From NCBI GenBank assembly GCA_036397795.1, contig DASWIF010000040.1, positions 1-59,038 of the forward strand: a stretch of 59,038 nucleotides of DNA, read 5' to 3'. Positions 1-59,038 of the stretch are shown one piece after another. The notes below the pieces were generated by a model. It ran no database searches. It saw only the letters and a list, made by a program, of their open reading frames with translations, and was not told the DNA's origin. Positions within the stretch are counted from its first letter, which is position 1. Each line of letters opens with the position of its first letter. Source of the stretch: Candidatus Saccharimonadales bacterium. GTDB lineage: Bacteria; Patescibacteriota; Saccharimonadia; Saccharimonadales; DASWIF01. The position numbers and the translations under genes are program-made.

Positions 1-2060
1 TCTAATAACTTATGGTAAATCGGCGGCAATGAGCCTGCAGTTTCATTATTATTGAGGCTGGCAACAAAATCGACAGTCGACTGGCCCCAGTAAGTTTCAT
101 TAGGCAATGGGATCTGGGCATCCTGTGGGCAAACTTTGACGGCCGATTCGACGCAAACATTAAATAGTGCCGGATTGTTGTCTGTCAGCGCCATAATTGA
201 TTGCTTTAGTAACTGGTGGCCATTAGGGTTGGGGTGATAACTTTCACTAAAACCCGGTAAAACAAACTTGGCCCGGCCGCCAAAACTCAGCCAGCCGTTA
301 TTAAGTCTAAAAGCCGGTGTGTTGGTAATAGATAAACCGTTGACAACCATGTCTTGATCATCCACCCCGCTACATAGGTTAAATCCACCAAAAGCACTTT
401 CTGTGTCCAGATAGTAAACACCTGCTCTTGCAGCGGCGAATTTAATGATTTGATTAAGATATTTAGCGGTTTGGTAAGCAAACTCTCTTTCAGCTGAATC
501 TAGGTGGACATTAAGTCCACAAGCACCCGCGGGCTGAATAATTTGGGGATAGCCAACTACGTAGATTTTAGTTTGGGCGTCGGTTTTAACCACCAATTGT
601 TTGTAGGCGTTGGTTAAAGTCTTAAACAAATTGGCGATTTCTTTAGCAACGTTAGCCCGTTTTTCTGGGTTGTCGGCGTAATCGCAAGTTGTTGGTAGTA
701 GGCAATTAATGAGTTTGTCTTTAAAGCCTAGGTCGTTGCCGCCGATTGATATAGTTACAAATTGTGGGGAGAATTTTAATAGTTCTAGCTGAGGAACAAC
801 ACCTGGTAGCCATTCTCCTAAAGAATTAACGGGTGGTAATTCATTATTTTGTCTTATATTAAGCACGTGTACAGTTTCTGCTCCACTACAGGCCACTGAG
901 TGGAATTCTTCAAAACCTAAGGCTAGGTCCAGTAGGTACGGGTAACTCCGGCGGCTAAGGTGGCACTTGTTCTCCGGCTCATCGGTGCCTAGTTCGTACC
1001 AACTGTCGTCTAAGTCTCCTTCGCCCGAGGCAAATGAATCGCCCATAGCGATATAAGTTGAGCTGTTATCGATTATTTGATGACCATTTAAAGTCAGTTG
1101 CACCTTTCTAAAATAGATCTCGTTGTTGGCGTTGGTCTGTTTTACGTAAAGCTCCAAATGATAGTCATCGAGAAACTTGATCCGCTCAACACCATTATTT
1201 GGTCCGAATTGATCAATCAGATACTGGCTGATGTCTCTTTCGTCGCAATCTACCGGTCCATTAATCGTCGATGGCACTGAGCCACATATAGACAGATCGT
1301 AAATCAGCGTAGCTTCATTAATGTAATGCGCGGCGACAAATTGGCCACTATTACTCACAGCGCCAGTCAGTGGTTTGGTCGAAAGACCAAACGGCAAAGG
1401 CTCGGTCGAATCCAAATTGACTCTAATTAAGCTTTTGTTTGGCGAGAACGCTATTGCCCATAAACTGTTGGTTGAGGTTTTGAGGAAGTTCGAATCGATA
1501 TTAACGAGGTTGCCAGCTTGATCTTGGACAATCTGTGAACCGGAGGGCGCATAGGTCATAAACCAGTTGTTCTCAGTCCGAACCAGTGATTGGTTAATAA
1601 AATCTCGATAAACGTGCAGGTGCTTTTTGGGGAAGAAGCCGCCTTTAATCTCTAGCAACTTGTTAGAGTTTGGCACCGGAAGATAAACCGTGTTGCCGCG
1701 CGACATCCGGCCGGCGTATTTTTCTCCGTTCTCGTGAAGGTAGCGGCCGGCGGCTATACCGTAGTTCGTGATTACGGCGCAGGCCTCGGGTTGCTCGTTA
1801 TACTGGACGGCTTGGCCGATCGGCTTGACTTTAAAGTTAAAGGTATAGTCCAGGCAATGGCCGCCGGTTGGGCTGGCAGCGGGCGCGCTCTGGCCAGCCG
1901 GCAATACTTCATCATGGTGGACTAACAAGCCAGTAATCCAAGACGGGGAAGTGGCGGTGTCGGCCTTGGTTTGAGCCGGCGCCCTTAATAGCGAGGCTAG
2001 AAAGCCGATCGTCACTAGCAAACAGACGAACATTCTGAGTAGTTGCTGTAATCCGGACAT
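1..2060 (-). CDS. Secreted SGNH/GDSL-family hydrolase (C-terminal end runs off the window)
   Basis: Absent from the ORF track because no stop lies inside the window. My translation of the minus strand from ATG 2060-2058 stays open to position 1. Signal-like N-terminus MSGLQQLLRMFVCLLVTIGFLASLL. SGNH blocks lie in one frame: IAMGDSFASGEG (GDS codons 1035-1043), ISIGGNDLG, SYHPNPNGH. Confidence 0.7.
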   Translation of the reverse strand, partial: MSGLQQLLRMFVCLLVTIGFLASLLRAPAQTKADTATSPSWITGLLVHHDEVLPAGQSAPAASPTGGHCLDYTFNFKVKPIGQAVQYNEQPEACAVITNYGIAAGRYLHENGEKYAGRMSRGNTVYLPVPNSNKLLEIKGGFFPKKHLHVYRDFINQSLVRTENNWFMTYAPSGSQIVQDQAGNLVNIDSNFLKTSTNSLWAIAFSPNKSLIRVNLDSTEPLPFGLSTKPLTGAVSNSGQFVAAHYINEATLIYDLSICGSVPSTINGPVDCDERDISQYLIDQFGPNNGVERIKFLDDYHLELYVKQTNANNEIYFRKVQLTLNGHQIIDNSSTYIAMGDSFASGEGDLDDSWYELGTDEPENKCHLSRRSYPYLLDLALGFEEFHSVACSGAETVHVLNIRQNNELPPVNSLGEWLPGVVPQLELLKFSPQFVTISIGGNDLGFKDKLINCLLPTTCDYADNPEKRANVAKEIANLFKTLTNAYKQLVVKTDAQTKIYVVGYPQIIQPAGACGLNVHLDSAEREFAYQTAKYLNQIIKFAAARAGVYYLDTESAFGGFNLCSGVDDQDMVVNGLSITNTPAFRLNNGWLSFGGRAKFVLPGFSESYHPNPNGHQLLKQSIMALTDNNPALFNVCVESAVKVCPQDAQIPLPNETYWGQSTVDFVASLNNNETAGSLPPIYHKLL

Positions 2061-2164
2061 GGCGAAAAAAAATATTTAAATTAACGCATAACGTATCAGT
2101 TATTTGACTAACTTTCAAGTAAATAATTATTAATATAAGCGTTTTATTAAACACTAGTGTTATT

Positions 2165-2202
2165 AACCCATAGACAAGTTCTGCAGAACTTGTCTATGGG
2201 TT
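2165..2202. promoter_or_regulatory. Perfect 38-bp palindrome, candidate operator between divergent genes
   Basis: AACCCATAGACAAGTTCTG|CAGAACTTGTCTATGGGTT read directly. It lies between the hydrolase start (2060, minus) and the ArsR-like gene start (2226, plus). No T-tract follows and no gene ends here, so it is not a terminator. Confidence 0.5.
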
Positions 2203-2225
2203 TTAAATGAGTTAGATTGTGGTCT

Positions 2226-2498
2226 ATGAATAAACTCAACCTAGACTGGCTAACTGTCGTTGTAAAAGGCGGCGCTAATCGACACCGCCTGCGAATTATG
2301 CTCAGTCTAATTGAAAACCCCGATCAGTCAGTTACCGATTTAGCTGACGAGCTCAAAATTAACTTTAGAACGGCCAGCGAACACACCCGAAAGCTCAGCC
2401 AGGCTGGCCTAATCTCTAAAAAATATCAATCAAGCTTTATGACCCATCATATAACGCCGCTAGGCCGTAAGTTCATTAAGACCCTATCGGCCCTATAG
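2226..2498 (+). CDS. ArsR/SmtB-like winged-helix transcriptional regulator
   Basis: ORF track 2217..2498 (TTG); ATG at 2226. Motif LRIMLSLIENPDQSVTDLADELKINFRTASEHTRKLSQAGLISKK matches the ArsR-type HTH pattern. Confidence 0.6.
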   Translation: MNKLNLDWLTVVVKGGANRHRLRIMLSLIENPDQSVTDLADELKINFRTASEHTRKLSQAGLISKKYQSSFMTHHITPLGRKFIKTLSAL

Positions 2499-2507
2499 AT
2501 ATAGGGC

Positions 2508-3011
2508 TCAGTCTTCGGATTTTTCCGTTGCGTCGGGTCCCGCGGTAGAGTCGTTACTGGTTGGCTTGATGACTACATGACGGTCGCGGCCTTCGCCGTC
2601 AGACTCGCTTTCTACCCCGCCGTAATCTGATACGGTTTTATGCACCACCCGCCGATCAGCTGCGTTCATCGGGCTTAAGGGCATGGCCTGCCCGCTAGTC
2701 TTAACTTCCTCGATCCACTGCTCCGCTTGGCGAGCCAGTCGTTCACGACGGTGGCGTTTGTAATCGGCCACGTCAACGTTAACCCGATTTAAATCAAACT
2801 CCTGGTTCTTGAGCGCCGAAGACACCAAGAACTGGATCGAGCGCAGGGTCTCGCCTCGTTGTCCGATCAAAAAACCGTTGAGGTGGGTTGAGGGTATGGA
2901 CAACTCAATCACCTCGTCCTCATGGCTAGCTTGGACGTCGACATTCAATCCAAAAAAGGTGAGTAAGTCCTCTAGATACTGTTTGGCGTAGGTTATTGGA
3001 TCACCCATCAT
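2508..3011 (-). CDS. khpB: KhpB/Jag-like RNA-binding protein (KH + R3H)
   Basis: ORF track. GFLIGQRGETLRSIQ (KH GxxG-type) and a C-terminal R3H-like segment NAADRRVVHKTV. Canonical position downstream of yidC with an overlapping ATGA junction. Confidence 0.75.
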   Translation of the reverse strand: MMGDPITYAKQYLEDLLTFFGLNVDVQASHEDEVIELSIPSTHLNGFLIGQRGETLRSIQFLVSSALKNQEFDLNRVNVDVADYKRHRRERLARQAEQWIEEVKTSGQAMPLSPMNAADRRVVHKTVSDYGGVESESDGEGRDRHVVIKPTSNDSTAGPDATEKSED

Positions 3012-3862
3012 TTTTTAGACCTTTTTGACTTTGGTTTGGCCACCACCTGCTGTTCCATTTCCTCGACGTCGGTCGATAAGACCCGACGCTGTTGAATTAA
3101 AGCCACGGCACTGCCGCTGGCCCAATACAGCGCCAGGGCGCCGGGCACCGAACTAGCAAAGATAAAAGTCAACAACGGGAATAGATAGCGAGCGTTACGG
3201 CCGACAGCGGCATTTATCTCCGCTTGATCGGCTCGCTGGCCGCCAGCTTCAGATTTGAGTATCTGCCGCAAGCTGCGGGCATCGTCTGATTTGGGCATCA
3301 ACTGGCGGGACTGGTAAAACTGCAGAAGCCCAGCTAGGGCAGCCAGTGATAAAACGGGCCAGTAAGTACCGAGCTCGCCGAAGCCGCTGCGAGTAAGATC
3401 AACCAAGCTAAACAGCCGCTCATCGAAGTTTGAGATATCCAGTTTGACATCTTTCAGCCAACCGATGTTTTGCACCCAGCCGTAGGTCAGATCGATTATG
3501 GTGTCCTTGTTCTCCGCCAGCCGTCGCAGCCCCTGGAAGAGCCCAATCAGTATGGGCAGTTGGACAAACAAAATGCCGATCGAGCCAAATGGATTGACAC
3601 CTCGCTCTTTATACAACTCCATTAAAAGCTGGGCTTCGCGCTGCTTGTCACCCTTGGTTTTGCTCTTGATTTTTTTTATGTCGGGCTGGAGGCCGCGCAT
3701 GATGCGGGTCTGGTGCAGCTGCTTTTTTAGCAACGGCCAAAGCGCTAGGCGAATTACAATCGTAAAAATAATGACGCTCAGGCCAAAATCATGGCCAGGA
3801 ATAATGGCGTAAATAAACGCCAATAGATTAAATATCGGTTGTACGATTAGCGTTTCAAACAT
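3008..3862 (-). CDS. yidC: Membrane protein insertase YidC (short, Gram-positive type)
   Basis: ORF track, 284 aa, multi-TM. Typical motifs LALWPLLKKQ, MRGLQPDIKKIK, KERGVNPFGS. Synteny rnpA-yidC-jag. Confidence 0.9.
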   Translation of the reverse strand: MFETLIVQPIFNLLAFIYAIIPGHDFGLSVIIFTIVIRLALWPLLKKQLHQTRIMRGLQPDIKKIKSKTKGDKQREAQLLMELYKERGVNPFGSIGILFVQLPILIGLFQGLRRLAENKDTIIDLTYGWVQNIGWLKDVKLDISNFDERLFSLVDLTRSGFGELGTYWPVLSLAALAGLLQFYQSRQLMPKSDDARSLRQILKSEAGGQRADQAEINAAVGRNARYLFPLLTFIFASSVPGALALYWASGSAVALIQQRRVLSTDVEEMEQQVVAKPKSKRSKK

Positions 3863-3896
3863 AGCTCACATAATCATAACACGCTAAACACCCCTG

Positions 3897-4256
3897 TCAG
3901 TCGGCATTTTTGGCGGGTTTTAGACCAGCTTTAGCGAGCGAGTCTGCCACTAAGCGCTCCAGCTCGGCTTGCTCGACTTTAGCTAGGTCAGACGAGAAGA
4001 CCGAAACGATTAGATCGTGGCCATTGGTGGGTTCAGGCCAGAGTTTTGCCATGGTAGAAAATAGCCGGCGCCGGATACGATTGCGGGCCGGAGCGGATTT
4101 GGCCGTTTTCTTGCTGACGATTACCGCCAGTCGATTGTGCTTAGTGTCATTTGGTAGGAACCGGACAGACAGCGGACCCGCGCGGACACTGCGGCCGCGG
4201 CGATAGACGACTGCCAGATCACGCCTGTCACTCAAGCGATGGCGGCGGTTGATCAT
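3897..4256 (-). CDS. rnpA: Ribonuclease P protein component
   Basis: ORF track, 119 aa, basic. RLSDRRDLAVVYRRG ... NRLAVIVSKK ... ARNRIRRRL. Located directly downstream of rpmH. Confidence 0.8.
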   Translation of the reverse strand: MINRRHRLSDRRDLAVVYRRGRSVRAGPLSVRFLPNDTKHNRLAVIVSKKTAKSAPARNRIRRRLFSTMAKLWPEPTNGHDLIVSVFSSDLAKVEQAELERLVADSLAKAGLKPAKNAD

Positions 4257-4262
4257 AGTTGT

Positions 4263-4400
4263 TCAAGCGCTCAGCTTTGAGCGTTGCTTGAGCCGCCGCG
4301 ACTTGATAACTTTTCGGCCGGTACCCGACAACATCCTAGCCCGCCAGCCGTGCACACGCTGTCGTTTTCTGGTCTTGGGTTGATGGGTCCTTTTGGGCAT
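4263..4400 (-). CDS. rpmH: 50S ribosomal protein L34
   Basis: Below the ORF-track size cutoff; found by hand. Translation is [45 protein letters not shown] (45 aa) with a TGA stop at 4263-4265. Confidence 0.9.
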
Positions 4401-4527
4401 AACTTGGCAATCCTACCCTAATTATAGATAAATGTAAAAACCTCCCGGCCGACTGGTTTGCATCTTCAGCCGTTCTAGTAGCTGGTCGCCTTGCTGCTAA
4501 GCCGGACTAATTGTTTATTAACGTTAA

Positions 4528-4644
4528 TTTTCCACAAAGAGTTTTGTCGTGTCCACAACTTTCCAGATGGGCCAACGAACTGTGCACAACTATCAATCTG
4601 AAGGAGCGGCTTTTTGTGACAATCCCGGTTGCGGTTGTGGAAAA
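4528..4644. other. DnaA-box cluster in rpmH-dnaA spacer (oriC candidate, part 1)
   Basis: 9-mers versus TTATCCACA: TTTTCCACA 4528-4536 (8/9), GTGTCCACA 4549-4557 (7/9), TGTGCACAA 4581-4589 (reverse orientation, 7/9), TGTGGAAAA 4636-4644 (reverse orientation, 8/9). An AT-rich stretch lies at 4509-4530. Confidence 0.6.
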
Positions 4645-4702
4645 ACCTAAATCTCGTTATGGTAGTTAGGTAGCTTTTAACTCAAGGGGTGTTAGGTAGA
4701 CC

Positions 4703-6055
4703 ATGGACGAACGCCTATGGCAGTCGGTGCTGGGTGAAATTGAGATCAGTGTTTCACGAGCTAGTTTTGCCACGTGGTTTAAGAACACCGCCCTAATAGA
4801 AAACGATGCGGGTAAGCTGACTATCGGTGTCCCTAACATCTTTGCTAAACAACAGTTGGAGTCCAAATTTAAGGACCTGGTGGTTGACAGTTTAAAAACC
4901 AAGTTGCCAGAGTTTAAGGCCATTGAATTTACAATCCACTCAAGTGCGAATGGCGGGGGAAACAACCGCCAACAACCGACCGCCCAACTCGACATCCGTC
5001 CGCGATCCAGCCCAGCAAGTTCTGGACCGGCTGGACAGCCCCCCAGCGGCATGAATACCCGGTATACGTTTGACAGTTTCATCGTCGGGTCGAACAACGA
5101 GCTGGCTTATGCGGCTTGTCAGGCAATAGTCCAAAACCCTGGTGTCAAGTACAACCCTTTGTTTGTTTATGGTGGTGTCGGACTGGGTAAGACCCACCTT
5201 ATCCAAGCAGTCGGTAATGCCTTGCTTGAGAAAAACCCTAAAGCTGCGGTGGTATATATTACATCCGAGACCTTTGTTAATGAATTCCTCGACAGCATCC
5301 GGTTTAAGAAAAAGGGATTCGCCGACCGGTACCGCTCAGTCGACGTACTGATAGTGGACGATATGCAGTTCATCGCCGGTAAAGAAAAAACCCAAGAAGA
5401 GTTTTTCCATACGTTTAACGCGCTGCACCAAAGTAACAAGCAAATTATCATCAGCAGCGACAAGCCACCAAAGAGCGTTCCGACCCTAACCGACCGGCTG
5501 CGCTCACGGTTTGAATGGGGTATGACGGTCGATATCCAGCAGCCGGATTTTGAAACCCGCTGCGCAATTTTGCAAATCAAGGCATCCCATCACGGCTTTG
5601 ATTTGCCACGAGACACCGTCGAATATTTGGCGACCCACGTCCAAACTAACGTCCGGGAGCTAGAGGGCGCGCTTAATCAGCTTATTGCCTACTGCGAGAT
5701 GCGCGGACTAGAACCCGACACCGATACCGCGGTGGCTCTGCTCAACAGCACTAAACTACGGCCAAAACACATTACCGCCAAAGGCGTAGTGGAACGTACG
5801 GCCAAACACTTCCAGCTGCCGATTGAGGAAATCACCGGGCCCAAGCGTGACAAAGACATCGTGGTACCGCGGCAAGTGGCAATGTATTTGCTTAGAAGCG
5901 AGTTACACCTAAGCTTCCCAAAAATCGCGCATGAGTTGGGCCGAAAAGACCATACCACTGCTATTCACTCGATCGATAAAATTGAAAAAGCTATTCGCTT
6001 CGACCCGTTGATTCGCGATCATGTTAATAATATTAAGGAGCGGCTTTATGCGTAA
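4703..6055 (+). CDS. dnaA: Chromosomal replication initiator DnaA
   Basis: ORF track, 450 aa. Walker A GGVGLGKTHL, DDMQFIAGKEKTQEEFFHTFN, and the C-terminal DNA-binding helix DHTTAIHSIDKI. Confidence 0.97.
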   Translation: MDERLWQSVLGEIEISVSRASFATWFKNTALIENDAGKLTIGVPNIFAKQQLESKFKDLVVDSLKTKLPEFKAIEFTIHSSANGGGNNRQQPTAQLDIRPRSSPASSGPAGQPPSGMNTRYTFDSFIVGSNNELAYAACQAIVQNPGVKYNPLFVYGGVGLGKTHLIQAVGNALLEKNPKAAVVYITSETFVNEFLDSIRFKKKGFADRYRSVDVLIVDDMQFIAGKEKTQEEFFHTFNALHQSNKQIIISSDKPPKSVPTLTDRLRSRFEWGMTVDIQQPDFETRCAILQIKASHHGFDLPRDTVEYLATHVQTNVRELEGALNQLIAYCEMRGLEPDTDTAVALLNSTKLRPKHITAKGVVERTAKHFQLPIEEITGPKRDKDIVVPRQVAMYLLRSELHLSFPKIAHELGRKDHTTAIHSIDKIEKAIRFDPLIRDHVNNIKERLYA

Positions 6056-6110
6056 AAGTTGTGCGTTTGGCGCGCCTTCTAGGTGGACAGGCCTGGGATT
6101 AGTTGGGTTC

Positions 6111-6119
6111 TTATCCACA
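6111..6119 (+). promoter_or_regulatory. Perfect consensus DnaA box in dnaA-dnaN spacer (oriC candidate, part 2)
   Basis: TTATCCACA read at 6111-6119. Confidence 0.6.
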
Positions 6120-6316
6120 ACGGCAGGCCACACTGTTATAAAAACGCAACTCCGCTCGCCGATTAACAACAGGCTGGTGTTGTTTTTGGGCGCGTTTTGC
6201 ATCGGTTTTAAACAGTTTGGCGGCCTTAGTCCGTTACTGTTGCGCCGGCTTATTTACACAGTTTCCCCAGCGTCTACTACGACTTATACGAAGTTATTAA
6301 ATAAGGAGGTATTAGT

Positions 6317-7405
6317 ATGAAGGTTGCGCTGAAGCAAGAAAAGCTGGCACAAGCATTGTTGTTAGTAGGCCGAGTCGCAACCAGCCGAGCCGCTCTGCCG
6401 GTGCTGGCAAACGTTTTAATCAAGGTTGACTCAAAGCAGACTGTCCTAACGACTACTAATTTGGAGATTGCAATAACGCAAACAATCGGTGGCAAAGTCG
6501 GCCAACCCGGAGCGATTACAGTCCCCGCCCGCCTGTTTAATGACTACATTAACTCTTTGCCGGAGGAGCTAGTAGAGTTAGCCGGTGAAAACCAGAAGCT
6601 ACATGTTAAAAGCGGTGAATATACGTCAACCATAAACGGGATGCCAGCCGAGGAGTTTCCGGAGTTACCAAGCATGGGTAAAAGCCAAAAGTTCAGCGTT
6701 GATGCGCAAGAGCTAAAAAACGCCATCCAGCAAACCATCTTCAGCGCCTCAAGCGACGAAACCCGACCAGTGTTGACCGGCGGTTATATTCACACCCACG
6801 AGAATAAAATTTATATGGTTTCAACCGACAGCTATCGATTGGCACAAAAACAGCTTAGTGGCAAGCCCAGCGGAGAGTTCAGGTTAATTATTCCGGCAAA
6901 TGCGCTCGGCGACGTAGTGCGAATTATTGGCGACGGCCAGGGTACGGTAATGGTTATCTACGATGATACCCAAATCCAGTTTGACTACGACCAAAGCACG
7001 CTAATAACCAAGCAAATCGAAGGCCAGTTTCCAGAGTACCGACAGTTGATCAGCCCAGACAGCGAAGCGAGCTTTACGATTAAAAAAGCTGAATTTCTAA
7101 ACCTCGCAAAAGTAGCCAGCTTGTTCGCCCGGGAGAGCGCTGGTAGTGTTACGCTGGAAGTTAGCCAAGGGGAGATAAGTATTAATTCCGTGGCGTCCCA
7201 AGTTGGAGAGAATACATCCAAGGCTAAGGCCAAGACAGAGGGTGAAGGCAAGGTGACACTTAACTCAAGATATCTAATTGAAGCACTCAACGCGACCGAA
7301 GGCGAGGCGGTAAGGTTCCGCTTTAGCGGCAAGGTCAGCCCGTGTGTATTAACACCGGCAGAAAATGACGAAACTACCCATATCATCATGCCGCTTAAGA
7401 GCTAG
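6317..7405 (+). CDS. dnaN: DNA polymerase III beta sliding clamp
   Basis: ORF track, 362 aa. Typical N-terminus ...LAQALLLVGRVATSRAALPVLANVLI and synteny dnaA-dnaN-recF. Confidence 0.95.
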   Translation: MKVALKQEKLAQALLLVGRVATSRAALPVLANVLIKVDSKQTVLTTTNLEIAITQTIGGKVGQPGAITVPARLFNDYINSLPEELVELAGENQKLHVKSGEYTSTINGMPAEEFPELPSMGKSQKFSVDAQELKNAIQQTIFSASSDETRPVLTGGYIHTHENKIYMVSTDSYRLAQKQLSGKPSGEFRLIIPANALGDVVRIIGDGQGTVMVIYDDTQIQFDYDQSTLITKQIEGQFPEYRQLISPDSEASFTIKKAEFLNLAKVASLFARESAGSVTLEVSQGEISINSVASQVGENTSKAKAKTEGEGKVTLNSRYLIEALNATEGEAVRFRFSGKVSPCVLTPAENDETTHIIMPLKS

Positions 7406-7422
7406 GGCTTATACTAGGCGCC

Positions 7423-8484
7423 ATGATAATAACTGGGGTTGGGCTTAATAACTTCCGGTCCTATAAGGAGCAAGTATTCGAACTGGAAGCAGGGGTAAAC
7501 ATTGTGGTTGGCCCCAATGCTAGCGGCAAAACCAACCTCCTTGAGAGCATCTATCTCGGCTGCCAGGGCAAGTCATTTCGCGGGACGACCGACAAACTAA
7601 TCCAGCACAAAAAGCCGTGGTCCCGAGTTGAGCTGACAACCGATAAAGGCAGCCGGGTAATCAAGCTGCGACGAGACCAACCGCCCAAAAAAGAATTCGT
7701 GCTTGATGGTCTGACCAAGCGCCGTCTTACCCTAGACGACAAAATACCAGTCGTTTTGTTTACTCCCGACGATTTACGTCTGGTTAACGGATCGCCGGAG
7801 CGAAGGCGCCGGTTTTTAGACGATCTGGTGTCTAAATTAGAGCCAGAAGCGACCTCGGTACTATCGCAGTACCAACGAGCGTTGCTGCAGCGGAATAACC
7901 TGCTTAAGTACCCTAATCCTGACCCGGACGAACTGTTTGTTTGGGCCGTACGATTGAGCGAGTTAGGGGGCAAGATTGTCGAGTGGCGCCTGCAGCTTAT
8001 ACAAAAACTGAACCAAAAAGCCGGTAAGATATACTCGCTCATAGCTGGCGCTAAGCAGACAGTTAAATTCAGTTACGACAGTAATCTAAGTCCGCCTAAG
8101 TCCTACCAAACTAAACTTAGTTCGCACCTCCAAGGCCAGCGTGATATTCATCTGGGGTTTACTTCCTGTGGGCCTCACCGGGACGACTTAAGAATCGAAC
8201 TTGGTAACAGTCTTAGCAGCGACAGTTCCTCGCGGGGCGAAGTTAGGAGCTTGGTGCTAGTTAGCAAGCTGATTGAAATCCAGCTGCTGGAAAGCCGCAG
8301 CGGACAAAAGCCAATATTATTATTCGACGATGTTTTTAGCGAGCTCGACGGTGCCCGGCGTAGGCGGTTGTCGGAACAGGTCTTGGAACATCAAACAATA
8401 ATAACTACAACTGACGCTGATGCAGTTGTAGCACATTTTTTGAAAAGAGCTAATGTGATTCCGATAACTTACTATTCAAAGTGA
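7423..8484 (+). CDS. recF: DNA replication and repair protein RecF
   Basis: ORF track, 353 aa. NFRSY..., Walker A GPNASGKTNLLESI, and a signature/Walker B region LLFDDVFSELD. Confidence 0.93.
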   Translation: MIITGVGLNNFRSYKEQVFELEAGVNIVVGPNASGKTNLLESIYLGCQGKSFRGTTDKLIQHKKPWSRVELTTDKGSRVIKLRRDQPPKKEFVLDGLTKRRLTLDDKIPVVLFTPDDLRLVNGSPERRRRFLDDLVSKLEPEATSVLSQYQRALLQRNNLLKYPNPDPDELFVWAVRLSELGGKIVEWRLQLIQKLNQKAGKIYSLIAGAKQTVKFSYDSNLSPPKSYQTKLSSHLQGQRDIHLGFTSCGPHRDDLRIELGNSLSSDSSSRGEVRSLVLVSKLIEIQLLESRSGQKPILLFDDVFSELDGARRRRLSEQVLEHQTIITTTDADAVVAHFLKRANVIPITYYSK

Positions 8485-9143
8485 CGTATTAGGTTGCTAT
8501 CATCTTCAAACTCTTGTTCGCTGGGTAGATTGACGTCGATATTAAACTTAGTCGAGTCTATACCATTTTCTTCCAGCAGAGCTAACGCGGCGGCTTCAAC
8601 CTTTCCTTCGGGTTTTTTAGTAATGTTAACGAGTAGACTACTATCAGATATTTTGATAATACTAAAGCCGTTTCCGGAATATGGTAAATCTGACAGGAAA
8701 TCACTGGTAGCTGGTAATAGGTTGACGGTAAATTCTTTAGTCAATTCATTAATCAGCTCATCCGATCTGCTGGTCAGATTGCTAATCGTTATCGTATAAG
8801 TCTGCTCATCATTGAGCAGCAAGTTACTCAAGTTGATAGTCAATTTGTTTTCTAAAATACCGTAAATATATTTCACATTTTGGTCAACAACAACGCTGAA
8901 CACATCGCTTTGGACCAACGGCATTTCGCGATTAAACTCAAAAGTAAAAGTTGTAGCGAACTGATTAGTTGAAACTTCAGCTTGAGGGCTCACCGAAATG
9001 AGCTGGAAAGGCTCCTCGCGTGTACTGGAAGAGATTATGAGGATTATTAGCGGGATGACTACCACAATGATAGCAAGAGCAAAGGCCAAAGCGCGATTGC
9101 GCAAAATCAATTCTAGTAGTTGGTTATTGTTAGGTTCCATCAA
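8472..9143 (-). CDS. N-terminally membrane-anchored protein, last gene of the T4SS operon (VirB8/PrgL-like in size and topology only)
   Basis: ORF track, 223 aa. Single TM ALAFALAIIVVVIPLIILII followed by an extracytoplasmic domain of about 185 aa. Its start overlaps the upstream hydrolase gene by 14 nt. Confidence 0.6.
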   Translation of the reverse strand: MMEPNNNQLLELILRNRALAFALAIIVVVIPLIILIISSSTREEPFQLISVSPQAEVSTNQFATTFTFEFNREMPLVQSDVFSVVVDQNVKYIYGILENKLTINLSNLLLNDEQTYTITISNLTSRSDELINELTKEFTVNLLPATSDFLSDLPYSGNGFSIIKISDSSLLVNITKKPEGKVEAAALALLEENGIDSTKFNIDVNLPSEQEFEDDSNLIRHFE

Positions 9144-10398
9144 TTGACCAGTGCCAGATCTCGGTTCTTAGTTGATATAAGCCGTACCGGCCAGCGTTGG
9201 CCGTTAGCCATTCCCACGTTGCGTTGCCCGGTGCCTGACAAAAGCTTCGTCCGTCAATTATTATCTCATGCGGGCAAGAGACTGGGATACTGCTCATATC
9301 GACCGCAAAACCCATTTGGTGGTTAGAATAACCCGGTCGTGCGGTGGGTATTCGGCAAGAACTGGCCGGTGCATTATAAATATCCGGGCAGCCGTTTCTT
9401 ATGCGCGCATCTATCTGGCCCTGCATGGTCCTGAAACCCCCACCACGCAATGAAATTCCACTAGCCGACGCTGACTGGGCCATCTGATAATAAACTCCGG
9501 AAATTTGCGAATTCACCCAAGGGCCGGCACTGCCGTCGGGCAGTGCAATTTGGCATATCCTAATCCTGTATCTGGACCCATCATCATAACCATCAACGAG
9601 CTGCTCTCCAAGTATCTGCCCCTGGCATGGTACCTCTGTTGTATCTCCTTTAATTATTTCAAGATCGAGATCACCCCCACCGCAAGTTACACCGGTGCTG
9701 CCGCTAGTCCCTGCCAGATCCTCATACACATCTTCAGCTGGGCTTATGCGATAGCGGAAGGCTTGTTCGTAACTAATCTTACCCTCCGCGTAGTCAATTG
9801 AGAGTTGGTTAGCTTCATAGTAACGAGCAAACGCAACAGCCGCATCTTCCACGGTTTGCGTGGCTGTAAGCATCTCAAAAGCATTTGCTCGTGAACCACC
9901 TGTTACTCCTGGTGCAGGTGGCTGACCTGTCATCTCAAACATAATAAAATCCAGCTGTAAATCTAATGTCAGAGGGTCCTTATTCAGGGCCTCGGCATAA
10001 CGAAGCAGAGTTTGCCACCGTTCACTAAAGGTCCACTGGGCAATACCCCTACCCTTTTGGCCGGACGGATCGTTAGGATCTTCAACAAAATCGCCGCCTT
10101 GCCTGATACGCGGGTCTAAAGTACCAGCCGATTCAACGAGTAGGTTGCCAATAATACCTGCAGCTTGCTCTTGGGAGAAACCGTGAGTTATGAAATAATT
10201 CCAGACAACTTCTAGATTATTACCGCCAGCTACAATACCGTCGACGCCGCAAATCTCATCATCGGCGTCATAAAATACATGATTTCTTAATATCGCCTCT
10301 CTGTCATTGTCGTTGATCGCTATCACGTTGGTCGGTATAAAAAAACTAAACCAAATGATCATAATGATGGACAGGTATCGATATAAGCGGCCGATCAA
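9130..10398 (-). CDS. Bifunctional cell-wall hydrolase: lysozyme-like (phage tail lysozyme type) N-domain + peptidase M15 (VanY-like) C-domain
   Basis: ORF track, 422 aa, with signal/TM. AAGIIGNLLVESAGTLDP ... GRGIAQWT is lysozyme-like. YSNHQMGFAVDM (about 9297-9334) and EIWHWS are the M15 zinc-peptidase motifs. Confidence 0.75.
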   Translation of the reverse strand: MIGRLYRYLSIIMIIWFSFFIPTNVIAINDNDREAILRNHVFYDADDEICGVDGIVAGGNNLEVVWNYFITHGFSQEQAAGIIGNLLVESAGTLDPRIRQGGDFVEDPNDPSGQKGRGIAQWTFSERWQTLLRYAEALNKDPLTLDLQLDFIMFEMTGQPPAPGVTGGSRANAFEMLTATQTVEDAAVAFARYYEANQLSIDYAEGKISYEQAFRYRISPAEDVYEDLAGTSGSTGVTCGGGDLDLEIIKGDTTEVPCQGQILGEQLVDGYDDGSRYRIRICQIALPDGSAGPWVNSQISGVYYQMAQSASASGISLRGGGFRTMQGQIDARIRNGCPDIYNAPASSCRIPTARPGYSNHQMGFAVDMSSIPVSCPHEIIIDGRSFCQAPGNATWEWLTANAGRYGLYQLRTEIWHWSIDGT

Positions 10399-10400
10399 AG

Positions 10401-13028
10401 TTAAAGTCCCCCATCATCGGCATCGGTGAAGAGCGAGGCCATAGAATTCATTACCTGAGCGTCGAGCAAACAGAGGTTATAGATTGACTGCGCGTAGTCG
10501 TCGTACTCCTTTAATTCGGTTTCGGTCGTAAGCAGCTTTTCTAGCGCGCTGTGGGTGGCATTCCAAAAAGCGTCTTGATCCGTCAGCAGCTCCCAGCTTA
10601 ACGGAACAAGTTGACCTGCTTCGGCAACAGAGGCACCAGCGGCTCTTAATACCTGGTGGACGTTGGAACAATTTTGCGGAGTAACGTCGGCCGGATCCAT
10701 TTCCAAAACGCTTTCAGGAAAGGCATATTGGGTTGTACCGGCAAATTCGGTCGGCGTTTCGACCGACTGGGCATAAACCGGCCGCCAAACAGAGGCGGCG
10801 ACATTGCCGTAGGCGGAGGCTATTAGCTTAGCCGGGCTAAGCAGTGAAGCGATTCCACTTAGCGTGCTTTGATAAGAAGTTGGAGAAATGGCGATAAGCC
10901 TGGCGATTAGTGAGCGCGGGTTATCCAGGGCAAAAATCCGTCCCGTTAGATCGGAGGAGTCTTGACGTTCTTGATCAAACCGAGTGGCCAACTGCTCAAC
11001 GTATGCCCGATCTTCTTCGGTAGCGGCCCTTGCACCGGCAAAGCGGAGAGTGTTTTCCGCCGTGATGATCGAGCCAGCCGCCAGGATGTTTGTTAATTCG
11101 CCGCCCTGTTGAGTACCGTCAACTATCGGCGAACCGCCAAAGAACGCTAGTACGCGTTCCGTTATCCAGCCAACTGCCCACTCTATGCCAGCTTGGGCGC
11201 CAGGTATAAGACTTAAGACAAAGTTAATCACACCGCCGGCGATAGTATTAAAAAGGTCTATCACTGCTTCTACTAAGTCTCCAAAAATGGGAATACTTAT
11301 TATGAAGCCATACGTTGACGCAATAGGTTGTATTAATATGCCAACACTGTTGTTGTAGGTGGCCTCGATGGTTTTTGCATACTTTGTGGCATCGGCCTTT
11401 TGATCGTCGCAAAAGTACTGGTAGGTTGGCTTGTTCTTGATTTTTTCCTCGGCTTCTATTCTGGCTTGATCGAGCTCGCACCAATCGGCTTTTTTGGCTT
11501 GGTCAATCGGCCTTTTTTCTATCAGGACTTGATGAGCCTCACTGGCCTCAAAACCCTCCAAGGATTCATAGGCGGCCGTCAGTTCCTCGCCGCTGACGTC
11601 CTCACCGGATATAATTTGATCCGACATGATTTTAAACTGAGTATAAACAGCGGTGTATTGGGCGGCCCGAGCGACAGTTATCATCTTGCTAAAAGTACCT
11701 TTTAAGAAATTGTTATGTATTGACACCAAGACATCGAGCGTGTCAGCTAGATTGATTACACCGAGTAGTTTAGAAGCTATTTTGGCTACAAGAACTTTAC
11801 GCGGGCTGCTTGGTGTATCAGGACTAGTGCCAGCATTTTTGGCAGCATTATCGATTTCTTCCTGGATTTCTTTTTGTAAGGGGCGGTTGTCCGAGTCACC
11901 ACCTGGCACACAGTTGGTGGTCCGAGTATCGCTGCAGGCCTGATCGCCGAAGTCTTCACCCACAACTGATCCGTCAAGGTTGAGGTTGAGGCTGTCATTC
12001 TTAGGGTTAACGGGGTCGGACGAATTAGAGCACCTTGAGTTGCTGAATAAGCAGCCAATAAACAGACCGCTGCGCAAGCTAGTCTTGATACCTTCCCAGA
12101 GTTTTATCCGGAAATTGCGTCGATGAACTTCCAGTTTCTCCCGGGTTCCCTCAAAGAATCGCCAACGTCTGACACCGTTCATATTTTGGAGATTGCGCCT
12201 GACATTGTGGCGTTTAATAACCTGAAACCACCGGGTATTGTCGTTGACAGTTTCCTTAATTGCTCGACGGGCGGCTTTGTCGCTGTCAAACAATTCGTCT
12301 GTAAAACCCTCAATGTTATTGGCGGTAATCTCTCCCGCTCGGAACTCTCTTGCCGTGATTTCGCCAAAATCATCGCCGACGGTAATCCGGGCTAGTTGAG
12401 GCCGGCCGTCGGGCCCCGCCCGCGTTTCAAAAAAAGTGCCGTGATCATTGAACACTCTGGCCTCGAAGTCGCTAGTCCTAAGAGTCCGGTACCAATCAGT
12501 CAGGGGCCGGTCGGTATCAACGCTCCTTGCCCGGAACCATTCACTTGTACCTGGTTTATCAAACTCCATCAAACGAGCTCGCAAGTAAGCGATTTTATAT
12601 TTGTCCGACCGACGGTCAAAAATCGAGTTCATGTTCACGTTGGTTACGTCGTCAAGGTTCTCAAAAATAAAGCTAAATTTCAGCGGCAACAGCGAGGTAA
12701 TAATGAGTCCAAATCCCCCGACTACCAGTCCGACCACAGAGCTTATCAGGGCATAGCGCTTCCAACTCTTCCGAAGGCTCAAGCGCTTTTTGGCCTTTGG
12801 CTGGGGGGACTGGCTGTAGAAACCTTGTTCTAACCCGGCTAGGCCGGACGATGCAGTTTTGCCGCTGGTAGTCTGGTCTGCCGCGGCGTCTTCTTTATTT
12901 TGCAGATCCGGTTCCTTCGCCGTGTTGGCATAATTTTCCGGCGCGGTCTTGTCATTGAACTTCTGGTCGTAGTCGTCCTGGATGGGGTTGGGGTCGGTGT
13001 CGGGCGGCTGATCAGTCTTGGTTGCCAT
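10401..13028 (-). CDS. Large T4SS-associated membrane protein, function unknown
   Basis: ORF track, 875 aa. Disordered acidic N-terminus, TM YALISSVVGLVVGGFGLIITSLLPL, further hydrophobic helices around aa 590-650. I saw no P-loop. It sits in the operon between VirB4 and the hydrolase. Confidence 0.7.
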   Translation of the reverse strand: MATKTDQPPDTDPNPIQDDYDQKFNDKTAPENYANTAKEPDLQNKEDAAADQTTSGKTASSGLAGLEQGFYSQSPQPKAKKRLSLRKSWKRYALISSVVGLVVGGFGLIITSLLPLKFSFIFENLDDVTNVNMNSIFDRRSDKYKIAYLRARLMEFDKPGTSEWFRARSVDTDRPLTDWYRTLRTSDFEARVFNDHGTFFETRAGPDGRPQLARITVGDDFGEITAREFRAGEITANNIEGFTDELFDSDKAARRAIKETVNDNTRWFQVIKRHNVRRNLQNMNGVRRWRFFEGTREKLEVHRRNFRIKLWEGIKTSLRSGLFIGCLFSNSRCSNSSDPVNPKNDSLNLNLDGSVVGEDFGDQACSDTRTTNCVPGGDSDNRPLQKEIQEEIDNAAKNAGTSPDTPSSPRKVLVAKIASKLLGVINLADTLDVLVSIHNNFLKGTFSKMITVARAAQYTAVYTQFKIMSDQIISGEDVSGEELTAAYESLEGFEASEAHQVLIEKRPIDQAKKADWCELDQARIEAEEKIKNKPTYQYFCDDQKADATKYAKTIEATYNNSVGILIQPIASTYGFIISIPIFGDLVEAVIDLFNTIAGGVINFVLSLIPGAQAGIEWAVGWITERVLAFFGGSPIVDGTQQGGELTNILAAGSIITAENTLRFAGARAATEEDRAYVEQLATRFDQERQDSSDLTGRIFALDNPRSLIARLIAISPTSYQSTLSGIASLLSPAKLIASAYGNVAASVWRPVYAQSVETPTEFAGTTQYAFPESVLEMDPADVTPQNCSNVHQVLRAAGASVAEAGQLVPLSWELLTDQDAFWNATHSALEKLLTTETELKEYDDYAQSIYNLCLLDAQVMNSMASLFTDADDGGL

Positions 13029-13031
13029 TTA

Positions 13032-14966
13032 TTAAATCTCCATCACTTGCGGCTGGTCGGTTTGATTCGGCTGTGTTACTGCCGTTTCAGGCTCATTTAT
13101 TTGCGACAGTTGCTCAATAGCTTTTAATTGCTTCGGGTCGGTTGAGATAAGCGAGGTCTCGGTGGCGCTGGCGATAACCTGGATATGGACATGATTTTGA
13201 CCGGCAAACAGTAGCCCCTGTCCGACCGGAAACTGCGCCAGGCGCTTCTTTTCTTCGCTGGTCAGTTTGAAGGTATCGGCCAGAACGTCGACGGCTGAAG
13301 TCGATTGTTTGAGCAGGATTTGCATCGAGCTGTTGGCCACCACCGCCCGGCCCATCTTGGAGCTCATGAAGTCTTCGACGTCTTGGCTAATAGCGGTTAA
13401 CCCCAAATTATATTTTCTGGCCCGTTTGGCTAAGGAGAATAAGAAATTGGCCGAATCCTCATATTTCATCAGCTGCCAGGCCTCGTCAACCACCAGCATG
13501 CGTTTTTGGCGGTCGGTCTTGGTTTTGTTCCAAATGTAATTAAGCACGATATACATGGCTACCGGTCTGAGCTCGTCCTCCAGATCGCGGATATTAAACA
13601 CTACTAAGCTGTTGTTGATGTCAACGTTGCTTTGCTGCGAAAAGACACCGGCAAACGTACCGCTGGTGTATTTTCTCAGGCGTTGGGCTAGTTGCGGGCC
13701 GGTGCCGCCCATGTGCAGCAGGGTTTCATACAAGTCGTTGATCGTCGGCGGCGGAGTGCGGTGGGTCAACGGGTCATTGGTGATACCGGCTTTAGCGTAC
13801 GTTTCGATTAAGGCTTGGTCTAGATCGGCTTCCTCGACCGGACTGAGCGCCGGCATGGCCACGCCGCCGCTGGCGGCCGCGGCCGCTTGAGCTTGGGCGC
13901 CGCCCATCATCAATCTGAGCAAGCCGTGCAAACTGATCAAATTGGCGCGAAGCGCGTTGTCGGCGTCTTCCTTTTCAACTACTTGGGGCAGATCGAATGG
14001 GTTAATCCGGGTGGGTGAGCTAAGACTCAGCCGGACGTAAGAGCCGCCGACGGCGTCCGACATCCGTTGATACTCGTTTTCCGGATCGATAATAATAACC
14101 TCGGTGCCAAACATCATGGAGCGCAGAGCCTCCAGCTTGACCGCAAACGATTTACCGGCACCCGATTTGGCAAAAACCACCAAGTTGGCGTTTTCCAGCC
14201 GAAAACGGTCAAATATGACCAAGCCGGAATTGTGCATATTGACACCATAAAGAATACCGTCCTCGTCCGTTAAGTCGGCCGAGGTAAAAGGAAAGCTGGT
14301 AGACAGCGCGCCGGTCGACATATTGCGACGAATTTGCAATTGATCCAAGGCCTGAGGGATAGTGGAATTAAAACCTTGCTCCATTTGGACTGTGGCCGGT
14401 TTGGAATAAACCAACTGCTGGCCCAGGATGGTTTCAATCTTGTGTTCGACAAAATCAAGCTCCTCTAGGCTGCCGGCATAAATCGTAAAGTAAAAACCGA
14501 ACCTAAAGAAACGTTCCTCGCCAATTTGCAACTTGTCCCTTAGCTCTTCGGCATCCTGAATAGCGGCCTGCAGACCGACATCTCTAACCCGGCCCTTTTC
14601 GGCGTTAATCTGGATACCGGCTTCCAGCTGCCCGACCTTTTTCTTGAGGTTTTGGAGCACGACTTGGCTTTCCACCGGGTAGACAAACATGGAAATATCT
14701 ATTTCTTCATCGACATTGATAATCGGTGACAGCCAGCCGGTGTAAATTTGCCGGGGGTAACCATAGACGTAGAATGTTCGGGCGTAGCGCGTACCGATTC
14801 TAAAATGGCCGGATTCGAGCTCGATTGAACTCGGCGCGATGAAGTCTCTAAGAGCCGTAACGCCTTTTCTAAACTCTTGTTCGACCTCAGTTTGCTCTCG
14901 GGCACGCTGATATGCGGCCAAATCAATCGGATCATGTTGAGGTTGTTTATTACCAAAAAGGGCCAC
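13032..14966 (-). CDS. virB4: Type IV secretion ATPase VirB4/TrbE/PrgJ family
   Basis: ORF track, 644 aa, GTG start. Walker A VFAKSGAGKSFA (about 14145-14179), Walker B MLVVDEAWQLM, and a Gram-positive VirB4 N-domain pattern APSSIELESGHFRIGTRYARTFYVYGYPRQIYTGWL. Confidence 0.9.
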   Translation of the reverse strand: MALFGNKQPQHDPIDLAAYQRAREQTEVEQEFRKGVTALRDFIAPSSIELESGHFRIGTRYARTFYVYGYPRQIYTGWLSPIINVDEEIDISMFVYPVESQVVLQNLKKKVGQLEAGIQINAEKGRVRDVGLQAAIQDAEELRDKLQIGEERFFRFGFYFTIYAGSLEELDFVEHKIETILGQQLVYSKPATVQMEQGFNSTIPQALDQLQIRRNMSTGALSTSFPFTSADLTDEDGILYGVNMHNSGLVIFDRFRLENANLVVFAKSGAGKSFAVKLEALRSMMFGTEVIIIDPENEYQRMSDAVGGSYVRLSLSSPTRINPFDLPQVVEKEDADNALRANLISLHGLLRLMMGGAQAQAAAAASGGVAMPALSPVEEADLDQALIETYAKAGITNDPLTHRTPPPTINDLYETLLHMGGTGPQLAQRLRKYTSGTFAGVFSQQSNVDINNSLVVFNIRDLEDELRPVAMYIVLNYIWNKTKTDRQKRMLVVDEAWQLMKYEDSANFLFSLAKRARKYNLGLTAISQDVEDFMSSKMGRAVVANSSMQILLKQSTSAVDVLADTFKLTSEEKKRLAQFPVGQGLLFAGQNHVHIQVIASATETSLISTDPKQLKAIEQLSQINEPETAVTQPNQTDQPQVMEI

Positions 14967-14979
14967 TAGACAACCTCAA

Positions 14980-15445
14980 CAGTATTTAGGAAATAGTATT
15001 TGGGAATAAGGAAAGAAGTCATTTTTTATCGCCCCAGCTTCTGGCTGTTTTAATTAAACCGGATATCAACTTTTGGGTATCTTCAACTTGTTTAACTAAC
15101 TTTGTAAAATCCGAAGTGTTAATGTATCCTACATCTCTCGCGATGACTAACTGGTTCTCAACTTCGGTCAATGAACTAATAGCTATAGTGTAAAACTGAA
15201 CCTTATCTCCACGTGTATTGCGCGAAAAACCCTCGGCGACATTCGATGTAACTGATACGATGGCGCGTCTCAATTGACTTGTCAGGCCGTAATCTTCTGA
15301 CCTCGGAAAGCTGGATGTTACTTTGTAAATATCTAGTAACAATTGATGGCCTGCTTGCCAGGCTCGCAGGTCGGTGAACTTCTTGATCTTGCTAATTGTT
15401 GGACTTTCCATTTCCATATTCCTAAATACTACTTCCCGTATACTG
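14980..15445 (-). mobile_element. IVS-like cassette: four-helix-bundle gene bounded by 29-nt imperfect inverted repeats (candidate insertion / RNA processing element)
   Basis: Left arm 14980-15008 is CAGTATTTAGGAAATAGTATTTGGGAATA. The reverse complement of right arm 15417-15445 is CAGTATACGGGAAGTAGTATTTAGGAATA. 24/29 positions are identical. Confidence 0.45.
15019..15417 (-). CDS. Four-helix-bundle protein (23S rRNA intervening-sequence protein / Avd-like family)
   Basis: ORF track 15019..15498, trimmed to internal ATG 15417 so it does not overlap the upstream gene. Family pattern DLRAWQAGHQLLLDIYKVTSSFP ... LTSQLRRAIVSVTSNVAEGFSR ... FYTIAISSLTEVENQL. Confidence 0.8.
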   Translation of the reverse strand: MEMESPTISKIKKFTDLRAWQAGHQLLLDIYKVTSSFPRSEDYGLTSQLRRAIVSVTSNVAEGFSRNTRGDKVQFYTIAISSLTEVENQLVIARDVGYINTSDFTKLVKQVEDTQKLISGLIKTARSWGDKK

Positions 15446-16288
15446 CTCTGGCTGTGCCGGCGACTCGCCTTTCTCAACGATGGGGGCTTCCAAATCACTT
15501 ACGTTTCTTAGATTTTGCCTAGTGGCTGTGTCGGGGTTATAAACATCATAATACAGCTCGATCAACTCCTGTGTGTCCAGCGGGATAGCCTGGACGCTCA
15601 TTTGGTTCAGCCCGCCGACAACGCTCTGGACACGATTTTTGAGTTCTTGTTTGGCCTTACCAAGCTCGCCCTCGTTAATCGTTATAACCTCATTGCCGGC
15701 CGACTTGTTAATTTTAAACAGTTCAAAGAATCCGCTAAATACCTTCTTGCCGGCCTCGACCGGCTTGCTGATATCGATAGTTGGAAAGTAAGGTACCACC
15801 ACATAAAATTGCTTATCCATAATATTGGTTTGTTGCACCAAAGCGTCAATATAAGCGACATAGTCTTCCATTAGCAGCCCGAGTAGCATATTTTCCTGCT
15901 CGGAGCGCAACTGGACTAATTTTTCCAAATAAGGACGCATATCAATCTTTTTTGATCGGATAAAAATTTGAATGGGAAAATACAGTGAGTTTAAAAATCC
16001 TTGGTAGCCATACTCGACCGCCTCTCGTTCTTGCGGGCTCATAAGATCAAAGTTGATTGATTGGGCCATTACCACCGAACGGTACGAACCGTCACGCATG
16101 ATGACAATCCCGTCCCTTATCTCGGCAATGTGGAGGGTATTTTGTGTGCTGTTGGGGTTGGTGCTCTTGGCCGCTACCATCCCGGCCGGCGGTGTGCCTT
16201 GAACCGGGGCCCCTGGGGTGGGTGGAACATTGGTTGGTTGGGGGCCCACCTGACCTTGATTGGGTTGAACTTGATTATCCGGCTGCAT
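15422..16288 (-). CDS. T4SS accessory protein resembling a VirB4 N-terminal domain without the ATPase
   Basis: ORF track 15422..16300 (TTG); ATG at 16288 is more likely. Pro/Gln-rich N-terminus, then IAEIRDGIVIMRDGSYRSVVMAQSINFDLMSPQEREAVEYGYQGFLNSLYFPIQIFIRSKKIDMRPYLEKL. By eye this parallels the VirB4 N-domain. No P-loop. Confidence 0.55.
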   Translation of the reverse strand: MQPDNQVQPNQGQVGPQPTNVPPTPGAPVQGTPPAGMVAAKSTNPNSTQNTLHIAEIRDGIVIMRDGSYRSVVMAQSINFDLMSPQEREAVEYGYQGFLNSLYFPIQIFIRSKKIDMRPYLEKLVQLRSEQENMLLGLLMEDYVAYIDALVQQTNIMDKQFYVVVPYFPTIDISKPVEAGKKVFSGFFELFKINKSAGNEVITINEGELGKAKQELKNRVQSVVGGLNQMSVQAIPLDTQELIELYYDVYNPDTATRQNLRNVSDLEAPIVEKGESPAQPEQYTGSSI

Positions 16289-16348
16289 CTCGCCCACCAA
16301 TTAAATAGGCCATAACCAACAACTGATAACCAACAACTGACAATTCCT

Positions 16349-16723
16349 TCATTTTGATTTCTCCAAAATGCTGCTCAGAATTTTGAGTAACTCATACCCC
16401 TCGACTAGCAGCTCTTGTCTACGTTCAAGCATAGCATTATCTGGGGTGTCAACCAACTTGAGCCAGTAAATGGATTCCTTAGTTTCTTTGCGGGAAATTC
16501 TAAGTCTCATTAGCCGATCTTTGGAACCAAGCGATTCTCTGTGCTCTATATAGTTAGCGCCAACTGAAGCCGAAGAGCGTATGAGTTGTTTTATATATTC
16601 GTGATTGGAAACAGATCGGGGTAGTTTACCGCAAAAATCACGACATAAGCGAGCAAAAAGCAACGTTCGATCCTCTAGATCGAATGGCTTAGTAGCCACT
16701 TTTGTTTGTTGACTCCGATGCAT
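16349..16723 (-). CDS. Four-helix-bundle protein (23S rRNA IVS protein / Avd-like family), second copy
   Basis: ORF track, 124 aa. IKQLIRSSASVGANYIEHRESLGSKDRLMRLRISRKETKESIYWLKL fits the family pattern. Confidence 0.75.
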   Translation of the reverse strand: MHRSQQTKVATKPFDLEDRTLLFARLCRDFCGKLPRSVSNHEYIKQLIRSSASVGANYIEHRESLGSKDRLMRLRISRKETKESIYWLKLVDTPDNAMLERRQELLVEGYELLKILSSILEKSK

Positions 16724-16800
16724 ACAACAAACATTATAACCTCTCTATACCTATTCGTATGCTTGCCAGTTGCAAGTTGATAATTGATAGTTTTTCTCTG

Positions 16801-17757
16801 CTAATGCAGAGAAATTTCATCTCCAGATTCGAGCGACTTCAGCCGCTGCGCTTCGGTGGCCAGGGTCTGAACACTGAGATCGCTGGCGTTGTTGACCAGA
16901 TTGGTAATGGCCGGATCAGGCGCCGACGCAGCCGCGCTGGAATCTTGGAACTGGTATTTGGGAATATGGTTAGCTTCGGTTTTTTTTGGTCTGGTTTTTT
17001 TATTCCCAGCCTTATTCCTAGATACCGATCCCTGGATACTATCGTCGTCTACTGGCTGGATGACGCGCTGCGTCATTTGAGGATAGGGGTTAAAACTCGG
17101 GTCGTTCATGTGTGCGACAGCATCGTCAATCACGTGTTTTTGCTGGTCCTTGATCATCTTGTCAAAATGAGCCGCAATTGGGCTGGCGGATTCGTCCATA
17201 ACGTCGTCTTGGGGGTGGATCTCGAGGGGGGCTAATTGGCCCGGCAGCTGGCTAAGCGAGATAAGTCGATCGCCTTCGATAACAGACTGGGTCGGTATTA
17301 CGATATTAGTTTGGAACCGCGGATCCTTGCTGGACCATCCACGCGAATCCATGGTAGTGGCTAGCTGCTTAAGCCGGCTTCTAACTTCGCCGGTACTAAG
17401 ATTGTCGGACTGATGCAGTTCGACTGATTTTGGAGCAGTAATCCGAACGTTTTCCATAACGCCTTCCTGATTCCAAATGCGCTTATGGGGCTTAAAGTAA
17501 AATCTAACCAACGAGGCCAAGTAGCTCTCAGCTGGCTGGGCCGAATTTTTAACGCCCAAGACAACTAATAGTCCAAAGAACAGGGCGGGTGTGATAGTTA
17601 ACGGCAAGAACACCAACGTGATAGAATTGCGCGCCAAAAGAAAACTGAGCCAACCGGATATAAAAACAATAATTATGTAAATGAACTGTCTGAGGGTAAA
17701 TGGGCCAAGCAGCTTGTCTTCAGCCTCGACGTCCTGGGGGATTTTATAGGTTGCCAT
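16801..17757 (-). CDS. PrgI-family (VirB3-like) T4SS membrane protein
   Basis: ORF track, 318 aa. Diagnostic N-terminus MATYKIPQDVEAEDKLLGPFTLRQFIYIIIVFISGWLSFLL followed by a second TM. Confidence 0.75.
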   Translation of the reverse strand: MATYKIPQDVEAEDKLLGPFTLRQFIYIIIVFISGWLSFLLARNSITLVFLPLTITPALFFGLLVVLGVKNSAQPAESYLASLVRFYFKPHKRIWNQEGVMENVRITAPKSVELHQSDNLSTGEVRSRLKQLATTMDSRGWSSKDPRFQTNIVIPTQSVIEGDRLISLSQLPGQLAPLEIHPQDDVMDESASPIAAHFDKMIKDQQKHVIDDAVAHMNDPSFNPYPQMTQRVIQPVDDDSIQGSVSRNKAGNKKTRPKKTEANHIPKYQFQDSSAAASAPDPAITNLVNNASDLSVQTLATEAQRLKSLESGDEISLH

Positions 17758-17810
17758 ATTAGCTTAAGTATTAAGGATAAAGATTGAAGTATCAAGTCTG
17801 GCCGGCAAGC

Positions 17811-20318
17811 TTACGGTGATGATGGCGGAGAACCTGGTGGGGGCGGCAAATCGCCCGGACCGGGCGGGGTATAACCGGGTGAGCCAGGTGTGAAAATCGT
17901 AGGACCGCCACCAGCGGGTGGCGGCGGAGGAGGTGGTGGAGCAGCGCCACCAGCGGGTGGCGGCGGAGGGCGTGTACCATCAAGATATCTTTTTGTCAGA
18001 TTGTCATAGTAGGTGTCAAAATCTCTAGATATGTTAATAGTCTCTCTTATATTTTCCTCAAAATCAGCTCTTTGTGCCGGGTCGGATATTGAAGCAGGAA
18101 CATTAACCGTATTAGTTGTCACGTCATAATACTCGCTGATGTATCTGTTAACTTGATTGTAGAACGCATCTGCTGTATCGATGGTCATTTTACTTCGTGC
18201 TTGCGGATTAGAGAGAGCTTCCACATATGTTGCCGCCATTTTTTGCATTCCAGACGCTGCTTTATTAGGAGCTTCTTGATAGATAGCCTTAGTGGTTATA
18301 TTTCGGACAGATTCAGGTTTATATTGGGTCAACTGCTCTGGTATAGCTGACATTGAGGCGAGCGTGCCCTTCAATACTTGTGGTCCGATAGTGGCAAGAA
18401 CCGGTGCGTTGAGTGTAACCATCCTATTCAGGTCGCTCTGTTCTGCGGAACTACCAGCTGATTTTATGTGGTCGGCATAGTCTTCAAACGCACCGATTTC
18501 CCTAAAAGTACTAACTAGCTGCTCTGAGGCAGAGATTCTAGCGAAGGCCCCGCTACTTGCGATTCTTCTAATTGCGGCCGTTGCTTGACTATCACCTTGT
18601 ACTTTTTTAATATCCCCAAGCTCACCTTGAGCACTCTTTATGCCCTCGCGATCACCTATAGATGATGCATAAGCTAATCTTGAATTAGCAGCTTGTTTCC
18701 AGCTTTCCGTACTTCCATAAGTAGAAGCTGTTAACACTTGCTTTTGCAAGTCAGAACTAACCGTCGGTAGCGCTTCCGCTACTGCTTGGTCAGCTAACTC
18801 CTTGCCTTCTTTAGCGGCACCAGACAGTTTGGCGCTTTCAAGTGCACGTCCATACTTGGTGGCTCCCCAAACATTTGTTCTTGATCTTAGATATCCTCTT
18901 TTCAACGTATTTTTTACGCCGCCCTCAGGGGTATTGGCCAGTTTACGAAGCCTTCCTCTGTTGCTGAATGCTTTTCTGGCTTCATCTGAAGCCTTGGCTC
19001 GCTCTTTCAATCCACCAGTCAGCCCTCCTCTCATTCGGTCGGCTACCCCGGCCAGCTGGCCGATAGCACCCCCCGCTAGACGGAAAGTATAAGGAATTAA
19101 GAAATACGGTGCAAAATAAGCCAAATAAACAACTATGTCAAAAGTACCTTCCGACACAGCACTATCGTCCGTGCTAACCTCGCTTAGAGTGCGAGCTAGA
19201 ACTTCACCACTTTTAAGAAGAAGTATTATTATCGGGTACATCAAAGCGGCCTTGGAAAACAATTGCCACCAAGCTTTGGCGAGCCCATCGGTTTCTCGAT
19301 GGACCCAGGCTATGGCTGCCAGCGGAGAGAGTACGATTAGCATAATCAATATGACTTTCCGTATGATTAATATAAAGAATACGACCATAAGGATTACACC
19401 GACGCCTACTAAAGAAGCAAGCATGGTAAACAATCCCGCTCCGGCTGCTAAAGGCACGCCCAGTACCAGAAAACCGCCGACAGTGGCATCTTCCCAGAAA
19501 GGCCTGGCGCCATCCCCGCTTTGGACTAAGACTGACGCTATTTCAAAATTCTCGCCCCTAAATACCCAATTGAATATACCCTCCACACCGGCACCTAGAA
19601 CGTTAACAAAGTCTAGAAAGTAAACGGATAAGAAGAATGAAAGCTGGACTAATATCGCGGCCAATCCCAGTCTTGGCAACAAGGATCTGATGGTAAAAGC
19701 ATTGTTACCGCTAGAAAACGCTACTAGGTAAATAGCGTAGAGAAAGGTCAATGCAAAAAATGAATTGGCAATCAGCCGAAAAGCTGTCCAGGTTCGATAA
19801 GCGGTGCTGTCATCATTGCCGGAATCAGCAAAACCGACTTCGTCTACCCGCAAGTTCGCATATTCATCACCTTGCTTGCCAAGTACAAAGTTGACTATGC
19901 TTTTGACGACATCACCCATCCACTCCAGAACACTGCAGATTATATAGCCTAGACCAGCGTTCTCGCTCCGGCAGGTTTGCTCGGCCTCAACCGGAGCATC
20001 GTCTTCAGGCGGATCTCCGGGGTTTGTTGTATCGTCGTGATCATAGGTGGCAACACAGTCGCTGAACTCTTGCCCGCTACTCTGATTTGTAAAAATTTCA
20101 CAGGCTTCTTCAACCGTAAGCCCACTGTTGTCCCGACGGCATCCTTCCTGATCCGCCGGAGAGCCTCTGGCTTCACAATATTCATCAATGTGGTGGTCGG
20201 CGTAGACTGGAGTCACGGTTGGGATAATCTGGAAAAACAAGACCCCAACGAACGACAACAAAAATAGTAGAACAATACTTTTGTTTCTAAGCTTCACAAT
20301 GCCAACATTGTAACCCAA
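17811..20318 (-). CDS. VirB6/TrbL/PrgH-like polytopic T4SS membrane protein with proline-rich C-terminal tail
   Basis: ORF track, 835 aa (TTG start is uncertain; GTG at 20297 is possible). N-terminal signal/TM, Cys-rich ectodomain, at least 6 TM helices at about aa 180-400. Tail is PPPPAGGAAPPPPPPPPAGG...PPPPGSPPSSP. Confidence 0.65.
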   Translation of the reverse strand: MGYNVGIVKLRNKSIVLLFLLSFVGVLFFQIIPTVTPVYADHHIDEYCEARGSPADQEGCRRDNSGLTVEEACEIFTNQSSGQEFSDCVATYDHDDTTNPGDPPEDDAPVEAEQTCRSENAGLGYIICSVLEWMGDVVKSIVNFVLGKQGDEYANLRVDEVGFADSGNDDSTAYRTWTAFRLIANSFFALTFLYAIYLVAFSSGNNAFTIRSLLPRLGLAAILVQLSFFLSVYFLDFVNVLGAGVEGIFNWVFRGENFEIASVLVQSGDGARPFWEDATVGGFLVLGVPLAAGAGLFTMLASLVGVGVILMVVFFILIIRKVILIMLIVLSPLAAIAWVHRETDGLAKAWWQLFSKAALMYPIIILLLKSGEVLARTLSEVSTDDSAVSEGTFDIVVYLAYFAPYFLIPYTFRLAGGAIGQLAGVADRMRGGLTGGLKERAKASDEARKAFSNRGRLRKLANTPEGGVKNTLKRGYLRSRTNVWGATKYGRALESAKLSGAAKEGKELADQAVAEALPTVSSDLQKQVLTASTYGSTESWKQAANSRLAYASSIGDREGIKSAQGELGDIKKVQGDSQATAAIRRIASSGAFARISASEQLVSTFREIGAFEDYADHIKSAGSSAEQSDLNRMVTLNAPVLATIGPQVLKGTLASMSAIPEQLTQYKPESVRNITTKAIYQEAPNKAASGMQKMAATYVEALSNPQARSKMTIDTADAFYNQVNRYISEYYDVTTNTVNVPASISDPAQRADFEENIRETINISRDFDTYYDNLTKRYLDGTRPPPPPAGGAAPPPPPPPPAGGGPTIFTPGSPGYTPPGPGDLPPPPGSPPSSP

Positions 20319-20352
20319 TGACGCTAAGAAGTTCTAGTTAAGCTTAAGGGGT

Positions 20353-21297
20353 TTAATCTGACAGAACCAGCCGCCAAACTTCGATTTGTTCCTGCGACCC
20401 GTCGTCTCTGATTGCATCTATCAGGGCTTTTCTTAGACGTATTTGCCCGGATTCAACCGTAGTTTCCCTTTCCAACAATTGCCATTCACCATCAATCTTT
20501 TCGCCGTCAAAACCATCTACCCGCAAACCGTCTATTAGGATTAGGTCACCTGATTGCATTGACCAGCCGGTATTATCACCACCCAATAACCGCCGGAAGT
20601 GAACGTAGCCCTTGTGGACTTCAAATTCACCGGTCGGGTTTCGGTAGCGTTCGGCGGCCAGCGAGAAGTCAACCATACCTTTTAATTTTGGGTCAATCCG
20701 TCCGTGCGGCTCGTCCACCAGCACATGCCAGAAGGCCAAATCGCCGGCAGAATGCGTATAAGCAAGAGACATACTCAATGAGACGCGTCTTAAGAATAAA
20801 TCAATATCGTCGCCGGGGTTGGGATAATCCTCTGTCTTAATCGCGACGTCATAGGGTGACACGATGGCCTGCTTTTCAATGATTTCCTCAAAGACCGGAT
20901 TCAAATCCTCAGGATAAATTAGAAGTGCCTCGTTTGAGAGCATCTGCGAGATAATCGCCGGGGTTAGTTCATAATCTAAGCCAACCTCCTGCCCGACGGT
21001 TGTCTCGGAAGCCACGGGAGGCGTAGTGGCTGATTCAACCGCAGGTGTTGTAATTGTGATTCCGGCAAGTATGTCTTCAGGCGCTTCTGGATTAGACAAA
21101 GGCCCAGCTGTTGTCGGCGGCGGTTCACTTTCCGGGCTATCTCCGCCCTGGCCTATAGCATATCCGACCCCAACTAAACTACTGGCCGCCAAAATAAGCC
21201 CGCCTAGCTTCACACCAAATCTATGCGGTCGGCCTGAGGGTCTATCGGGTGTGACCCTCGGCAACTGGTCCGTTGATCGTTGAATTGTTCTTGCCAT
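20353..21297 (-). CDS. Membrane-anchored extracytoplasmic protein, first gene of the T4SS operon
   Basis: ORF track, 314 aa. Basic N-terminus, TM LGGLILAASSLVGVGYAIG, and a Pro/Thr linker. Confidence 0.6.
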   Translation of the reverse strand: MARTIQRSTDQLPRVTPDRPSGRPHRFGVKLGGLILAASSLVGVGYAIGQGGDSPESEPPPTTAGPLSNPEAPEDILAGITITTPAVESATTPPVASETTVGQEVGLDYELTPAIISQMLSNEALLIYPEDLNPVFEEIIEKQAIVSPYDVAIKTEDYPNPGDDIDLFLRRVSLSMSLAYTHSAGDLAFWHVLVDEPHGRIDPKLKGMVDFSLAAERYRNPTGEFEVHKGYVHFRRLLGGDNTGWSMQSGDLILIDGLRVDGFDGEKIDGEWQLLERETTVESGQIRLRKALIDAIRDDGSQEQIEVWRLVLSD

Positions 21298-21368
21298 ACT
21301 TCGCTCGCTAAACTTATTGTAACAGAAATACCTGATTTATTCAATTGCTGACCGAAGCTTAGGTTGTT

Positions 21369-21377
21369 TGGTACAAT
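21369..21377 (+). promoter_or_regulatory. Extended -10 promoter element of the pilin operon (TGGTACAAT)
   Basis: Read directly. It ends 8 nt before ATG 21386, which implies a leaderless or near-leaderless mRNA. Confidence 0.4.
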
Positions 21378-21385
21378 CATCTCTG

Positions 21386-21829
21386 ATGTTACTCAGTTTG
21401 AAAAAGTATTCATACCTTTGGCCCCATTTGATTATTGGTGTGCTAATGTTCTCTATTGCTCTGTTGTTAACGACTGCCCAAGAAGTTTACGCCGACCATA
21501 CGATACAACACTGTGCTGATCAGACCGGTTCAGAGAATAACCAAGATTACATTGACTGCGTAAACAATATCGGCGGCGAAGTCGATACGTTAGAAAGTAA
21601 TCCTATATTTAAGCGTCTAGCGGATATTGTTAACTTCCTGGGGCTGGGTGTGGCTATTGCAGTTACCGGCTTATTAGTTGTAGGCGGAATTCAATACATT
21701 ACTTCGGCTGGCAATCCCCAACAGATTAGCTCGGCCAAATCCCGCATCAGAAACGCGTTAATCGCTCTAGTTTTATACATTTTTATGTACGCTATCCTGC
21801 AGTGGGCTGTGCCAGGAGGAATATTCTAG
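21386..21829 (+). CDS. T4SS pilin (TrbC/VirB2-like, CPR T4SS_pilin type), paralog 1
   Basis: ORF track 21368..21829 (TTG). ATG 21386 preferred because of the promoter above. Signal peptide ...LLLTTAQEVYA, then IVNFLGLGVAIAVTGLLVVGGIQYITSAGNPQQISSAKSRIRNALIALVLYI. Confidence 0.75.
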   Translation: MLLSLKKYSYLWPHLIIGVLMFSIALLLTTAQEVYADHTIQHCADQTGSENNQDYIDCVNNIGGEVDTLESNPIFKRLADIVNFLGLGVAIAVTGLLVVGGIQYITSAGNPQQISSAKSRIRNALIALVLYIFMYAILQWAVPGGIF

Positions 21830-21830
21830 T

Positions 21831-22187
21831 ATGGATTTATTGATTTTGTTCGCCGCGGCTTGCCGACCGGGAGCTGGTTTTTCTCTAGGTCTGCCGACCT
21901 GGTACCAGTATTTAGAATGCACCAACAGTGCGCCGCAAATCAATGAACTTAACGACATTCTGCTCATCGGGGCGGCCATAATCGAGATACTTATATTCGT
22001 GGCCGGGGTCTTGACGGTTTTTTGGATGATTTACGGCGGCATCGCCTTTATTACCAGTCAAGGGGCGCCCGATCGGGTAGCCCAGGCCCGGCAGACGCTG
22101 ATTTACGCCGCCGCCGGACTAGTGGTAGCGGTAGTGGCTAAGGGAATTGTCAGCTATATCTTCAGCCAGTTTGGGGTTCAGGGGTGA
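21831..22187 (+). CDS. T4SS pilin paralog 2
   Basis: ORF track, 118 aa. ILIFVAGVLTVFWMIYGGIAFITSQGAPDRVAQARQTLIYAAAGLVVAVV. The ATG lies 1 nt after the previous stop. Confidence 0.75.
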   Translation: MDLLILFAAACRPGAGFSLGLPTWYQYLECTNSAPQINELNDILLIGAAIIEILIFVAGVLTVFWMIYGGIAFITSQGAPDRVAQARQTLIYAAAGLVVAVVAKGIVSYIFSQFGVQG

Positions 22188-22708
22188 AGTGGTTGTTCGC
22201 CCAATTGGGCGGGGTGGATATTCCTAAAGTCGAGGCCAATGAGGCCAGCCTCCGAACAGCTATCAATTTTATGTTCCAGCTGGCCGCGGCATTAGCGCTG
22301 GTATACGTCATTATTAGCGCCATCAGATTTACGATCTCAGCGGGTGATCCGCAGCAGATAGCCAACGCCAGACGAACCCTAATTTATGCGCTGGTGGGCT
22401 TGGGTATCTCGGTTACAGCCTTGGCGATAACTTCCATTGTCCAAGGCGTGGCCAACCGGGCCGCTGGCGAGGCCAACCCGTTTTTTGGCGGGGATGGCGT
22501 GATAACCCAGTTGGTTGATCAATTAAGTTTCGCGGTCGGCGTGGCCTCCGTCATCATGGTTATTATTGGTGCATTCAGGTTTGTCACCTCCGGGGGCCAG
22601 TCACAATCGGCCCAGGGGGCTAGGGATACAATTATCTACGCGCTAATCGGTTTAGGTGTAGCTATTGCCGGGCGTCTTATTGTAACCTTTGTATTAGGAA
22701 GGATTTGA
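22184..22708 (+). CDS. Fused double T4SS pilin (two tandem pilin domains), paralog 3
   Basis: ORF track, 174 aa. Domain 1: ALALVYVIISAIRFTISAGDPQQIANARRTLIYALVGLGISV. Domain 2: VASVIMVIIGAFRFVTSGGQSQSAQGARDTIIYALIGLGVAI. 4-nt start/stop overlaps on both sides. Confidence 0.75.
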   Translation: MKWLFAQLGGVDIPKVEANEASLRTAINFMFQLAAALALVYVIISAIRFTISAGDPQQIANARRTLIYALVGLGISVTALAITSIVQGVANRAAGEANPFFGGDGVITQLVDQLSFAVGVASVIMVIIGAFRFVTSGGQSQSAQGARDTIIYALIGLGVAIAGRLIVTFVLGRI

Positions 22709-23154
22709 CAGTGCGACGCAGCCTGAACTACATCAAGATATTTCCAGTATTAATAATTCTACTGGGCTTGGTTATGGTCTTTACGATGCAGGTTCCTGCC
22801 TACGCCCAGCAATCCGATCCGTCAGACGTGGCCTGCCAAGGAATCGAAGCCACCGGGGCTGATTGTCAAGGCGGAGAACGAGACGTCAGAAACACCATCA
22901 GATCAGTGGTCAACATTCTGTTTTATATCGTTGGAATCGCCGCGGTAGTTACGTTCATTATCGGAGCCATCAGGCTTGTGTTGTCAGGCGGTGACCCGCA
23001 GGCGGTAGCCAGTGCCAGAAACACCATGGTTTACGCCGTCGTCGGGGTAGTCGTGGCGGTACTTGCCATAGTTATAGTTAGGTTTGTTTTTGACGAGGTT
23101 GGCGGTACGACCGGGTCGAACGGCGGTGGCGCCAAATTAAGTGGATTAACGTGA
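22705..23154 (+). CDS. T4SS pilin paralog 4
   Basis: ORF track, 149 aa. Signal peptide ...VPAYA, then VVNILFYIVGIAAVVTFIIGAIRLVLSGGDPQAVASARNTMVYAVVGVVVAV. Confidence 0.75.
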   Translation: MTVRRSLNYIKIFPVLIILLGLVMVFTMQVPAYAQQSDPSDVACQGIEATGADCQGGERDVRNTIRSVVNILFYIVGIAAVVTFIIGAIRLVLSGGDPQAVASARNTMVYAVVGVVVAVLAIVIVRFVFDEVGGTTGSNGGGAKLSGLT

Positions 23155-23210
23155 CAGGCTAAACTTAAGCGTGCTACAATTCCGTCAGGGTATGAAAAGG
23201 AGAATTAACG

Positions 23211-23579
23211 GTGAATCAAAAGTTTCTAAATAAGAAGACAGTAACAGCCGCCACGACGCTGGCTACCGCCGCCTCTTTTTTGGGCGGAACGCGGGTGTTT
23301 GCCCAGATAGATACTGGCATTGATGCGGCCGATCCAGGTCAGAACGAAGGTGAACTGGAAGATATCATTCAAAACGTGATTAATGTTTTGCTATTTGTCG
23401 TCGGTGTGGCTGCTGTTGTCATGCTGATCGTCGGCGGCATTCGCTACGTGGTCTCGGCCGGAGATCAGCAAGCCGTAGCTAACGCTAAAAACACGGTCCT
23501 TTACTCGATCGTTGGCGTGGTAGTAGCTTTTCTGGCGTTCGTCGCCGTTGAATTTGTGTTTAACCAGCTACAAGGCTGA
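23211..23579 (+). CDS. T4SS pilin paralog 5
   Basis: ORF track, 122 aa, GTG start with RBS AAAAGGAG. VINVLLFVVGVAAVVMLIVGGIRYVVSAGDQQAVANAKNTVLYSIVGVVVAF. Confidence 0.8.
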   Translation: MNQKFLNKKTVTAATTLATAASFLGGTRVFAQIDTGIDAADPGQNEGELEDIIQNVINVLLFVVGVAAVVMLIVGGIRYVVSAGDQQAVANAKNTVLYSIVGVVVAFLAFVAVEFVFNQLQG

Positions 23580-23604
23580 GCTTAAGTAAAAAATAAATAT
23601 AAAA

Positions 23605-23629
23605 GCGACCGGGTAATCCGGTCGTTTTT
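23605..23629. terminator. Bidirectional intrinsic terminator between pilin operon and hsp20
   Basis: Stem CGACCGG (23606-23612) / CCGGTCG (23618-23624), loop GTAAT. TTTTT follows downstream and AAAA precedes upstream. Confidence 0.7.
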
Positions 23630-23647
23630 ATATTTCTTAAGCCTAAA

Positions 23648-24115
23648 CTACTTAATCTCGATTTTCTTAACTGTATCTTGCTTGAGTTTAGTAAAGCCGA
23701 TAGTCAACACACCGTCTTTTAAGACCGCGTCAATTTCTTCTTCCTTGACCGCTACCGGCAGAGTAATAGTCCGGGAAAACTCGCCCCAATAGCATTCCTG
23801 CAGATGAAAGTTCTGAGCGTCGGTTTCGTCGCCGGAACTTAAGGTGCCGCGAATCGTCAGCGTATTGTCAGAAATACTAACGTCCAGATCCTCTTTGTTA
23901 ACACCAGCTACGCGAGCCTTAACCACCAGCCGGTCGGTAGTCTCAAACACATCGAGCGCCAGTTGGCCGGGCACTGTATCCTGGGAATCTTCGGACCAAT
24001 CGGACGAGGTGTCGTCAGCGCTCTTGTCGGCTGGCGTGTCCTCATCTAAAAAAGCTGAGGCCAGTTCGTCCTCAATTCCTAATAAATCATCATCTTGTTG
24101 TTGGCCTCTGGCCAT
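23648..24115 (-). CDS. Small heat-shock protein, Hsp20/alpha-crystallin family
   Basis: ORF track, 155 aa. LALDVFETTDRLVVKARVAGVNKEDLDVSISDNTLTIRG ... FSRTITLPVAVKEEEIDAVLKDGVLTI. Confidence 0.9.
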   Translation of the reverse strand: MARGQQQDDDLLGIEDELASAFLDEDTPADKSADDTSSDWSEDSQDTVPGQLALDVFETTDRLVVKARVAGVNKEDLDVSISDNTLTIRGTLSSGDETDAQNFHLQECYWGEFSRTITLPVAVKEEEIDAVLKDGVLTIGFTKLKQDTVKKIEIK

Positions 24116-24156
24116 AATACCTCCCGGGAAACCTGCTTCATGCTTTACTTCTGACC

Positions 24157-24186
24157 ATTATAGCTAATACACTAGACCAGTTGCAA
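24157..24186 (-). promoter_or_regulatory. Sigma70-type promoter of hsp20 (TTGCAA-N18-TATAAT on minus strand)
   Basis: -10 is the reverse complement of 24157-24162; -35 is at 24181-24186; the spacer is 18 nt. Confidence 0.5.
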
Positions 24187-24222
24187 CAAATTGTGTTGTA
24201 AAAAGTGTTCATGGAGATATAA

Positions 24223-24897
24223 ATGTCATTGCTTGAATCATTTATTGGCGTCATCGCGCCTGAGACTTGCATAATCTGCAATGTTGAAGGGTCATCACTA
24301 TGCGATATTTGCGCGGATTCATCTGTTGTTAAATTGCCAGATCGTTGCTTTAGGTGTCAAAGGCTGTCGCCTGATTCAAAAACGTGTTCAAATTGTCGCC
24401 GCTACGCTCCGTTGAGCAAAGTCTGGGTTGTGAGCGAATACGAGGGAGCTATAAAGTCAGCCATCAAGCGGCATAAGTTTGAGCACAAGCGAGGTTTGGC
24501 CCGTCCGCTGGCTTGGTTAATGAAGGGGCGCTTACCATACTTTAAGCAAGCTCCGCTGCTAACTTCAGTAGCCACGACGACTTCGCACGTTAGACAACGA
24601 GGCTATGATCATGCTGGTCGGCTAGCCAAGAACTTGGCGCTTATAACCGGTTACCGGTACGTGCCGCTATTAAGGCGAAGTGACCAGTTAAAACAGGTCG
24701 GTACGAAACGGGCTAGCCGGTTGGTTCAGTTGGAGCAAGCTTTCCGCGCCGTCCGCTCGGAGTATATAAAGGACCGGCAGATATTGCTGGTTGATGACGT
24801 AGTTACGACCGGCGCGACCCTAACGGCTTGCGCCAAGGCGTTAAAAGAATCTGGCGCTAAATCCGTTTCGGCCATCGTCATCGCGCAAAAAAGCTAA
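24223..24897 (+). CDS. comFC: ComF-family protein (ComFC-like amidophosphoribosyltransferase fold)
   Basis: ORF track, 224 aa. N-terminal Cys4 zinc finger (CIICN...CDIC...CFRCQ...CSNC) and PRTase motif [14 protein letters not shown]. Confidence 0.85.
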
Positions 24898-24936
24898 GAG
24901 TCACCTCTTATGTCTGGTGTATAATGCCGGTGTCGT

Positions 24937-25024
24937 GGAAGGGTGACCGAGCGGTTGAAGGTACCGGTCTTGAAAACCGGCGTGGGGAAACTCACCGTGG
25001 GTTCGAATCCCACCCCTTCCGCCA
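24937..25024 (+). tRNA. tRNA-Ser (anticodon UGA), CCA encoded
   Basis: Hand-folded. Acceptor GGAAGGG/CCCTTCC, anticodon stem CCGGT/ACCGG, loop CTTGAAA, long variable arm, T-arm GTGGG-TTCGAAT-CCCAC. Confidence 0.9.
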
Positions 25025-25394
25025 CGTCCCAGCAAGCTCCAAACTGTACGCTTTCAGAATCACTGAAGATTGTTTCTGAAAGCTAGCTAGTTTTCCACTG
25101 CTGCTCCTTAAAATTCATCAAACAGCTTTGCTTGGTTTGATGAATTTAGGAAAACAAAATTGGAAACCAAGCCTTGGCTGCTTACAATTTTTAAGAGGAG
25201 GAATTGCGGGGTGGCTTTTCAAGCTTTGCCCTTAAGCAAAGTGGCTGCCACTATAGCCATTTTCGACTAAGGATAGGTCCAAGTTCATAATTGTTTACGA
25301 AGCAAACATTTTCAAAGGAAAACGTAAAAGTCCACTGGACTTTTACGGGCTTCAGGGGTAAACCCCTCCAGCTCTTGGGAGCATTCTCATCATG

Positions 25395-25441
25395 CCGTAC
25401 AATCTTTGAGACCACTAATGACGGTCTCAAAGATTGTACGG
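25395..25441 (+). repeat. Perfect 19-bp hairpin abutting the 5' end of tRNA-Ser(GCU)
   Basis: CCGTACAATCTTTGAGACC (25395-25413), 9-nt loop, GGTCTCAAAGATTGTACGG (25423-25441). The last 2 nt are nt 1-2 of the tRNA. Confidence 0.8.
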
Positions 25442-25532
25442 AGAGGTACCCAAGAGGCTGAAGGGGACGGTTTGCTAAATCGTTAGAGGGAAGCAATTCC
25501 CTGCGGGAGTTCGAATCTCCCCCTCTCCGCCA
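25440..25532 (+). tRNA. tRNA-Ser (anticodon GCU), CCA encoded
   Basis: Hand-folded. Acceptor GGAGAGG/CCTCTCC, anticodon stem ACGGT/ATCGT, loop TTGCTAA, long variable arm, T-arm GGGAG-TTCGAAT-CTCCC. Confidence 0.9.
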
Positions 25533-25594
25533 CACTTCGCTTAAGCTTCGTGTGGCCCTCGGCCACTCACAGCTGTAAGCGTTGTGTGCGCTTC
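25522..25594 (+). repeat. tRNA-Ser 3' end + 62-nt trailer repeat, copy A
   Basis: CCTCTCCGCCACACTTCGCTTAAGCTTCGTGTGGCCCTCGGCCACTCACAGCTGTAAGCGTTGTGTGCGCTTC. It differs from copy B at 4 positions. Confidence 0.85.
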
Positions 25595-25644
25595 CAGCCA
25601 AGTTTTAGCAAGTGTGTCGTCCGTAACCTTAGTGAAGGAGGACA

Positions 25645-25881
25645 GTGTACTACGTTTACTTATTGCGACTAAGGAATGGGAATGTTTACTCCGGTTCAAC
25701 TCCTGATTTGAAAAAGAGGATCAAAGAACATGAATCAGGAAAAAGCATAGCCACTAAGAACCTGTTACCGGTGAAGTTGATATGGTATTGTGCCTTCCCC
25801 ACGAGAATAGAAGCCAGGAGATTTGAAAAATATTTGAAATCCGGTTCTGGACAGGCCTTTAGAAACAAACACCTAACCTAA
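25645..25881 (+). CDS. GIY-YIG domain nuclease-family protein (stand-alone, 78 aa)
   Basis: ORF track, GTG start. YYVYLLRLRNGNVYSGSTPDLKKRIKEHESG ... IEARRFEKYLKSG is the GIY-YIG pattern. Confidence 0.8.
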   Translation: MYYVYLLRLRNGNVYSGSTPDLKKRIKEHESGKSIATKNLLPVKLIWYCAFPTRIEARRFEKYLKSGSGQAFRNKHLT

Positions 25882-25929
25882 TAAAAACGCCATCCCTCCC
25901 TCTTACGCCACGATATTTCTGCTAAACTT

Positions 25930-26553
25930 ATGGTTATGGCGGGTGGTAACGATAACTTTCAACCAGAGTCCGATGGATCAGACGACTTCTACGCGCATTC
26001 TGAATCCCATGCCAACGCCCCGGTGGGCGAGACCCAGCAAAGTAACTTAGACAAGTCTGGCGGCGTAGTACAAATCGCGCCGGACGCGGCCGAGGACAAA
26101 GTCGTAACCTGGGAGGCTTCAGAGTACATCCACCACCAGAAGAGCAGCAGTTGGTTTCTCATCTTGGCCGGTGGTACGTTGGTTGTTTCGGCGGCGCTTT
26201 ATCTGTTAATTAAAGATATATTTTCCGTCATCGTATTGATTTTAATGGCCGTGGCCCTGGCCGTATTTGGCGCCCGGCGTCCGGAGGTCAGACGATATTC
26301 ATTGAGCCAAAACGGGCTCAGCATCGGCGACCGTGATTTTGCGCTGGACGACTTTCGGTCTTACAGCGTAATGCAGGAAGGGGCGTTACTCAGTATCACT
26401 TTCCAGCCAATTAAGCGTTTCATGATTCCGGTTACAATCTATTTTTCACCCCAAGACGCTGGCAGCATTGGTAGCATCCTGGAATCAATGTTGCCCCACG
26501 AAGACCATGGCCCCGATTTAGTCGACCGCCTGATGCGGATCATCAGGTTTTAG
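25930..26553 (+). CDS. Two-TM membrane protein, function unknown
   Basis: ORF track, 207 aa. Acidic N-terminus and TM pair WFLILAGGTLVVSAALYLLI / FSVIVLILMAVALAVFG. Confidence 0.65.
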   Translation: MVMAGGNDNFQPESDGSDDFYAHSESHANAPVGETQQSNLDKSGGVVQIAPDAAEDKVVTWEASEYIHHQKSSSWFLILAGGTLVVSAALYLLIKDIFSVIVLILMAVALAVFGARRPEVRRYSLSQNGLSIGDRDFALDDFRSYSVMQEGALLSITFQPIKRFMIPVTIYFSPQDAGSIGSILESMLPHEDHGPDLVDRLMRIIRF

Positions 26554-26765
26554 CCCCTATAGGGGTATGAGGCCGGCTGTGCTATAGTGACCCCTGTTCT
26601 GCTTGCTAAAAAGCAGAAAGCACTTTCCTTTATAGGAAACATTCAGCCGTCCGAGCGGGTCTATTTGGCCCCGCCGGATGGATCTGAATGACGCCAGTGA
26701 TGATGTCCTAGTTCTTTAGTCGGATAGAAGCACCCAGGCTTATAGGAGCCACTTTCCTTAAACGA

Positions 26766-26842
26766 GTCCTCATAGCTCAATTGGATAGAGCGTCGGCTTG
26801 CGGAGCCGGAGGTTGGAGGTTCGAGTCCTCCTGAGGACGCCA
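26766..26842 (+). tRNA. tRNA-Arg (anticodon read as GCG), CCA encoded
   Basis: Hand-folded. Acceptor GTCCTCA/TGAGGAC, D-arm GCTC-AATTGGATA-GAGC, anticodon stem TCGGC/GCCGG, loop TTGCGGA, T-arm GGAGG-TTCGAGT-CCTCC. Confidence 0.8.
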
Positions 26843-26862
26843 TTCGACTTACGCCCGGGTTA

Positions 26863-27363
26863 TTATTTTTTTCTGATCAAGGTTAAAAACCGATAATCAT
26901 ATTTATTTTTTTCGTCTTTTTTATAGCTTCTATCCTCGATAATTTGCCATTCAGACTCGTTATAGGCCGGGAAAAATGTATCCGCCACAAATCCCTCATC
27001 GATGATCGTTAGATACATCTTGTCAACGTAGGGCAGCATCAGTTTATAGACCTTACCGCCGCCGGTCACGACTACCTCGGGTTCACCCAGCTGGTTGGCC
27101 AAGCGGGCTGCTTCTTCCGGGCTATGGGCCACCTGGGTGTCTACCGGCAGAGTCAAATCATCTCGGCTCAAAACGATAAAGCGCTTAATTATATCTCTAG
27201 CATGATCGCTGTGTTCATAGGTCTTGCGTCCCAAAATGACACTTTTACCTTTAATGATATTCAAATAATGTTCGATGTCATGCTTCATGGTCTTACCCCA
27301 CGGCAAAGTAGCGCCTAAGCCGATAGCCCGGTTCTTGGCCATGGCGGCTACTAAACTTAGCAT
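26863..27363 (-). CDS. folA: Dihydrofolate reductase
   Basis: ORF track 26863..27366; ATG at 27363 overlaps the upstream stop (TGATG). LVAAMAKNRAIGLGATLPW ... VILGRKTYE ... VTGGGKVY. Confidence 0.88.
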   Translation of the reverse strand: MLSLVAAMAKNRAIGLGATLPWGKTMKHDIEHYLNIIKGKSVILGRKTYEHSDHARDIIKRFIVLSRDDLTLPVDTQVAHSPEEAARLANQLGEPEVVVTGGGKVYKLMLPYVDKMYLTIIDEGFVADTFFPAYNESEWQIIEDRSYKKDEKNKYDYRFLTLIRKK

Positions 27364-28148
27364 CAACCCCGCTCCTTAATGTATGGTTTGGCCGTATCGG
27401 ACAGATTGATCAGCAAATCGACAGTTTCATCCAGTGGCATTGATCGAATATGTTCAAGTTCAAATTTGATACCGGGCACGCTCCACTGGCTTTGCCATTG
27501 GCCGCCGCTAGGTGGCTCCAGCCCGAACAACTCCTCCCTGACCGGCCAGGCATAGTGGTACAGATACGGCTGGTCTTTGAGTTGGCCGGGCGAAAATCCA
27601 AAGTTCATGTGAGGGTCGTGATCTTCTGACTGGCCTTTTAGGAAGTATAAAAATGACAGATCAAAACCATGTGGCCACAACACAACCGGGGTTTTGGTAC
27701 CAGCCAGTTTGTTTCTAGCCTGGTTTAAAACCCGGTTCATCTTGGTTTGAATCTTCAGATAGGCGACAGCGCTGGCTTCGTCCGCTATGAGCCGGCCGTC
27801 GCTGATACTCTCCGGCAGATTAGCAGCGCTAATTTGATCGTGCTGCGAGGCAAGCATCTCCAGTAAGTTCCGCAAAATCGTCTGCTCGCTGGCGCCGCTC
27901 AGAGCGATGTCAAAAGCCCCGCCGCCCGGCTTGGCGTAGCTGACGGATAATGCGGGATAGTCTACAACCAACTCACCGCCAAATGGCAGATCCCCGCTGC
28001 TGGCGCCATACTCGGTCGGGACGATGGCATAATGCAGATAATTCGGGATGGGCCGAGCGACTAATCGTTTCACCCAACCGACAGCTCGCAAACCCGTATG
28101 GAGGGCATCTCGGGTCTTAAACCAAGCGTCATTAACCTCTAATGGCAT
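27363..28148 (-). CDS. Hypothetical protein, co-oriented and overlapping with folA
   Basis: ORF track, 261 aa. I recognised no motif. Confidence 0.6.
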
Positions 28149-28199
28149 GATTTAAAGTATACGGTAAGCCAAAAATTAAGGGTTATAATCTTCCAAGAC

Positions 28200-28289
28200 G
28201 GAGAGGTGCAGGAGCGGCCGATCTGGCACGCTTGGAAAGCGTGTAGACGAGCAATCGTCTCGAGGGTTCGAATCCCTCCCTCTCCGCCA
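28200..28289 (+). tRNA. tRNA-Ser (anticodon GGA), CCA encoded
   Basis: Hand-folded. Acceptor GGAGAGG/CCTCTCC, anticodon stem CACGC/GCGTG, loop TTGGAAA, long variable arm, T-arm GAGGG-TTCGAAT-CCCTC. TATAAT lies at 28184-28189 just upstream. Confidence 0.9.
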
Positions 28290-28351
28290 CACTTCGCTAA
28301 AGCTTCGTGCGGCCCTCGGCCACTCATAGCTGTAAGCGCTGTGTGCGCTTC
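28279..28351 (+). repeat. tRNA-Ser 3' end + 62-nt trailer repeat, copy B
   Basis: CCTCTCCGCCACACTTCGCTAAAGCTTCGTGCGGCCCTCGGCCACTCATAGCTGTAAGCGCTGTGTGCGCTTC. 69/73 identical to copy A. Confidence 0.85.
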
Positions 28352-28567
28352 GGGCCACCCAAACCAAAAAAGGTTATATACCAGTGTATTTCGCCGGTTC
28401 TGATAGTTATTTTTCGACGCCCCGGGTAGTATTATTCGTAAAATGAATGCCGAAAATCGCCGATATTTACGGCTATCCAGCGTCCTACCTTGTCAGCGGC
28501 GTGTTCCAAATCGGTACTTTACCATTTCTATGGCTGGCTAAAAGGACAAGCGCGCGATCAGATCACA

Positions 28568-29125
28568 TTAAGACCGAGCGTCGGTTAGGGCTTTAGCCCA
28601 CCAGCCGAGTTCACCTACGAATTTGTTGATGTCACCCAAGACGTAGTCAGTTTTGGGCTGGCCGTTTTGATCGAGGGCTTCGTGGGCCTTTGTGATGCGC
28701 ACGCTCTCTCTGATTGGCATCATGTTGAGATAACTAATCAGCGGTCTCAGCCCCATGATCGAACTTTCGGCGCCGTAGCTGCCGTAACCGACAAAACCAA
28801 CGACTTTGCGGCTCCATTCATGGAACAGGGTATCCAAAGCGTTTTTGATCGGCGCGGGCGGTGTGTGATTATATTCCGCCAATACGATGACAAAGCCATC
28901 GAAGCCGCTGACAACCTTAGACCAATTCTTGCTCGACTCGTCTTCATATTTTCTCTGGCTCGGCAGATTAGCTTCATCTAACAGTGGTAAATCTATGATA
29001 TCGACTAGCTCAAACGTCAATTCACTTTCGATTTTATTAGCTTGTTCGATAAACCATTTAGCGATTTTCTCACCCGCCCGCTCGCGGCGGGTCGTGCTAG
29101 TTAAGACGCCGATGCGATAAGCCAT
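28568..29125 (-). CDS. NAD(P)H-dependent FMN reductase family oxidoreductase
   Basis: ORF track, 185 aa. IGVLTSTTRRERAGEKIAKW ... FDGFVIVLAEYNHTPPAPIKNALD ... VGFVGYGSYG. Confidence 0.75.
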   Translation of the reverse strand: MAYRIGVLTSTTRRERAGEKIAKWFIEQANKIESELTFELVDIIDLPLLDEANLPSQRKYEDESSKNWSKVVSGFDGFVIVLAEYNHTPPAPIKNALDTLFHEWSRKVVGFVGYGSYGAESSIMGLRPLISYLNMMPIRESVRITKAHEALDQNGQPKTDYVLGDINKFVGELGWWAKALTDARS

Positions 29126-29191
29126 AGCCCTCCAAATGTTTAAGTAGTTACTTAAATATTAATAGTAAATGCCGATTATTTCAAGCTAGGC

Positions 29192-30121
29192 TTAAGGCCT
29201 GGGCAAAACACCCTGACGACTTTTGGCCTCAACTCCGGCCTGGCGGCAAGCGGCGGTGTAGTTTCTGCTTAAGTGATCACCGATGTTAGCGATCAGCTTG
29301 ACGACGCTGGGCGGCAAGTATTTGCCGGATTGATAGGCAGAATAAACCGGCCGGCCGATAATGGTTTTTGCCAATACTAACTGGCCCCGTTTGAGCTCGG
29401 CCGCGACTAGCTGAAATGGCAAAACTGACGCCCCCCGTCCGGCCAGAGCCAGACTTTTTAATAGATAGGGATCGCTAGAACTGACTTGGGGGGCATACTC
29501 CAGACCAAGCCGCCGAAGCTGTCGATCAATTAAATGATGGGTGTTCGATTCCTCGTTATAACTTAGAAACTGTCCCAGTCGTCCCAGCGCCAGCTGCCGA
29601 TTAAGATTGGTTTTAAGCGACAGGCTGGCTACTAGCACCATTGGCTCCACTCCGACTTCGTCCAAAACCAACCGCGAGCTGGGCCGAGGCCGGGGCGATG
29701 TTATAAATGCCATGTCCAGACGATCTAACAGCAAATCCTCCAACAGTCGTCGGGAGTCGGACACGGCGACTTCCAGCTTCTCGGCCGTATCGTCCACACC
29801 GCTTTTAAACAGTAGTTGGCCGACATTATCAATCGTGCCGATTCTAAATCGTTCGGCGGTACGCCCGCTCGACTGGCTTAGAATCTGGCGCATAGCGTCT
29901 AGTTCCAGGCGCAACCGAGCAGCGCTATCGTAGACGATTTTACCGGCCTGGGTCAGACCAAAGTTTTGCTGGTCTCTGATCAGGAGCTTTGCGCCGAGCC
30001 GTTGTTCCAGATTCTTTATGGCTACCGATAGCGCCGGTTGAGAAACACGCAAGTGCTCAGCAGCCTGGGTAAAACTGCCGGCTTCAGCGACGGCCAGGAA
30101 TTTCTTAAATTCGTGATCCAT
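29192..30121 (-). CDS. LysR-family transcriptional regulator
   Basis: ORF track, 309 aa. N-terminal HTH FLAVAEAGSFTQAAEHLRVSQPALSVAIKNLEQRLGAKLLIRD. Confidence 0.9.
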   Translation of the reverse strand: MDHEFKKFLAVAEAGSFTQAAEHLRVSQPALSVAIKNLEQRLGAKLLIRDQQNFGLTQAGKIVYDSAARLRLELDAMRQILSQSSGRTAERFRIGTIDNVGQLLFKSGVDDTAEKLEVAVSDSRRLLEDLLLDRLDMAFITSPRPRPSSRLVLDEVGVEPMVLVASLSLKTNLNRQLALGRLGQFLSYNEESNTHHLIDRQLRRLGLEYAPQVSSSDPYLLKSLALAGRGASVLPFQLVAAELKRGQLVLAKTIIGRPVYSAYQSGKYLPPSVVKLIANIGDHLSRNYTAACRQAGVEAKSRQGVLPRP

Positions 30122-30142
30122 TTATACCTAATTATAAATAAA

Positions 30143-30174
30143 ATCTATAAATATATATACTTTATATATTAGAT
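30143..30174. promoter_or_regulatory. AT-rich dyad ATCTA-N22-TAGAT in the LysR/ino1 divergent spacer (candidate LysR site)
   Basis: Read directly. Only the position between the divergently transcribed regulator and ino1 supports a regulatory role. Confidence 0.3.
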
Positions 30175-30272
30175 TTATGATAGATTTTTCGCTAAATTAA
30201 CGTGGCAAGGTTTATTAATGGCTTGAGCTTAAGGGGAGTACCCGGGCTGGCCTAGAAAAATGATAGGAATAT

Positions 30273-31382
30273 ATGGGTAAGATAAAACTCGCGGTGGTAG
30301 GAGTCGGTAACTGTTTTAGCTCCCTGCTCCAAGGTATTGAATATTATAAAAACGCCCAGGACGATTCGTTCGTGCCGGGAGTGATGCACGTTAATTTCGG
30401 CGGCTATCATATAAAGGATATCGAAATCGTGGCGGCCTTTGACGTTAATGCCAATAAAGTCGGCAAAGACGTGGCCGACGCCATTTATGCCGAACCGAAC
30501 AACACCACGGTGTTTGCTAAGGCGCCTAAAACCGGTGTTAAGGTTCAGATGGGGCCGATACTCGATGGGGTCAATAAATATACCGCCGAGTTAGTGCCGG
30601 TACCCAATAAAAAACCAGTCGACGTTGTCAAAGAGTTAAAAGCCGCTGGCGCCGAGGTGGTTATCAATTATCTACCGGTCGGCAGCCAGGAAGCCACCGA
30701 ATTTTACGCCCAGGCGGCGATTGACGCTGGCTGCGGTTTCGTCAACTGTATTCCGGTTTTCATCGCATCGGACAAGAAGTGGGCCAGGAAATTTGCCGAT
30801 GCCGATCTGCCTGTCATCGGCGACGACATCAAAGCCCAGGTAGGAGCGACCATCACCCACCGCACGCTGGTTAATTTGTTTTTAGACCGCGGCATGAAGA
30901 TCGAGCGGACTTACCAGCTCAACACTGGCGGGAATACCGATTTTCTCAATATGTTGGAGCGCGATCGGTTGGTGTCAAAAAAGACGTCAAAAACCGAGGC
31001 CGTGACATCTATGATCGAAGCGCGGGGTCAGCGTATCGACCCGGACGATATTCATGTTGGCCCCAGCGATTACGTGCCCTGGCAAAAAGACAACAAAATT
31101 TGCTTTCTTCGGATTGAAAGCAAGCATTTTGGCGACGTGCCGATGGATATGGAAGTGCGTTTGAGCGTTGAAGATTCGCCCAACTCGGCCGGCGTAGCCA
31201 TCGATTCGGTCCGATGCCTAAAACTGGCGCTTGATCATGGGCTTAAAGGGGCAATCGTCGAACCGGCGGCGTTTTTCCAAAAACATCCGCCTGTCCAGAT
31301 TGAAGACCGCCGAGCGCGGGAGCTGGTCGAAGAATATATTGTTAAATACGGCCAAAAATCGAAGGCCAGAACAGCGGTCTAG
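30273..31382 (+). CDS. ino1: myo-Inositol-1-phosphate (inositol-3-phosphate) synthase
   Basis: ORF track, 369 aa. KLAVVGVGNCFSSLLQGIEYY, GDDIKAQVGATITHRTL, LVSKKTSKTEAV are typical of the bacterial/archaeal MIPS family. Confidence 0.88.
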   Translation: MGKIKLAVVGVGNCFSSLLQGIEYYKNAQDDSFVPGVMHVNFGGYHIKDIEIVAAFDVNANKVGKDVADAIYAEPNNTTVFAKAPKTGVKVQMGPILDGVNKYTAELVPVPNKKPVDVVKELKAAGAEVVINYLPVGSQEATEFYAQAAIDAGCGFVNCIPVFIASDKKWARKFADADLPVIGDDIKAQVGATITHRTLVNLFLDRGMKIERTYQLNTGGNTDFLNMLERDRLVSKKTSKTEAVTSMIEARGQRIDPDDIHVGPSDYVPWQKDNKICFLRIESKHFGDVPMDMEVRLSVEDSPNSAGVAIDSVRCLKLALDHGLKGAIVEPAAFFQKHPPVQIEDRRARELVEEYIVKYGQKSKARTAV

Positions 31383-31915
31383 GACATTAATTTGTCTAGC
31401 TGTTCCAATACGTCTGGGAGATTATCCTGTCGGTAGATAATTAGCTGATCATACTCAGTTCTAAGCGGCGGTTTTATGGCAGTTTTAGCGTAAGATTGGT
31501 ACCAATCTACTTAGGGTGGTTGCTTCTCGCTCAAGCGTTTAATCAGCTGCGGTTCATCAACTTGGCAGTGAATCATTATGATTGGAACCAAGGGAGATTG
31601 AGTTTTTATGAGATTGCCGTATTTGGCACGGCTTGATAGGGTTGATGCCGCCTTCAACGATAGCACTTTGGCCCCGGCTCAGCAGTTCCTTGAATAGTTC
31701 GACTCGCCACAAGTCCACAACCCGCCTAAATGAGTCATTGACACCCCGCCCCTGCATCGCCGCTGGCCGCTTGTAGTACTTTTTTGATTTAAGAGTTTAC
31801 GGATCTGACCCCCGTCGATTACGTTCAACTGTGGCCACTTGGTGGCGATTTGTTTGCTCAGGGTTGATTTTTTGCTGGCGGGATAACCCACGATGTTGAT
31901 AAACACTTGTTTCAT
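31379..31915 (-). pseudogene. Degraded P-loop kinase/AAA-like gene (at least 2 frameshifts plus an in-frame stop)
   Basis: Three successive minus-strand frames carry pieces of one protein. (1) MKQVFINIVGYPASKKSTLSKQIATKWPQLNVIDGG, a decayed Walker A. (2) RRVVDLWRVELFKELLSRGQSAIVEGGINP. (3) YGNLIKTQSPLVPIIMIHCQVDEPQLIKRLSEKQPP*VDWYQSY...LEQLDKLMS. Confidence 0.6.
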
Positions 31916-31955
31916 ACCCGAATTATATCAACCAAACAGTGGTAAAATAGAAATA

Positions 31956-32693
31956 ATGTCAGTTATTTCGATGTCCGGAATCAGTAAGATTTATGGTTTG
32001 GGCGATGCTACTACTATTGCTTTGGACGATATTGAGATGAGCGTCGATAAGGGCGAATTTGTGGCCATCATGGGTCCCAGCGGTTCGGGCAAATCGACGT
32101 TGCTTAATCTAATCGGACTATTAGATACCCCGACCCATGGTTCTTATATGCTAAACGAGCGTCCGGTAGCCAATTTAGGCAACAACGCCCGAGCCAGAGT
32201 CAGGCGGGAGCAAATCGGCTTTATCTTCCAGTCCTTTAATTTGCTAAGCCGGATGACAGTAATTGATAACGTCGCCCTGCCCTTGATGTACCGCGGAGTG
32301 GGCCATGTGGAGCGGCTGGAACGGGCTTCGACCATCCTGCGGCGGCTCGGCTTGGGCGAGCGTGAGTACTACCTCCCTAATCAATTATCGGGCGGCCAAA
32401 TCCAGCGGGTGGCCATTGCCCGGGCACTAGTCAACAACCCGGCAATCATTCTGGCGGACGAGCCGACCGGCAACCTCGATACCAAAACCGGTCTCAGTAT
32501 CTTAGACACCTTAAAAGACCTTAACGAACAGGGCAACACCGTCATTATGGTGACGCACGACCCGGATCTAGCGAAGTATGCCCAGCGCACCATACACGTG
32601 GTGGACGGACAGATAAAGGCCAGGCACGCTCCGGCGGCGGCCAAACCCAGAAAAAAACCCGCCAAAAAGACTAGCAGAAAGGCCAAAACCTGA
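31956..32693 (+). CDS. ABC transporter ATP-binding protein (MacB/LolD-type)
   Basis: ORF track 31893..32693, trimmed to ATG 31956. Walker A GPSGSGKST, signature LSGGQIQR, Walker B ILADEPTGNLD. Confidence 0.9.
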   Translation: MSVISMSGISKIYGLGDATTIALDDIEMSVDKGEFVAIMGPSGSGKSTLLNLIGLLDTPTHGSYMLNERPVANLGNNARARVRREQIGFIFQSFNLLSRMTVIDNVALPLMYRGVGHVERLERASTILRRLGLGEREYYLPNQLSGGQIQRVAIARALVNNPAIILADEPTGNLDTKTGLSILDTLKDLNEQGNTVIMVTHDPDLAKYAQRTIHVVDGQIKARHAPAAAKPRKKPAKKTSRKAKT

Positions 32694-33919
32694 TGTTTGT
32701 TATGAACCTTAAAATGGCCATAAACGCCTTGCGCGGTTCCAAGCTCAGAACCTTTCTAACCATGCTTGGCATTATTATCGGGGTCATGTCGGTTGTAACT
32801 TTCGTGTCATTTGGCCAAGGGCTAAAAAAGCAAGTGACAGACGAAGTTCGATCATTTGGCAACGACTTTTTACAAGCCAACCCCGGCGAGTCAATTGTCC
32901 GTGACGAGGAAGGCAAGATCGAAAGCTTTGATTTTCTAGCTACCTTCACCGCCCCGCCCTTTACCGAAAAAGACCTCGGCGCGATTAAGAAGCTAGACAA
33001 TGTTCGCATCGCCACCGGCTTTATGCTGGCCGCCAACGAAGTGGTGGTCGGCGATAACGAGCAAAAAGGCTTGTTCGTGATGTCGACCGAGCCAGCCATA
33101 CTGGAAGTTTTGGGCCAGGAGGTAGCCGATGGGACTTTTTTGGATGATAAGATCGAGAATGATTTTGTGGTGGTCTTGGGCAGCACGCTTAAGCAACAGT
33201 TGTTCGGAGAAAGTTCGGCCTTAGGCCGAAAAGTTGAGATTAAAAACCGGGAGTTTACGGTAATCGGCGTACTGGCGGAGTACCAGTCGGTTTTAAGCGG
33301 TGGCTTTGGCTCCGATTTCAACCGCTATGCCTACATCCCAATTGGCGCCGGCAAAGCTTTTAACCAGGGCGTGGCCCAGTTCATTGAATTTGATATCAAG
33401 GTTGAAAATGTCGAACGGATCGATGAGACCATAGGTGACATCAGCCAATCGTTGCTCAAAACCCGCGGCAGCGATGACTTTTCCATCAGTAAACCGGAAG
33501 AGTTTTTAGACACCGTCGACACAATTCTTAATCTGTTGACGACGGCCGTGACGGCGATCGCGTCGATTTCAGTGCTGGTTGGCGGCATCGGCATTATGAA
33601 TATCATGTTCGTCACGGTTTCCGAAAGAACGCGGGAGATCGGTATCAGAAAAGCTATTGGCGCCACTAACGGCCAAATCCTATCCCAGTTTTTAATCGAA
33701 GCCATCGTCATTACTGTCATCGGCGCCGCCATCGGCGTCGGCTTGTCCGCCCTAATTGGCCTAATCGTGGAACTGACGACGGAATTCGAGCCCTCGATTA
33801 CGCTGTCTAGCATCGCCATTGCCGCGGCCGCGGCGGCGCTGTTTGGCATAGTGTTTGGTATTGTGCCCGCGGCCAAGGCGGCCAGGAAAGATCCGATTGA
33901 ATCATTGCGCCACGACTAA
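32693..33919 (+). CDS. ABC transporter permease, MacB/FtsX family
   Basis: ORF track, 408 aa. N-terminal TM, large periplasmic domain, C-terminal FtsX-type TM bundle (ERTREIGIRKAIGAT). Its start overlaps the ATPase stop. Confidence 0.88.
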   Translation: MFVMNLKMAINALRGSKLRTFLTMLGIIIGVMSVVTFVSFGQGLKKQVTDEVRSFGNDFLQANPGESIVRDEEGKIESFDFLATFTAPPFTEKDLGAIKKLDNVRIATGFMLAANEVVVGDNEQKGLFVMSTEPAILEVLGQEVADGTFLDDKIENDFVVVLGSTLKQQLFGESSALGRKVEIKNREFTVIGVLAEYQSVLSGGFGSDFNRYAYIPIGAGKAFNQGVAQFIEFDIKVENVERIDETIGDISQSLLKTRGSDDFSISKPEEFLDTVDTILNLLTTAVTAIASISVLVGGIGIMNIMFVTVSERTREIGIRKAIGATNGQILSQFLIEAIVITVIGAAIGVGLSALIGLIVELTTEFEPSITLSSIAIAAAAAALFGIVFGIVPAAKAARKDPIESLRHD

Positions 33920-33933
33920 GACTAAGTCGTGGC
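33909..33933 (+). terminator. 9-bp hairpin spanning the permease stop codon (weak terminator candidate)
   Basis: GCCACGACT (33909-33917) / AGTCGTGGC (33925-33933), followed only by TTT. Confidence 0.35.
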
Positions 33934-33936
33934 TTT

Positions 33937-34136
33937 AAGGAGGGGGACACCCTCTCCTTAGGTTCGCCTTCGGCTTACGATTCTCCCCCTCAACCAGTAT
34001 TGAAAAACTCGAAATGAATTCGAAGTTTTTCAATTATTTTCTTGAAACTGTTCGCGCCGTTTAGCGGGCGACGGTCCGGCTGGCTGTTAGAGCAAGGCTA
34101 ATCCATTTGTCGACGAATCGAACTAAACGCTGGTGC
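33937..34136 (+). repeat. Structured 200-bp tandem repeat, unit 1
   Basis: Contains AGGAGGGGGA..TCTCCCCCT, an AT-rich hairpin at 33999-34034 (ATTGAAAAACTCGAA / TTCGAAGTTTTTCAAT) and a GC hairpin near 34052-34072. Confidence 0.6.
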
Positions 34137-34296
34137 CGTAGGAGGTAGAACATCTCCCCCTTAGACTCGCTTAGCTCATGATTCCCCTCTGAAGACGTAT
34201 CAATGAAATGGAAATAAATTCCAATTTCATTGATGAATTTCTCTAAATAGTCGGCTCAACTACTATCTGAGCCGACATAGGATTTATACTAGCAGC
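34137..34296 (+). repeat. Structured 200-bp tandem repeat, unit 2 (truncated by the sortase start)
   Basis: The same architecture exactly 200 bp later. Hairpin 34199-34234 (ATCAATGAAATGGAA / TTCCAATTTCATTGAT) and hairpin GTCGGCTCA / TGAGCCGAC at 34250-34276. Confidence 0.6.
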
Positions 34297-34920
34297 ATGA
34301 CACTTACAAAACCGACTCATCGGCAGGTGAATAATTGGCTGTCAGGTGTGGTGATTGCCTTGGGGCTTTATATTACGATTTTGCCTTGGCTGCCCGGTAT
34401 CAAACTTTGGATAACCCAATTACTCGATGACACTAACGGCTATGTTTACCGGGGCGACTTAGCCAGTGGCCAGGTCGATAGCAGCAAGTTATCGGATCCG
34501 CCAGAGGAGAATACATTGCTCGTGCCGTCTATCGCGCTTGATGTGCCGGTAGTCGAGGGCGCGGATATCAGCGTGCTCGGCGTCGGTGGCAGCTGGCGGC
34601 GGCCCAAAACCAGCACGCCGGACAAGGGCGGCAACACAGTCATTATCGGCCATCGATTCAGCTATTCCAGCGAGGCGGCATTTTATAATCTCGACAAGAT
34701 TGACGTCGGCGAGCGGTTTGCGATTTGGTGGAACCGGCAAGAATACATCTACGAGGTATTCGATAAATCCGTCGTACCGGCTTCGGCAATTGAGATTGAG
34801 GCTGATACGGCGGATCCAATAGCTACCCTCTACACCTGTACGCCAATCTGGACCGCTACCAATCGGCTGGTCATAAAAGGCCATTTGGTAAATACTGATA
34901 TTCTGGAGCCAAAGCCATGA
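34297..34920 (+). CDS. Sortase-family transpeptidase
   Basis: ORF track, 207 aa. N-terminal TM, catalytic His VIIGHRF, catalytic Cys TLYTCTP, and Arg in NRLVIKG. Confidence 0.85.
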   Translation: MTLTKPTHRQVNNWLSGVVIALGLYITILPWLPGIKLWITQLLDDTNGYVYRGDLASGQVDSSKLSDPPEENTLLVPSIALDVPVVEGADISVLGVGGSWRRPKTSTPDKGGNTVIIGHRFSYSSEAAFYNLDKIDVGERFAIWWNRQEYIYEVFDKSVVPASAIEIEADTADPIATLYTCTPIWTATNRLVIKGHLVNTDILEPKP

Positions 34921-35027
34921 ACGAGCGTACCCGGACCATTATTCTTGTCGTCTTATTGACTATCGCCGTTGGGTTTATTTGGTGGACGAAAAACGAATAT
35001 CAAACTAATTTCACTGATCAGTTTTAG
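34917..35027 (+). CDS. Possible 36-aa single-TM mini-protein translationally coupled to the sortase gene
   Basis: Found by hand. An ATGA overlap with the sortase stop. MNERTRTIILVVLLTIAVGFIWWTKNEYQTNFTDQF, stop TAG at 35025-35027. Confidence 0.35.
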   Translation: MNERTRTIILVVLLTIAVGFIWWTKNEYQTNFTDQF

Positions 35028-35355
35028 TCCTGCATGTCCGGCTAAGGTCGCCTCCACCACAAAAATGCGCCGGTCGCGGCGCTTGGCGACCGACTTTTTG
35101 AATCACAAAAAGTAGGCAAAAACTCTTCGGGCCAGGCTTGTTCTTGAGGCGTTCATCGTCAAGGTCAACAACAGCTTGCGGAACTCGCTCACTAATCGTT
35201 CGCTCAAACAGTCCTCGCCTGATAGCTGTTGACTTGACACTCACTCTCAGGAACTCGCCAAAGGCCCAGCAAATGAAACGCCTAGTTGTCTATGCCAAAA
35301 ACCAAAATTAAACTCAGACAAGTAAAAAACTATATAACTAAATTATATAATCTTT

Positions 35356-35643
35356 TTACTCCGCCAGTGAGGATTGCCTAGCTTCTCTGCGCTTTGCCAG
35401 GTTTTCAGCTGCTAGTTTAGCTGACCAAGCGTTTTTCCGATTAGTTGGCCAGCCAGCAGCATAGGGCTCGGTGTTGGTTTCGATATCTCCATTTGTAGGA
35501 ATCGGGTTGGGGCCTTCAACTTCAGGCCGGGGGCGTTCTATGTGCCGTTCATCAATCTCAAACCAAACTTCGTTTTCGCTACCCGACTGCATGCCTTCCA
35601 TAAGCCCTTCTGTATTTGCTCTTGGCTTCATTATACCGAACAA
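35356..35643 (-). CDS. Hypothetical small protein
   Basis: ORF track, 95 aa (TTG; ATG at 35631 is possible). No recognisable motif. Confidence 0.45.
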   Translation of the reverse strand: MFGIMKPRANTEGLMEGMQSGSENEVWFEIDERHIERPRPEVEGPNPIPTNGDIETNTEPYAAGWPTNRKNAWSAKLAAENLAKRREARQSSLAE

Positions 35644-35929
35644 CGTCGCTCAACCACTGTCTGAGCCGTAATTTCTGGGGACATCAGCAGCCACTGATGG
35701 ATCAAACCAGGTGAAAAGCGTCTAGGAACGAGAATGTTTGACGAGGGTTTTTCTGTTTGGAATGCCAGTGGCACAAGTTTAGATAAAAACCCGAGGAGTT
35801 TCGCAGTTCAGCTTTGAACCTGGTCTGATTCAATCACCGTGGCGATGCCGTCCCAAGTTTTTACGCCACTTTTACGTTAAAAGTGGCAAAGCCCTCATCG
35901 CTGGCAGCGACACTTCCGGTCTGGAAGGG

Positions 35930-36967
35930 CTAATTTTTCTTCAACTCTTCTTTCAGCTTCTCAATCAAATCGACTGGCGTGGGGTCGACGTTATTAAGCA
36001 AGGCTAAATAAATTGAGACAAAATCTCCTAGCAGTACCGTCCAGAGCATTTGCTCGATAAGATTGTTGCCCTCGGCCTGAATTTCTAGAGGGTGGGGCAT
36101 ACGACCGGACAATAGCCGGTTGCTGACGACGAATCGTTCGGCTATGCGCTCGTCGTCAAAACTGGAGCGCAGCTCAATCGGTTGGAAGGGTTTCTCCACC
36201 GGATGCGAGGTCCAGCCCATAATCTCATTGTGGTTAAACTCTGGCCATTGGTTATAAAAAGCCAGGTTTTTTGCCGTCTCGTTAAAGCTGATCTTCCATT
36301 TATAGGCCGTCGCGCTCAGCCTGGGACCGGCGTAAATAACGGCGCTTTTGCCGGAAATCTCCTCGGCTAGCTCTTTGGCCAGGTTACCAGCGGTGGCGAC
36401 GTCCGGCCGCCAGCTTAGGACGGCTTGTTCAAGATAAATCGAAGCGGTTTCCAGCTGGTCGACGATATCGCTCATAAGACCCAGAGATTCAATCATCTCA
36501 CCCAGTGCCCGTAGGTTATAGTTGACGGCCATTCTGGGCTGCAAGCCGCCTGGCAATACATAAATTGGGTAACTTCTATCAGCCGCAATGGCCGCTAACT
36601 TTCCACCCGAGGCCATGACCACAATCTGGGCCCGGCGCTCAGCTGCCAGATTCAAGGCGGCGACTGTTTCAGCGGTGTTACCTGAGTAGCTGGAAGCCAC
36701 AAACAAGGTCTTAGAACCGACAAATCCGGGAATATCATATTGGCGGTTGATAATGAATGGCCTATCCGGGCTTGTCCAGTTTAGAAACAGGCTGGCCGCT
36801 AAGGCCGAACCGCCCATGCCGGCGACCACGATATTGTCAATCTTATTTAAGGTTTTAAGCTCGACCTTAAATTCATGACGCAGCTGAGCCGGTGATTTCT
36901 CGGCTTCGCCTAGTGCGTCGGACTTGTCGCGGTTATGGATATATTTTAGATCGTCGAGCATGGTCAT
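35930..36967 (-). CDS. Bifunctional phosphoglucose/phosphomannose isomerase (SIS-domain, archaeal-type PGI/PMI)
   Basis: ORF track, 345 aa. IVVAGMGGSALAASL and ASSYSGNTAET SIS motifs. Length and C-terminal region fit PGI/PMI. Confidence 0.8.
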   Translation of the reverse strand: MTMLDDLKYIHNRDKSDALGEAEKSPAQLRHEFKVELKTLNKIDNIVVAGMGGSALAASLFLNWTSPDRPFIINRQYDIPGFVGSKTLFVASSYSGNTAETVAALNLAAERRAQIVVMASGGKLAAIAADRSYPIYVLPGGLQPRMAVNYNLRALGEMIESLGLMSDIVDQLETASIYLEQAVLSWRPDVATAGNLAKELAEEISGKSAVIYAGPRLSATAYKWKISFNETAKNLAFYNQWPEFNHNEIMGWTSHPVEKPFQPIELRSSFDDERIAERFVVSNRLLSGRMPHPLEIQAEGNNLIEQMLWTVLLGDFVSIYLALLNNVDPTPVDLIEKLKEELKKN

Positions 36968-37060
36968 CCCTTTGCTACTAAGTATAGCTTAAGCGCTATC
37001 GAACTAAACCCCTGGTTGTGCTAGCATAAAAGCAACTAATTTAAACAAACAGAGGGTGGA

Positions 37061-37639
37061 GTGGAAGAAGATACCGGTACAAATATCCAGCAGGAAGATT
37101 TAATCAGCGACGATGTGGCGAGCGCTATTACCTCAGCCATGAAAGACGAGCCGCCAATGAGCGGATCAGTCGCTTCGCCGACGGTAATAAAACCGCAGCG
37201 CAATAATTTGCAAATACAAACGGAATCATCTGGCCCGGCGTCTTCGGACTCGCCCGAGCCAGCCCTACCGCCGCCGCCCGCTCAACCTCCGGTGCAGCCA
37301 ACTCCGGCCGTCGAGCCGGACAACCCCCCTGCTGGTAACACCGATGATATCGACAATCGCGGCAGCGGCAATTTCAGCGAGCTGTATGACATTAAACAAG
37401 AAGCCCTGCAGCAATTAGGGCCGTTAGTTAAGCATCTTGACCAGTCACCGGAAGACCGATTCGACACCTTGCTGATGATGCTCAGAGCATCGGACGATCC
37501 GTCTTTGATTAAGCCGGCTTATGACGCCGCCCAAGCGATAAAAGACGACAAAAAGCGGGCAGAAGCCCTGCTCGACGTAGTTAACGAGGTCAATTACCTA
37601 ACTCGGGCGCAGAACCAGAACTCAACCGACCAGAATTAA
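37061..37639 (+). CDS. Hypothetical acidic/proline-rich protein
   Basis: ORF track, 192 aa, GTG start, low-complexity Pro-rich centre. Confidence 0.5.
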   Translation: MEEDTGTNIQQEDLISDDVASAITSAMKDEPPMSGSVASPTVIKPQRNNLQIQTESSGPASSDSPEPALPPPPAQPPVQPTPAVEPDNPPAGNTDDIDNRGSGNFSELYDIKQEALQQLGPLVKHLDQSPEDRFDTLLMMLRASDDPSLIKPAYDAAQAIKDDKKRAEALLDVVNEVNYLTRAQNQNSTDQN

Positions 37640-37677
37640 AGCCTTGAACGCTTTAAAGGGTGCCGGTAAAATAAATT

Positions 37678-37702
37678 CCCGCCCGCCTTTTAGGCGGGCG
37701 GG
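37678..37702. terminator. Bidirectional terminator hairpin (10-bp GC stem)
   Basis: CCCGCCCGCC / GGCGGGCGGG with loop TTTTA. The flank is T-rich in the minus orientation (AATTTATTTTA). It lies between convergent genes. Confidence 0.7.
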
Positions 37703-37833
37703 TCAAACGCATTTTTGTTTGTAGTATTTATTGTAACGTACATTTTATTTGTTCAAAGCCAATAACCAACTTTATTGTAATTAGTACAATTCAATCTCAA
37801 TCTCTAATCTGTTAGACACTTTTACTTGCCAGT

Positions 37834-38973
37834 CTAAACTCGGTGTTTGTGCTTACGCTGATCTAGTTTGTTAAAGGTAATTCGGGCAAATTTTCCTAAT
37901 TCTGCTAGCTGATTGTTGGTCGGTTTAACGTTTGCATCATCTAGTGTCTCCAGCAACTGAAGTTCTGGAATATCGAGCTTTACGGAAAATATTCGCCACG
38001 GGATTAAAAAGCTCTTGCGATTGCCATAAATTAACTGCCCGACCTTTAATTCTACTCGCTGATTAATTATTGACTGGGCATCCTGGGCGTCGCTGGCTGA
38101 GCGTTGAATATCTTCTGCCAGGCCGTCAACGATCCAGTTAGCCCTGGGCTCATCCATCCGCTTGTACCGTCCGATCAGGTCGCGTATATCGTCTAGCTCG
38201 AGTTTTTTATTCAGACCGAAGAGTATCCGCTGGGCTTTTACCCGGGCCTCGTTGACGACACTAAGTAAGACGGCGTTTTGATCGACAGTTTCAGGGGTTT
38301 GGGCGGCCGGTTTCTGACCAGCGGCTGGGCGGATACCGTTATCCGGGTGGGGGGCTTTTTTAGGAACCATTTGCCGTTTGTCTTCGACTGCCCGTTGAAG
38401 GGACACAGCGGGACTCAATGAGTACCAGGCGTGTTCCAGATCATCGTCGGCTAGGTCTCTTAAGTGTTCGATAATACTTATGTCTTTGGTGTTTAGGCGG
38501 TATTTATCTTTGTATTCTTCCAACGTCTGCTGAAATAGCGCCTGATTGATCAAGTGTCTGGATATCCGTCGGTTTTTATCTTGGTTCAGATTGACGCTGG
38601 TCATTTCTATAGTGGCTTCTTGCTTGGCCTGCCACGCCATTTCGATCAAATCCTGAAGCTGCCTGGGCGAGCGTGATAAATATTCGTTTCTAACCGCTAG
38701 ACTCTCGTCTTTAGCGGTGACTGGAATTGACTCCAGCGCGGCTAAATCGGTCTGGGATTTTAGATACTGTTCTATGCCGGTTTTTGTGGCGTCGGTTACG
38801 ACCCCGCCGAGCAATACTTCATCGAGTAGTTCATTTGTCTTGGTATAGGCGTCCTGATGAACAGCGGCGGCATTTTTTAAAATGTTGAGGCCATTGTCAA
38901 AACTATCGCGTTCGATAGCTATGGGCTCGCTAGTAAGAGGGTAATTTTCAAATGAAGCAACAGGGCTAAGCAT
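37834..38973 (-). CDS. Hypothetical protein
   Basis: ORF track, 379 aa. No motif recognised. Confidence 0.6.
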   Translation of the reverse strand: MLSPVASFENYPLTSEPIAIERDSFDNGLNILKNAAAVHQDAYTKTNELLDEVLLGGVVTDATKTGIEQYLKSQTDLAALESIPVTAKDESLAVRNEYLSRSPRQLQDLIEMAWQAKQEATIEMTSVNLNQDKNRRISRHLINQALFQQTLEEYKDKYRLNTKDISIIEHLRDLADDDLEHAWYSLSPAVSLQRAVEDKRQMVPKKAPHPDNGIRPAAGQKPAAQTPETVDQNAVLLSVVNEARVKAQRILFGLNKKLELDDIRDLIGRYKRMDEPRANWIVDGLAEDIQRSASDAQDAQSIINQRVELKVGQLIYGNRKSFLIPWRIFSVKLDIPELQLLETLDDANVKPTNNQLAELGKFARITFNKLDQRKHKHRV

Positions 38974-39074
38974 TGTTAAATATTAACATATTATAGCTAA
39001 TAAATCAAGCCCTATGGCAACGAGATCGTTGCCAGCTTGCGCTTAAAACTGGTATTTGGACACCTTCTTTAAGT

Positions 39075-40715
<1,641 letters not shown>

Positions 40716-40820
40716 TTAGTCTTCTCCTTTCAGCTAATTCTCTTTTAGAAAGCGTTTCGACTTCCCCCGTTTCTTTATCCAAAAAATTTTCAAACTTAGG
40801 CAAACCAGCAACGGACTCCA

Positions 40821-41090
40821 TTATTTACCTACCGTTGCTAAAATATCTTCTTCTTTGACCAGGATATATTCGCTGCCATCCAGTTTCACTTCCGTGGTCG
40901 AATACTCTTTGTATAAAATTTTGTCGCCGGATTTGACGCTTTTAACGTCTTTGCCGACAGAAATGACTTTGGCCATAACGGGCTTTTCTTTGGCGTTGTC
41001 CGGCAGGTAGAGTCCAGAAGCCGTTTTGGCCTCCCGTTCGACCGGCTCGGCTACGACCCACTCAGCCAGGGGGGTAATTTTGGCGCTCAT
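40821..41090 (-). CDS. groES: Co-chaperonin GroES
   Basis: ORF track, 89 aa. ITPLAEWVVAEPVEREAKTASGLYLPDNAKEKP. Confidence 0.95.
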   Translation of the reverse strand: MSAKITPLAEWVVAEPVEREAKTASGLYLPDNAKEKPVMAKVISVGKDVKSVKSGDKILYKEYSTTEVKLDGSEYILVKEEDILATVGK

Positions 41091-41139
41091 AACTTATCTT
41101 CTCCTCCTAAAGTTAAACTCGTGTTCTTCTAAAAATATT

Positions 41140-41166
41140 TTAGCACTTGGTTAATGTGAGTGCTAA
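41140..41166. promoter_or_regulatory. CIRCE operator (HrcA binding site)
   Basis: TTAGCACTT-GGTTAATGT-GAGTGCTAA versus consensus TTAGCACTC-N9-GAGTGCTAA. Located between the groES promoter and its start codon. Confidence 0.9.
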
Positions 41167-41178
41167 TTTCAGTTAAAG

Positions 41179-41207
41179 ATAGTACAAACCACCGGCCGGT
41201 CTGTCAA
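41179..41207 (-). promoter_or_regulatory. groESL promoter TTGACA-N17-TACTAT
   Basis: -35 is the reverse complement of 41202-41207; -10 is the reverse complement of 41179-41184. Confidence 0.7.
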
Positions 41208-41286
41208 GGTTTCGGTCGGTAATCTAGTGTAGTCTAGGGCCGCGATACCCGGCGGTTAAGCCAGCAAGCATAAGGACTATGCGTAG

Positions 41287-41315
41287 TTGACTCTGACCCC
41301 ATATTTTGCTAGTAT
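41287..41315 (+). promoter_or_regulatory. Promoter-like TTGACT-N17-TAGTAT facing the GC-rich structured segment
   Basis: TTGACT at 41287-41292, 17-nt spacer, TAGTAT at 41310-41315. Confidence 0.45.
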
Positions 41316-41321
41316 ATCTAC

Positions 41322-41716
41322 CCCGGAAACGAAGAGCCGTTAAACCACTTCGTCGCACTTTATTTAGAATATCAGCCCCGCCTTCGTCGTTCCGCCGCAA
41401 GCCGGAGTCTCCTCCCACGACTCTAGCATAGGCAATCTCTGTCGCAGAGAGAGCGATGAAGGTATCGACCGGCGAGGCTCTCCCGCGCTGGCGGAGACTC
41501 GCTGATCGAGATCCGGACGCGCCGGTTGAGTTGAGGTCTCCGTTCCTGGCGGGACAGCTCAAGCTGCCTGCAAGAGATTTCCTCAACCGCGCGTTCCGGA
41601 TTAAACCCGGGATTATTACCAATAATCCTCTCTATTAAGCTCAGGTTACCGATAGTTTTGGCCTCACCCGCCACCGCCGCAAATTATCGATAAAAACCTG
41701 AGCTTCTTTCTTTTCT
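41322..41716 (+). ncRNA. Candidate structured ncRNA of about 400 nt, unknown family (strand tentative)
   Basis: No credible ORF. 57-70% GC by my per-line counts, against about 50% background. Long complementary segments: 41472-41483/41493-41502, 41515-41536/41581-41597, 41610-41617/41621-41628. Closing stem 41639-41647/41695-41703 is followed by TTCTTTCTTTTCT. Confidence 0.3.
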
Positions 41717-41720
41717 AAGC

Positions 41721-41750
41721 TTGACAGAGGCAGCACTTAGTGGTTATCTT
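41721..41750 (+). promoter_or_regulatory. Promoter-like TTGACA-N18-TATCTT upstream of the GC-rich ORF pair
   Basis: TTGACA at 41721-41726 and TATCTT at 41745-41750. Confidence 0.35.
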
Positions 41751-42064
41751 TAATGCCATATCGAAGGCGCCTGGTCGGTGCGCAACAAAATCGGCCATTT
41801 TTGGTGCTTTCGAAGGCACTTTTAGAGACTGGAGGTAAGCAAGCAATTTGTCCGCCTACGTGGGAGGAATATCCTTTGGCAGACAGAATTCGGCCTCGTG
41901 ACGCCCGCGTCTTTCGACGTACGTCAAGACGTGATAAGCCACGGAGCACTCGCCGCCAGACGATGCAGGCAGTCCTTGCCACGCGGCGTCTGAGGTGAGA
42001 TCAAACCGCCCAGGGTAGCGACACCCTGGCCGGTTCAGCCAGTGCAAGGAAGGGGAACCTAAAA

Positions 42065-42286
42065 ATGGTTCTGAACGTCCGAAATCGGATCGGAACATCG
42101 TCCGGTTCGGTCCAGATCATGCTCGACGGCTCACTTCTCTCGGGGACGTATCGTCCAGCATGTGGGGGTGACCTAACTCGTCTCGAGATCGGGGGCAAGA
42201 CCATCCTCGGCGTGTTCGAGACGTGGTTCGACGAAGAGGTCTTCAACCAAGCTTCAGGGGGAGCCAAGCGGAGTTCACGCTCGTGA
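42065..42286 (+). CDS. Hypothetical 73-aa protein in the GC-rich patch
   Basis: ORF track. SD-like AAGGAAGGGG upstream. The sequence looks protein-like (VQIMLDGSLLSGTYRPACGGDLTRLEIGGKTILGVFETWFDEEVF). Confidence 0.35.
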   Translation: MVLNVRNRIGTSSGSVQIMLDGSLLSGTYRPACGGDLTRLEIGGKTILGVFETWFDEEVFNQASGGAKRSSRS

Positions 42287-42288
42287 CC

Positions 42289-42717
42289 ATGACCACCCAC
42301 GACGCAGACGTCTACATCGTCGACGTCATAGGTCTCAGCAGTCTCCACATCGGCCGCGAGGTGGAGATCAAGGACGACGGCGGTTTGAGCCTCAGGTTGG
42401 CCATCAACTACCAGGCTCTGAGCAGGACGTGCAACGTCAGACGGCTGAGTCGGCTGATCGGAGAGATCCGGAGCCAGACCATTCAGGACATACCAGTTTG
42501 CTGTGCGGCGCTCGTTCTGCGCGTGCCGTATGGCACAGGTATTCAGGAAGCCGTCGACGAGTTCGTCAAGCTGCTGTGCCAGCGCATCGCTGCGCTCGAC
42601 GAAATCGAGTTCGAGGCCCTGTTCTCGCCTCGGTACTTCGAGGACAGCGGGACCGCAGTCCACGGCCTGCCCTCGACCAACGATTTCGATCAAGAAGTCG
42701 TGGTAGCCCTCACCTGA
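42289..42717 (+). CDS. Hypothetical 142-aa protein in the GC-rich patch (possibly once fused to the upstream ORF)
   Basis: ORF track 42223..42717, trimmed to ATG 42289, which lies 2 nt after the upstream stop. MTTHDADVYIVDVIGLSSLHIGREVEIKDDGG.... Its composition is more protein-like than the 230-aa mirror ORF on the minus strand. Confidence 0.4.
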   Translation: MTTHDADVYIVDVIGLSSLHIGREVEIKDDGGLSLRLAINYQALSRTCNVRRLSRLIGEIRSQTIQDIPVCCAALVLRVPYGTGIQEAVDEFVKLLCQRIAALDEIEFEALFSPRYFEDSGTAVHGLPSTNDFDQEVVVALT

Positions 42718-42946
42718 TCAGAGGCGCGTAAAGGCTATCAATTCGCCTTGGCGAATACGCTCACGTGACCCCCACCTCGGGTCAACGTTGCTTACCTCCA
42801 AGCTCGTCTGGAGCTGCTTAAGTGTAGGTTCTACCCCTGCTTATGCAGCCTTCAGACCAAAACCAGGGCCTAGGCTCTCGGATATAACAGGTTTCAATGG
42901 TTCCTAACGGAACTGTTACCCTGAGATATCACGAGAACCAAGGCCC

Positions 42947-43801
42947 TTAATTTTTTTTAGGACTACTTCCACTCATGAAGGTACTCGTTAAGTGTTCTAT
43001 TTCTTCTCTTAGCTGACGGGATCTTGGATCAGGTGATTCAAATCTCGTACTAAGGAACCATCTGCCTACTCGTTGGGCCTTACTATTTGAGCGGGCTGAA
43101 TTTATGGTGTCTCTATTCCCTACTCCCCGCCCAATAATTGAATCTTCTCTATACCAAACTGGTAGCTCGGCGTTAGCAGTTCCACCGCCGGCAATAGTTA
43201 TATGCTTGGGGATCATCCAGTATTTACCTGATATGTTAGCGCGAGGAAAAGCCCGCCTAAAAATAGCCTTTGCGATATCGAGGGTGTCCCCAGATGTCTT
43301 AACCTCGTCAATTATCACTACATTTTTTTCGTCAAATATAGAAGGTTTAGTCATCACATCTGAGCCAACTTCGCCTGCGCCGTTGTCCTGAACTGGTCTT
43401 TGCAAAAAGAGTGCTCTAAGTTCATTAATTCTATGAAAGTCTATGCGATCGGCGTTGATATGGGACAGATTAGATCCTACCTCATCTCTCCATTGTTCTC
43501 GATCAATGTTTACAAATTTTATATCCGGCCTGGGAGTGTCATTTCTGACGGTATCCCACATTTGATCCATCATCCATGATACCGGGCGGGCTGACTTGTC
43601 TAGAAACACGACATAGTCCGGATGGCTATCCGCCAAGGTGTCTATCAACCTCTCGGTGCGTCTTAGATATTCGGCTCTGAGCTGTTCATCAGATACATCT
43701 TCACCAGCGCGACGTATGCCAGTTAGAATCTGATATTGAAAATTCTCAGAGGATTCTTCTGCATTCGACTGCTCATTGTCTGTAGGAGATTTTAATGACA
43801 T
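42947..43801 (-). CDS. Phosphoribosyltransferase (PRTase)-domain protein with an N-terminal extension
   Basis: ORF track, 284 aa. PRPP-binding-type motif VVIIDEVKTSGDTL (about 43281-43322). Confidence 0.6.
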   Translation of the reverse strand: MSLKSPTDNEQSNAEESSENFQYQILTGIRRAGEDVSDEQLRAEYLRRTERLIDTLADSHPDYVVFLDKSARPVSWMMDQMWDTVRNDTPRPDIKFVNIDREQWRDEVGSNLSHINADRIDFHRINELRALFLQRPVQDNGAGEVGSDVMTKPSIFDEKNVVIIDEVKTSGDTLDIAKAIFRRAFPRANISGKYWMIPKHITIAGGGTANAELPVWYREDSIIGRGVGNRDTINSARSNSKAQRVGRWFLSTRFESPDPRSRQLREEIEHLTSTFMSGSSPKKN

Positions 43802-43828
43802 GTTTGTTTTGGCTGACTTAACCCATAT

Positions 43829-43857
43829 ATAATACCAAATAACTAGTAAAAAGTCAA
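43829..43857 (-). promoter_or_regulatory. Promoter TTGACT-N17-TATTAT for the PRTase-domain gene
   Basis: -35 is the reverse complement of 43852-43857; -10 is the reverse complement of 43829-43834. Confidence 0.5.
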
Positions 43858-43879
43858 TATTTGTATTATAATATTTGCT

Positions 43880-44173
43880 ATGGAACTATCTGGACGACCA
43901 GCCCAAGATGAGACTGTCCCCATTCGGCGGGGCGTACGGGGCATAACCAAACTGTTGATTGGTATGGTGCTGGACAACGCGGCCGATCGTTTGATGAGGA
44001 ATCCCGCCACCGGCGAGCCATGGAATCTTTGGCCAGATTTGGGCGACGGCCCAAAACCAGACCACGAGCCAAACGAAGTTTCACTTGACCCTCAGCGGGT
44101 TATTCCGGAATCTCTTAAGGGCGTGACGGTTAAAAAAACTGATGAAAAGGGTAGTTTAACCGCCGAATTTTAA
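43880..44173 (+). CDS. Hypothetical 97-aa protein, probably leaderless
   Basis: ORF track. TATAAT at 43867-43872 ends 7 nt before the ATG. The gene's 3' end overlaps the convergent 427-aa gene by 4 nt. Confidence 0.4.
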   Translation: MELSGRPAQDETVPIRRGVRGITKLLIGMVLDNAADRLMRNPATGEPWNLWPDLGDGPKPDHEPNEVSLDPQRVIPESLKGVTVKKTDEKGSLTAEF

Positions 44174-45453
44174 GCGGCTAACTTCTTTTCAAACATTGTG
44201 TCGTAGTGGCTTAAGACTGAATCAACAGTTGGTAATTTGAATCTGTTGTTAGCGGTTAATCTCATTTTGACCATTTGAGCATGCTCTGTAAACTTACGTT
44301 TCAAATAAGTATCGATATTTTCATTGGCTTCGCGGTCGTTACTAATAGCCTCTTTGGCACTGATTATTGTTATGGGTCGAGCATACCATCCACTTGTTTT
44401 ACTGAAGCCGTCGATATGTCCAATATCAGTTATTGATTCGGTCCCAGCTCCATCGGTTTTACATTGCAGAAAGTGGCGCCCGCTTCTATCAGCCACTAAG
44501 ATGTCAATCGACTGTTTATTGTCCCATATGCCCCCTGTCATCTCGTGGCGCGGATAATCTTCTCGAGGGTAAGCGCTCCTGACATATGACGATGCGTATA
44601 ACTGGTGGCGCATTATGTAGTCTCTATAGGCTAATGTAACTAACCATTCAAAGGCTATGCCGGGCAAAACCTGATCGGATTTTATCCAGTCTGTGTAAGT
44701 ATTAATGTATCGAATCTGTGCTCGTCTGAAATTATTTTCGATGTCGCTAGCTTTGTGTCCGGCCCTTGCTTCCAAGTGAAGTTTGTAAAACTCAATATCA
44801 AATTGTCGTCTGAGCATTGAAGTCACGGCCTCGGGATTTTCGTGCAATCTATCAACGTCCAGCTTCGACAGGATTTTCGAGGATTCCAGAGCTGATTTGC
44901 CTGCACTCTCATACCCTGATCCCGGTATCATCAAAAAGATGCCGGCTTCTTGCAGCATAGCCGCCATAACATTATTAAACGTGTGTCGTTTTGAAGGTCC
45001 CTCAATGAGGCGGCTAATTTTGATTATTGATTCAGGATCCAGCTCGTTTATAAAGCCGGCAGCGTTTTCAGTGTTGTTAGAATTTCTTCTGCTGCCGACT
45101 AGAGCCGGTACGAGAGCGGTCACATACTCCGCCGTATTAGCCTCAGGTTCCAACACTCCGAGCGACCAATAAGCTTTGTGGGCGACGATTTTGGCTTCGT
45201 GATCGGTTATTGTTGGCAACCGTGAGGGGTGGGCGTTATTAACAATGAAATTATTCTTAAGAAATTTTTGATTTGAACTAAACCTCGTTTTAGGAGCTAA
45301 ACCACTGGCTGGGTCTTGCACCGCAAGTTTACCTAGCGCGGTCACGCGGTCGTTGTTAAGTCTTTCAACTTCAGTCCAAAAATTTAGGGGTGTTATATCC
45401 GGGTTACCGACAAGCTCCTCAAGGTTCATCCTCTGAGGGGCTTGTTGAGTCAT
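44170..45453 (-). CDS. Hypothetical 427-aa protein with a C-terminal PD-(D/E)xK-like nuclease motif
   Basis: ORF track. AFEWLV ... SIDILVADRSGRHFLQCKTDG (about 44455-44512) fits E...D...(E/Q)xK. The gene is about 37-42% GC by my line counts. Confidence 0.55.
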   Translation of the reverse strand: MTQQAPQRMNLEELVGNPDITPLNFWTEVERLNNDRVTALGKLAVQDPASGLAPKTRFSSNQKFLKNNFIVNNAHPSRLPTITDHEAKIVAHKAYWSLGVLEPEANTAEYVTALVPALVGSRRNSNNTENAAGFINELDPESIIKISRLIEGPSKRHTFNNVMAAMLQEAGIFLMIPGSGYESAGKSALESSKILSKLDVDRLHENPEAVTSMLRRQFDIEFYKLHLEARAGHKASDIENNFRRAQIRYINTYTDWIKSDQVLPGIAFEWLVTLAYRDYIMRHQLYASSYVRSAYPREDYPRHEMTGGIWDNKQSIDILVADRSGRHFLQCKTDGAGTESITDIGHIDGFSKTSGWYARPITIISAKEAISNDREANENIDTYLKRKFTEHAQMVKMRLTANNRFKLPTVDSVLSHYDTMFEKKLAA

Positions 45454-45579
45454 CTCAGGCTAGCCTTTTTGTTTTATTCGGCATGTTAGAGTCTAGTGTA
45501 AACAAAAACTTTCGCTTTTGTCAAAACCCTCGTGCTTTACATTAATCGTCAGGCAGTGAAATAATGGTAGCTATCTAAC

Positions 45580-48500
45580 TTGGGGGTAAGCTTGGTGCGC
45601 ACTACATATTTTGTTCGTCCAAATATTCGGCTGTTCAATCTGATAGCAGCGGCAGTTTTACTGTTAACGTTGTTGGTGCCGTTTGCTGGTGTAGTTAAAG
45701 CCGCACCGCCATCGACCACGATTAGCTCGAGCGCCCAAACCTTGGGTAACCTAAATAACTTACTCGGCGTTAACGCCGGGACTTCAGGTATTGTTTATTC
45801 GCGCAAGAATCCGGGCGTGCTGTGGCTGGTGAACGACCAGCGCGATCGGCCGGATGGCGGCAGCCAAACGTTGTACGCTATCGACCCGGCCGCTTGGCGG
45901 GTGCTGGCCCGCTACACCGTTACGACTGCCGCTGGCTCGCCTTATAGCTGGACGGATATGGAAGACATGGCTACCGGCCCCGGCGGTTCGACCGGCTGGT
46001 ATCTTTACTTGTACGAGAATTTACCCGGCGTTGGCACGAATCATTTATTACGGATCGAGGAACCAATCGTCACGCTTTCGCAGCCGACTAATAACACCGC
46101 CACGGTAGCGGTTGATAGAGACGTCAGCTTGAATTTTTCTCTTAGCTCCAATGTGGAAGTTGAGACACTGGCTTATGACAGTACAACCGACACGGCGCTG
46201 TTCGTTGAGCGCCGCCGTTCTAATTCTGGCTGTACGATGTCGGCCGACGATACGCCTAACCGAACGTGGAAGGCCGATAACTTTGCCGCCCAAGTTAGCG
46301 TAGGCTCCACCGTCCAGTTGACTAGTACCAGCGGCGTGGCCGGGCGGCCGCTGGGCGCGCCTAATAACCCGTTTAATATGATTGGCGGGGGTGATATTTC
46401 CGTCGACGGACACGTGTTTGGGGTTAATACCGCTCCCCGGTTTGGCAACTGCACTAACCGCGACGCTTATGCCACTCTTCGCTACCGAGAAGACGGACAG
46501 ACGTGGGATCAAGCCTTGGCCGCTCAGGTCCAGATTGCTTATGGCGATTCTCGGCAGGCTTTAACCTTTAATTCGGAGTCCTTTGCCTTCGCTACCGATA
46601 TGAGCCATATTTTATACGGGCCGGAATTTGGCGGCAGTGGCGGGGTACTGTATCGCAAGAACATAACTTACGTGCCGCCAACTGGCACACCCCCACCTCC
46701 ACCCCCGCCCGACGGTGACCCAGTACCGACGACCGTAGTAGCCCCAGGCTCCAGTTGGCGCTACAACGCCAGCGGAACCGATCTTGGTACGGCCTGGCGC
46801 GGTGTCGGTTACAGCGACGGTTCGTGGCCGGTCGGCAATACCCAGTTTGGCTTTGGCGAAAACGACCAAGCGACCACCATCCCCAACAACGGCATCACTT
46901 CTTACTACCGCACAACCTTTGACGTGGCCGATATCAGCCAGGTGACGGCGCTTGATCTCAATTTAGTCCGCGATGACGGCGCGGTAGTCTACGTCAACGG
47001 CGTGGAAGTTAACCGCCAAAGCATGCCCGGCGGCACGGTTACATTTGGCACTCTGGCCAACTGGACTCCAAACGCAGAAGAAAATGCCTGGCACGCCGCC
47101 AGCCTTAGCCCGGCTAATTTGGTTAATGGCGCCAATACGCTGGCGGTTGAGGTTCATAACTCCAGCGCTTCCAGCTCGGACGTAAGTTTTGATCTTGAAC
47201 TCATCCTGACGGCGACCGACGAAGGTACGCCACCACCGCCACCACCGCCACCTCCTCCGCCCACCGGTTTTAGCGTGGTAGCGGCCGCCGGCGATATTGC
47301 CAGCTGTTCCTCGCCCGGCGACGAACAAACAGCCTCGGTAGTTAGTAGTATATTCGCCAGCGGCAGTGGCAGCGTAGCGACGGTAGGCGACCACGCCTAC
47401 AATGACGGCACGACTGCCGAATTTGCCAATTGCTACGATCCAACCTGGGGCGAATTCAAAGATATTACTTATCCGGCGGTAGGCAACCACGAGTACCACA
47501 CCAGCGGCGCCACGCCGTATTACAACTACTTCGGCGCCCGGGCGGGCGACCCGACTCAAGGCTATTACTCCTATGACATCGACGCCAATTGGCACGCGGT
47601 CGTACTCAACTCAATGTGCGCGGAGGTTGCCGGTGGCGGCTGCGGCGCCAGCAGCGCCCAGACCCAATGGCTCCGAGCTGATTTAGCGGCTAATTCTGAC
47701 AAGAATGTCCTGGCCTATTGGCACCACCCCCGCTTTACCAAGAACAACTATAACGACCACTTAAATGTTCAACCGCTGTGGCAGGCACTGTATGATTTTG
47801 GCGTTGATTTGGCATTAGCTGGCCACGAGCATCACTATGAACGTTACATGCCGCTGGACGCTAACGGTCTACCGGATTCAAACTTTGGCATCCGGGAATT
47901 CATAGTCGGCACTGGCGGAATTGCTCTCCGGCCGCAAATGCAAACGCCGTCGGTTTACTCCGAGACCCGCAACTTCACCGATTGGGGTGTGCTCAAGCTG
48001 ACCCTGACGGCTGACAGCTACGCCTGGGACTTTGTCCACGTGGCCGGTGGTACATATACCGACAGCGGCAGCCAAGCGGTCCATGGCGCTCCGTCAACAC
48101 CTCCGCCCCCGCCTCCGCCGGCCGTGGAGGATTTGCCAATTGATCCCGGCTCGGCCTGGCTCTATAACGACAGTGGAGCTAATTTAGGCACTGCCTGGCG
48201 TGGCGCCGGCTACGATGATAGCTCGTGGTCTAATGGCCCGGCCCAACTGGGCTTTGGTGACGGCGACGAGGCAACGGTAACTATAAAAAATGGCATTACC
48301 ACTTACTTTAGGAAGAAATTCAATGTTAGTGACGTCTCAGCCATCAGCGACCTGACGCTCAATCTTGTCCGCGATGACGGTGCCGTGGTCTACCTAAACG
48401 GCGTTGAAGTTGTTCGGTCCAACATGCCGAGCGGCACCATAAACTTTGACACCAACGCGGCCTCGACGATTGCCGGTGCCGACGAAAGCGCCTGGAACGT

Positions 48501-48993
48501 CTTTACCGTCAGCAAATCTAGCCTGGTAAACGGTACTAACACCATCGCGGTAGAGATTCACAATAACGGCAGTACCAGCTCGGATATCAGTTTTGACCTG
48601 GAGTTGATCGCCAATACGGCTCCAACGCCTCCGCCGCCCGGGCCGGATACGACTCTGCCCGAACCGTTTTCCGGTTTTACGGCTGGCACGGTCTTTAACG
48701 GGCCGAGCGTCACCTTGAGCGGCACGGCCACCGATAACGTCGGCGTCACGCAAGTCAAAGTTGGTGTCAGGCAACGCTTTGGCTCACAACTGTGGTTGCA
48801 AGCCAACGGAACCTTTGCCGCTAGTACTATCAGGCACAACGCCACCGTCACCAACGCCGGCAGCCAGTCGGTCGGCTGGTCTTACTTTATTGCCAACCTG
48901 CCATCCAATGACTATTTGATGTCGGTCTATGCTATCGACGCCGCTAATAACTGGGGACCGATAGCCAGCTGGGTGACTTTCTCAGTTAATTAG
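45580..48993 (+). CDS. Large secreted multidomain protein: calcineurin-like metallophosphoesterase core flanked by two copies of a beta-sandwich domain, poly-Pro linkers, C-terminal Ig-like domain
   Basis: ORF track, 1137 aa. The start is uncertain (TTG 45580, TTG 45592 or GVG-context GTG 45595). TM/signal LFNLIAAAVLLLTLLVPFAGVVKA. Phosphoesterase motifs: GDIASC, VGDHAYNDG, GNHEY, WHHPRF, GHEHHYERY. Repeated domain at about 46741-47215 and 48141-48612. Confidence 0.8.
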   Translation: MGVSLVRTTYFVRPNIRLFNLIAAAVLLLTLLVPFAGVVKAAPPSTTISSSAQTLGNLNNLLGVNAGTSGIVYSRKNPGVLWLVNDQRDRPDGGSQTLYAIDPAAWRVLARYTVTTAAGSPYSWTDMEDMATGPGGSTGWYLYLYENLPGVGTNHLLRIEEPIVTLSQPTNNTATVAVDRDVSLNFSLSSNVEVETLAYDSTTDTALFVERRRSNSGCTMSADDTPNRTWKADNFAAQVSVGSTVQLTSTSGVAGRPLGAPNNPFNMIGGGDISVDGHVFGVNTAPRFGNCTNRDAYATLRYREDGQTWDQALAAQVQIAYGDSRQALTFNSESFAFATDMSHILYGPEFGGSGGVLYRKNITYVPPTGTPPPPPPPDGDPVPTTVVAPGSSWRYNASGTDLGTAWRGVGYSDGSWPVGNTQFGFGENDQATTIPNNGITSYYRTTFDVADISQVTALDLNLVRDDGAVVYVNGVEVNRQSMPGGTVTFGTLANWTPNAEENAWHAASLSPANLVNGANTLAVEVHNSSASSSDVSFDLELILTATDEGTPPPPPPPPPPPTGFSVVAAAGDIASCSSPGDEQTASVVSSIFASGSGSVATVGDHAYNDGTTAEFANCYDPTWGEFKDITYPAVGNHEYHTSGATPYYNYFGARAGDPTQGYYSYDIDANWHAVVLNSMCAEVAGGGCGASSAQTQWLRADLAANSDKNVLAYWHHPRFTKNNYNDHLNVQPLWQALYDFGVDLALAGHEHHYERYMPLDANGLPDSNFGIREFIVGTGGIALRPQMQTPSVYSETRNFTDWGVLKLTLTADSYAWDFVHVAGGTYTDSGSQAVHGAPSTPPPPPPPAVEDLPIDPGSAWLYNDSGANLGTAWRGAGYDDSSWSNGPAQLGFGDGDEATVTIKNGITTYFRKKFNVSDVSAISDLTLNLVRDDGAVVYLNGVEVVRSNMPSGTINFDTNAASTIAGADESAWNVFTVSKSSLVNGTNTIAVEIHNNGSTSSDISFDLELIANTAPTPPPPGPDTTLPEPFSGFTAGTVFNGPSVTLSGTATDNVGVTQVKVGVRQRFGSQLWLQANGTFAASTIRHNATVTNAGSQSVGWSYFIANLPSNDYLMSVYAIDAANNWGPIASWVTFSVN

Positions 48994-50263
48994 ATTTAGC
49001 CAATAATTCTTCGGCGACCGCTCGTTCTGACCATTTGATTTTCTGATCGCCGATTACTCGGTATGTTTGGTGGCCGATGCCGGCCAGTAATATCGTGTCT
49101 CCCCGTTTTGCTAGCTCCATTGCTTTGGCGATAGCACCCCGCCGGTCGCCGACTTCATAAATCTCGGCGCCGTCGACTACGCTGTCAGCCCCTTGCAGTA
49201 CAGCGGCCCGAATCGACAGCGGGTTCTCGCTGTAAGGGTCGTCGTCAGTCACGATCATGACATCGCTAAGACGGGCGGCGATTTTGCCCATGAGGGGACG
49301 CTTGCTGGCATCTCTATCTCCGGTGGCGCCGAACACGGTGATAATTCGTCTCTTAGTTACGCCCTGGAGGGTCTCTAACACGTTCTTGAGCGCGTCGGGC
49401 GTATGAGCATAGTCGATAATGATGTTGAACCCTCGTTTTGTCGGCAAGTTCTCCATCCGGCCCGGTACTTGCTCCAGGTTCTTAAGACCTTGGCTAATAA
49501 CCTCCGGCTCCAAGCCCAAGCCGTGGGCGATGGCCGCGGCGCAGAGCGCGTTATAAGCGTTGAATTTGCCGGTCAGCTTTAGTTTGACCTTGATTAAGGC
49601 TCGTTCCAGCTTGAGTTCTAACACCGAACCGTGCGGGCCCAGCTTGGCGGCGGCTATCCGGCAGTCGGCATCCGGATCGACACCGTAGGTTATTACCCGG
49701 TCTTTTGGCTCGAACTTGTCAAAAAAATGAAACCACTCATCGTCGCGGTTGAGAATATGCAGACGAGCCTTTCTTCTAAAGAGCTTGCCTTTAGCGGCGG
49801 CGTAAGCATCCATCGACCCGTGCCAATCAAGATGGTCCTGCGTTAAGTTGGTAATGGCCGCTACCTCGATCGGGATGCCCCATATGCGGGATTGGCTGAG
49901 CGCGTGCGAGGTAGTCTCCAGTATGACCCAATCAACCTGGGCTTGCTTGAACTGCTTTAGCAGCTTAAATAGGCGGAACGGGTCGGTCACGGTCATGTTG
50001 GTGTCGTTCGGGGTTTGTCGGTCGCCGACCTGGTAAAAAGCGGTCGTACTTATTCCGACCCGCCAGCCTTGTTGTTGCAGGATCTTGCCCAGTAGAGCCG
50101 CCGTTGTAGTCTTGCCGTTGGTGCCGGTAATGGCCACTACTTTAAGCGACCGAGCGGGCAGGCCGTAACGAAGGTTGGCCGCTATCGCTTGCAGCCGATG
50201 ATAGGCGGGCAAAAGGGGTTTTGCCAGCGAAATCGGGACTATCCGTTTTAACCAAGCCATCAT
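48986..50263 (-). CDS. murE: Mur ligase, MurE-like (UDP-MurNAc-L-Ala-D-Glu:diamino acid ligase), short N-terminus
   Basis: ORF track, 425 aa. ITGTNGKTTTA, IDYAHTPDAL, TDDDPYSENP. Confidence 0.8.
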   Translation of the reverse strand: MMAWLKRIVPISLAKPLLPAYHRLQAIAANLRYGLPARSLKVVAITGTNGKTTTAALLGKILQQQGWRVGISTTAFYQVGDRQTPNDTNMTVTDPFRLFKLLKQFKQAQVDWVILETTSHALSQSRIWGIPIEVAAITNLTQDHLDWHGSMDAYAAAKGKLFRRKARLHILNRDDEWFHFFDKFEPKDRVITYGVDPDADCRIAAAKLGPHGSVLELKLERALIKVKLKLTGKFNAYNALCAAAIAHGLGLEPEVISQGLKNLEQVPGRMENLPTKRGFNIIIDYAHTPDALKNVLETLQGVTKRRIITVFGATGDRDASKRPLMGKIAARLSDVMIVTDDDPYSENPLSIRAAVLQGADSVVDGAEIYEVGDRRGAIAKAMELAKRGDTILLAGIGHQTYRVIGDQKIKWSERAVAEELLAKSN

Positions 50264-50365
50264 TGACTACATCATACAATGGCGGCTAATCGCCGCCAAC
50301 CGCCGTAACTAATATTGACTTCATAGAATATTCGTTATATAATATAAGAATGTTAAGGATGTGTT

Positions 50366-51667
50366 ATGTTTAAACGCGTGATTTTCAAAATTCTAGCGGT
50401 GGTGCTATTAGCCGGCTTGTTCTGGCCGCTTAGCCAGACCACGCTGCCTTTAAACGCGACGGTTCGCGACCGGCGCTGCGAGACCATGATTGCCGGCAAC
50501 CGATCGCGCCTTAACGCTTCACAAATCGCTTGGCTGGAAGACCAGTGTGAGCAAAACGCCAGGGCCGAAGCGCGCGCCCTACCACAAGGTGCATTTGAGC
50601 CGTTTTTATTCCCCGATAAAGAACTAGACCGGTATGGCCACCCGCTAGCTTGCATGGATTTGTCGCCTGCTCGGTTTGGCAAGGTTGACAATCCCAACGT
50701 ACCCAATCCGAACGCCGCTGGCGGCCAGGCGCCGATCAACGTTACCGGTCAATTTATCGTCGCGCCCATAAATGGCAAGATTCAAATCTTTCAACATCAG
50801 GTTTTTTGGGATATCCGGGCCGATAGTACTCCGCTCAAGATCAAATATCAGCTTTACAAACGGGCCGGCGCGGCCAATGAAGACGTGGCAACCTTGACAA
50901 ACTTGGTGCCCTATCAGATCAGAAGTATCTGGACGGTCGTGCCGGAGCATACTCTAAGCGACGGTTTTTATGTTAAAAACGGCAACCAGGATTACACCAT
51001 CGGCGGGGTATTGGTCCGAAACCGCAGTTGGTATCCGGACACCTATTGCCATGATAAACGCGCTCCGACCAGGATTCCTAAGCTGCTGATGGATTTTGCC
51101 GAATCCAAGGGCTGGGGCCAGGGTTTCAACGCGTTGAAATCGGCCAAACTTATCCGGTTTGAAAACTCAGGGGCCAAGACTAAAGCCGGTGACTGGTCAA
51201 TTACCAAGCAGACCGTGTCACTACCCTCAGAAATTAACTGGACGGGCAACTACCCCTGGTTTTATGACAACGCTAATGATTACCAGCCGACTAGCGATAA
51301 TCTTGAACCATACGCCAAACCTTACGAGTGCTTAATCGCCGTCAGCGGGGTTTGCCCCCAGCCGGTTTTCCCGGCCGGAGCAGTGACATTTAAAGGCGTG
51401 GCTGGCGACAACCTCAGCCTTAAACGGGTTATGGTTGGTGTCAAAGATATGACTCACGGCGCCTGGCTGAAACCGGACGGCAGTTGGCGGGCCAAACTTA
51501 TCCGGATTCCGGCTAGTTTAAGTTCACCCGCAGCCAACCCGCTGTACGCCGATTGGAGCCTGAACGTAAACCTGCCAGCCGGCGTCTATAAAATGATCGT
51601 TCGTGCCGAGGACAAAGCCGGTAACCGCGGCAATATGTCGCCGGTGATGTACTTTACCGTCGATTAG
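50366..51667 (+). CDS. Secreted hypothetical protein with a C-terminal Ig-like domain
   Basis: ORF track, 433 aa. Signal peptide MFKRVIFKILAVVLLAGLFWPLS. The C-terminus (GVAGDNLSLKRVMVGVKD...MIVRAEDKAGNRGNMSPVMYFTVD) parallels the C-terminus of the 1137-aa protein. Confidence 0.7.
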   Translation: MFKRVIFKILAVVLLAGLFWPLSQTTLPLNATVRDRRCETMIAGNRSRLNASQIAWLEDQCEQNARAEARALPQGAFEPFLFPDKELDRYGHPLACMDLSPARFGKVDNPNVPNPNAAGGQAPINVTGQFIVAPINGKIQIFQHQVFWDIRADSTPLKIKYQLYKRAGAANEDVATLTNLVPYQIRSIWTVVPEHTLSDGFYVKNGNQDYTIGGVLVRNRSWYPDTYCHDKRAPTRIPKLLMDFAESKGWGQGFNALKSAKLIRFENSGAKTKAGDWSITKQTVSLPSEINWTGNYPWFYDNANDYQPTSDNLEPYAKPYECLIAVSGVCPQPVFPAGAVTFKGVAGDNLSLKRVMVGVKDMTHGAWLKPDGSWRAKLIRIPASLSSPAANPLYADWSLNVNLPAGVYKMIVRAEDKAGNRGNMSPVMYFTVD

Positions 51668-51704
51668 GCCCCGCCGCGGGCGCGTGCGGTAAAATTAAGA
51701 TTGC

Positions 51705-52781
51705 GTGAATGTCCTAGGGATCGAGACCAGCTGTGATGAAAACGCCGCGGCCGTCGTCAAAGACGGCCGCCAGCTTTTAAGCAATGTAGTTTTGAGCCAA
51801 GTCGACCTGCACAAGCTCTACGGCGGCGTGGTGCCAGAAGTAGCGGCTCGTAGCCACATTGAAGTTATGACTCCAACGATTGACCAAGCCATCGATCAAT
51901 CAGGCCTGAGTTGGGATGAGATTGACGCCGTCTGCGTGGCTAATGGCCCGGGACTGGGCGGCAGCCTGTTAATCGGTACTTTGGCCGCTCGGACGCTGGC
52001 GTTGATAAAAAATAAGCCGCTTTATGGTGTCCATCACGCTTTGGGGCACGTCTACGCCAATTTTATTGACTGGGACCATTCCGCTAAAGCCAAACTCGAC
52101 TTGTCGACCGCCACCGCCTGGGCCGAGCCGGAATTTGAGTTATTAGCGTTGATTGTCAGCGGCGGGCACAGCCACCTAGTGTTGCTATCAGACCATCAAA
52201 GCTATCGACTTCTGGGACAAACCCAGGACGACGCTGTCGGCGAGGCCTTTGACAAGGTGGCTAAATTGCTAGGCTTAGCCTATCCCGGCGGACCGAGCAT
52301 CGAGGCCGCCGCTAAAGCCGGCCATCCCGACTTCTTAAAATTACCCAAAGCCAGTATGCCGGGGTTTGATTACAGCTTCTCCGGGTTAAAGACGGCCGTG
52401 CTTCGCGCCGTCCAAGCACTGGTTGGTGTCGATTATAATTTTCCTTCAACCGAGCTCGCTAATAAACTCAATAAGACGCAAATAAGTGATATCGCGGCCA
52501 GCTTTCAACGGATTGCGATCGAAACTCTTGTCGACACCGCCGAGTCGGCTTATAGTCAATTTAGACCCAAGACCGTGGTCATCGCCGGTGGCGTGGCGGC
52601 TAATAGCGAACTCAGGCGGCAACTAGCTAAGCGGCTGCCGCTCGATATCCGTTACGCACCAATCTCGCTTTGCACCGACAACGCCGCCATGATCGCGGCT
52701 CTCGGCTTCTACCGCGCGCGGGCTAAAGCTGCGCCGGACAGCCCCTTTAAGCTGGACATAAATCCTAGCCTAGTCCTATAA
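51705..52781 (+). CDS. tsaD: tRNA N6-adenosine threonylcarbamoyltransferase TsaD
   Basis: ORF track, 358 aa, GTG start. VLGIETSCDENAAAVV, GGHSHL, IAGGVAANSELR. Confidence 0.93.
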   Translation: MNVLGIETSCDENAAAVVKDGRQLLSNVVLSQVDLHKLYGGVVPEVAARSHIEVMTPTIDQAIDQSGLSWDEIDAVCVANGPGLGGSLLIGTLAARTLALIKNKPLYGVHHALGHVYANFIDWDHSAKAKLDLSTATAWAEPEFELLALIVSGGHSHLVLLSDHQSYRLLGQTQDDAVGEAFDKVAKLLGLAYPGGPSIEAAAKAGHPDFLKLPKASMPGFDYSFSGLKTAVLRAVQALVGVDYNFPSTELANKLNKTQISDIAASFQRIAIETLVDTAESAYSQFRPKTVVIAGGVAANSELRRQLAKRLPLDIRYAPISLCTDNAAMIAALGFYRARAKAAPDSPFKLDINPSLVL

Positions 52782-52854
52782 ATTAAAACAACAGATACTT
52801 GCTTTTTTATAAAACTTATGCTAATATTTAATTACGATTCAATTCAAAATCAAA

Positions 52855-53379
52855 ATGTCAACCGAACAATCACCTTCTCATCCAATGGAATCTCCCATTG
52901 ACCCCGAAAACGCCGCCCACCGGGCCGCCACCGAGGGCTTAAGGCGGGAGTTGAAGGCTCACGATGAAGACCAGGCTAACAATGCTCACAATCTGGCCAC
53001 CGATGATTTGCTTAGTCTGCTGCGCGGTCACGACAAAGCCGAAGACCAGGCTCAAACTAGAGCCAAAACCATCAACAGTATAGTTTCATTACTAGCCATG
53101 CCCGAGGAGAATTTAATAGCCGCCGTATCCCCTAGCGGTGACTCTAAGGGCAGCTTAGCCGCGGTAATTGCCGGTCGGGTGGAAGATGTTGTAGAGCGAA
53201 TGGTCACTGATGATAACGGGCAAATCGATTACGCTGAAGCTTTCGGGTTAATTGAAGATTGTCTACTCGAAGCCGACCGAAGACTGCACAGCGACGAGTT
53301 CAATCCGGCTGAGCACGAACAATCGGCTGGCATATTGAGTGTCATACTGGACAATTTAAGAGCGGAGTGGCGGGCTTAA
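52855..53379 (+). CDS. Hypothetical acidic protein
   Basis: ORF track, 174 aa. No motif recognised. Confidence 0.5.
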   Translation: MSTEQSPSHPMESPIDPENAAHRAATEGLRRELKAHDEDQANNAHNLATDDLLSLLRGHDKAEDQAQTRAKTINSIVSLLAMPEENLIAAVSPSGDSKGSLAAVIAGRVEDVVERMVTDDNGQIDYAEAFGLIEDCLLEADRRLHSDEFNPAEHEQSAGILSVILDNLRAEWRA

Positions 53380-53402
53380 TCCGCCGCGACTGAAGTGATG
53401 AC

Positions 53403-53424
53403 CCTCCTCCCCTGGAGGTTTTTT
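53403..53424 (+). terminator. Intrinsic terminator candidate
   Basis: CCTCC (53403-53407) / GGAGG (53414-53418) followed by TTTTTT. Confidence 0.5.
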
Positions 53425-53564
53425 ATTGATTTGGTTACACTGGTTGGGTAAACAAACATTAAAACCAAACCCGGTCATAACGGTGGGATTAGGATACTAG
53501 TAAAGTGTTGCTAGTTATGTATTTGTTTGTCTTTCATGTGAAAGAGGATTGACCCAAGACCTAA

Positions 53565-56129
53565 ATGAAACTGTCAAAAACTTATAACCCCAAACTGTAC
53601 GAGGCTGATATTTATCAGTTATGGGAGCAGGCGGGTGCCTTTGCGCCGTCCGGTAGCAGCGATACCTTTACCATCATCATGCCGCCGCCCAACGCCAACG
53701 CGCCGCTGCACATCGGCCACGCCCTGACCAACGCGATTCAAGACGTTATGGTCCGTTACAACCGGTTGAAGGGCAAGGCTACTTTATACTTGCCCGGCGC
53801 GGATCACGCTGGCTTTGAGACCTGGGTAGTCTACGAAAAGCAACTTAATAAAGACGGCAAAACCCGGTTTGATTTTAGCCGCGACCAGTTATTTAAGCAG
53901 GTTTGGGATTTCGTGGCGGCTAATCGAGGGAGGATGGAACAACAGGTCAGAGCCATGGGCGCCAGCGTGGACTGGAGCCGCTACACCTTTACCCTGGACC
54001 AATCGGTGGTGGATACGACTTATAAAACCTTTAAAAAACTGTGGGATGACAACCTGGTTTACCGTGGTGAGCGGATTGTCAATTACTGCACCGTGCACGA
54101 CACCAGTTTTTCCGATATTGAGGTCGAATACCTCGAGCGCGACACCAAATTGACTTATATAAATTACCCGCTGACCGATGGTAGCGGCCAGATCACAGTG
54201 GCCACCACCCGGCCGGAAACCATGCTGGGCGATACCGCCGTAGCGATCCATCCCAAAGATAAAAAATATAAAGAATTTATCGGCAAAACTATCAAATTAC
54301 CGCTGACAAACCGCGAGATCCCAATCGTGGCGGACGAGGCCATCGACGCCAGTTTTGGCACCGGTGCCGTCAAGGTCACGCCGGCCCACGACCCGACCGA
54401 TTTTGACATCGCCCAGCGGCACGACTTGCCGGCTATATCGGTCATCGGCTTCGACGGCAAAATTACTTCGGAAGCGCCGAAAAAATATCGTGGCCTCAGC
54501 GTCGAGGACGCCCGCCAGGCGGTAATTAGCGACCTCAAAAAGCTCAAGGCGCTGGCCAAACAAGAAACTTACCGGCACTCGGTCGGGATCTGTTATAAAT
54601 GTCATAACGTCATCGAGCCGCTCTTAAAAGACCAGTGGTTTATCCGCATGCAACCGCTGGCGGAAACGGCCATCAAGGCCATCAAAGCCGACAAGATTAA
54701 ATTTTACCCGGCGGCCAAAAAAGCCCAAGCGCTGAAGTACTTAAGCGACGTCAAGGATTGGAATATTTCGCGGCAAATAGCCTGGGGTATACCGATTCCG
54801 GCTTTTCGTAATGTCGACAACCCGGATGATTGGCTGTTTGACGAGCGTGTGGTCCAAGAAGTTATCGAGGTCAGTAAGAAGCACTACGTCCGCGATCCGG
54901 ATGTGTTTGACACCTGGTTTTCCTCCGGCCAGTGGCCGTTTACCACACTCGGCTATCCAGACGGCCAGGACTTTAAGCGGTTTTATCCCACCTCTGTCAT
55001 GGAAACTGGCGGCGAGATTTTCAACCAATGGGTGCTAAGAATGATAATGCTCGGGCTTTATGCCACCAGCGATGTGCCCTTCACTACTGTTTATATCCAT
55101 GGCTATGTCCTTGCCGCCGACGGCACCAAGATGAGCAAGTCGTTAGGCAATGTAGTTGACCCGATGGACGTAATTGCCAGCCACGGTTCGGATGCGCTGA
55201 GAATGGGGCTGATCAGCGGACGGGTGGCCGGGGTGGCCAGTGCCTTTGCCGAGGATAAGATTATCGGGGCGCGCAACTTTGCCAACAAACTATGGAATGT
55301 CGCCCGTTATATCGAAGGGGTTTTAGGCGACGACTACGCCTATCTTGAGCCCCAGGCCAAATACCCCGCCGACGACTGGTTCATCCATCGGCTTAGCCTG
55401 GGTGTGAGCGATATCGGCCGGTTGATGGACGAGTACCGCTTCTCGGAAGCCTATGAACGCCTCCACCACCTGTTGTGGGACGATTTGGCCGATTGGTACC
55501 TGGAAGCCAGCAAAATCAATAAAAACGAGCACCTGCTGGCCCATGGGCTAAAGACCTTACTTGCCCTGGCCCATCCGTTTGCGCCGTTCGTGACAGAGAC
55601 CATCTGGCAGACCCTCAGCTGGACCGAAGGCCAGCTCATTAGCGGCCGCTGGCCCAAAGCCGCTAAAGCGGCGGCTAGTGGCGCCGAAGACTTTGAGCTC
55701 GTGAAGAACGTCGTAACCGAGATTAGAGAACTCAAAAGCCAACTTAGGCTAAGGCAGAACACGCTATATCATCAAGGTGATCCAATCATTGCCGAAAACG
55801 CCGAACTGATTGCCAAACTGGCCCGGATAATCGATTGCCGCGAAGTAGAATCGGGTACCGGCCTGCACCTGAGTCAACCGGGCGTCGAGGCCTGGCTGGA
55901 CGTCGAACACGACGTCATCAAGGTATATCTGGAAAACTTGCGCCGGCAGCAAACAGATCTCGAATCCCGTCAAAAGCAAATCAAAACCAGGCTGGACAAC
56001 AAAGCCTATATTAAGAACGCGCCCAAAGCACTCGTCAGCGAGAGTAAAACCGAGCTTGGCGAGATTGAAGCCAGCCGGCAAAGAATTGACGCGCAAATTA
56101 CGGCTGCCGAAGCGACAATCAACAACTAG
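53565..56129 (+). CDS. valS: Valine--tRNA ligase
   Basis: ORF track, 854 aa. PPPNANAPLHIGHAL (HIGH), KMSKSLGN (KMSKS), editing domain, C-terminal coiled coil. Confidence 0.96.
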   Translation: MKLSKTYNPKLYEADIYQLWEQAGAFAPSGSSDTFTIIMPPPNANAPLHIGHALTNAIQDVMVRYNRLKGKATLYLPGADHAGFETWVVYEKQLNKDGKTRFDFSRDQLFKQVWDFVAANRGRMEQQVRAMGASVDWSRYTFTLDQSVVDTTYKTFKKLWDDNLVYRGERIVNYCTVHDTSFSDIEVEYLERDTKLTYINYPLTDGSGQITVATTRPETMLGDTAVAIHPKDKKYKEFIGKTIKLPLTNREIPIVADEAIDASFGTGAVKVTPAHDPTDFDIAQRHDLPAISVIGFDGKITSEAPKKYRGLSVEDARQAVISDLKKLKALAKQETYRHSVGICYKCHNVIEPLLKDQWFIRMQPLAETAIKAIKADKIKFYPAAKKAQALKYLSDVKDWNISRQIAWGIPIPAFRNVDNPDDWLFDERVVQEVIEVSKKHYVRDPDVFDTWFSSGQWPFTTLGYPDGQDFKRFYPTSVMETGGEIFNQWVLRMIMLGLYATSDVPFTTVYIHGYVLAADGTKMSKSLGNVVDPMDVIASHGSDALRMGLISGRVAGVASAFAEDKIIGARNFANKLWNVARYIEGVLGDDYAYLEPQAKYPADDWFIHRLSLGVSDIGRLMDEYRFSEAYERLHHLLWDDLADWYLEASKINKNEHLLAHGLKTLLALAHPFAPFVTETIWQTLSWTEGQLISGRWPKAAKAAASGAEDFELVKNVVTEIRELKSQLRLRQNTLYHQGDPIIAENAELIAKLARIIDCREVESGTGLHLSQPGVEAWLDVEHDVIKVYLENLRRQQTDLESRQKQIKTRLDNKAYIKNAPKALVSESKTELGEIEASRQRIDAQITAAEATINN

Positions 56130-56253
56130 TACCCCTGTGGCCGCTCTTGACTCATTAATCGGTTTATGCTTAGATTACAGTTGATTCTCGTGGTCTTTGT
56201 TCACGGGAATTGCAGGGGCTAAACGGCCTCTTCACAAGCAGAAAGGAACTACC

Positions 56254-56385
56254 GTGTTGACGTTCATTTTGACGTTGTTCGCAATCGTCCTACTGGTGAC
56301 GGTCATCGACCTGATCGAGCAGGCTGCCCGGCGGGGCGACTACGAAGTCGATGACTCCCTGGCCGCAGACTGGCTGGAAACATGA
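56254..56385 (+). CDS. Mini membrane protein (43 aa), module 1
   Basis: ORF track 56197..56385, trimmed to GVG-context GTG 56254 with AAAGGA 7 nt upstream. LTFILTLFAIVLLVTVIDLI TM. ATGA overlap with the next ORF. Confidence 0.4.
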   Translation: MLTFILTLFAIVLLVTVIDLIEQAARRGDYEVDDSLAADWLET

Positions 56386-56609
56386 CCGGCTACGAACGAG
56401 CCAGTCGGCGCGCGTCGCGCAATTTCTCGGCCCTCTTACTACTGCTCGTGGTCCTACTGCTTTGGACCGGCGGCAGTTTTGAGCAGACCGGCTCATTGGG
56501 GAGCACTTTGATACCGGGAGGGCTGTCGGTGGTGGTGTTCGCCTTTCTGTGGCGAGCAACAGCCACGCTCAATGAGTTTCAGCGAGACCGAGACAACCAG
56601 TCTCGTTGA
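56382..56609 (+). CDS. Two-TM small protein (75 aa), module 1
   Basis: ORF track. ALLLLLVVLLLWTG and LSVVVFAFLW helices. Very GC-rich (38/60 at 56401-56460). Confidence 0.45.
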   Translation: MTGYERASRRASRNFSALLLLLVVLLLWTGGSFEQTGSLGSTLIPGGLSVVVFAFLWRATATLNEFQRDRDNQSR

Positions 56610-56719
56610 GACCACAGCCACACTAAAAGGGGGCGGCCAACTCGGGCCGTCACCCTATTGGTCTTTAGGACCAACCTTTCTGCTTGATCTTCAACTTTTC
56701 AAAGACTTTGATCTAAGAC

Positions 56720-57181
56720 TCAAGGGTTTTGAAAAGTGGGAGAACGGCTAAAGACAATTTGGGCTAAGTTTATCATTTCCTCGAGGTGGCTGCCATCCAT
56801 CCTGGCCTGATAAGCTAGTAGTAACTGATTACCGTAAACTCGATCAAAAATTGAAAAAGTGCGATTGGGTCGGCTTTCAAGAGAAAGGTTATAGGCCAGA
56901 CGATAGTTTTTAAAGTCCTGCCTTAATGTAATCGACTTAAGACTGGCCGGCTCAGGTTGCAACGAAGCGCTTATAAGAGCGGGCTCGCCGTCGTCATCGG
57001 ATGTCGACGTGAATTCCAACTCCAGACCTTGGTGGAACAGCTCGTCGTAGATGACGTTGTTTATTTGCCGCGCGCGCAAATCGAGCAGTCCTTCGGAGCC
57101 AGCCTCGTAACCCTCCGGTATCTCTGTTCCCAGCGCAACCGCGGAGAAGTGTAAATGGCGGTCTGGTCCGGTTCGTTCCAT
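56720..57181 (-). CDS. Hypothetical 153-aa protein, distant paralog of 57941..58366
   Basis: ORF track. Shared landmarks with the paralog: FS(A/S)VAL, DLR(A/G)R, (E/Q)LF, (I/V)FDR. Confidence 0.6.
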   Translation of the reverse strand: MERTGPDRHLHFSAVALGTEIPEGYEAGSEGLLDLRARQINNVIYDELFHQGLELEFTSTSDDDGEPALISASLQPEPASLKSITLRQDFKNYRLAYNLSLESRPNRTFSIFDRVYGNQLLLAYQARMDGSHLEEMINLAQIVFSRSPTFQNP

Positions 57182-57275
57182 ATCGATATTATACGCCGCT
57201 TCTATACGTTGAATAATGCCAAAAAAAATGATTTAATAGTGTAAGTTGCGAACTTCGGTGAGCAAGGAGAGTCAC

Positions 57276-57470
57276 GTGCCGTCCCTCAAACAGGTGTTGA
57301 GCTTTGCCCTGATGGTGGGGCTGCTGTTTTTGGTCGTCAGACACCCATGGTTCATGGATTGGATGATCAAGATAGTAAGGGGGAGATGGTTGACTCTGTT
57401 GGGTTTAGCGATCGGTATCGGTATCGGCGTAGGTGTCTGGTTGAACGCCAGAGCCCGCGGGCGCCGCTGA
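57276..57470 (+). CDS. Two-TM small protein (64 aa), module 2
   Basis: ORF track 57246..57470, trimmed to GTG 57276 with AAGGAG 6 nt upstream. FALMVGLLFLVV and LTLLGLAIGIGIGVGVWL helices. Confidence 0.45.
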   Translation: MPSLKQVLSFALMVGLLFLVVRHPWFMDWMIKIVRGRWLTLLGLAIGIGIGVGVWLNARARGRR

Positions 57471-57497
57471 TCGCCCATTGACAGGCAAGGAGAAAAC

Positions 57498-57638
57498 TTG
57501 GAAAAGCTACCACCGTGGCTAGAAATCTGGCTCGAAAAGAACCAGCGAGTCCCGACCGAGGGCGAACGCGAAGCGCTGGGCTGGTGGCTCGACCGGGGTC
57601 GGTTGCGACTCGTCAGGCGGGTGCCCGATGCCCGCTAG
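57498..57638 (+). CDS. 46-aa Trp/Arg-rich mini-protein, module 2
   Basis: Found by hand. TTG start with AAGGAG 5 nt upstream. MEKLPPWLEIWLEKNQRVPTEGEREALGWWLDRGRLRLVRRVPDAR. Overlaps the next ORF by 11 nt. Confidence 0.35.
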   Translation: MEKLPPWLEIWLEKNQRVPTEGEREALGWWLDRGRLRLVRRVPDAR

Positions 57639-57897
57639 GACGTTCAAAGACTGGCGCCGCCAGCTAATCGAGAACCCGTCGGATGTCGACCGGCTCGAAG
57701 TCGAGCTTTTCACGGCCGGGCTGCGAATAGTCCTGCCGCTACTGGCCATCAGCTTCGTCTTGGCTTGGATCGACCAAGCACTGTGGGTCATTTGGCCCGC
57801 CAGCTTAGTGCTGATCGTGATCGGGGTGATTGTCTTGATTGAAGATCAAGTAGTCGCTCCCGTAAGGCGCGACCTGGCTTCACCGCCGGAGGGCTGA
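57628..57897 (+). CDS. Two-TM small protein (89 aa), module 2
   Basis: ORF track. LRIVLPLLAISFVLAWI and ASLVLIVIGVIVLI helices. Region is 44/60 GC at 57541-57600. Confidence 0.45.
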   Translation: MPARTFKDWRRQLIENPSDVDRLEVELFTAGLRIVLPLLAISFVLAWIDQALWVIWPASLVLIVIGVIVLIEDQVVAPVRRDLASPPEG

Positions 57898-57916
57898 CCC
57901 TCTCCGGCGGTGAAGC
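57877..57916. terminator. Strong hairpin between convergent genes with the stop codon in its loop
   Basis: GCTTCACCGCCGGAGGG (57877-57893), loop CTGA, CCCTCTCCGGCGGTGAAGC (57898-57916). 17 bp with a 2-nt bulge. Confidence 0.6.
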
Positions 57917-57940
57917 TGCCCTCTTCTCCTTGCCGATAAT

Positions 57941-58366
57941 TTATTCGATCTCCATCAGCTCCGTAAGGGGCGCGCTGCTCAGCAAACGAACCAGGCGATC
58001 CAGGTCTTCCAGGTTAATTTCAATCTCTTTTATTAGTTGAAATCTATCGTCAGCTTCGCGGTCAAAAACCCTGTACTGATTGCGTTTTCGGCCATCAAAT
58101 CGGTATAACATCATCTGATCCTCAGACCATAAACACAAGACTACTTGTCCGTCGTTTTGAGCCAGCCCGGCCTCCAGCCAACTCTCGCTAAATGGGTCAT
58201 AAAGCCTGCCCTCAAATCGTCTTTGCGAGTTGTTTTTAAATAATTGGGCAACTAATGTATCTTTTAGCTCCTTCGTCCGGCCCCTTAAGTCAGCCACGCC
58301 GCATTCATCATCGGCTAGAGCAACGGAGGAGAAGGCGATACTTTGTTCGTAAGACTGTTCAGACAT
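57941..58366 (-). CDS. Hypothetical 141-aa protein, distant paralog of 56720..57181
   Basis: ORF track. See the paralog landmarks listed for 56720..57181. Confidence 0.6.
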   Translation of the reverse strand: MSEQSYEQSIAFSSVALADDECGVADLRGRTKELKDTLVAQLFKNNSQRRFEGRLYDPFSESWLEAGLAQNDGQVVLCLWSEDQMMLYRFDGRKRNQYRVFDREADDRFQLIKEIEINLEDLDRLVRLLSSAPLTELMEIE

Positions 58367-58427
58367 TTTTGGTTTTTAATTTTAATGGCTTATAGATGTT
58401 AATTATACGACTTTTGTCAAATGTGGT

Positions 58428-59038
58428 TTATCTTTCCAGTGTTTGCTCGATTCGTCTAACGGATTCAGCCGGGTCAAAATCATCAAACCAAAACACCCGC
58501 CAGTTAAATCTTTCGGCTTCTGTTAAATTAGCCCTCGAGTCGTCGATAAAGAAAATCTCCTGCCCTTTACAGCCGGCCATCGCCTCGGCTTTAAGATAAA
58601 TCTTGTCTTCCGGTTTGACCGCGCCAACCTTAGTCGAGTCGACGATAGCGCTGAAATTAAGCTGCGGCAGGACGCCCAGACCGAACATTTCTGCCAAGAA
58701 TCCCGGCATGATATTGGTAAGCAGCCCGATTTTGTACTTGGTCTCCGCCCGGGCTAAAAATTCATGGGTTTCTTTGATCGGCTGAACCGAACCCATGTAA
58801 TGCCGCCGCCAGTCGACTCGTTTTACGCCTAAGTGATGGGCCATCGATTTATTAAAGCCCTCAAGTGTAATTTCTCCTCGGTTACACGCGTCATTGTAGT
58901 GCCAGAAGGTACTCTCGACCTTATCCAGCGGTACGCCGGTTTCTTCCGACAGACTGACAAAGGCGTGGTGGTAAAACCGTACCATCACGCCATTGACGTC
59001 GCAGTAAATGAACTTGACGGCCGTCGGGACGGTCTTAA
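58428..59038 (-). CDS. HAD-superfamily hydrolase (N-terminus probably just beyond the window edge)
   Basis: ORF track 58428..58988. The frame stays open to the window end (..KTVPTAVKFIYCDVNGVMV), giving HAD motif I-like DVNGV. LLTN is motif II and FFIDDS is motif IV. Confidence 0.7.
   Translation of the reverse strand, partial: KTVPTAVKFIYCDVNGVMVRFYHHAFVSLSEETGVPLDKVESTFWHYNDACNRGEITLEGFNKSMAHHLGVKRVDWRRHYMGSVQPIKETHEFLARAETKYKIGLLTNIMPGFLAEMFGLGVLPQLNFSAIVDSTKVGAVKPEDKIYLKAEAMAGCKGQEIFFIDDSRANLTEAERFNWRVFWFDDFDPAESVRRIEQTLER

Follow-up and report, generated by a model that had tools for sequence, protein, structure and literature searches.

The stretch of DNA analysed here (59,038 nt; hereafter, the window) carries a locus that is very probably the conserved, vertically inherited chromosomal T4SS of Saccharimonadia, orthologous to SEML1_0004-0019 and derived from monoderm (MPF-FATA-like) conjugation machinery minus its DNA-processing half. 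We base this assignment on the identities of the components, the Ca. Saccharimonadales identity of the VirB4, the conserved synteny, the match to strain ML1, the published architecture, the absence of mobility genes and the absence of a break in GC content.

The T4SS locus is conserved beside the origin

The T4SS block comprises 10 co-oriented minus-strand genes (8472-21297), from which 5 plus-strand VirB2-type pilin genes (21368-23579) diverge. It directly adjoins an origin-proximal housekeeping context of plus-strand genes: dnaA (4703-6055; Pfam Bac_DnaA, 1.5e-68), dnaN (6317-7405; three Pfam DNA_pol3_beta domains) and recF (7423-8484; Pfam SMC_N/AAA_23), with DnaA-box matches at 4528, 4636 (1 mismatch) and 6111 (exact). 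The kept downstream edge (23648-25024) is formed by hsp20 (23648-24115, minus strand; Pfam HSP20), a comFC-like gene (24223-24897, plus strand; Pfam Pribosyltran and DZR_2) and a called tRNA-Ser (24937-25024, plus strand), in the same order as SEML1_0020-0022 and the related loci. The ORF layout and the Pfam assignments of the flanks thus agree with the earlier note, which had described ten minus-strand genes diverging from a five-gene pilin operon beside recF. In the synteny check that it had proposed, almost all of the 80 related genomes kept the order comF-hsp20-pilins-virB6-prgI-trsD-virB4-large protein-hydrolase-small exported protein-recF-dnaN-dnaA; two further close relatives (L081 and L083) carry the same locus beside recF-dnaN-dnaA.

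The window locus is also a near gene-for-gene match to SEML1_0001-0022 of Ca. Southlakia epibionticum ML1, where Tn-seq found nearly all genes of SEML1_0004-0019 to be essential (Wang et al. 2023, Cell, PMC10633639). As in the ML1 system, the order runs from recF to hsp20-comFC-tRNA-Ser within a few kb of dnaA, and the parts include VirB4, a TrsD-like protein of ~290 aa, PrgI, an extended VirB6-like protein, lysozyme and M15 hydrolases, a small exported Ig-like protein and a divergent pilin array (PMC10633639). The two differ in the number of VirB6-like genes (one here, two in ML1) and pilins (five here, six in ML1), and in the M15 domain, which lies on the lysozyme protein here but on the large post-VirB4 protein in ML1. 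The small protein encoded upstream of virB6 is here, unlike in ML1, an orphan by sequence, and the prgI/trsD and trsD/virB4 junctions hold 4HB cassettes here and none there.

More broadly, the locus shows no substantive difference from the published Patescibacteria T4SS clade, which is of FATA-like descent, lacks a relaxase, carries pilin arrays and lies close to dnaA (Quinonero-Coronel et al. 2025, Microb Genom, PMC12102498); shared features are a FATA-like VirB4, a TrsD homolog adjoining virB4, a PrgI-type VirB3, low-identity VirB2 pilin arrays, an unlinked T4CP and the nearness of dnaA/dnaN (PMC12102498). With Gram-positive systems it shares a CD1110-family VirB4, PrgI, TrsD, a VirB6-like protein, a multidomain wall hydrolase and the lack of an outer-membrane core, but it is chromosomal and vertically inherited, carries no relaxase or T4CP among the scanned ORFs of the contig and no apparent oriT, and has VirB2 pilins, which the Gram-positive systems lack.

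Components of the system

The VirB4 ATPase (13032-14966, minus strand; 644 aa, GTG start) matched P-loop_TraG (1.2e-27), AAA_10 and DUF87 in Pfam, and scored 363.9 bits against the NCBIfam model NF045971 conju_CD1110 (cutoff 325), covering model positions 180-732 of 752. Sequence matches in the PDB included VirB4 4AG5 (4.7e-47) and TrwK (2.6e-6), and the translation contains intact Walker motifs, AKSGAGKS (A) and, at residue 490, MLVVDE (B). The protein is 100% identical to one from a Candidatus Saccharimonadales MAG, which together with the ML1 gene order upholds the proposal of an epibiotic, reduced-genome bacterium. Judged from its sequence, this VirB4 lacks the extreme N-terminal domain, which appears to be encoded separately by the TrsD-like gene (15422-16300, minus strand; 292 aa, true start probably the ATG at 16288), a stand-alone VirB4 N-terminal-domain homolog. 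The link is drawn from an NCBIfam alignment, in which TrsD-like residues 53-167 align with positions 2-117 of the CD1110 VirB4 model (8.9e-7), and from a Foldseek search of the PDB with an AF2 model (pLDDT 71), in which the top 14 matches were all TrwK/VirB4 of R388 (probability 0.93-1.0). The similarity to TrsD NF041427 was weak (5.6e-5, NCBIfam), orthologs in relatives carry PF26593 (TraC-like), and a profile-profile comparison of TrsD-like and VirB4 alignments built from the loci gave no significant match.

The PrgI/VirB3-like protein (16801-17757, minus strand; 318 aa), counterpart of SEML1_0010, matched PF12666 PrgI at residues 5-94 (2.5e-14; 54 bits, cutoff 27) and has an N-terminal hairpin of two TMs (15-55) followed by a long C-terminal extension. 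Upstream of it lies an extended, polytopic VirB6-like membrane protein (17811-20318, minus strand; 835 aa) with a signal sequence, at least 4 TM stretches at 182-375 and a Pro-rich C-terminal tail. Its identity as VirB6 is weakly supported at the sequence level: in our own HMM scans TrbL matched residues 214-387 below threshold (E = 0.061). The orthologs in L081 and L083 carry precomputed PF19590 TrbL_3, and the counterpart SEML1_0011/0013 is labelled VirB6-like from structure in ML1. The first gene of the block encodes a 314-aa anchored orphan (20353-21297, minus strand; one TM at 27-45) for which we found no Pfam or NCBIfam family, no match except itself among 5.8e9 clustered proteins and two weak matches among 1.84e9 representatives; its single-sequence AF2 model had a pLDDT of 31. 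This gene occupies the slot of a small exported protein in relatives and in ML1 (SEML1_0012, NTF2/VirB8-like fold); no VirB8-like component is demonstrated at the locus.

Downstream of virB4, an 875-aa membrane protein (10401-13028, minus strand; TMs at 91-122, 564-582 and 589-608), taken as a large scaffold, had no match in Pfam, NCBIfam or PDB sequence searches; its phmmer matches in 23 loci were to the ORF immediately following virB4. In four of the loci (L020, L021, L039 and L072) the post-virB4 ORF bears a C-terminal M15 domain matching the hydrolase of the window, and the 1043-aa ortholog in L081 has VanY at 920-1029; the 875-aa protein is the ortholog of SEML1_0007, the large post-virB4 protein, without its C-terminal M15 domain. 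The adjacent cell-wall hydrolase (9130-10398, minus strand; 422 aa), counterpart of SEML1_0006, is signal-anchored (TM at 8-29) and joins a phage-tail-type lysozyme (Phage_lysozyme2, 9e-29, residues 61-226) to an M15 (VanY-like) peptidase (VanY, 4.5e-8, residues 296-408; both Pfam), and fills a VirB1-like role. The last gene encodes a 223-aa exported protein with an Ig-like domain (8472-9143, minus strand; one N-terminal TM at 9-44), whose Pfam Big_5 score of 22.5 bits falls just under the cutoff of 23.6 and whose L081 ortholog also shows a weak Big_5; its positional counterpart, SEML1_0005 of ML1, is an Ig/PEGA-like exported protein classed as essential (PMC10633639).

All five plus-strand genes exceed the Pfam gathering score of T4SS_pilin (PF18895): pilin 1 (21368/21386-21829), pilin 2 (21831-22187), the double pilin 3 (22184-22708; two domain matches), pilin 4 (22705-23154; also weak TrbC/VirB2) and pilin 5 (23211-23579). 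Each has a signal sequence and 2 TMs (4 in the third), with pairwise identities of 19-43%. HMM, PDB and fold searches thereby sustain the VirB4, VirB4-N-like, PrgI/VirB3, lysozyme+M15 and pilin labels given earlier, and topology prediction agrees with those of "anchored" and "membrane".

Two four-helix-bundle genes are insertions in the operon

The remaining two genes had been counted as parts of the operon; their 4HB family (PF05635) is real, but both are sporadic, IVS-like insertions at intergenic junctions and not T4SS parts. Cassette B (14975-15450, minus strand) holds an ORF between trsD and virB4 (15019-15417; called as 15019-15498, likely start 15417) that matched 23S_rRNA_IVP (5e-35, Pfam), TIGR02436 (4.6e-34) and PDB 2GSC (1.6e-19). 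The ORF is enclosed by inverted-repeat arms of ~45 bp (about 15402-15450 and 14975-15020), the 5' arm supplying the last codons and stop of trsD. Both the MFE fold and the centroid fold contained the terminal stem (z = -4.1; flank duplex z = -7.8), and the inverted-repeat score was 20 as compared with a maximum of 13 across 495 control ORFs. Cassette A (16314-16792, minus strand), with a 124-aa ORF (16349-16723) between prgI and trsD, matched the same families less strongly (23S_rRNA_IVP, 6.4e-9; TIGR02436, 2.5e-14; PDB 2RLD, 4.7e-8). Its terminal stem, weaker than that of B and with many G.U pairs, appeared in the MFE fold (z = -2.1), and the fold energy was -39.3 kcal/mol in sense versus -26.3 in antisense; at the DNA level its inverted-repeat score (7.5) was not above that of control ORFs.

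That the two proteins are genuine accessory subunits or regulators of the T4SS, as their tight packing and shared orientation inside the operon might suggest, is very unlikely. The 4HB genes are missing from most orthologous loci, and the ML1 T4SS has none: cassette A occurs at the same site in L081 and is absent from L083 and most loci, and the trsD/virB4 junction has no insertion in 78/83 loci (82 relatives and the window), with a median gap of -4 nt in relatives. In relatives, related 4HB genes are found at other sites, in the recF/dnaN junction or next to hsp20, and members of the same subfamily separate unrelated housekeeping genes such as PilB/PilC, IF-2/thioredoxin and TsaE/PolA.

For the cassettes alone, the closest analogue is the S23p-coding intervening sequence of 23S rRNA in Coxiella burnetii and Leptospira (Warrier et al. 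2016, PMC4990558), which likewise spans ~430-480 nt, loops out a PF05635 four-helix-bundle ORF by a long terminal inverted-repeat stem and is sporadically distributed (PMC4990558). The S23p elements sit in helix 25 or 45 of 23S rRNA, whereas the cassettes lie between protein-coding operon genes, and 40 related loci contained no rRNA. The inverted-repeat, co-oriented, intergenic PF05635 layout recurs in 76 metagenomic relatives. Quinonero-Coronel et al. 2025 (PMC12102498) make no mention of PF05635/4HB genes near T4SS.

Discussion

The earlier view of a chromosomal, non-conjugative, Gram-positive-type T4SS is upheld by synteny in ~80 genomes and the lack of mobility genes. An ordinary integrative conjugative element or its remnant, with relaxase, coupling protein and integrase just beyond the window, might be suspected from the conjugation-type family of the best VirB4 match (conju_CD1110), from the tRNA-Ser genes 1.4 kb downstream and from a contig of only 59 kb that leaves distal genes out of view. 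This reading is largely refuted, and we give it next to no credence, as ~80 species-level genomes, as well as ML1, share this block and its flanks (recF-dnaN-dnaA; hsp20-comFC-tRNA-Ser), and the whole Patescibacteria dataset holds only 109 relaxases, only 15 of them near virB4 (PMC12102498). Within the 59 kb, no relaxase, T4CP or integrase domain was found among the scanned ORFs outside the locus (ORFs of >=90 aa not nested in others, the ORF truncated at the left edge, and the neighbouring dnaA, dnaN, recF, hsp20 and comFC), in line with the earlier note's reading of the window as free of relaxase and T4CP, and no GC discontinuity was seen across the locus. The T4CP absence applies only to this contig; VirD4-like genes lie elsewhere in many Patescibacteria genomes, including that of ML1, where the gene is non-essential (PMC12102498).

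Two functional readings are each rather unlikely. A ComB-like or Ced-like uptake system that supplies the bacterium with host DNA or nucleotides it cannot make itself would fit the adjoining comFC, weak NCBIfam matches to CedB and CedD, which import DNA in archaea, and a nucleotide-acquisition route proposed in a 2024 perspective. The CedB/CedD scores, however, are far under their cutoffs, comFC (SEML1_0021) is non-essential in ML1, and deletion of comEC there abolished competence but not viability, while the T4SS is essential; the essential role is therefore not ComEC-dependent transformation. With five diverse pilins in a dedicated operon, no T4CP on the contig and essential pilin arrays in ML1, the VirB4 could instead just power a pilin array tethering epibiont to host, for adhesion or pilus assembly and no translocation; against this, type IV pili already supply adhesion and motility in Saccharibacteria (literature), and the kept VirB6/VirB3 channel parts and dedicated hydrolases are as compatible with a conduit as with a pilus.

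For the Saccharimonadia T4SS that we favor, VirB4 and the TrsD-like protein may dock onto PrgI and VirB6 in the membrane while the hydrolases would open the cell wall locally. The ATPase would power the building of a pilus or conduit of VirB2 type that contacts the host bacterium, through which substrates could pass without a coupling protein; these would most likely be proteins sent into the host or macromolecules acquired from it. A 2024 perspective terms the role of the Saccharibacteria T4SS "completely unknown". A chromosomal, non-conjugative epibiont T4SS beside the origin is real and not new, having already been published for Saccharibacteria; the sole possibly new item here is the intergenic inverted-repeat PF05635 cassettes. 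The T4SS cluster itself has been shown in published work to be essential for the life of Saccharibacteria on host bacteria.

The T4SS locus and its components

The T4SS locus consists of ten co-oriented genes on the minus strand, running from 21297 to 8472, and five genes on the plus strand (21368/21386-23579), exactly the ORF map that an earlier note had drawn from the sequence alone. As proposed there, the locus is origin-proximal: dnaA, dnaN and recF occur directly upstream of it, and DnaA boxes are found on both sides of dnaA. Profile HMM searches, the check suggested in the note, backed most assignments, with Pfam upholding the VirB4, PrgI, lysozyme+M15 hydrolase and pilin labels, and a hydropathy scan was consistent with the proteins described as anchored or membrane-bound.

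VirB4 scored 363.9 bits against the NCBIfam VirB4 model NF045971 (conju_CD1110; cutoff 325), matched P-loop_TraG (1.2e-27), AAA_10 and DUF87 in Pfam, and aligned with the solved VirB4 ATPase domain (PDB 4AG5; 4.7e-47). Its Walker motifs are intact (Walker A AKSGAGKS, as read from the translation, and Walker B MLVVDE), and it is the sole T4SS-type P-loop ATPase among the window ORFs scanned. The protein is 100% identical to that of a Candidatus Saccharimonadales MAG, and its relatives number thousands. The VirB3-like partner is PrgI, a two-TM hairpin (PF12666, 54 bits vs. a cutoff of 27), and the peptidoglycan hydrolase in the VirB1 role carries both Phage_lysozyme2 (9e-29) and VanY/M15 (4.5e-8) domains on one protein. 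For the product labelled VirB6-like, the topology agreed with the label (at least five hydrophobic stretches), while the Pfam TrbL match was weak and fell below the cutoff (E = 0.061). Orthologs of this protein in two related loci (L081 and L083) carry precomputed TrbL_3 hits, which were not reproduced on re-scanning with a local Pfam copy. These observations, along with a published structural annotation, weakly suggest a VirB6 assignment. The 223-aa protein contains a near-threshold Ig-like Big_5 domain in Pfam, and the 875-aa and 314-aa proteins gave no Pfam match. Consensus matches in a promoter and terminator scan were too many for an operon structure to be defined.

All five plus-strand genes scored above the Pfam gathering score for T4SS_pilin, and by hydropathy each product has a signal sequence and two TM helices, or four in the third. 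This third gene (22184-22708) is a tandem double pilin with two T4SS_pilin domain hits; double-pilin-like genes of 178-183 aa also occur in L081 and L083.

Synteny with the T4SS of Ca. Southlakia epibionticum ML1

Scanning species-representative genomes yielded 80 Saccharibacteria loci, and the comparative synteny analysis that had been proposed (tblastn and ORF maps) revealed one gene order in nearly all of them: comF-hsp20-pilin array-virB6-prgI-trsD-virB4-large protein-hydrolase-small exported protein-recF-dnaN-dnaA. The order was unchanged in two closer relatives, whose VirB4 proteins are 92% and 89% identical to that of the window. The window thus has the chromosomal T4SS arrangement of Patescibacteria/Saccharimonadia, with virB6-prgI-trsD-virB4-hydrolases, divergent VirB2 pilins and adjoining dnaA/dnaN/recF.

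The order also matches that of SEML1_0001-0022 in ML1, as tabulated by Wang et al. (2023, Cell, PMC10633639) with Tn-seq results and structural annotation. The ML1 series starts with dnaA, dnaN, recF, two small exported proteins and a lysozyme protein, continues with a 1114-aa protein bearing a C-terminal M15-like domain, VirB4, a 294-aa protein and PrgI, and proceeds through two VirB6-like proteins, with a small NTF2-like protein between them, to six pilins, hsp20, comFC and tRNA-Ser (PMC10633639). Because this gene order is common to the window and ML1, the locus is an ortholog of the known, experimentally characterised ML1 system. Nearly all ML1 T4SS genes were classed as essential by Tn-seq, and ML1 is the only source of the evidence for essentiality in epibiotic growth (PMC10633639); this essentiality is independent of ComEC-mediated competence (Wang 2023, PMC10633639; reviewed in FEMS Microbiol Rev 2025). 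The T4SS finding is therefore already known (Wang 2023; Quinonero-Coronel 2025; FEMS Microbiol Rev 2025 review).

Genes outside the locus

Outside the locus we scanned non-nested ORFs of at least 90 aa and the ORF cut at the left contig end; the dnaA, dnaN, recF, hsp20 and comFC flanks were scanned separately. Among the ORFs scanned on this contig there was no relaxase and no coupling protein (VirD4/TcpA), as the earlier note had claimed, and no integrase either. No GC break was seen at the locus. The T4SS block is kept together with both flanks in about 80 genomes. We reject the reading of the block as an ICE on the conserved synteny and the absence of mobility genes from the ORFs scanned on this contig. 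The reading of the locus as a chromosomal, non-conjugative T4SS is supported by the component set, the synteny and the absence of linked DNA-processing genes. Many Patescibacteria genomes do have VirD4-like genes at other positions, and the ML1 one is non-essential (Quinonero-Coronel 2025, PMC12102498).

The assignable genes outside the locus are all housekeeping or ordinary cellular ones, among them yidC, rnpA, jag, DHFR, a LysR regulator, an ABC/FtsX pair, a sortase, PGI, GroEL, a Mur ligase, TsaD, LeuRS and a secreted GDSL hydrolase. The last (3-2075, minus strand), a lipase/acylhydrolase of the GDSL type with more than 690 aa, is cut by the left contig end, and a small ArsR/MarR-type winged-helix regulator adjoins its gene (2217-2498, plus strand). 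Between 37061 and 45453, ORFs of 192, 379, 132, 230, 284 and 427 aa gave no Pfam match, with groEL (39075-40715) lying among them; the protein encoded after these ORFs (45580-48993) has 1137 aa and a weak metallophosphoesterase domain. GC content rises from 0.45 at 43-45 kb to 0.57 at 46-49 kb.

A divided VirB4 and the accessory proteins

The 292-aa TrsD-like protein, which the earlier note had described as VirB4-N-like, and the 644-aa VirB4 cover different parts of the same CD1110 VirB4 model: residues 53-167 of the former align with model positions 2-117 (E = 8.9e-7), and the latter with positions 180-732. An AF2 model of the 292-aa protein (46 homologs, pLDDT 71) had R388 TrwK/VirB4 as all of its top 14 PDB matches. 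The match to the TrsD family itself was weak (5.6e-5, NCBIfam), and PDB sequence searches with the 292-aa and 875-aa proteins returned no hits. Direct comparison of the TrsD-like protein with VirB4 was not significant by hhalign profile-profile alignment of the locus alignments, which have low diversity (Neff ~2; probability 0.1), and gave only E = 0.028 by BLASTP. The model alignments and fold matches place a stand-alone VirB4 N-domain protein beside virB4, and the two proteins between them make up one canonical VirB4.

The 875-aa protein is homologous to the ORF that relatives carry directly after virB4. This ORF has an M15 domain at its C-terminus in ML1 and several of the relatives, whereas here the domain lies on the lysozyme protein; wall-hydrolase modules have been shuffled between adjacent genes. 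The loci with a VanY-like M15 on the large post-VirB4 protein are L020, L021, L039, L072 and L081; in the window the domain is in the lysozyme fusion at 9130-10398 and not in the gene at 10401-13028.

For the 314-aa protein (20353-21297), a homolog search recovered only the protein itself, and a larger search gave two weak hits among 1.84 billion representatives. One of these (P0242) is also 314 aa long, with the same layout and a short conserved motif common to both. There was no similarity to the positional analogue in L083, and a single-sequence AF2 model of the C-terminal domain was not usable (pLDDT 31). The protein sits, by position only, in the slot of the ML1 NTF2/VirB8-like protein. 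This pattern points to an accessory T4SS slot that probably evolves very fast.

Two inserted 4HB cassettes

The two 4HB genes, which lie in cassette A (16314-16792, minus strand) and cassette B (14975-15450, minus strand), had been listed as members of the T4SS operon. Their four-helix-bundle identity stood: both encode PF05635 (23S_rRNA_IVP) proteins by Pfam, NCBIfam and PDB searches, matching the solved S23p-type pentamers 2GSC and 2RLD. Their membership of the T4SS did not, as they are absent from most orthologous loci, and this distribution indicates that they are not T4SS components. The PF05635 genes across 84 loci and the window number 12 when counted once each and occupy four junctions (prgI|trsD, trsD|virB4, recF|dnaN and beside hsp20), all 12 running in the same direction as the neighbouring genes. 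They fall into two subfamilies, each present at more than one site, and the filled sites differ between closest relatives. In 82 related loci the gap between trsD and virB4 has a median of -4 nt, so that the two genes normally overlap; in the window they are 455 nt apart, and this spacer is an insertion. The last codons and stop of trsD come from the 5' arm of cassette B, the 3' arm stops just short of the virB4 Shine-Dalgarno, and virB4 starts with GTG here and with ATG in aligned relatives. With cassette B in place (14964-15450), an operon essential in ML1 survives the loss of trsD/virB4 translational coupling. In L083, an ORF-less trsD-virB4 spacer of 145 nt (9856-10000) has A/T-rich complementary ends that pair over about 20 bp in a terminal stem. 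This spacer may be what is left of a 4HB cassette; its folding energy was not significant (z = -0.4).

Terminal inverted repeats enclose the ORF of cassette B, with arms of about 45 bp and an inverted-repeat score of 20 (maximum of 13 in 495 control ORFs); the stem of cassette A is weaker and depends on G.U pairs. Relatives of the B type were present in 80 metagenomic loci (L085-L164), and the inverted-repeat score exceeded the 95th percentile of control ORFs in 63/76 metagenomic cassettes (p = 2.6e-23, Mann-Whitney). Both neighbours were co-oriented with the cassette in 49/57 metagenomic cases, at gaps of about 30 nt, and included housekeeping genes and pairs such as PilB|PilC, Obg, DnaG, IF-2 and PolA. 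PF05635 cassettes of ~0.45-0.5 kb were seen in the window (A and B) and in L014, L020, L039, L048, L050, L055, L081, L083 and L085-L164. We detected no rRNA in the window or in 40 related metagenomic loci, and both window cassettes are situated between protein-coding genes rather than within 23S or 16S rRNA.

The inverted repeats may act as RNA stems, or they may be DNA features, either the ends of a mobile element or an invertible segment. The arms have no sense-strand excess of G.U over A.C mismatches (99 vs. 112), a result negative for selection at the RNA level that does not tell the two readings apart. RNAalifold found no structure in eight cassettes with their flanks, whose divergent arms were not alignable by MAFFT. 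As a statistic, total duplex energy over long flanks has little power to discriminate (2/11 cassettes were outliers), and the DNA-level inverted-repeat score performs better.

The closest known analogue is the S23p-encoding intervening sequence of Coxiella 23S rRNA, which is 428 nt long, has a 28-bp terminal stem and is cut by RNase III (Warrier et al. 2016, PMC4990558). The 4HB cassettes share its architecture, a PF05635 ORF within a terminal stem, but lie between protein genes and not in 23S rRNA. A tentative reading, to which we give somewhat less than even weight, is that they are widespread, possibly selfish Patescibacteria cassettes, which would be to protein operons what intervening sequences are to 23S rRNA. 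Each would consist of a PF05635 ORF between inverted repeats, in ~0.45-0.5 kb, with arms whose sequence varies from copy to copy and whose complementarity is kept. Insertion would be co-oriented and into short spacers of essential or housekeeping operons, here disrupting the trsD/virB4 overlap. The cassettes would be transcribed by read-through and perhaps be excised from, or segment, the polycistronic mRNA. Searches of the accessible literature gave no description of such operon-spacer cassettes, and the PF05635 ORFs encountered there were only inside CPR rRNA insertions; the inverted-repeat-flanked 4HB cassettes may be the one new item here.

Role and implications

Protein export to the host is the most likely role that we infer for the T4SS. 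A membrane complex of VirB4/TrsD, PrgI and VirB6, aided by the wall hydrolases, would build a pilus or conduit of the VirB2 type that reaches the host cell, and cargo would pass through it without a coupling protein. Import of host macromolecules through the T4SS and a function in adhesion only are both live alternatives to export.

Few machines are known to be indispensable to the epibiotic life of ultrasmall Patescibacteria, and the Saccharibacteria T4SS is one of them. The concept is not new, and the window adds a further well-resolved example with comparative detail: a split VirB4, a relocated hydrolase domain, an orphan in the VirB8-like slot and two cassette insertions that the operon tolerates. 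If these cassettes are elements, mobile or RNA-processed, that target operon junctions, the idea of an "intervening sequence" would widen from rRNA to mRNA, and the annotation and expression of CPR operons would also be affected.

Follow-up and report, generated by a model that had tools for sequence, protein, structure and literature searches.

The function and origin of the intervening sequences (IVSs) of bacterial rRNA and of the very large PF05635 protein family have posed open questions since the early 1990s. The short IVSs in the 23S rRNA of Salmonella, Yersinia and Campylobacter are ORF-less extended stem-loops of around 100 nt, which occupy the same sites as the ORF-bearing forms. An ORF-bearing IVS is found in helix 45 of the 23S rRNA of Coxiella burnetii. 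It is 428 nt long, is closed by a 28-bp terminal stem, contains three GACAGAT heptamers in front of the ATG of its S23p ORF and is cut by RNase III at the first repeat (PMC4990558). Heptamers in tandem are also known from other contexts, namely GGGAATC in Xanthomonas, GGGGAYT (STRR) in Nostoc and Anabaena and TAACTGA in Beggiatoaceae; these arrays prefer around four units, overlap start or stop codons and form convergent inverted pairs (PMC4692102, PMC4679880). Both studies treat the heptamers as G-quadruplex or regulatory motifs and draw no link to genes for four-helix-bundle (4HB) proteins of the PF05635 type, and a full-text search, which did not cover subscription journals, found no literature connecting the two outside of rRNA. 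Zhang, Doak and Ye reported in 2014 that 23S_rRNA_IVP genes are present inside cas operons, where they were read as cas-associated (PMC3936711).

The window analysed here, a stretch of 59,038 nt from a Candidatus Saccharimonadales bacterium (contig DASWIF010000040.1), contains two PF05635 genes, each of which lies between consecutive T4SS genes. All genes of the locus are encoded on the minus strand, in the order PrgI-family (VirB3-like) gene (16801-17757), 4HB-2 (16349-16723), gene X (15422-16300), 4HB-1 (15019-15417) and the gene for a VirB4-type ATPase (13032-14966; 644 aa, with P-loop_TraG, AAA_10 and DUF87 matches). Gene X codes for a protein of 292 aa with a weak match to TraC_F_IV and is a conserved T4SS gene upstream of virB4; the homologous position in locus L175 is annotated as TraC-like. 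4HB-1 (132 aa; 130 aa in the NCBI annotation, which begins at the second ATG, 15411) matches PF05635 23S_rRNA_IVP with E=3e-35 and 120.9 bits and belongs to the XCC0516/2GSC-like subfamily (2GSC, E=1.6e-19), and 4HB-2 (124 aa; E=6e-9, 36.4 bits) is a member of the 2RLD-like subfamily (2RLD, E=4.7e-8). Both scores exceed the gathering cut-off of 33.8 bits, which bears out the original prediction of two IVS-family genes on the strand of the surrounding T4SS genes. The two proteins share no similarity detectable by BLAST. The window contains no rRNA gene, both cassettes are placed between protein-coding genes, and the Rfam scan of the window returned four tRNAs and no known RNA family at the cassette arms. 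Transposase, reverse transcriptase, integrase and rnc genes are likewise absent from the window.

Cassette 1 spans 466 nt (14980-15445) and is closed by a stem of approximately 29-35 bp. Its 5' arm (CAGTATACGGGAAGTAGTATTTAGGAATA in sense orientation; 15417-15445, minus strand) is composed of the heptamer words AGTATAC, GGGAAGT, AGTATTT and AGGAATA, and its 3' arm (TATTCCCAAATACTATTTCCTAAATACTG; 14980-15008, minus strand) is complementary to it, with 24 of 29 positions identical between 14980-15008 and the reverse complement of 15417-15445. A repeat search extends the inverted repeat to 45 nt at 78% (14970-15014 and 15411-15455). No other 29-mer inverted repeat of the whole window reaches 24 matches at a spacing of 200-700 nt, and ten shuffles yielded none of this grade. 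The duplex energy of -60.3 kcal/mol is equalled by one of 3164 background pairs of the same geometry, located in a GC-rich region at around 47.6-48.1 kb, and the word AGTATTTRGGAA occurs four times against 0.53 expected occurrences. Folding of the cassette, which had been proposed as a check, places the closing stem in the MFE structure (z = -4.0).

The arms of cassette 1 are interlocked with the neighbouring genes in the way the original prediction had described. The 5' arm encodes the final seven codons of gene X (QYTGSSI) and its TAG stop (15422-15424), holds an SD-like AGGAA and terminates at the ATG of 4HB-1; the 3' arm begins 10 nt past the 4HB-1 stop and ends 2 nt before the GAGG (14974-14977) that serves as SD of virB4. 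Behind the 3' arm lies a relic of the ancestral X/virB4 junction (TTGAGGTTGTCTAGTG; 14964-14979, minus strand), which comprises the codons with which X used to end (E V V), the present virB4 SD and a TAG stop (14966-14968) overlapping the GTG of virB4 (14964-14966) by 1 nt. In the MFE fold, this relic and 15446-15455 together form the base of the stem. Cassette 1 resembles the ORF-bearing IVSs of Coxiella, Leptospira, Brucella and Haemophilus in size (428-444 nt in the IVSs), in the PF05635/S23p ORF held in the loop of a terminal stem and in the tandem heptamers directly upstream of the ATG (PMC4990558). However, the host sites of the cassettes are junctions between T4SS protein-coding genes, the arm of cassette 1 supplies the translated C-terminal end of the upstream gene, and the 4HB ORFs are intact and conserved, whereas the Coxiella ORF seems to be untranslated and decaying. 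An rRNA IVS proper was rejected as a classification, as the host site is not an rRNA helix (23S H25, H45 or H9, or 16S). An integron gene cassette was also rejected: integron cassettes carry a single 3' attC hairpin and depend on an integrase and attI, whereas here repeats bracket the ORF on both sides and the window encodes no integrase.

The alignment of orthologous loci, suggested together with the original prediction, recovered the empty site. Among 78 orthologous Saccharibacteria T4SS loci, gene X abuts virB4 in 68, mostly as a TAATG stop/start overlap: 52 have a 1-nt TAATG or TGATG overlap, two a 4-nt overlap and 11 a spacer of 0-22 nt, and the remaining three are ORF-call artefacts, for which tblastn demonstrated adjacency. 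The C-terminus of X diverges from its relatives exactly at the CAGTAT with which the arm starts; the native tail, which ends in QPNLERELQ in most relatives and in APEVAQ in the closest one (L001), is replaced by the arm-encoded QYTGSSI after AQPE. Behind the 3' arm, E-V-V-TAG-TG is kept, where L001 has APEVAQ followed by a TAATG junction. The comparison shows that cassette 1 inserted into the final codons of gene X and that the ancestral stop/start and the virB4 SD remain behind its 3' arm. For cassette 2, the gap between the PrgI-family gene and X was measured in 70 other loci; it is mostly 20-60 nt long and below 100 nt in 60 of them, compared to 500 nt in the window. As judged from these sequence comparisons, both cassettes are insertions that are absent from most orthologous T4SS loci.

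The original prediction had left room for a built-in processing or regulatory device. Stems and 4HB genes would then be parts of the T4SS operon that the host has selected, and mRNA processing or translational coupling over a long range would set the stoichiometry of the PrgI-family protein, X and VirB4. The fold, with the virB4 SD at the stem base and the X stop inside the 5' arm, would suit such a device, as would the hb2-type cassettes at the junction of the PrgI-family gene and X in L167 and in the Paceibacterota locus L175 and a further cassette in a cyanobacterial plasmid T4SS operon. Nevertheless, this explanation is improbable because 68 of the 78 orthologous loci have nothing between X and virB4; the short PrgI/X gaps argue in the same direction, X and virB4 were ancestrally coupled directly through TAATG, for which no device is required, and the same element type occurs in unrelated operons (see below). 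At the X/virB4 junction of seven loci (L012, L016, L037, L043, L047, L052 and L062), spacers of 84-121 nt are found that consist of heptamer words and lack an ORF. By their shared position and word structure, these are presumably derivatives of 4HB cassettes, and they are analogous to the short IVSs of Salmonella, Yersinia and Campylobacter, although the latter reside in rRNA and the former in mRNA. An ORF-less hairpin of the cassette 1 word family, to which the same analogy applies, is also present in the variable tail of the PrgI-family gene of the window (17010-17032 and 16947-16969); it may be an insertion, although this tail is highly variable among orthologues.

Copies related to cassette 1 are found at orthologous and at unrelated sites. 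L182, whose X and VirB4 proteins are 75% and 84% identical to those of the window, carries an orthologous cassette between X and virB4. In L180 and L181, the arms of cassette 1 (29 of 33 positions identical) are located between hsp20 and a phosphoribosyltransferase (PRTase) gene, and the corresponding hsp20/PRTase site in the window is 107 nt long and empty. The presence of the same element at an unrelated locus in another genome indicates that the cassette 1 element is mobile, and together with the empty sites it bears out the suggestion that the cassettes are mobile insertions; mobility and sporadic distribution are also properties of the Coxiella-type IVSs (PMC4990558). Within the element, conservation is highest in the arms: the 5' arm is approximately 85-90% conserved in L182 and L180, the ORF is 63% identical at the amino acid level, and the termini CAGTAT...ATACTG are conserved between cassette 1-type copies. 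These alignments show that the element travels as arms plus ORF. The X/virB4 junction of two further loci is occupied by other 4HB genes, one of the other subfamily (L020) and one that is 44% identical (L050), both of which are closed by unrelated long stems. In a three-way alignment of the arms, one clean compensatory change from A-U to G-C and one change from G-U to C-G were observed, which are too few to count.

Cassette 2 is flanked by heptamer arrays as well. Its 5'-side array (TATCAA TTATCAA CTTGCAA CTGGCAA in sense orientation; 16763-16790, minus strand) is located between the stop of the PrgI-family gene (16801) and the ATG of 4HB-2 (16723), and its 3'-side array (16312-16343, minus strand), which follows the 4HB-2 stop and precedes the start of X, is a perfect 2 x 14-nt repeat (twice ATAACCAACAACTG on the plus strand; twice CAGTTGTTGGTTAT in sense orientation). 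The flank 16312-16340 is the strongest period-14 array in the window, and 16763-16789 is its joint-strongest period-7 array, in a tie with one other site. As the original prediction had stated, the flanks are built of inverted CAACTG-type words and are complementary at 18 of 28 positions; the resulting duplex of -25.9 kcal/mol does not exceed chance, with a background mean of -25.3 kcal/mol. The MFE structure contains a closing stem (z = -2.5). Thus, the proposed likeness to the rRNA IVS architecture, an ORF in the loop of a long stem, holds for cassette 1 down to the heptamers next to the ATG, but not for cassette 2, whose stem is at chance level. Weak pairing is also seen in the closest homologue of cassette 2, which is located at the same PrgI/X junction in L167. 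On our preferred explanation, cassette 2 would be an older copy from a different subfamily, whose arms have decayed. The hb2-type cassettes at the PrgI/X junction of three distant genomes could be long-standing residents that were co-inherited, and not the outcome of repeated insertion.

The architecture extends to the family as a whole. A survey was carried out with 68 non-redundant metagenomic 4HB genes besides those of the window, a sample biased towards T4SS loci, so that its share of T4SS loci is no measure of enrichment. Self-match at lag 7 amounts to 0.44 upstream and 0.43 downstream of these genes, whereas other lags give around 0.28 and the interior of the ORF 0.30. Heptamer arrays are present upstream of 60 and downstream of 61 of the 68 genes, but in only six of 166 control windows. 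The arrays have a median of around four units; the upstream array ends at the ATG and the downstream array starts 12 nt before the end of the stop codon. In 43 of 55 cases, the consensus of the downstream array agrees with the reverse complement of the upstream consensus at six or more of seven positions, compared to 30% in cross-locus controls. Because the arms of different elements share their core, cross-locus permutation of the duplex energy has a high background (-38), and duplex tests were therefore based on displaced-window and heptamer-consensus controls; flank duplexes are stronger than the displaced controls (p=1e-5). An RGWAT-type core is common to all heptamers. The core class (GAAT or GTAT) barely tracks the 4HB protein tree, with identities of 0.66 within and 0.63 between classes, so that concerted turnover of the arms outpaces the divergence of the protein. 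Both neighbours are co-oriented with the 4HB gene in 46 of 57 cases, and in none of the 57 is the gene antisense to both. A chance inverted repeat beside an ordinary small gene, with no element involved, would be in line with the background-level complementarity of cassette 2. For cassette 1, however, it is refuted by the uniqueness of the repeat in the window and its absence from shuffles, by the empty-site comparisons, by the heptamer signal of the 68 genes and by arms conserved across loci, and the probability of this explanation is close to nil.

Cassettes of the same layout are found in other lineages and host operons. Members of the hb2 subfamily are located between leuB and asd in Omnitrophica and at the junction of a PrgI gene and a TraC-like gene in Paceibacterota (L175); hb2-type relatives were not detected in viral contigs, and a comparison of hb2 with plasmids gave no match. 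Cyanobacterial plasmids carry cassettes in a T4SS operon of A. variabilis and between cmr2 and cmr3 of Picosynechococcus, and these 4HB genes are flanked by heptamer arrays. The former cassette lies at around 60.3-60.8 kb of plasmid C of Trichormus variabilis ATCC 29413 (NC_007412.1), the latter at around 126.5-126.9 kb of NZ_CP016476.1 in strain PCC 7003. In Xanthomonas, the gene of the crystallised 4HB protein XCC0516 is located 6 nt from bccP, and four GGGAATC-type units overlap its start codon, which links it to the heptamers described in this genus. The element type occurs in ribosomal-protein, leucine, cmr, glycosyltransferase and acc operons, showing that what looks like an IVS-type element also invades ordinary protein-coding operons in several phyla. 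The original prediction had held that no such role was described for protein-coding operons. This stands in part: a 4HB gene wedged between cmr3 and cmr2, as reproduced here in Picosynechococcus, was noted in 2014, but it was not read as an inserted IVS-type cassette, and that work gave no account of arms, heptamers, empty sites or mobility (PMC3936711). The recurrence of 23S_rRNA_IVP genes in cas loci might instead mean that 4HB proteins are functional accessory subunits of host systems such as the T4SS or Cmr/Cas, yet the host operons are unrelated to each other and presence within one orthologous operon is sporadic. A related thought is that they are remnants of DGRs, i.e. Avd without its RT. 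Avd and bAvd proteins share the homologous four-helix-bundle fold, form pentamers and have a role in the handling of nucleic acids (PMC10053308), and 4HB-1 weakly matches bAvd (PF22296; E=3.8e-5); the score of 24.6, however, does not reach the cut-off of 40 bits, a scan of 51 window ORFs detected no RT domain and the window contains no template/variable repeats (TR/VR). Accessory subunits or DGR remnants are thus very unlikely.

Pairing of the 4HB flanks is better in the sense than in the antisense orientation, as judged by G-U asymmetry, in 41 of 68 genes, which is not significant (p=0.09). Selection could therefore act on DNA, in the form of terminal inverted repeats (TIRs) or a cruciform, rather than on RNA. 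This would fit a DNA-level transposon, in which the arms are TIRs for a transposase or recombinase acting in trans, the 4HB gene is a passenger as in a MITE-like element, and the RNA stem is incidental and the mRNA unprocessed. With MITEs, the cassettes share the small size, terminal inverted repeats, insertion polymorphism and the lack of an own transposase. The better conservation of arms than ORF between copies at different loci, the conserved CAGTAT...ATACTG termini and the ORF-less derivatives point in this direction too, and a transposition origin has already been proposed for rRNA IVSs (PMC4990558). However, the filled/empty comparisons at two loci revealed no clear target-site duplication or precise element ends, at most a possible GAG, and no transposase is encoded nearby. 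The cassettes carry a conserved ORF, their arms are heptamer arrays that vary in copy number and between copies, which is atypical of TIRs, and the arms differ completely between the two cassettes of one genome and between subfamilies, so that many cognate enzymes would be needed. In addition, cutting by RNase III is proven for the homologous rRNA elements. Transposition at the DNA level with an unprocessed mRNA is therefore possible, but we consider it rather doubtful. As an account of movement, it is compatible with RNA processing after insertion.

In our view, both cassettes probably derive from a mobile element of the ORF-bearing 23S rRNA IVS type, apparently a selfish one, copies of which have inserted co-oriented into a protein-coding operon. 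The element would be a unit of around 0.45 kb that consists of a PF05635 gene, around four tandem heptamers reaching up to its ATG and complementary heptamers at or just after its stop. It would lack a promoter of its own and be transcribed along with the T4SS operon, and in the transcript the arms would form a stem of around 35 bp that hides the SD and ATG of the 4HB gene and, at its base, the SD of virB4. By analogy to the rRNA of Coxiella, Leptospira and Salmonella, where such stems are excised by RNase III, the stem of the cassettes may be an RNase III substrate in the operon mRNA, and cleavage would then excise the 4HB RNA and split the messages of X and virB4. Alternatively, ribosomes that finish X inside the 5' arm could melt the stem and thereby re-couple virB4 translation to that of X. 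A cut inside the 5' arm would strip the X mRNA of its stop codon, which looks costly. The conservation of the arms beyond that of the ORF and the shared RGWAT-type core suggest that a protein binds the arms in a sequence-specific manner. This binder could be the pentameric 4HB protein itself and may act in mobility or in RNA handling.

A wider reading is more tentative: 4HB gene and inverted heptamer arrays might constitute one very widespread, self-contained mobile module, whose pentameric protein binds its own arrays of around four units, as RNA or ssDNA, for spread or for control of RNase III. The rRNA IVSs would then be the special case that was noticed first, and a sizeable part of the heptamer repeats in cyanobacteria (STRR), Xanthomonas (GGGAATC) and CPR bacteria, which have long lacked an explanation, would consist of its arms or relics and routinely cut polycistronic mRNAs at gene junctions. 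In the T4SS operon of Saccharibacteria, the element separates X and virB4, which are otherwise tightly coupled. If it routinely inserts at operon junctions, as in the T4SS, ribosomal-protein, leucine, acc and cmr operons of CPR bacteria, Omnitrophica, cyanobacteria and Xanthomonas, location in rRNA would no longer be its defining property, and the element would become testable in cultivable organisms. Thousands of orphan 4HB genes would thereby be explained in concrete terms, the enigmatic heptamer repeats of bacteria would gain a candidate origin, and it would call for caution with guilt-by-association labels such as 'cas-associated'. It would also predict a new layer of operon mRNA segmentation or long-range translational coupling.

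In the window, a chromosomal stretch of a Saccharimonadales MAG near rnpA-yidC and dnaA-dnaN-recF, the genes of the T4SS region, including both 4HB genes, are all encoded on the minus strand. They are transcribed in the order large membrane protein (17811-20318), PrgI-family protein (16801-17757), 4HB-2 (16349-16723), gene X (15422-16300), 4HB-1 (15019-15417), VirB4-type ATPase (13032-14966; P-loop_TraG, AAA_10 and DUF87), an 875-aa protein and a lysozyme/VanY hydrolase; five consecutive T4SS_pilin (PF18895) paralogues (21368-23579, plus strand) are divergent from this operon. The matches of 4HB-1 and 4HB-2 to PF05635 (23S_rRNA_IVP) both exceed the Pfam gathering threshold, and the two genes represent different subfamilies, hb1 (XCC0516-like, 2GSC) and hb2 (2RLD-like), between which BLAST found no similarity. 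The 4HB ORFs are intact and conserved, with an invariant SNxAEGFxR-type motif.

The original prediction held that the two gene cassettes could be mobile insertions, and a comparison with 80 orthologous Saccharibacteria loci, whose VirB4 proteins are 76-82% identical, bears this out. In 52 of the 78 loci that possess both X and VirB4, the stop codon of X and the ATG of VirB4 share 1 nt (TAATG/TGATG); the genes overlap by 4 nt in two loci, are separated by 0-22 nt in 11, and in three are adjacent according to tblastn, the ORF calls there being artefactual. Seven loci (L012, L016, L037, L043, L047, L052 and L062) contain an ORF-less spacer of 84-121 nt rich in heptamer words, one (L032) an ORF-less 289-nt insertion with a perfect 23-bp stem, and two (L020 and L050) a 4HB gene. 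The PrgI-X junction mostly measures 20-60 nt in the 70 measurable loci, compared to 500 nt in the window, with ORF-less heptamer hairpins in a few loci, and a family HMM detected only three 4HB genes across approximately 1 Mb of orthologous loci. The scar of cassette 1 can still be read in the window: the conserved C-terminus of X extends up to ..AQPE and is followed by the arm-encoded QYTGSSI*, while GAG GTT GTC TAG TG directly behind the 3' arm encodes E-V-V-stop overlapping the VirB4 GTG, which matches the closest relative, L001 (..APEVAQ*, then TAATG). We consider it very likely that the cassettes are IVS-type mobile insertions.

The ORF-less spacers, which are about 130-360 nt long at PrgI-X (L016, L050 and L062), occupy the exact positions of 4HB cassettes in other genomes and consist of words such as CAAACTT, CAACAGY and CTCACTG (four copies each) or GGGTWTAG..., in some cases with an inverted partner. 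The L032 insertion (5711-6001; stem arms TATAGCCCCCGCAAAACAAATTC and GAATTTGTTTTGCGGGGGCTATA) lacks a 4HB ORF and represents a hairpin element of another kind at this position. As to X itself, the overlap of stop and start codons, a weak TraC_F_IV match and a positional counterpart annotated as TraC-like in a Paceibacterota locus raise the possibility that X may be a split-off N-terminal VirB4/TraC domain, produced in a fixed ratio with the ATPase.

The two cassettes of the window differ in their arms. For cassette 1, the 24/29 inverted repeat (14980-15008 and 15417-15445) is real, extends to 45 nt at 78%, and is the sole such repeat in 59 kb, with none in ten shuffles; its duplex energy was equalled or passed by one of 3164 background pairs of the same geometry. 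Its arms are placed as had been described, the 5' arm covering the stop codon of X and touching the 4HB ATG, the 3' arm lying between the 4HB stop codon and the VirB4 SD, and the arm (AGTATAC GGGAAGT AGTATTT AGGAATA) conforms to an RGWAT-type heptamer core. The 18/28 pairing noted for cassette 2 could not be distinguished from background (duplex energy of -25.9 versus a mean of -25.3), but its flanks form the window's strongest period-14 array and joint-strongest period-7 array, composed of inverted CAACTG-type words, and both cassettes are closed in MFE folds (z = -4.0 for cassette 1 and -2.5 for cassette 2). The only background pair surpassing cassette 1 stems from 47.6-48.1 kb, within a GC-rich 1137-aa ORF (45580-48993, plus strand) with short CGCCACCAC/CACCCC repeats, where long-range duplex energies reach a very strong -72 kcal/mol. 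Within the PrgI-like ORF, where it encodes the protein's variable Lys-rich tail (aa ~242-271), words of the family that makes up the arms of cassette 1 (GGTATCT AGGAATA / TATTCCC AAATACC) also form an ORF-less hairpin (16947-16969/17010-17032, minus strand). This hairpin agrees with the 3' arm at 23/28 positions (fold z = -2.6) and may be a mini-IVS taken up into coding sequence. At a third operon junction, between the 835-aa gene and PrgI, a short heptamer-like array (TTAAGTATTAAGGATAAAG, 17764-17782) holds the AGTATnnnGG word; alone it is not significant, and it may be a relic.

The same element type occurs in other genomes, moving as a unit of arms and ORF. L182, a short metagenomic contig of a more closely related organism (X 75% and VirB4 84% identical), carries the orthologous cassette at X-VirB4, with nearly unchanged arms and an ORF of just 63% amino acid identity. 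In L180 and L181, the element (5' arm CAGTATATGGGAACGAGTATTTAGGAAT, 3' arm CCTTATTCCTAGATACAAGTTCCTAAATACTA) separates hsp20 from a phosphoribosyltransferase gene; in the window, the homologous spacer between the two genes (24116-24222) is empty, with conserved flanks (GTTGTAAAAAGTGTTCA ... ATGTCATTG). Filled and empty sites compared at two loci revealed no clear target-site duplication, at most a possible GAG. In a three-way alignment of the element, conservation is highest in the two arms, with one compensatory change from A-U to G-C. L020 contains an hb2-type gene and L050 an hb1-type gene of 44% identity, each with a long closing stem whose sequence is unrelated, so the X-VirB4 junction was hit independently. 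The hb2-type cassettes at PrgI-X in three distant genomes might reflect co-inheritance rather than repeated insertion. On the CPR contig L081, two 129-aa 4HB genes (3977-4390 and 6346-6753) belong to a single string of co-directional genes, at a distance of about 2.3 kb; their nearly identical arms (GAATTAC/GAATTAA heptamers) suggest recent duplication or repeated insertion within one operon.

Beyond these loci, the architecture was analyzed in a non-redundant set of 68 hb1-type genes found on metagenomic contigs; the sampling of the analysis as a whole over-represents CPR bacteria and T4SS loci. The periodicity of 7 nt is strong on either side of the gene: self-match at lag 7 is 0.44 and 0.43 on the two flanks, compared to ~0.28 at other lags and 0.30 within the ORF, and at lag 14 it is 0.42 and 0.40. 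Heptamer arrays, with a median length of 27-30 nt or about four units, are present upstream in 60/68 and downstream in 61/68 cases versus 6/166 control windows; they share an RGWAT-type core (ATGAATT, AGGAATC, AGTATTT), upstream arrays stop at the ATG and downstream arrays start ~12 nt ahead of the last base of the stop codon. The consensus heptamers of the two flanks are reverse complements of each other at ≥6/7 positions in 43/55 loci, compared to 30% in cross-locus controls. Duplexes between the flanks exceed those of displaced controls in strength (p = 1.2e-5); a strand-bias test on arm pairing was not significant. Both neighbors are co-oriented with the element in 46/57 cases and antisense to it in none of the 57. 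As the median distance from the upstream stop codon to the 4HB ATG is ~29 nt, the upstream gene usually runs into the 5' array, as it does in the window. The core class (GAAT or GTAT) hardly tracks protein phylogeny among the 68 loci (L087-L166; identity 0.66 within and 0.63 between classes), so that units in both arms switch in concert, outpacing protein divergence. This concerted switching and the conservation of arms above that of the ORF suggest sequence-specific recognition; the 4HB protein, pentameric and related to Avd, is the obvious putative candidate for this role.

The same layout recurs in several contexts in the hb2 subfamily. In L168, L175 and L177, words of the AAATTCG type precede the gene and words of the TTTCGAA type follow it; hb2-type cassettes lie at leuB-asd in Omnitrophica and, in a Paceibacterota T4SS locus, again between PrgI and a TraC-like gene that precedes VirB4. 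A cassette was also found at rpsR-efp in another Saccharibacteria genome. Among cultivable organisms, the architecture is present in a T4SS operon on plasmid C of Trichormus variabilis ATCC 29413 (upstream of TrbI/VirB10; arms AxTCAGA, five copies, and TCTGAxT) and at cmr2-cmr3 in Picosynechococcus PCC 7003 (arms GGAGATA and TATCTCC). In Xanthomonas campestris, also cultivable, the gene for the crystallized 4HB protein XCC0516 lies 6 nt from bccP, and a four-unit GGGAATC-type array covers its start (PMC4692102 supplement). In L085 (3439-4378), a 4HB gene overlaps the end of a 189-aa gene with solely a Glyco_transf_4 N-terminal domain, which may be a glycosyltransferase cut short by a cassette insertion.

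The anatomy of the cassettes matches the 23S rRNA IVS of Coxiella burnetii feature for feature, whereas the host site differs. That IVS is 428 nt long and closed by a terminal stem of 28 bp; its ORF encodes S23p (PF05635), with GACAGAT heptamers repeated three times in tandem ahead of the ATG. RNase III cleaves the stem at the first of these repeats, whereby the SD is lost, and the origins proposed for this IVS include a mobile element with a mobility-aiding ORF and a remnant of transposition (PMC4990558). In CPR bacteria, a few 23S_rRNA_IVP ORFs were found in rRNA genes, and the rRNA genes of Saccharibacteria mostly lack insertions (PMC11270868). 23S_rRNA_IVP genes in cas operons were interpreted as cas-associated (PMC3936711). 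Heptamer repeats of Xanthomonas and Nostoc (PMC4692102) and of Beggiatoaceae (PMC4679880) prefer four units, overlap start and stop codons, and occur as convergent pairs, and transcripts start or end within the repeats; these papers draw no connection to 4HB genes. No description of the cassette architecture in protein-coding operons was found in open-access full texts.

Insertion, mobility of arms plus ORF, inverted heptamers, co-orientation, overlap of arms with host and 4HB coding ends and intact ORFs are demonstrated features, around which a working of the cassette can be proposed. The cassette would be transcribed by read-through from the operon, and pairing of the arms in the RNA is predicted to bury the SD and ATG of the 4HB gene and, in the window, also the GAGG of VirB4, located where the stem begins at its base. 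By analogy with rRNA, RNase III might cut this stem, which would part the X and VirB4 messages and free the 4HB RNA; that such cleavage actually takes place in the T4SS operon of the window seems to us slightly less probable than its absence. Alternatively, or in addition, ribosomes that terminate translation of X within the 5' arm may open the stem, and initiation of both 4HB and VirB4 would then be coupled to the translation of X.

What the first reader, a model, noticed from the sequence alone, without database searches (positions are those of the whole stretch)
33909..34296. Two tandem 200-bp structured units upstream of the sortase gene, with hairpins that covary
The 377-bp spacer contains two copies of one architecture spaced exactly 200 bp apart. 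Each has an AGGAGG-containing purine box, then a C-rich box (GATTCTCCCCCT / GATTCCCCTCT), then a 15-16-bp AT-rich hairpin with a 5-nt loop, then TTTCT..AAA, then a GC hairpin. The long hairpins occupy equivalent positions (33999-34034 and 34199-34234). Their sequences differ (ATTGAAAAACTCGAA.. versus ATCAATGAAATGGAA..) while both keep full pairing with one bulged T, which is compensatory change. The downstream hairpins likewise differ in sequence (CGCGCCG..CGGGCG versus GTCGGCTCA..TGAGCCGAC). The non-stem parts are about 60-65% identical by eye. This looks like a duplicated structured RNA (sRNA pair or cis-leader of the sortase operon) or a MITE-like repeat family. The word TTGATGAATTT is shared with the hairpin at 25135-25147.
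Basis: seen in the sequence. Interest (0 to 1): 0.6.

Follow-up and report, generated by a model that had tools for sequence, protein, structure and literature searches.

The report
Mobile triplex-type repeat, inserted twice
The two "structured units" before the sortase gene are two separate insertions of a small mobile DNA repeat found across Saccharibacteria and other Patescibacteria; its three matching tracts vary together as a three-stranded helix would require, a kind of repeat already described in E. coli with no known function.

Summary
The 377-nt MacB-sortase spacer contains two units (33927-34050 and 34129-34276) with the same architecture. Their hairpins are supported by covariation across 37 family members.

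The units are not a sortase leader and not a local duplication. They belong to a dispersed repeat family with 8 full and at least 1 partial copy in this 780-kb Saccharibacteria genome. The family is found in about 10-17 of 60 other Saccharimonadales families sampled and in other Patescibacteria orders.

Nine relatives keep the same gene order, but their spacer is only about 10-60 nt and has no element. The reverse case also exists: a relative has a copy where this genome has none. In one relative a subfamily has terminal inverted repeats and 8-bp target-site duplications, so it is a true MITE.

The conserved core has three tracts. An all-purine arm pairs with an all-pyrimidine arm. A downstream C-rich box is the mirror image of the pyrimidine arm and covaries with it (0 of 5000 permutations reach the observed match). 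This is the layout of an intrastrand triplex motif, as in the PIT/BoxC/TMECO repeats, followed by a hairpin with a phylum-wide conserved apex, cGAAAUGAAUUCg.

Orientation relative to neighbouring genes is random, and no partner enzyme was found. This scan has found triplex-type repeats before on other DNA.

The parts
33909..33933 (+). Palindrome formed by the last codons of the MacB permease gene plus the first bases of the spacer (GCCACGACTAAG / CTAAGTCGTGGC). It lies at the left edge of the insertion and is not part of the repeat family.
   Evidence: I4, 12-nt arms, 92% complementary.
33927..34050 (+). Unit A: a full copy of the repeat family. Its closest paralogue is the copy at C34:5984-6093, 83% identical.
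   Evidence: nhmmer E=4.8e-31; CM 122 bits; identity matrix.
33936..33960 (+). Unit A HP1: purine arm TAAGGAGGGGG (33936-33946), loop ACA, pyrimidine arm CCCTCTCCTTA (33950-33960), with one G.T pair.
   Evidence: (I6). Across 37 family members the core pairs are only G-C, A-U or G-U, with the purine always on the 5' side.
33966..33974 (+). Unit A HP2: small variable GC hairpin (GCC-TTC-GGC) inside 'loop 2'. Its length is 0-45 nt across the family.
   Evidence: alignments; read directly from the sequence.
33979..33989 (+). Unit A C-box GATTCTCCCCC. It mirrors the pyrimidine arm, i.e. it is the parallel A->T, G->C image of the purine arm, and is the candidate third strand of a triplex.
   Evidence: 8 of 9 positions canonical in unit A; family-wide permutation 0 of 5000.
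33999..34034 (+). Unit A HP3: 15-16-bp A/T-rich hairpin with the conserved apex cGAAATGAATTCg.
   Evidence: (I3); apex conserved phylum-wide.
34035..34043 (+). Unit A T-rich tail, TATTTTCTT.
   Evidence: T-rich in 6 of 8 copies in this genome but not in the copies from other orders. No canonical terminator was found by the scan.
34053..34070 (+). GC hairpin after unit A (CGCGCCG..CGGGCG). It is not shared with other copies, so its membership in the element is not shown.
34129..34276 (+). Unit B: a second, more decayed copy from another subfamily (closest to the C57 and C15 copies, 82%). It extends through a GC hairpin that it shares with the C2 copy.
   Evidence: nhmmer E=8.3e-28; CM 118 bits; B-versus-C2 alignment.
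34139..34163 (+). Unit B HP1: decayed purine arm TAGGAGGTAGA (34139-34149), loop ACA, pyrimidine arm TCTCCCCCTTA (34153-34163), with three non-Watson-Crick positions.
34180..34190 (+). Unit B C-box GATTCCCCTCT, the mirror of its pyrimidine arm (ATTCCCCCTCT) apart from one missing C.
34199..34234 (+). Unit B HP3 with apex gGAAATAAATTCc.
   Evidence: (I1).
34250..34276 (+). Unit B HP4: GC hairpin GTCGGCTCA..TGAGCCGAC, homologous to CGGCTCA..TGAGCCG after the C2 copy.
34285..34290 (+). Native -10 box TATACT of the sortase gene, 6 nt before the ATG at 34297. It is not part of the repeat and marks the right edge of the insertion.
   Evidence: seven of the nine orthologous junctions show TATACT, TACAAT or TATAAT 6-9 nt before the proposed sortase ATG.

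Best explanation
The spacer holds two independently inserted copies of a small (about 125-175 nt), non-coding, non-autonomous mobile repeat. The repeat is widespread in Saccharibacteria and other Patescibacteria.

Shown:
- It is a dispersed family.
- Copies are present or absent at orthologous junctions.
- One related subfamily is a true MITE with TIRs and 8-bp target-site duplications.
- Insertions sit in the only permissive slot of these compact genomes, between a stop codon and the -10 box of the next gene. That gene is probably leaderless.

The conserved core runs 5' to 3' on the window's + strand:
1. A purine arm.
2. A 3-5-nt loop.
3. A pyrimidine arm.
4. A second loop that may carry a small hairpin.
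5. A pyrimidine box that mirrors the pyrimidine arm.
6. A long hairpin with the conserved apex cGAAAUGAAUUCg.

Inferred: the three tracts fold on a single strand into an intrastrand triple helix. This would be pyrimidine-motif class III on the + strand, or equivalently purine-motif class I on the - strand. The most likely form is transient single-stranded DNA during replication or transposition, with the G-rich (- strand) form favoured at neutral pH. I infer that the conserved-apex hairpin is the sequence-specific handle for the unknown protein that moves or maintains the element.

For the sortase gene, the insertions only push the MacB operon 377 nt away. They may add weak termination in between.
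For: Family membership and copy number. There are 8 full copies, a partial copy at C14, and a weaker second truncated unit next to the C15 copy. BLAST E is as low as 5.8e-19 between different contigs.

Distribution:
- 17 of 60 genomes from other families of the order have a match at E<=0.01, and about 10 at E<=1e-4. Copy numbers reach 18, 7 and 6 per genome.
- Other orders of the phylum also carry it, 4 of 6 genomes in one family.

Insertion polymorphism:
- The order ABC-ATPase / MacB / sortase / PGI-like is kept in 9 relatives. Their MacB-sortase spacers are about 10-60 nt (read from the stop-to-ATG sequences). The model finds no match in them.
- Metagenome contig L085 is collinear with C34:10998-16256 of this genome. 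It has a copy filling a roughly 120-nt spacer that is about 30 nt and empty here.

MITE features in relative G043: about 175-nt copies with TIRs GTAACYGCTCAC / GTGAGAGGYTAC. Perfect 8-bp TSDs are present in L042, L044, L045 and L050. L043 shares a perfect 7-mer. L047 and L052 match at 7 of 8 by my reading of the flanks printed.

Hairpins: covariation is strong. HP1 core pairs are never C-G or U-A, so the purine strand stays purine. HP3 shows all four pair types.

Third strand:
- The C-box matches the mirror of the pyrimidine arm with mean local score 6.94, against 5.44 +/- 0.18 in 5000 permuted pairings (0 reach it).
- The match to a direct copy is 5.43 against 5.28 (977 of 5000 reach it).
- Mirror beats direct in 29 of 34 elements with distinct HP1.
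- 315 of 347 aligned third-strand positions (91%) are canonical.
- Independent switches include AAGAGGAGG/UUCUCCUCC, AAAGGGGAGA/UUUCCCUCU, GAGAAGAGG/CUCUUCUCC, GAGAGGGGA/CUCUCCCCU and GAGGGGAAA/CUCCCCUUU.
- Loop 2 can be only 2-3 nt (L091).

A and B are separate insertions: they are 77% identical to each other, while A is 83% identical to C34 and B is 82% to C57 and C15.

Orientation is random: the upstream gene is on the same strand in 15 cases and the opposite strand in 13. For the downstream gene it is 14 and 14.

Known precedent for the kind, and the strand and class logic: Holder et al. 2015, PMC4666352.
Against: - No TIRs or TSDs could be defined for the copies in this genome, which are 74-89% identical to each other. 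Their own mode of movement is therefore not shown.
- No autonomous partner was found. DUF559, IS66 and ISL3 transposases were not found in the genomes searched, including this one. IS256-type and Y1 transposases are absent from this genome. The IS256-like gene in G043 has different inverted repeats, and the Y1 transposases in G043 and G021 are not flanked by copies.
- Triplex formation is inferred from covariation only. Many copies have a third strand one nucleotide shorter than the duplex. Runs of C+.G-C triplets are unfavourable at neutral pH. For E. coli TMECO, in vivo footprinting did not detect a triplex.
- The strand cannot be assigned. G.T versus A.C counts are 6 versus 9 in HP1 and 10 versus 17 in HP3. 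The substitution spectrum of the third strand is not decisive.
- The permutation tests do not correct for relatedness of copies. The direct-repeat control, which shares the same relatedness, shows no excess.
- The orientation calls rest on crude ORF calling.
Confidence: 0.78

Rival explanations
1. The element works as RNA. The + strand transcript folds into a pyrimidine-motif RNA triple helix (U.A-U, C+.G-C) followed by a hairpin and a U-rich tail. It would act as a 3'-end module that terminates or stabilises the upstream transcript, or as a small RNA.
For: - Class III pyrimidine-motif triplexes can form in RNA (Holder 2015 introduction).
- In this genome 6 of 8 copies have a T-rich tail after HP3.
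- Several copies directly follow co-oriented genes, and one lies 178 nt downstream of the 16S rRNA.
- The unit A RNA fold has z=-3.9.
Against: - Orientation relative to neighbours is random. For example, the L085 copy is antisense to both neighbours.
- The reverse strand folds equally well, z=-3.9.
- There is no excess of G.U over A.C mismatches.
- The U-rich tail is not conserved in other orders.
- The scan finds no canonical terminator, and Rfam gives no match.
- No conserved promoter lies upstream of HP1.
- Five consecutive C+.G-C triplets need acidic pH.
Confidence: 0.12
2. The two units are a cis-regulatory leader (attenuator or riboswitch-like) of the sortase gene.
For: The units lie directly upstream of sortase and on the same strand. 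Each contains an SD-like purine tract that could pair with either of two C-rich tracts.
Against: - No element was found near 16 sortase orthologues, 9 of them in conserved synteny with spacers of about 10-60 nt.
- The sortase -10 box lies downstream of the units, 6 nt before the ATG, so the units are probably not in the sortase mRNA.
- The same element sits next to unrelated genes and after the 16S rRNA.
- The C-box is a mirror of the pyrimidine arm, not a direct copy. It therefore cannot serve as an alternative Watson-Crick partner of the purine arm.
Confidence: 0.02
3. The element is a host-maintained DNA site rather than a selfish mobile element. It would be a structured intergenic site bound by a host protein, as REP/BIME elements bind gyrase and IHF, or a site that modulates replication or recombination. 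It would spread mainly by recombination or gene conversion.
For: - The architecture and the HP3 apex are conserved across orders of the phylum, which is unusually deep for a MITE.
- No transposase partner was found.
- Copies in this genome are old (74-89% identical) and lack TIRs or TSDs.
- TMECO repeats are likewise not linked to mobile elements.
Against: - Distribution among families is patchy, with copy numbers from 0 to 18.
- Orthologous sites are empty.
- A subfamily with TIRs and TSDs carries the same core.
- There is no positional or orientation rule relative to genes.
Confidence: 0.08

Closest known systems
PIT elements / BoxC / TMECO intrastrand triplex motif repeats of E. coli and other Proteobacteria and Cyanobacteria (Hoyne et al. 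2000 as cited in, and Holder et al. 2015, NAR, PMC4666352)
   Same: - Three consecutive tracts on one strand: a homopurine tract, its Watson-Crick homopyrimidine partner and a mirror third tract.
- Multi-copy and always intergenic, with no orientation or gene-function bias (compared here).
- Presence varies between related genomes.
- No promoter or terminator activity has been assigned, and no function is known.
   Different: - TMECO is class II (Y-R-R') with a fixed consensus, CCCTCNCCC N3-6 GGGNGAGGG N3 GGGNGAGGG. This family is R-Y-Y' (class III) on one strand and R'-R-Y (class I) on the other. Its A/G tracts are mixed and change between lineages.
- Loop 2 is usually 18-45 nt and carries its own hairpin. 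That is outside the loop limits of the published searches (0-10 nt and 1-6 nt).
- The triplex module is coupled to a second long hairpin with a conserved apex.
- One subfamily lies inside a TIR/TSD MITE, whereas TMECO was not found with mobile elements.
- The host phylum is Patescibacteria.
Bacterial MITEs such as Correia/NEMIS elements of Neisseria, or RUP and BOX of pneumococci (from general knowledge)
   Same: - Elements of 100-200 nt, non-coding and in many dispersed intergenic copies.
[quoted passage not shown]
- They insert next to promoters and gene ends.
- A subfamily here has TIRs and TSDs.
   Different: - Those MITEs fold by pairing of their terminal inverted repeats. Here the conserved structure is internal (triplex-type core plus apex hairpin), and the core is shared between TIR-bearing and TIR-less forms.
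- No parent IS was identified.
REP/REPIN elements with RAYT (Y1) transposases
   Same: - Short structured intergenic repeats with a conserved hairpin.
- Copies sometimes occur in inverted pairs (G021, L014: two inverted copies around a 115-aa ORF).
   Different: - No Y1 transposase was found in this genome. The Y1 genes in G043 and G021 are not flanked by copies.
- The element is longer than a REP and contains the purine/pyrimidine mirror design.
RNA triple helices of the ENE type (PAN, MALAT1, transposon ENEs) (from general knowledge)
   Same: A major-groove pyrimidine third strand lying on a purine strand of a hairpin would be the common principle if the element acted as RNA.
   Different: - ENEs clamp a 3' poly(A) tail with U-rich internal loops and use mainly U.A-U triples.
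- Here the third strand is internal and C-rich.
- Nothing shows that the element acts as RNA.

Membership tests
MITE (miniature inverted-repeat transposable element) | Small (under about 300 bp), non-coding, in multiple dispersed copies | tested here: met
   8 full copies of about 125-175 nt on 7 contigs, plus partial copies. No conserved ORF: the short ORFs in HP3 differ between copies (read).
MITE (miniature inverted-repeat transposable element) | Presence or absence at orthologous sites | tested here: met
   The MacB-sortase junction is empty in 9 syntenic relatives. The L085 junction is filled where this genome's is empty.
MITE (miniature inverted-repeat transposable element) | Terminal inverted repeats | tested here: inconclusive
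   Clear in the G043 subfamily (GTAACYGCTCAC / GTGAGAGGYTAC). Not detectable in the diverged copies of the window's genome.
MITE (miniature inverted-repeat transposable element) | Target-site duplication | tested here: inconclusive
   Perfect 8-bp TSDs in 4 of 12 G043 copies. A perfect shared 7-mer in L043, and 7 of 8 in L047 and L052 by my reading of the flanks printed. None definable for the window's copies, whose ends are blurred.
MITE (miniature inverted-repeat transposable element) | Autonomous partner IS with the same ends | tested here: not met
   No paired TIRs at IS-like spacing that enclose a transposase. PF03050 and PF01610 were absent from the genomes searched, and the PF00872 hit in G043 has other inverted repeats. 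The MAGs are 90-95% complete, so absence is not proven.
Intrastrand triplex motif repeats (PIT / BoxC / TMECO; ITxF classes I-IV) | Homopurine tract, complementary homopyrimidine tract and a mirror third tract in series on one strand | tested here: met
   R-Y-Y' layout in all full copies. HP1 core pairs are only G-C, A-U or G-U with the purine on the 5' side. The mirror relation is significant: 0 of 5000 permutations reach it, against 977 of 5000 for the direct-repeat control.
Intrastrand triplex motif repeats (PIT / BoxC / TMECO; ITxF classes I-IV) | Stem of at least 8 triplets with at most one mismatch (ITxF criterion) | tested here: met
   Unit A has 8 of 9 canonical positions. Many relatives have 9 of 9 to 10 of 11. 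Unit B is decayed in its purine arm.
Intrastrand triplex motif repeats (PIT / BoxC / TMECO; ITxF classes I-IV) | Short loops (1-6 nt in ITxF; 0-10 nt in Hoyne et al.) | tested here: not met
   Loop 1 is 3-7 nt. Loop 2 is 18 nt (unit A) and 16 nt (unit B), and up to about 45 nt with an internal hairpin. It is short (2-3 nt) only in some copies from other orders (L091).
Intrastrand triplex motif repeats (PIT / BoxC / TMECO; ITxF classes I-IV) | TMECO consensus CCCTCNCCC N3-6 GGGNGAGGG N3 GGGNGAGGG (class II) | tested here: not met
   Different order of tracts (class III/I) and different, variable sequences.
Intrastrand triplex motif repeats (PIT / BoxC / TMECO; ITxF classes I-IV) | Triplex actually forms (CD, NMR, melting) | not testable with these tools
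   Comparative evidence only.
Rfam RNA families (riboswitch, sRNA, ribozyme) | Match to a curated covariance model | tested here: not met
   No match to the units approaches a gathering score. The best are mir-982 (17.7 bits, E=6.2) and NrrF (15.1 bits, E=3.8). Only tRNAs reach gathering scores in the window.
Intrinsic (Rho-independent) terminator | GC-rich stem followed directly by a U tract | tested here: not met
   The scan finds none in 33700-34500. The HP3 stems are A/T-rich. The tails are T-rich in this genome only.
cis-leader of the sortase gene | Conserved upstream of orthologous genes and part of their transcript | tested here: not met
   No element in 16 sortase loci. The -10 box lies downstream of the units.
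REP/REPIN-RAYT system | Y1 (RAYT) transposase gene flanked by the repeats | tested here: not met
   PF01797 is absent from this genome. Where it is present (G043, G021) it is not flanked by copies.
DUF559-nuclease-associated triplex repeats (lead from earlier notes of this scan) | DUF559 gene bracketed by the repeats | tested here: not met
   PF04480 was not found in this genome or in five copy-bearing relatives.

The most novel reading that the evidence does not exclude
The triple helix is itself the selected, functional structure of a phylum-wide element. One possibility is a triplex-plus-hairpin recognised in single-stranded DNA by a still unknown class of mobilising enzyme. The other is a genuine bacterial RNA triple helix that shapes transcript 3' ends. 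In either case this family would give unusually clear comparative (three-way covariation) evidence that a long intramolecular triplex is maintained by selection in bacteria. It would also offer a tractable model, since some Saccharibacteria can now be cultured and manipulated genetically.
Probability: 0.2. Interest if true: 0.85.

Novelty: new variant of a known kind. Interest (0 to 1): 0.5.

Why it matters
Intrastrand triplex repeats (PIT/BoxC/TMECO) have been known for decades without a function, and with little evidence that the third strand matters.

In this family the purine arm changes many times across a phylum, and the third tract follows it in mirror fashion each time. The purine strand never flips to pyrimidine. 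That is selection on triplex-forming potential, seen in some of the smallest and most streamlined bacterial genomes, where useless DNA is scarce.

For annotation, the result explains unusually long spacers in Saccharibacteria. It also warns against calling these units sRNAs, riboswitches or leaders. For the sortase locus it means ordinary gene content with two parasitic or commensal insertions.

Tried and rejected
- Rfam at permissive thresholds: nothing.
- tRNA-like reading of 'GGTTCG..GATTC..CCA': ARAGORN finds no tRNA there.
- Small ORFs in the hairpins: not conserved between copies.
- C-box as an alternative Watson-Crick partner of the purine arm (riboswitch-type toggle): the direct-repeat relation is no better than permuted pairings.
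- SD / anti-SD mimicry: the 16S 3' end is GGAUUACCUCCUUUCU. The resemblance is only compositional, because the arms vary freely between A and G.
- Strand assignment from G.T versus A.C mismatches and from the third-strand substitution spectrum: not decisive.
- General terminator of this genome: hairpins with the conserved apex are limited to this family, with 5 strict hits genome-wide.
- Partner genes: DUF559, IS66, ISL3, IS256 and Y1 transposases. Solo TIRs in G043 near contig ends and a 2.3-kb TIR pair in C75 enclose no transposase.
- The 115-aa ORF between two inverted copies in G021: an orphan with no Pfam match, not found in other copy-bearing genomes.
- 'TTGTARC' at the left edge of three copies in this genome as a TIR: rejected. 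It is the reverse complement of the neighbours' own G-Y-TACAAT -10 region, which also occurs at element-free promoters.
- Viral carriers: 27 pattern hits in IMG/VR are unrelated, mostly RBS regions read backwards, and the family model matches none. There is no phage BLAST hit.
- The hairpin at 25110-25150: not a member.
Full report
**What is in the window.** The ORF at 32693-33919 is a MacB/FtsX-type ABC permease. It follows its ATPase, at 31893-32693. The ORF at 34297-34920 is a sortase.

The 377-nt spacer between them contains two units with the same architecture:

| Feature | Unit A | Unit B |
|---|---|---|
| Purine arm | TAAGGAGGGGG, 33936-33946 | TAGGAGGTAGA, 34139-34149 |
| Loop 1 | ACA | ACA |
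| Pyrimidine arm | CCCTCTCCTTA, 33950-33960 | TCTCCCCCTTA, 34153-34163 |
| Small GC hairpin (HP2) | 33966-33974 | 34169-34175 |
| C-rich box | GATTCTCCCCC, 33979-33989 | GATTCCCCTCT, 34180-34190 |
| Long A/T-rich hairpin (HP3) | 33999-34034 | 34199-34234 |
| Downstream GC hairpin | 34053-34070 | 34250-34276 |

Each long hairpin is followed by a T-rich tail. Only the long hairpins are exactly 200 nt apart. The purine boxes are 203 nt apart.

**It is a repeat family, not a local feature.** The window is contig C40 of a 780-kb, 80-contig genome that is 95% complete.
- BLAST, iterated nhmmer and a covariance model (R1) find 8 full copies on 7 contigs: C40 twice, C34, C2, C57, C15, C9 and C56.
- There is also a partial copy consisting of the long hairpin only (C14). 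A weaker second truncated unit lies next to the C15 copy.
- Units A and B are 77% identical to each other. A is closest to the C34 copy (83%) and B to the C57 and C15 copies (82%).
- B shares its downstream GC hairpin with the C2 copy.
- A and B are therefore two separate insertions side by side, not a tandem duplication.

**Organism and distribution.** Sortase relatives carry record titles of Candidatus Saccharibacteria / Saccharimonadales.
- R1 finds the family in 17 of 60 sampled genomes at E<=0.01, and about 10 at E<=1e-4. Each of these genomes comes from a different family of the same order. Copy numbers reach 18 (G043), 7 (G051) and 6 (G021).
- In a sample of 150 genomes across the phylum, 5 have it. 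Four of the six genomes of one family in another order are among them.
- It was not found in IMG/VR contigs or GenBank phages.
- I found no paper on such repeats in Saccharibacteria in the library searched.

**It is an insertion.**
- The order ABC-ATPase / MacB / sortase / PGI-like is conserved in at least 9 other Saccharibacteria.
- In those genomes the MacB stop and the sortase ATG are about 10-60 nt apart, by my reading of the sequences. R1 finds nothing in 16 sortase loci.
- In seven of the nine junctions shown, a -10 box (TATACT, TACAAT or TATAAT) lies 6-9 nt before the proposed ATG. These genes are probably leaderless or nearly so.
- The window keeps this box (TATACT at 34285-34290, then 6 nt, then ATG). 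The two units sit between the MacB stop and the native sortase promoter, so they are probably not part of the sortase mRNA.
- The converse case also exists. Metagenome contig L085 is collinear with C34:10998-16256 of this genome at 45-58% protein identity. It has a copy filling a roughly 120-nt spacer that is about 30 nt and empty in this genome.

**A related subfamily is a true MITE.** In G043, 12 near-identical copies of about 175 nt share the same purine arm, pyrimidine arm and C-box core.
- They are bounded by the inverted repeats GTAACYGCTCAC...GTGAGAGGYTAC.
- They are flanked by 8-bp direct duplications. These are perfect in L042 (TGCGAGAT), L044 (CTTTGAAA), L045 (GGCTGTTG) and L050 (GAGCAAAT).
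- L043 shares a perfect 7-mer. L047 and L052 match at 7 of 8 by my reading of the printed flanks.
- The copies in the window's genome are older, at 74-89% pairwise identity. I could not define their ends, TIRs or TSDs.

**Structure.** On 37 members, the two main helices are strongly supported:

| Measure | Observed | Shuffled control | Slid control |
|---|---|---|---|
| Cells paired | 92.2% | 69.7% | 43-65% |
| Pairs changed on both sides | 24 of 25 | 17.1 | 10-14 |
| Covariation score | 0.618 | 0.219 | 0.07-0.19 |

A further regularity is informative. In the eight core pairs of the first hairpin, the only pair types are G-C, A-U and a few G-U, always with the purine on the 5' side. The long hairpin uses A-U, U-A, G-C and C-G freely. 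The first hairpin is therefore constrained to keep a homopurine strand.

**The C-box is a mirror of the pyrimidine arm and covaries with it.** I noted this, before consulting earlier notes. Examples, giving the purine arm and then the C-box:

| Copy | Purine arm | C-box |
|---|---|---|
| L038, L014b | AAGAGGAGG | UUCUCCUCC |
| C9 (this genome) | AAAGGGGAGA | UUUCCCUCU |
| L058 | GAGAAGAGG | CUCUUCUCC |
| L024 | GAGAGGGGA | CUCUCCCCU |
| L086 (another order) | GAGGGGAAA | CUCCCCUUU |
| L090 | GAGAGGAAAA | CUCUCCUUUC |

The statistics agree:
- Over 34 elements with distinct first hairpins, the mean local match of the C-box region to the mirror of the pyrimidine arm is 6.94. In 5000 permuted pairings it is 5.44 +/- 0.18, and none reach the observed value.
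- The match to a direct copy is 5.43 against 5.28, and 977 of 5000 permutations reach it.
- Mirror beats direct in 29 of 34 elements, with 4 ties (first version).
- Of 347 aligned third-tract positions, 315 are the canonical partner: T opposite A, and C opposite G.
- A direct repeat would be expected if the C-box were an alternative Watson-Crick partner of the purine arm. A mirror repeat is what a Hoogsteen third strand requires.

Loop 2 usually holds a small variable hairpin, which in some relatives carries the same apex motif as the long hairpin. It can also be only 2-3 nt (L091).

**Relation to what is known.** Earlier notes of this scan pointed to the PIT/BoxC/TMECO literature. I read Holder et al. 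2015 (PMC4666352).
- Intrastrand triplex motifs fall into four classes. The + strand here is class III: purine tract, pyrimidine tract, then a Hoogsteen pyrimidine tract. As that paper notes for G/C-rich motifs, the complementary strand is then automatically a purine-motif class I.
- Purine-motif triplexes do not form in RNA. C-rich pyrimidine-motif triplexes need acidic pH.
- TMECO is class II with a fixed consensus and short loops.
- TMECO is intergenic, has no orientation or gene-function bias, shows no promoter or terminator activity, and is linked to local genomic variability. A triplex formed in vitro on single strands but was not detected in vivo.
- The present family shares the principle and the genomic behaviour.
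- It also differs in the attached hairpin with a conserved apex, in its link to a TIR/TSD MITE, and in host phylum.

**RNA or DNA, and which strand.** This could not be settled.
- Orientation relative to flanking ORFs is random. The upstream gene is on the same strand in 15 cases and the opposite in 13. For the downstream gene it is 14 and 14. These calls rest on crude ORF calling.
- G.T and A.C mismatches are about equal, and both strands fold equally well.
- No canonical terminator or promoter is found.
- The T-rich tail is not conserved outside the order.
- These points favour a DNA-level element whose structure forms transiently in single-stranded DNA, with the G-rich strand more plausible at neutral pH.

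**Partner enzyme.** None was found.
- DUF559, the lead from earlier notes, was not found in this genome or in five copy-bearing genomes.
- IS66 and ISL3 transposases are absent.
- The one IS256-like gene in G043 has different inverted repeats.
- Y1 transposases in G043 and G021 are not flanked by copies.
- The genomes are incomplete MAGs, so absence is not proven.

**Verdict.**
The 'MITE-like family' alternative is supported. The sRNA or leader alternative is not.
- The thing is a new variant of a known kind, a triplex-motif repeat riding on or acting as a MITE. This scan has found the kind before on other DNA.
- The notable contribution is the breadth and clarity of the three-way covariation.
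- Function and mechanism of spread remain inferred.

Noticed in passing
window 34285-34299, and loci L059-L069 just upstream of the sortase match: The sortase gene has a -10 box (TATACT, TACAAT or TATAAT) 6-9 nt before the proposed ATG here and in seven of the nine orthologous junctions shown. It lies directly after the MacB stop, with no room for an SD. This suggests leaderless or near-leaderless transcription as a common layout in these genomes. The same 'G-Y-TACAAT, 6-8 nt, ATG' layout is seen for the divergent genes next to the C2, C9 and C57 copies.
   Followed up: partly
G000:C15:27086-28081 (same genome, another contig): The 16S rRNA gene ends at C15:27086 (3' end ...GGATTACCTCCTTTCT). 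It is followed by a full copy of the repeat 178 nt downstream, then a second truncated unit (C-box plus apex hairpin, about 27396-27448), then a minus-strand ORF (27553-27897), and only then two tRNAs. The 16S gene therefore appears separated from the tRNAs that follow it by a reverse-strand gene.
   Followed up: partly
L014:1501-2139 (G021:C1:12934-13572): Two copies in inverted orientation bracket an orphan 115-aa ORF inserted between clpP and tig. The ORF has no Pfam match and no homologue in the other copy-bearing genomes checked. This looks like a cassette-like composite.
   Followed up: partly
window 33909-33933: A 12-bp-arm palindrome is formed by the last four codons and stop of the MacB gene (GCCACGACTAAG) and the first bases of the spacer (CTAAGTCGTGGC). 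It lies at the left edge of the insertion. Its origin is unexplained.
   Followed up: no
window 25100-25150: Downstream of tRNA-Ser there is a hairpin AAATTCATCAAAC..GTTTGATGAATTT preceded by GCTGCTCCTT. It resembles the C-box-plus-hairpin half of variant elements seen in other genomes, but scores only 7.4 bits with the family model. It may be a decayed remnant or a chance resemblance.
   Followed up: partly
L019, L025, L034, L020, L021, L029, L024 (relatives): In some relatives the conserved apex motif (GGAAUGAAUCC or CGAAAUAAAUUCG) also tops the hairpin that lies before the C-box. In several of them it seems to replace the purine/pyrimidine hairpin. The apex hairpin thus behaves as a separable module that can occur twice per element.
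   Followed up: no
G043:C42:411-638, G021:C32:1346-1579, G021:C30:526-750; G043:C51:10488-10706: Y1 (IS200/RAYT-like) transposase genes, and one IS256-like gene with its own inverted repeats (CGTGGAGGTTTTCC), are present in two copy-rich Saccharibacteria genomes. None is next to a copy of the repeat.
   Followed up: partly
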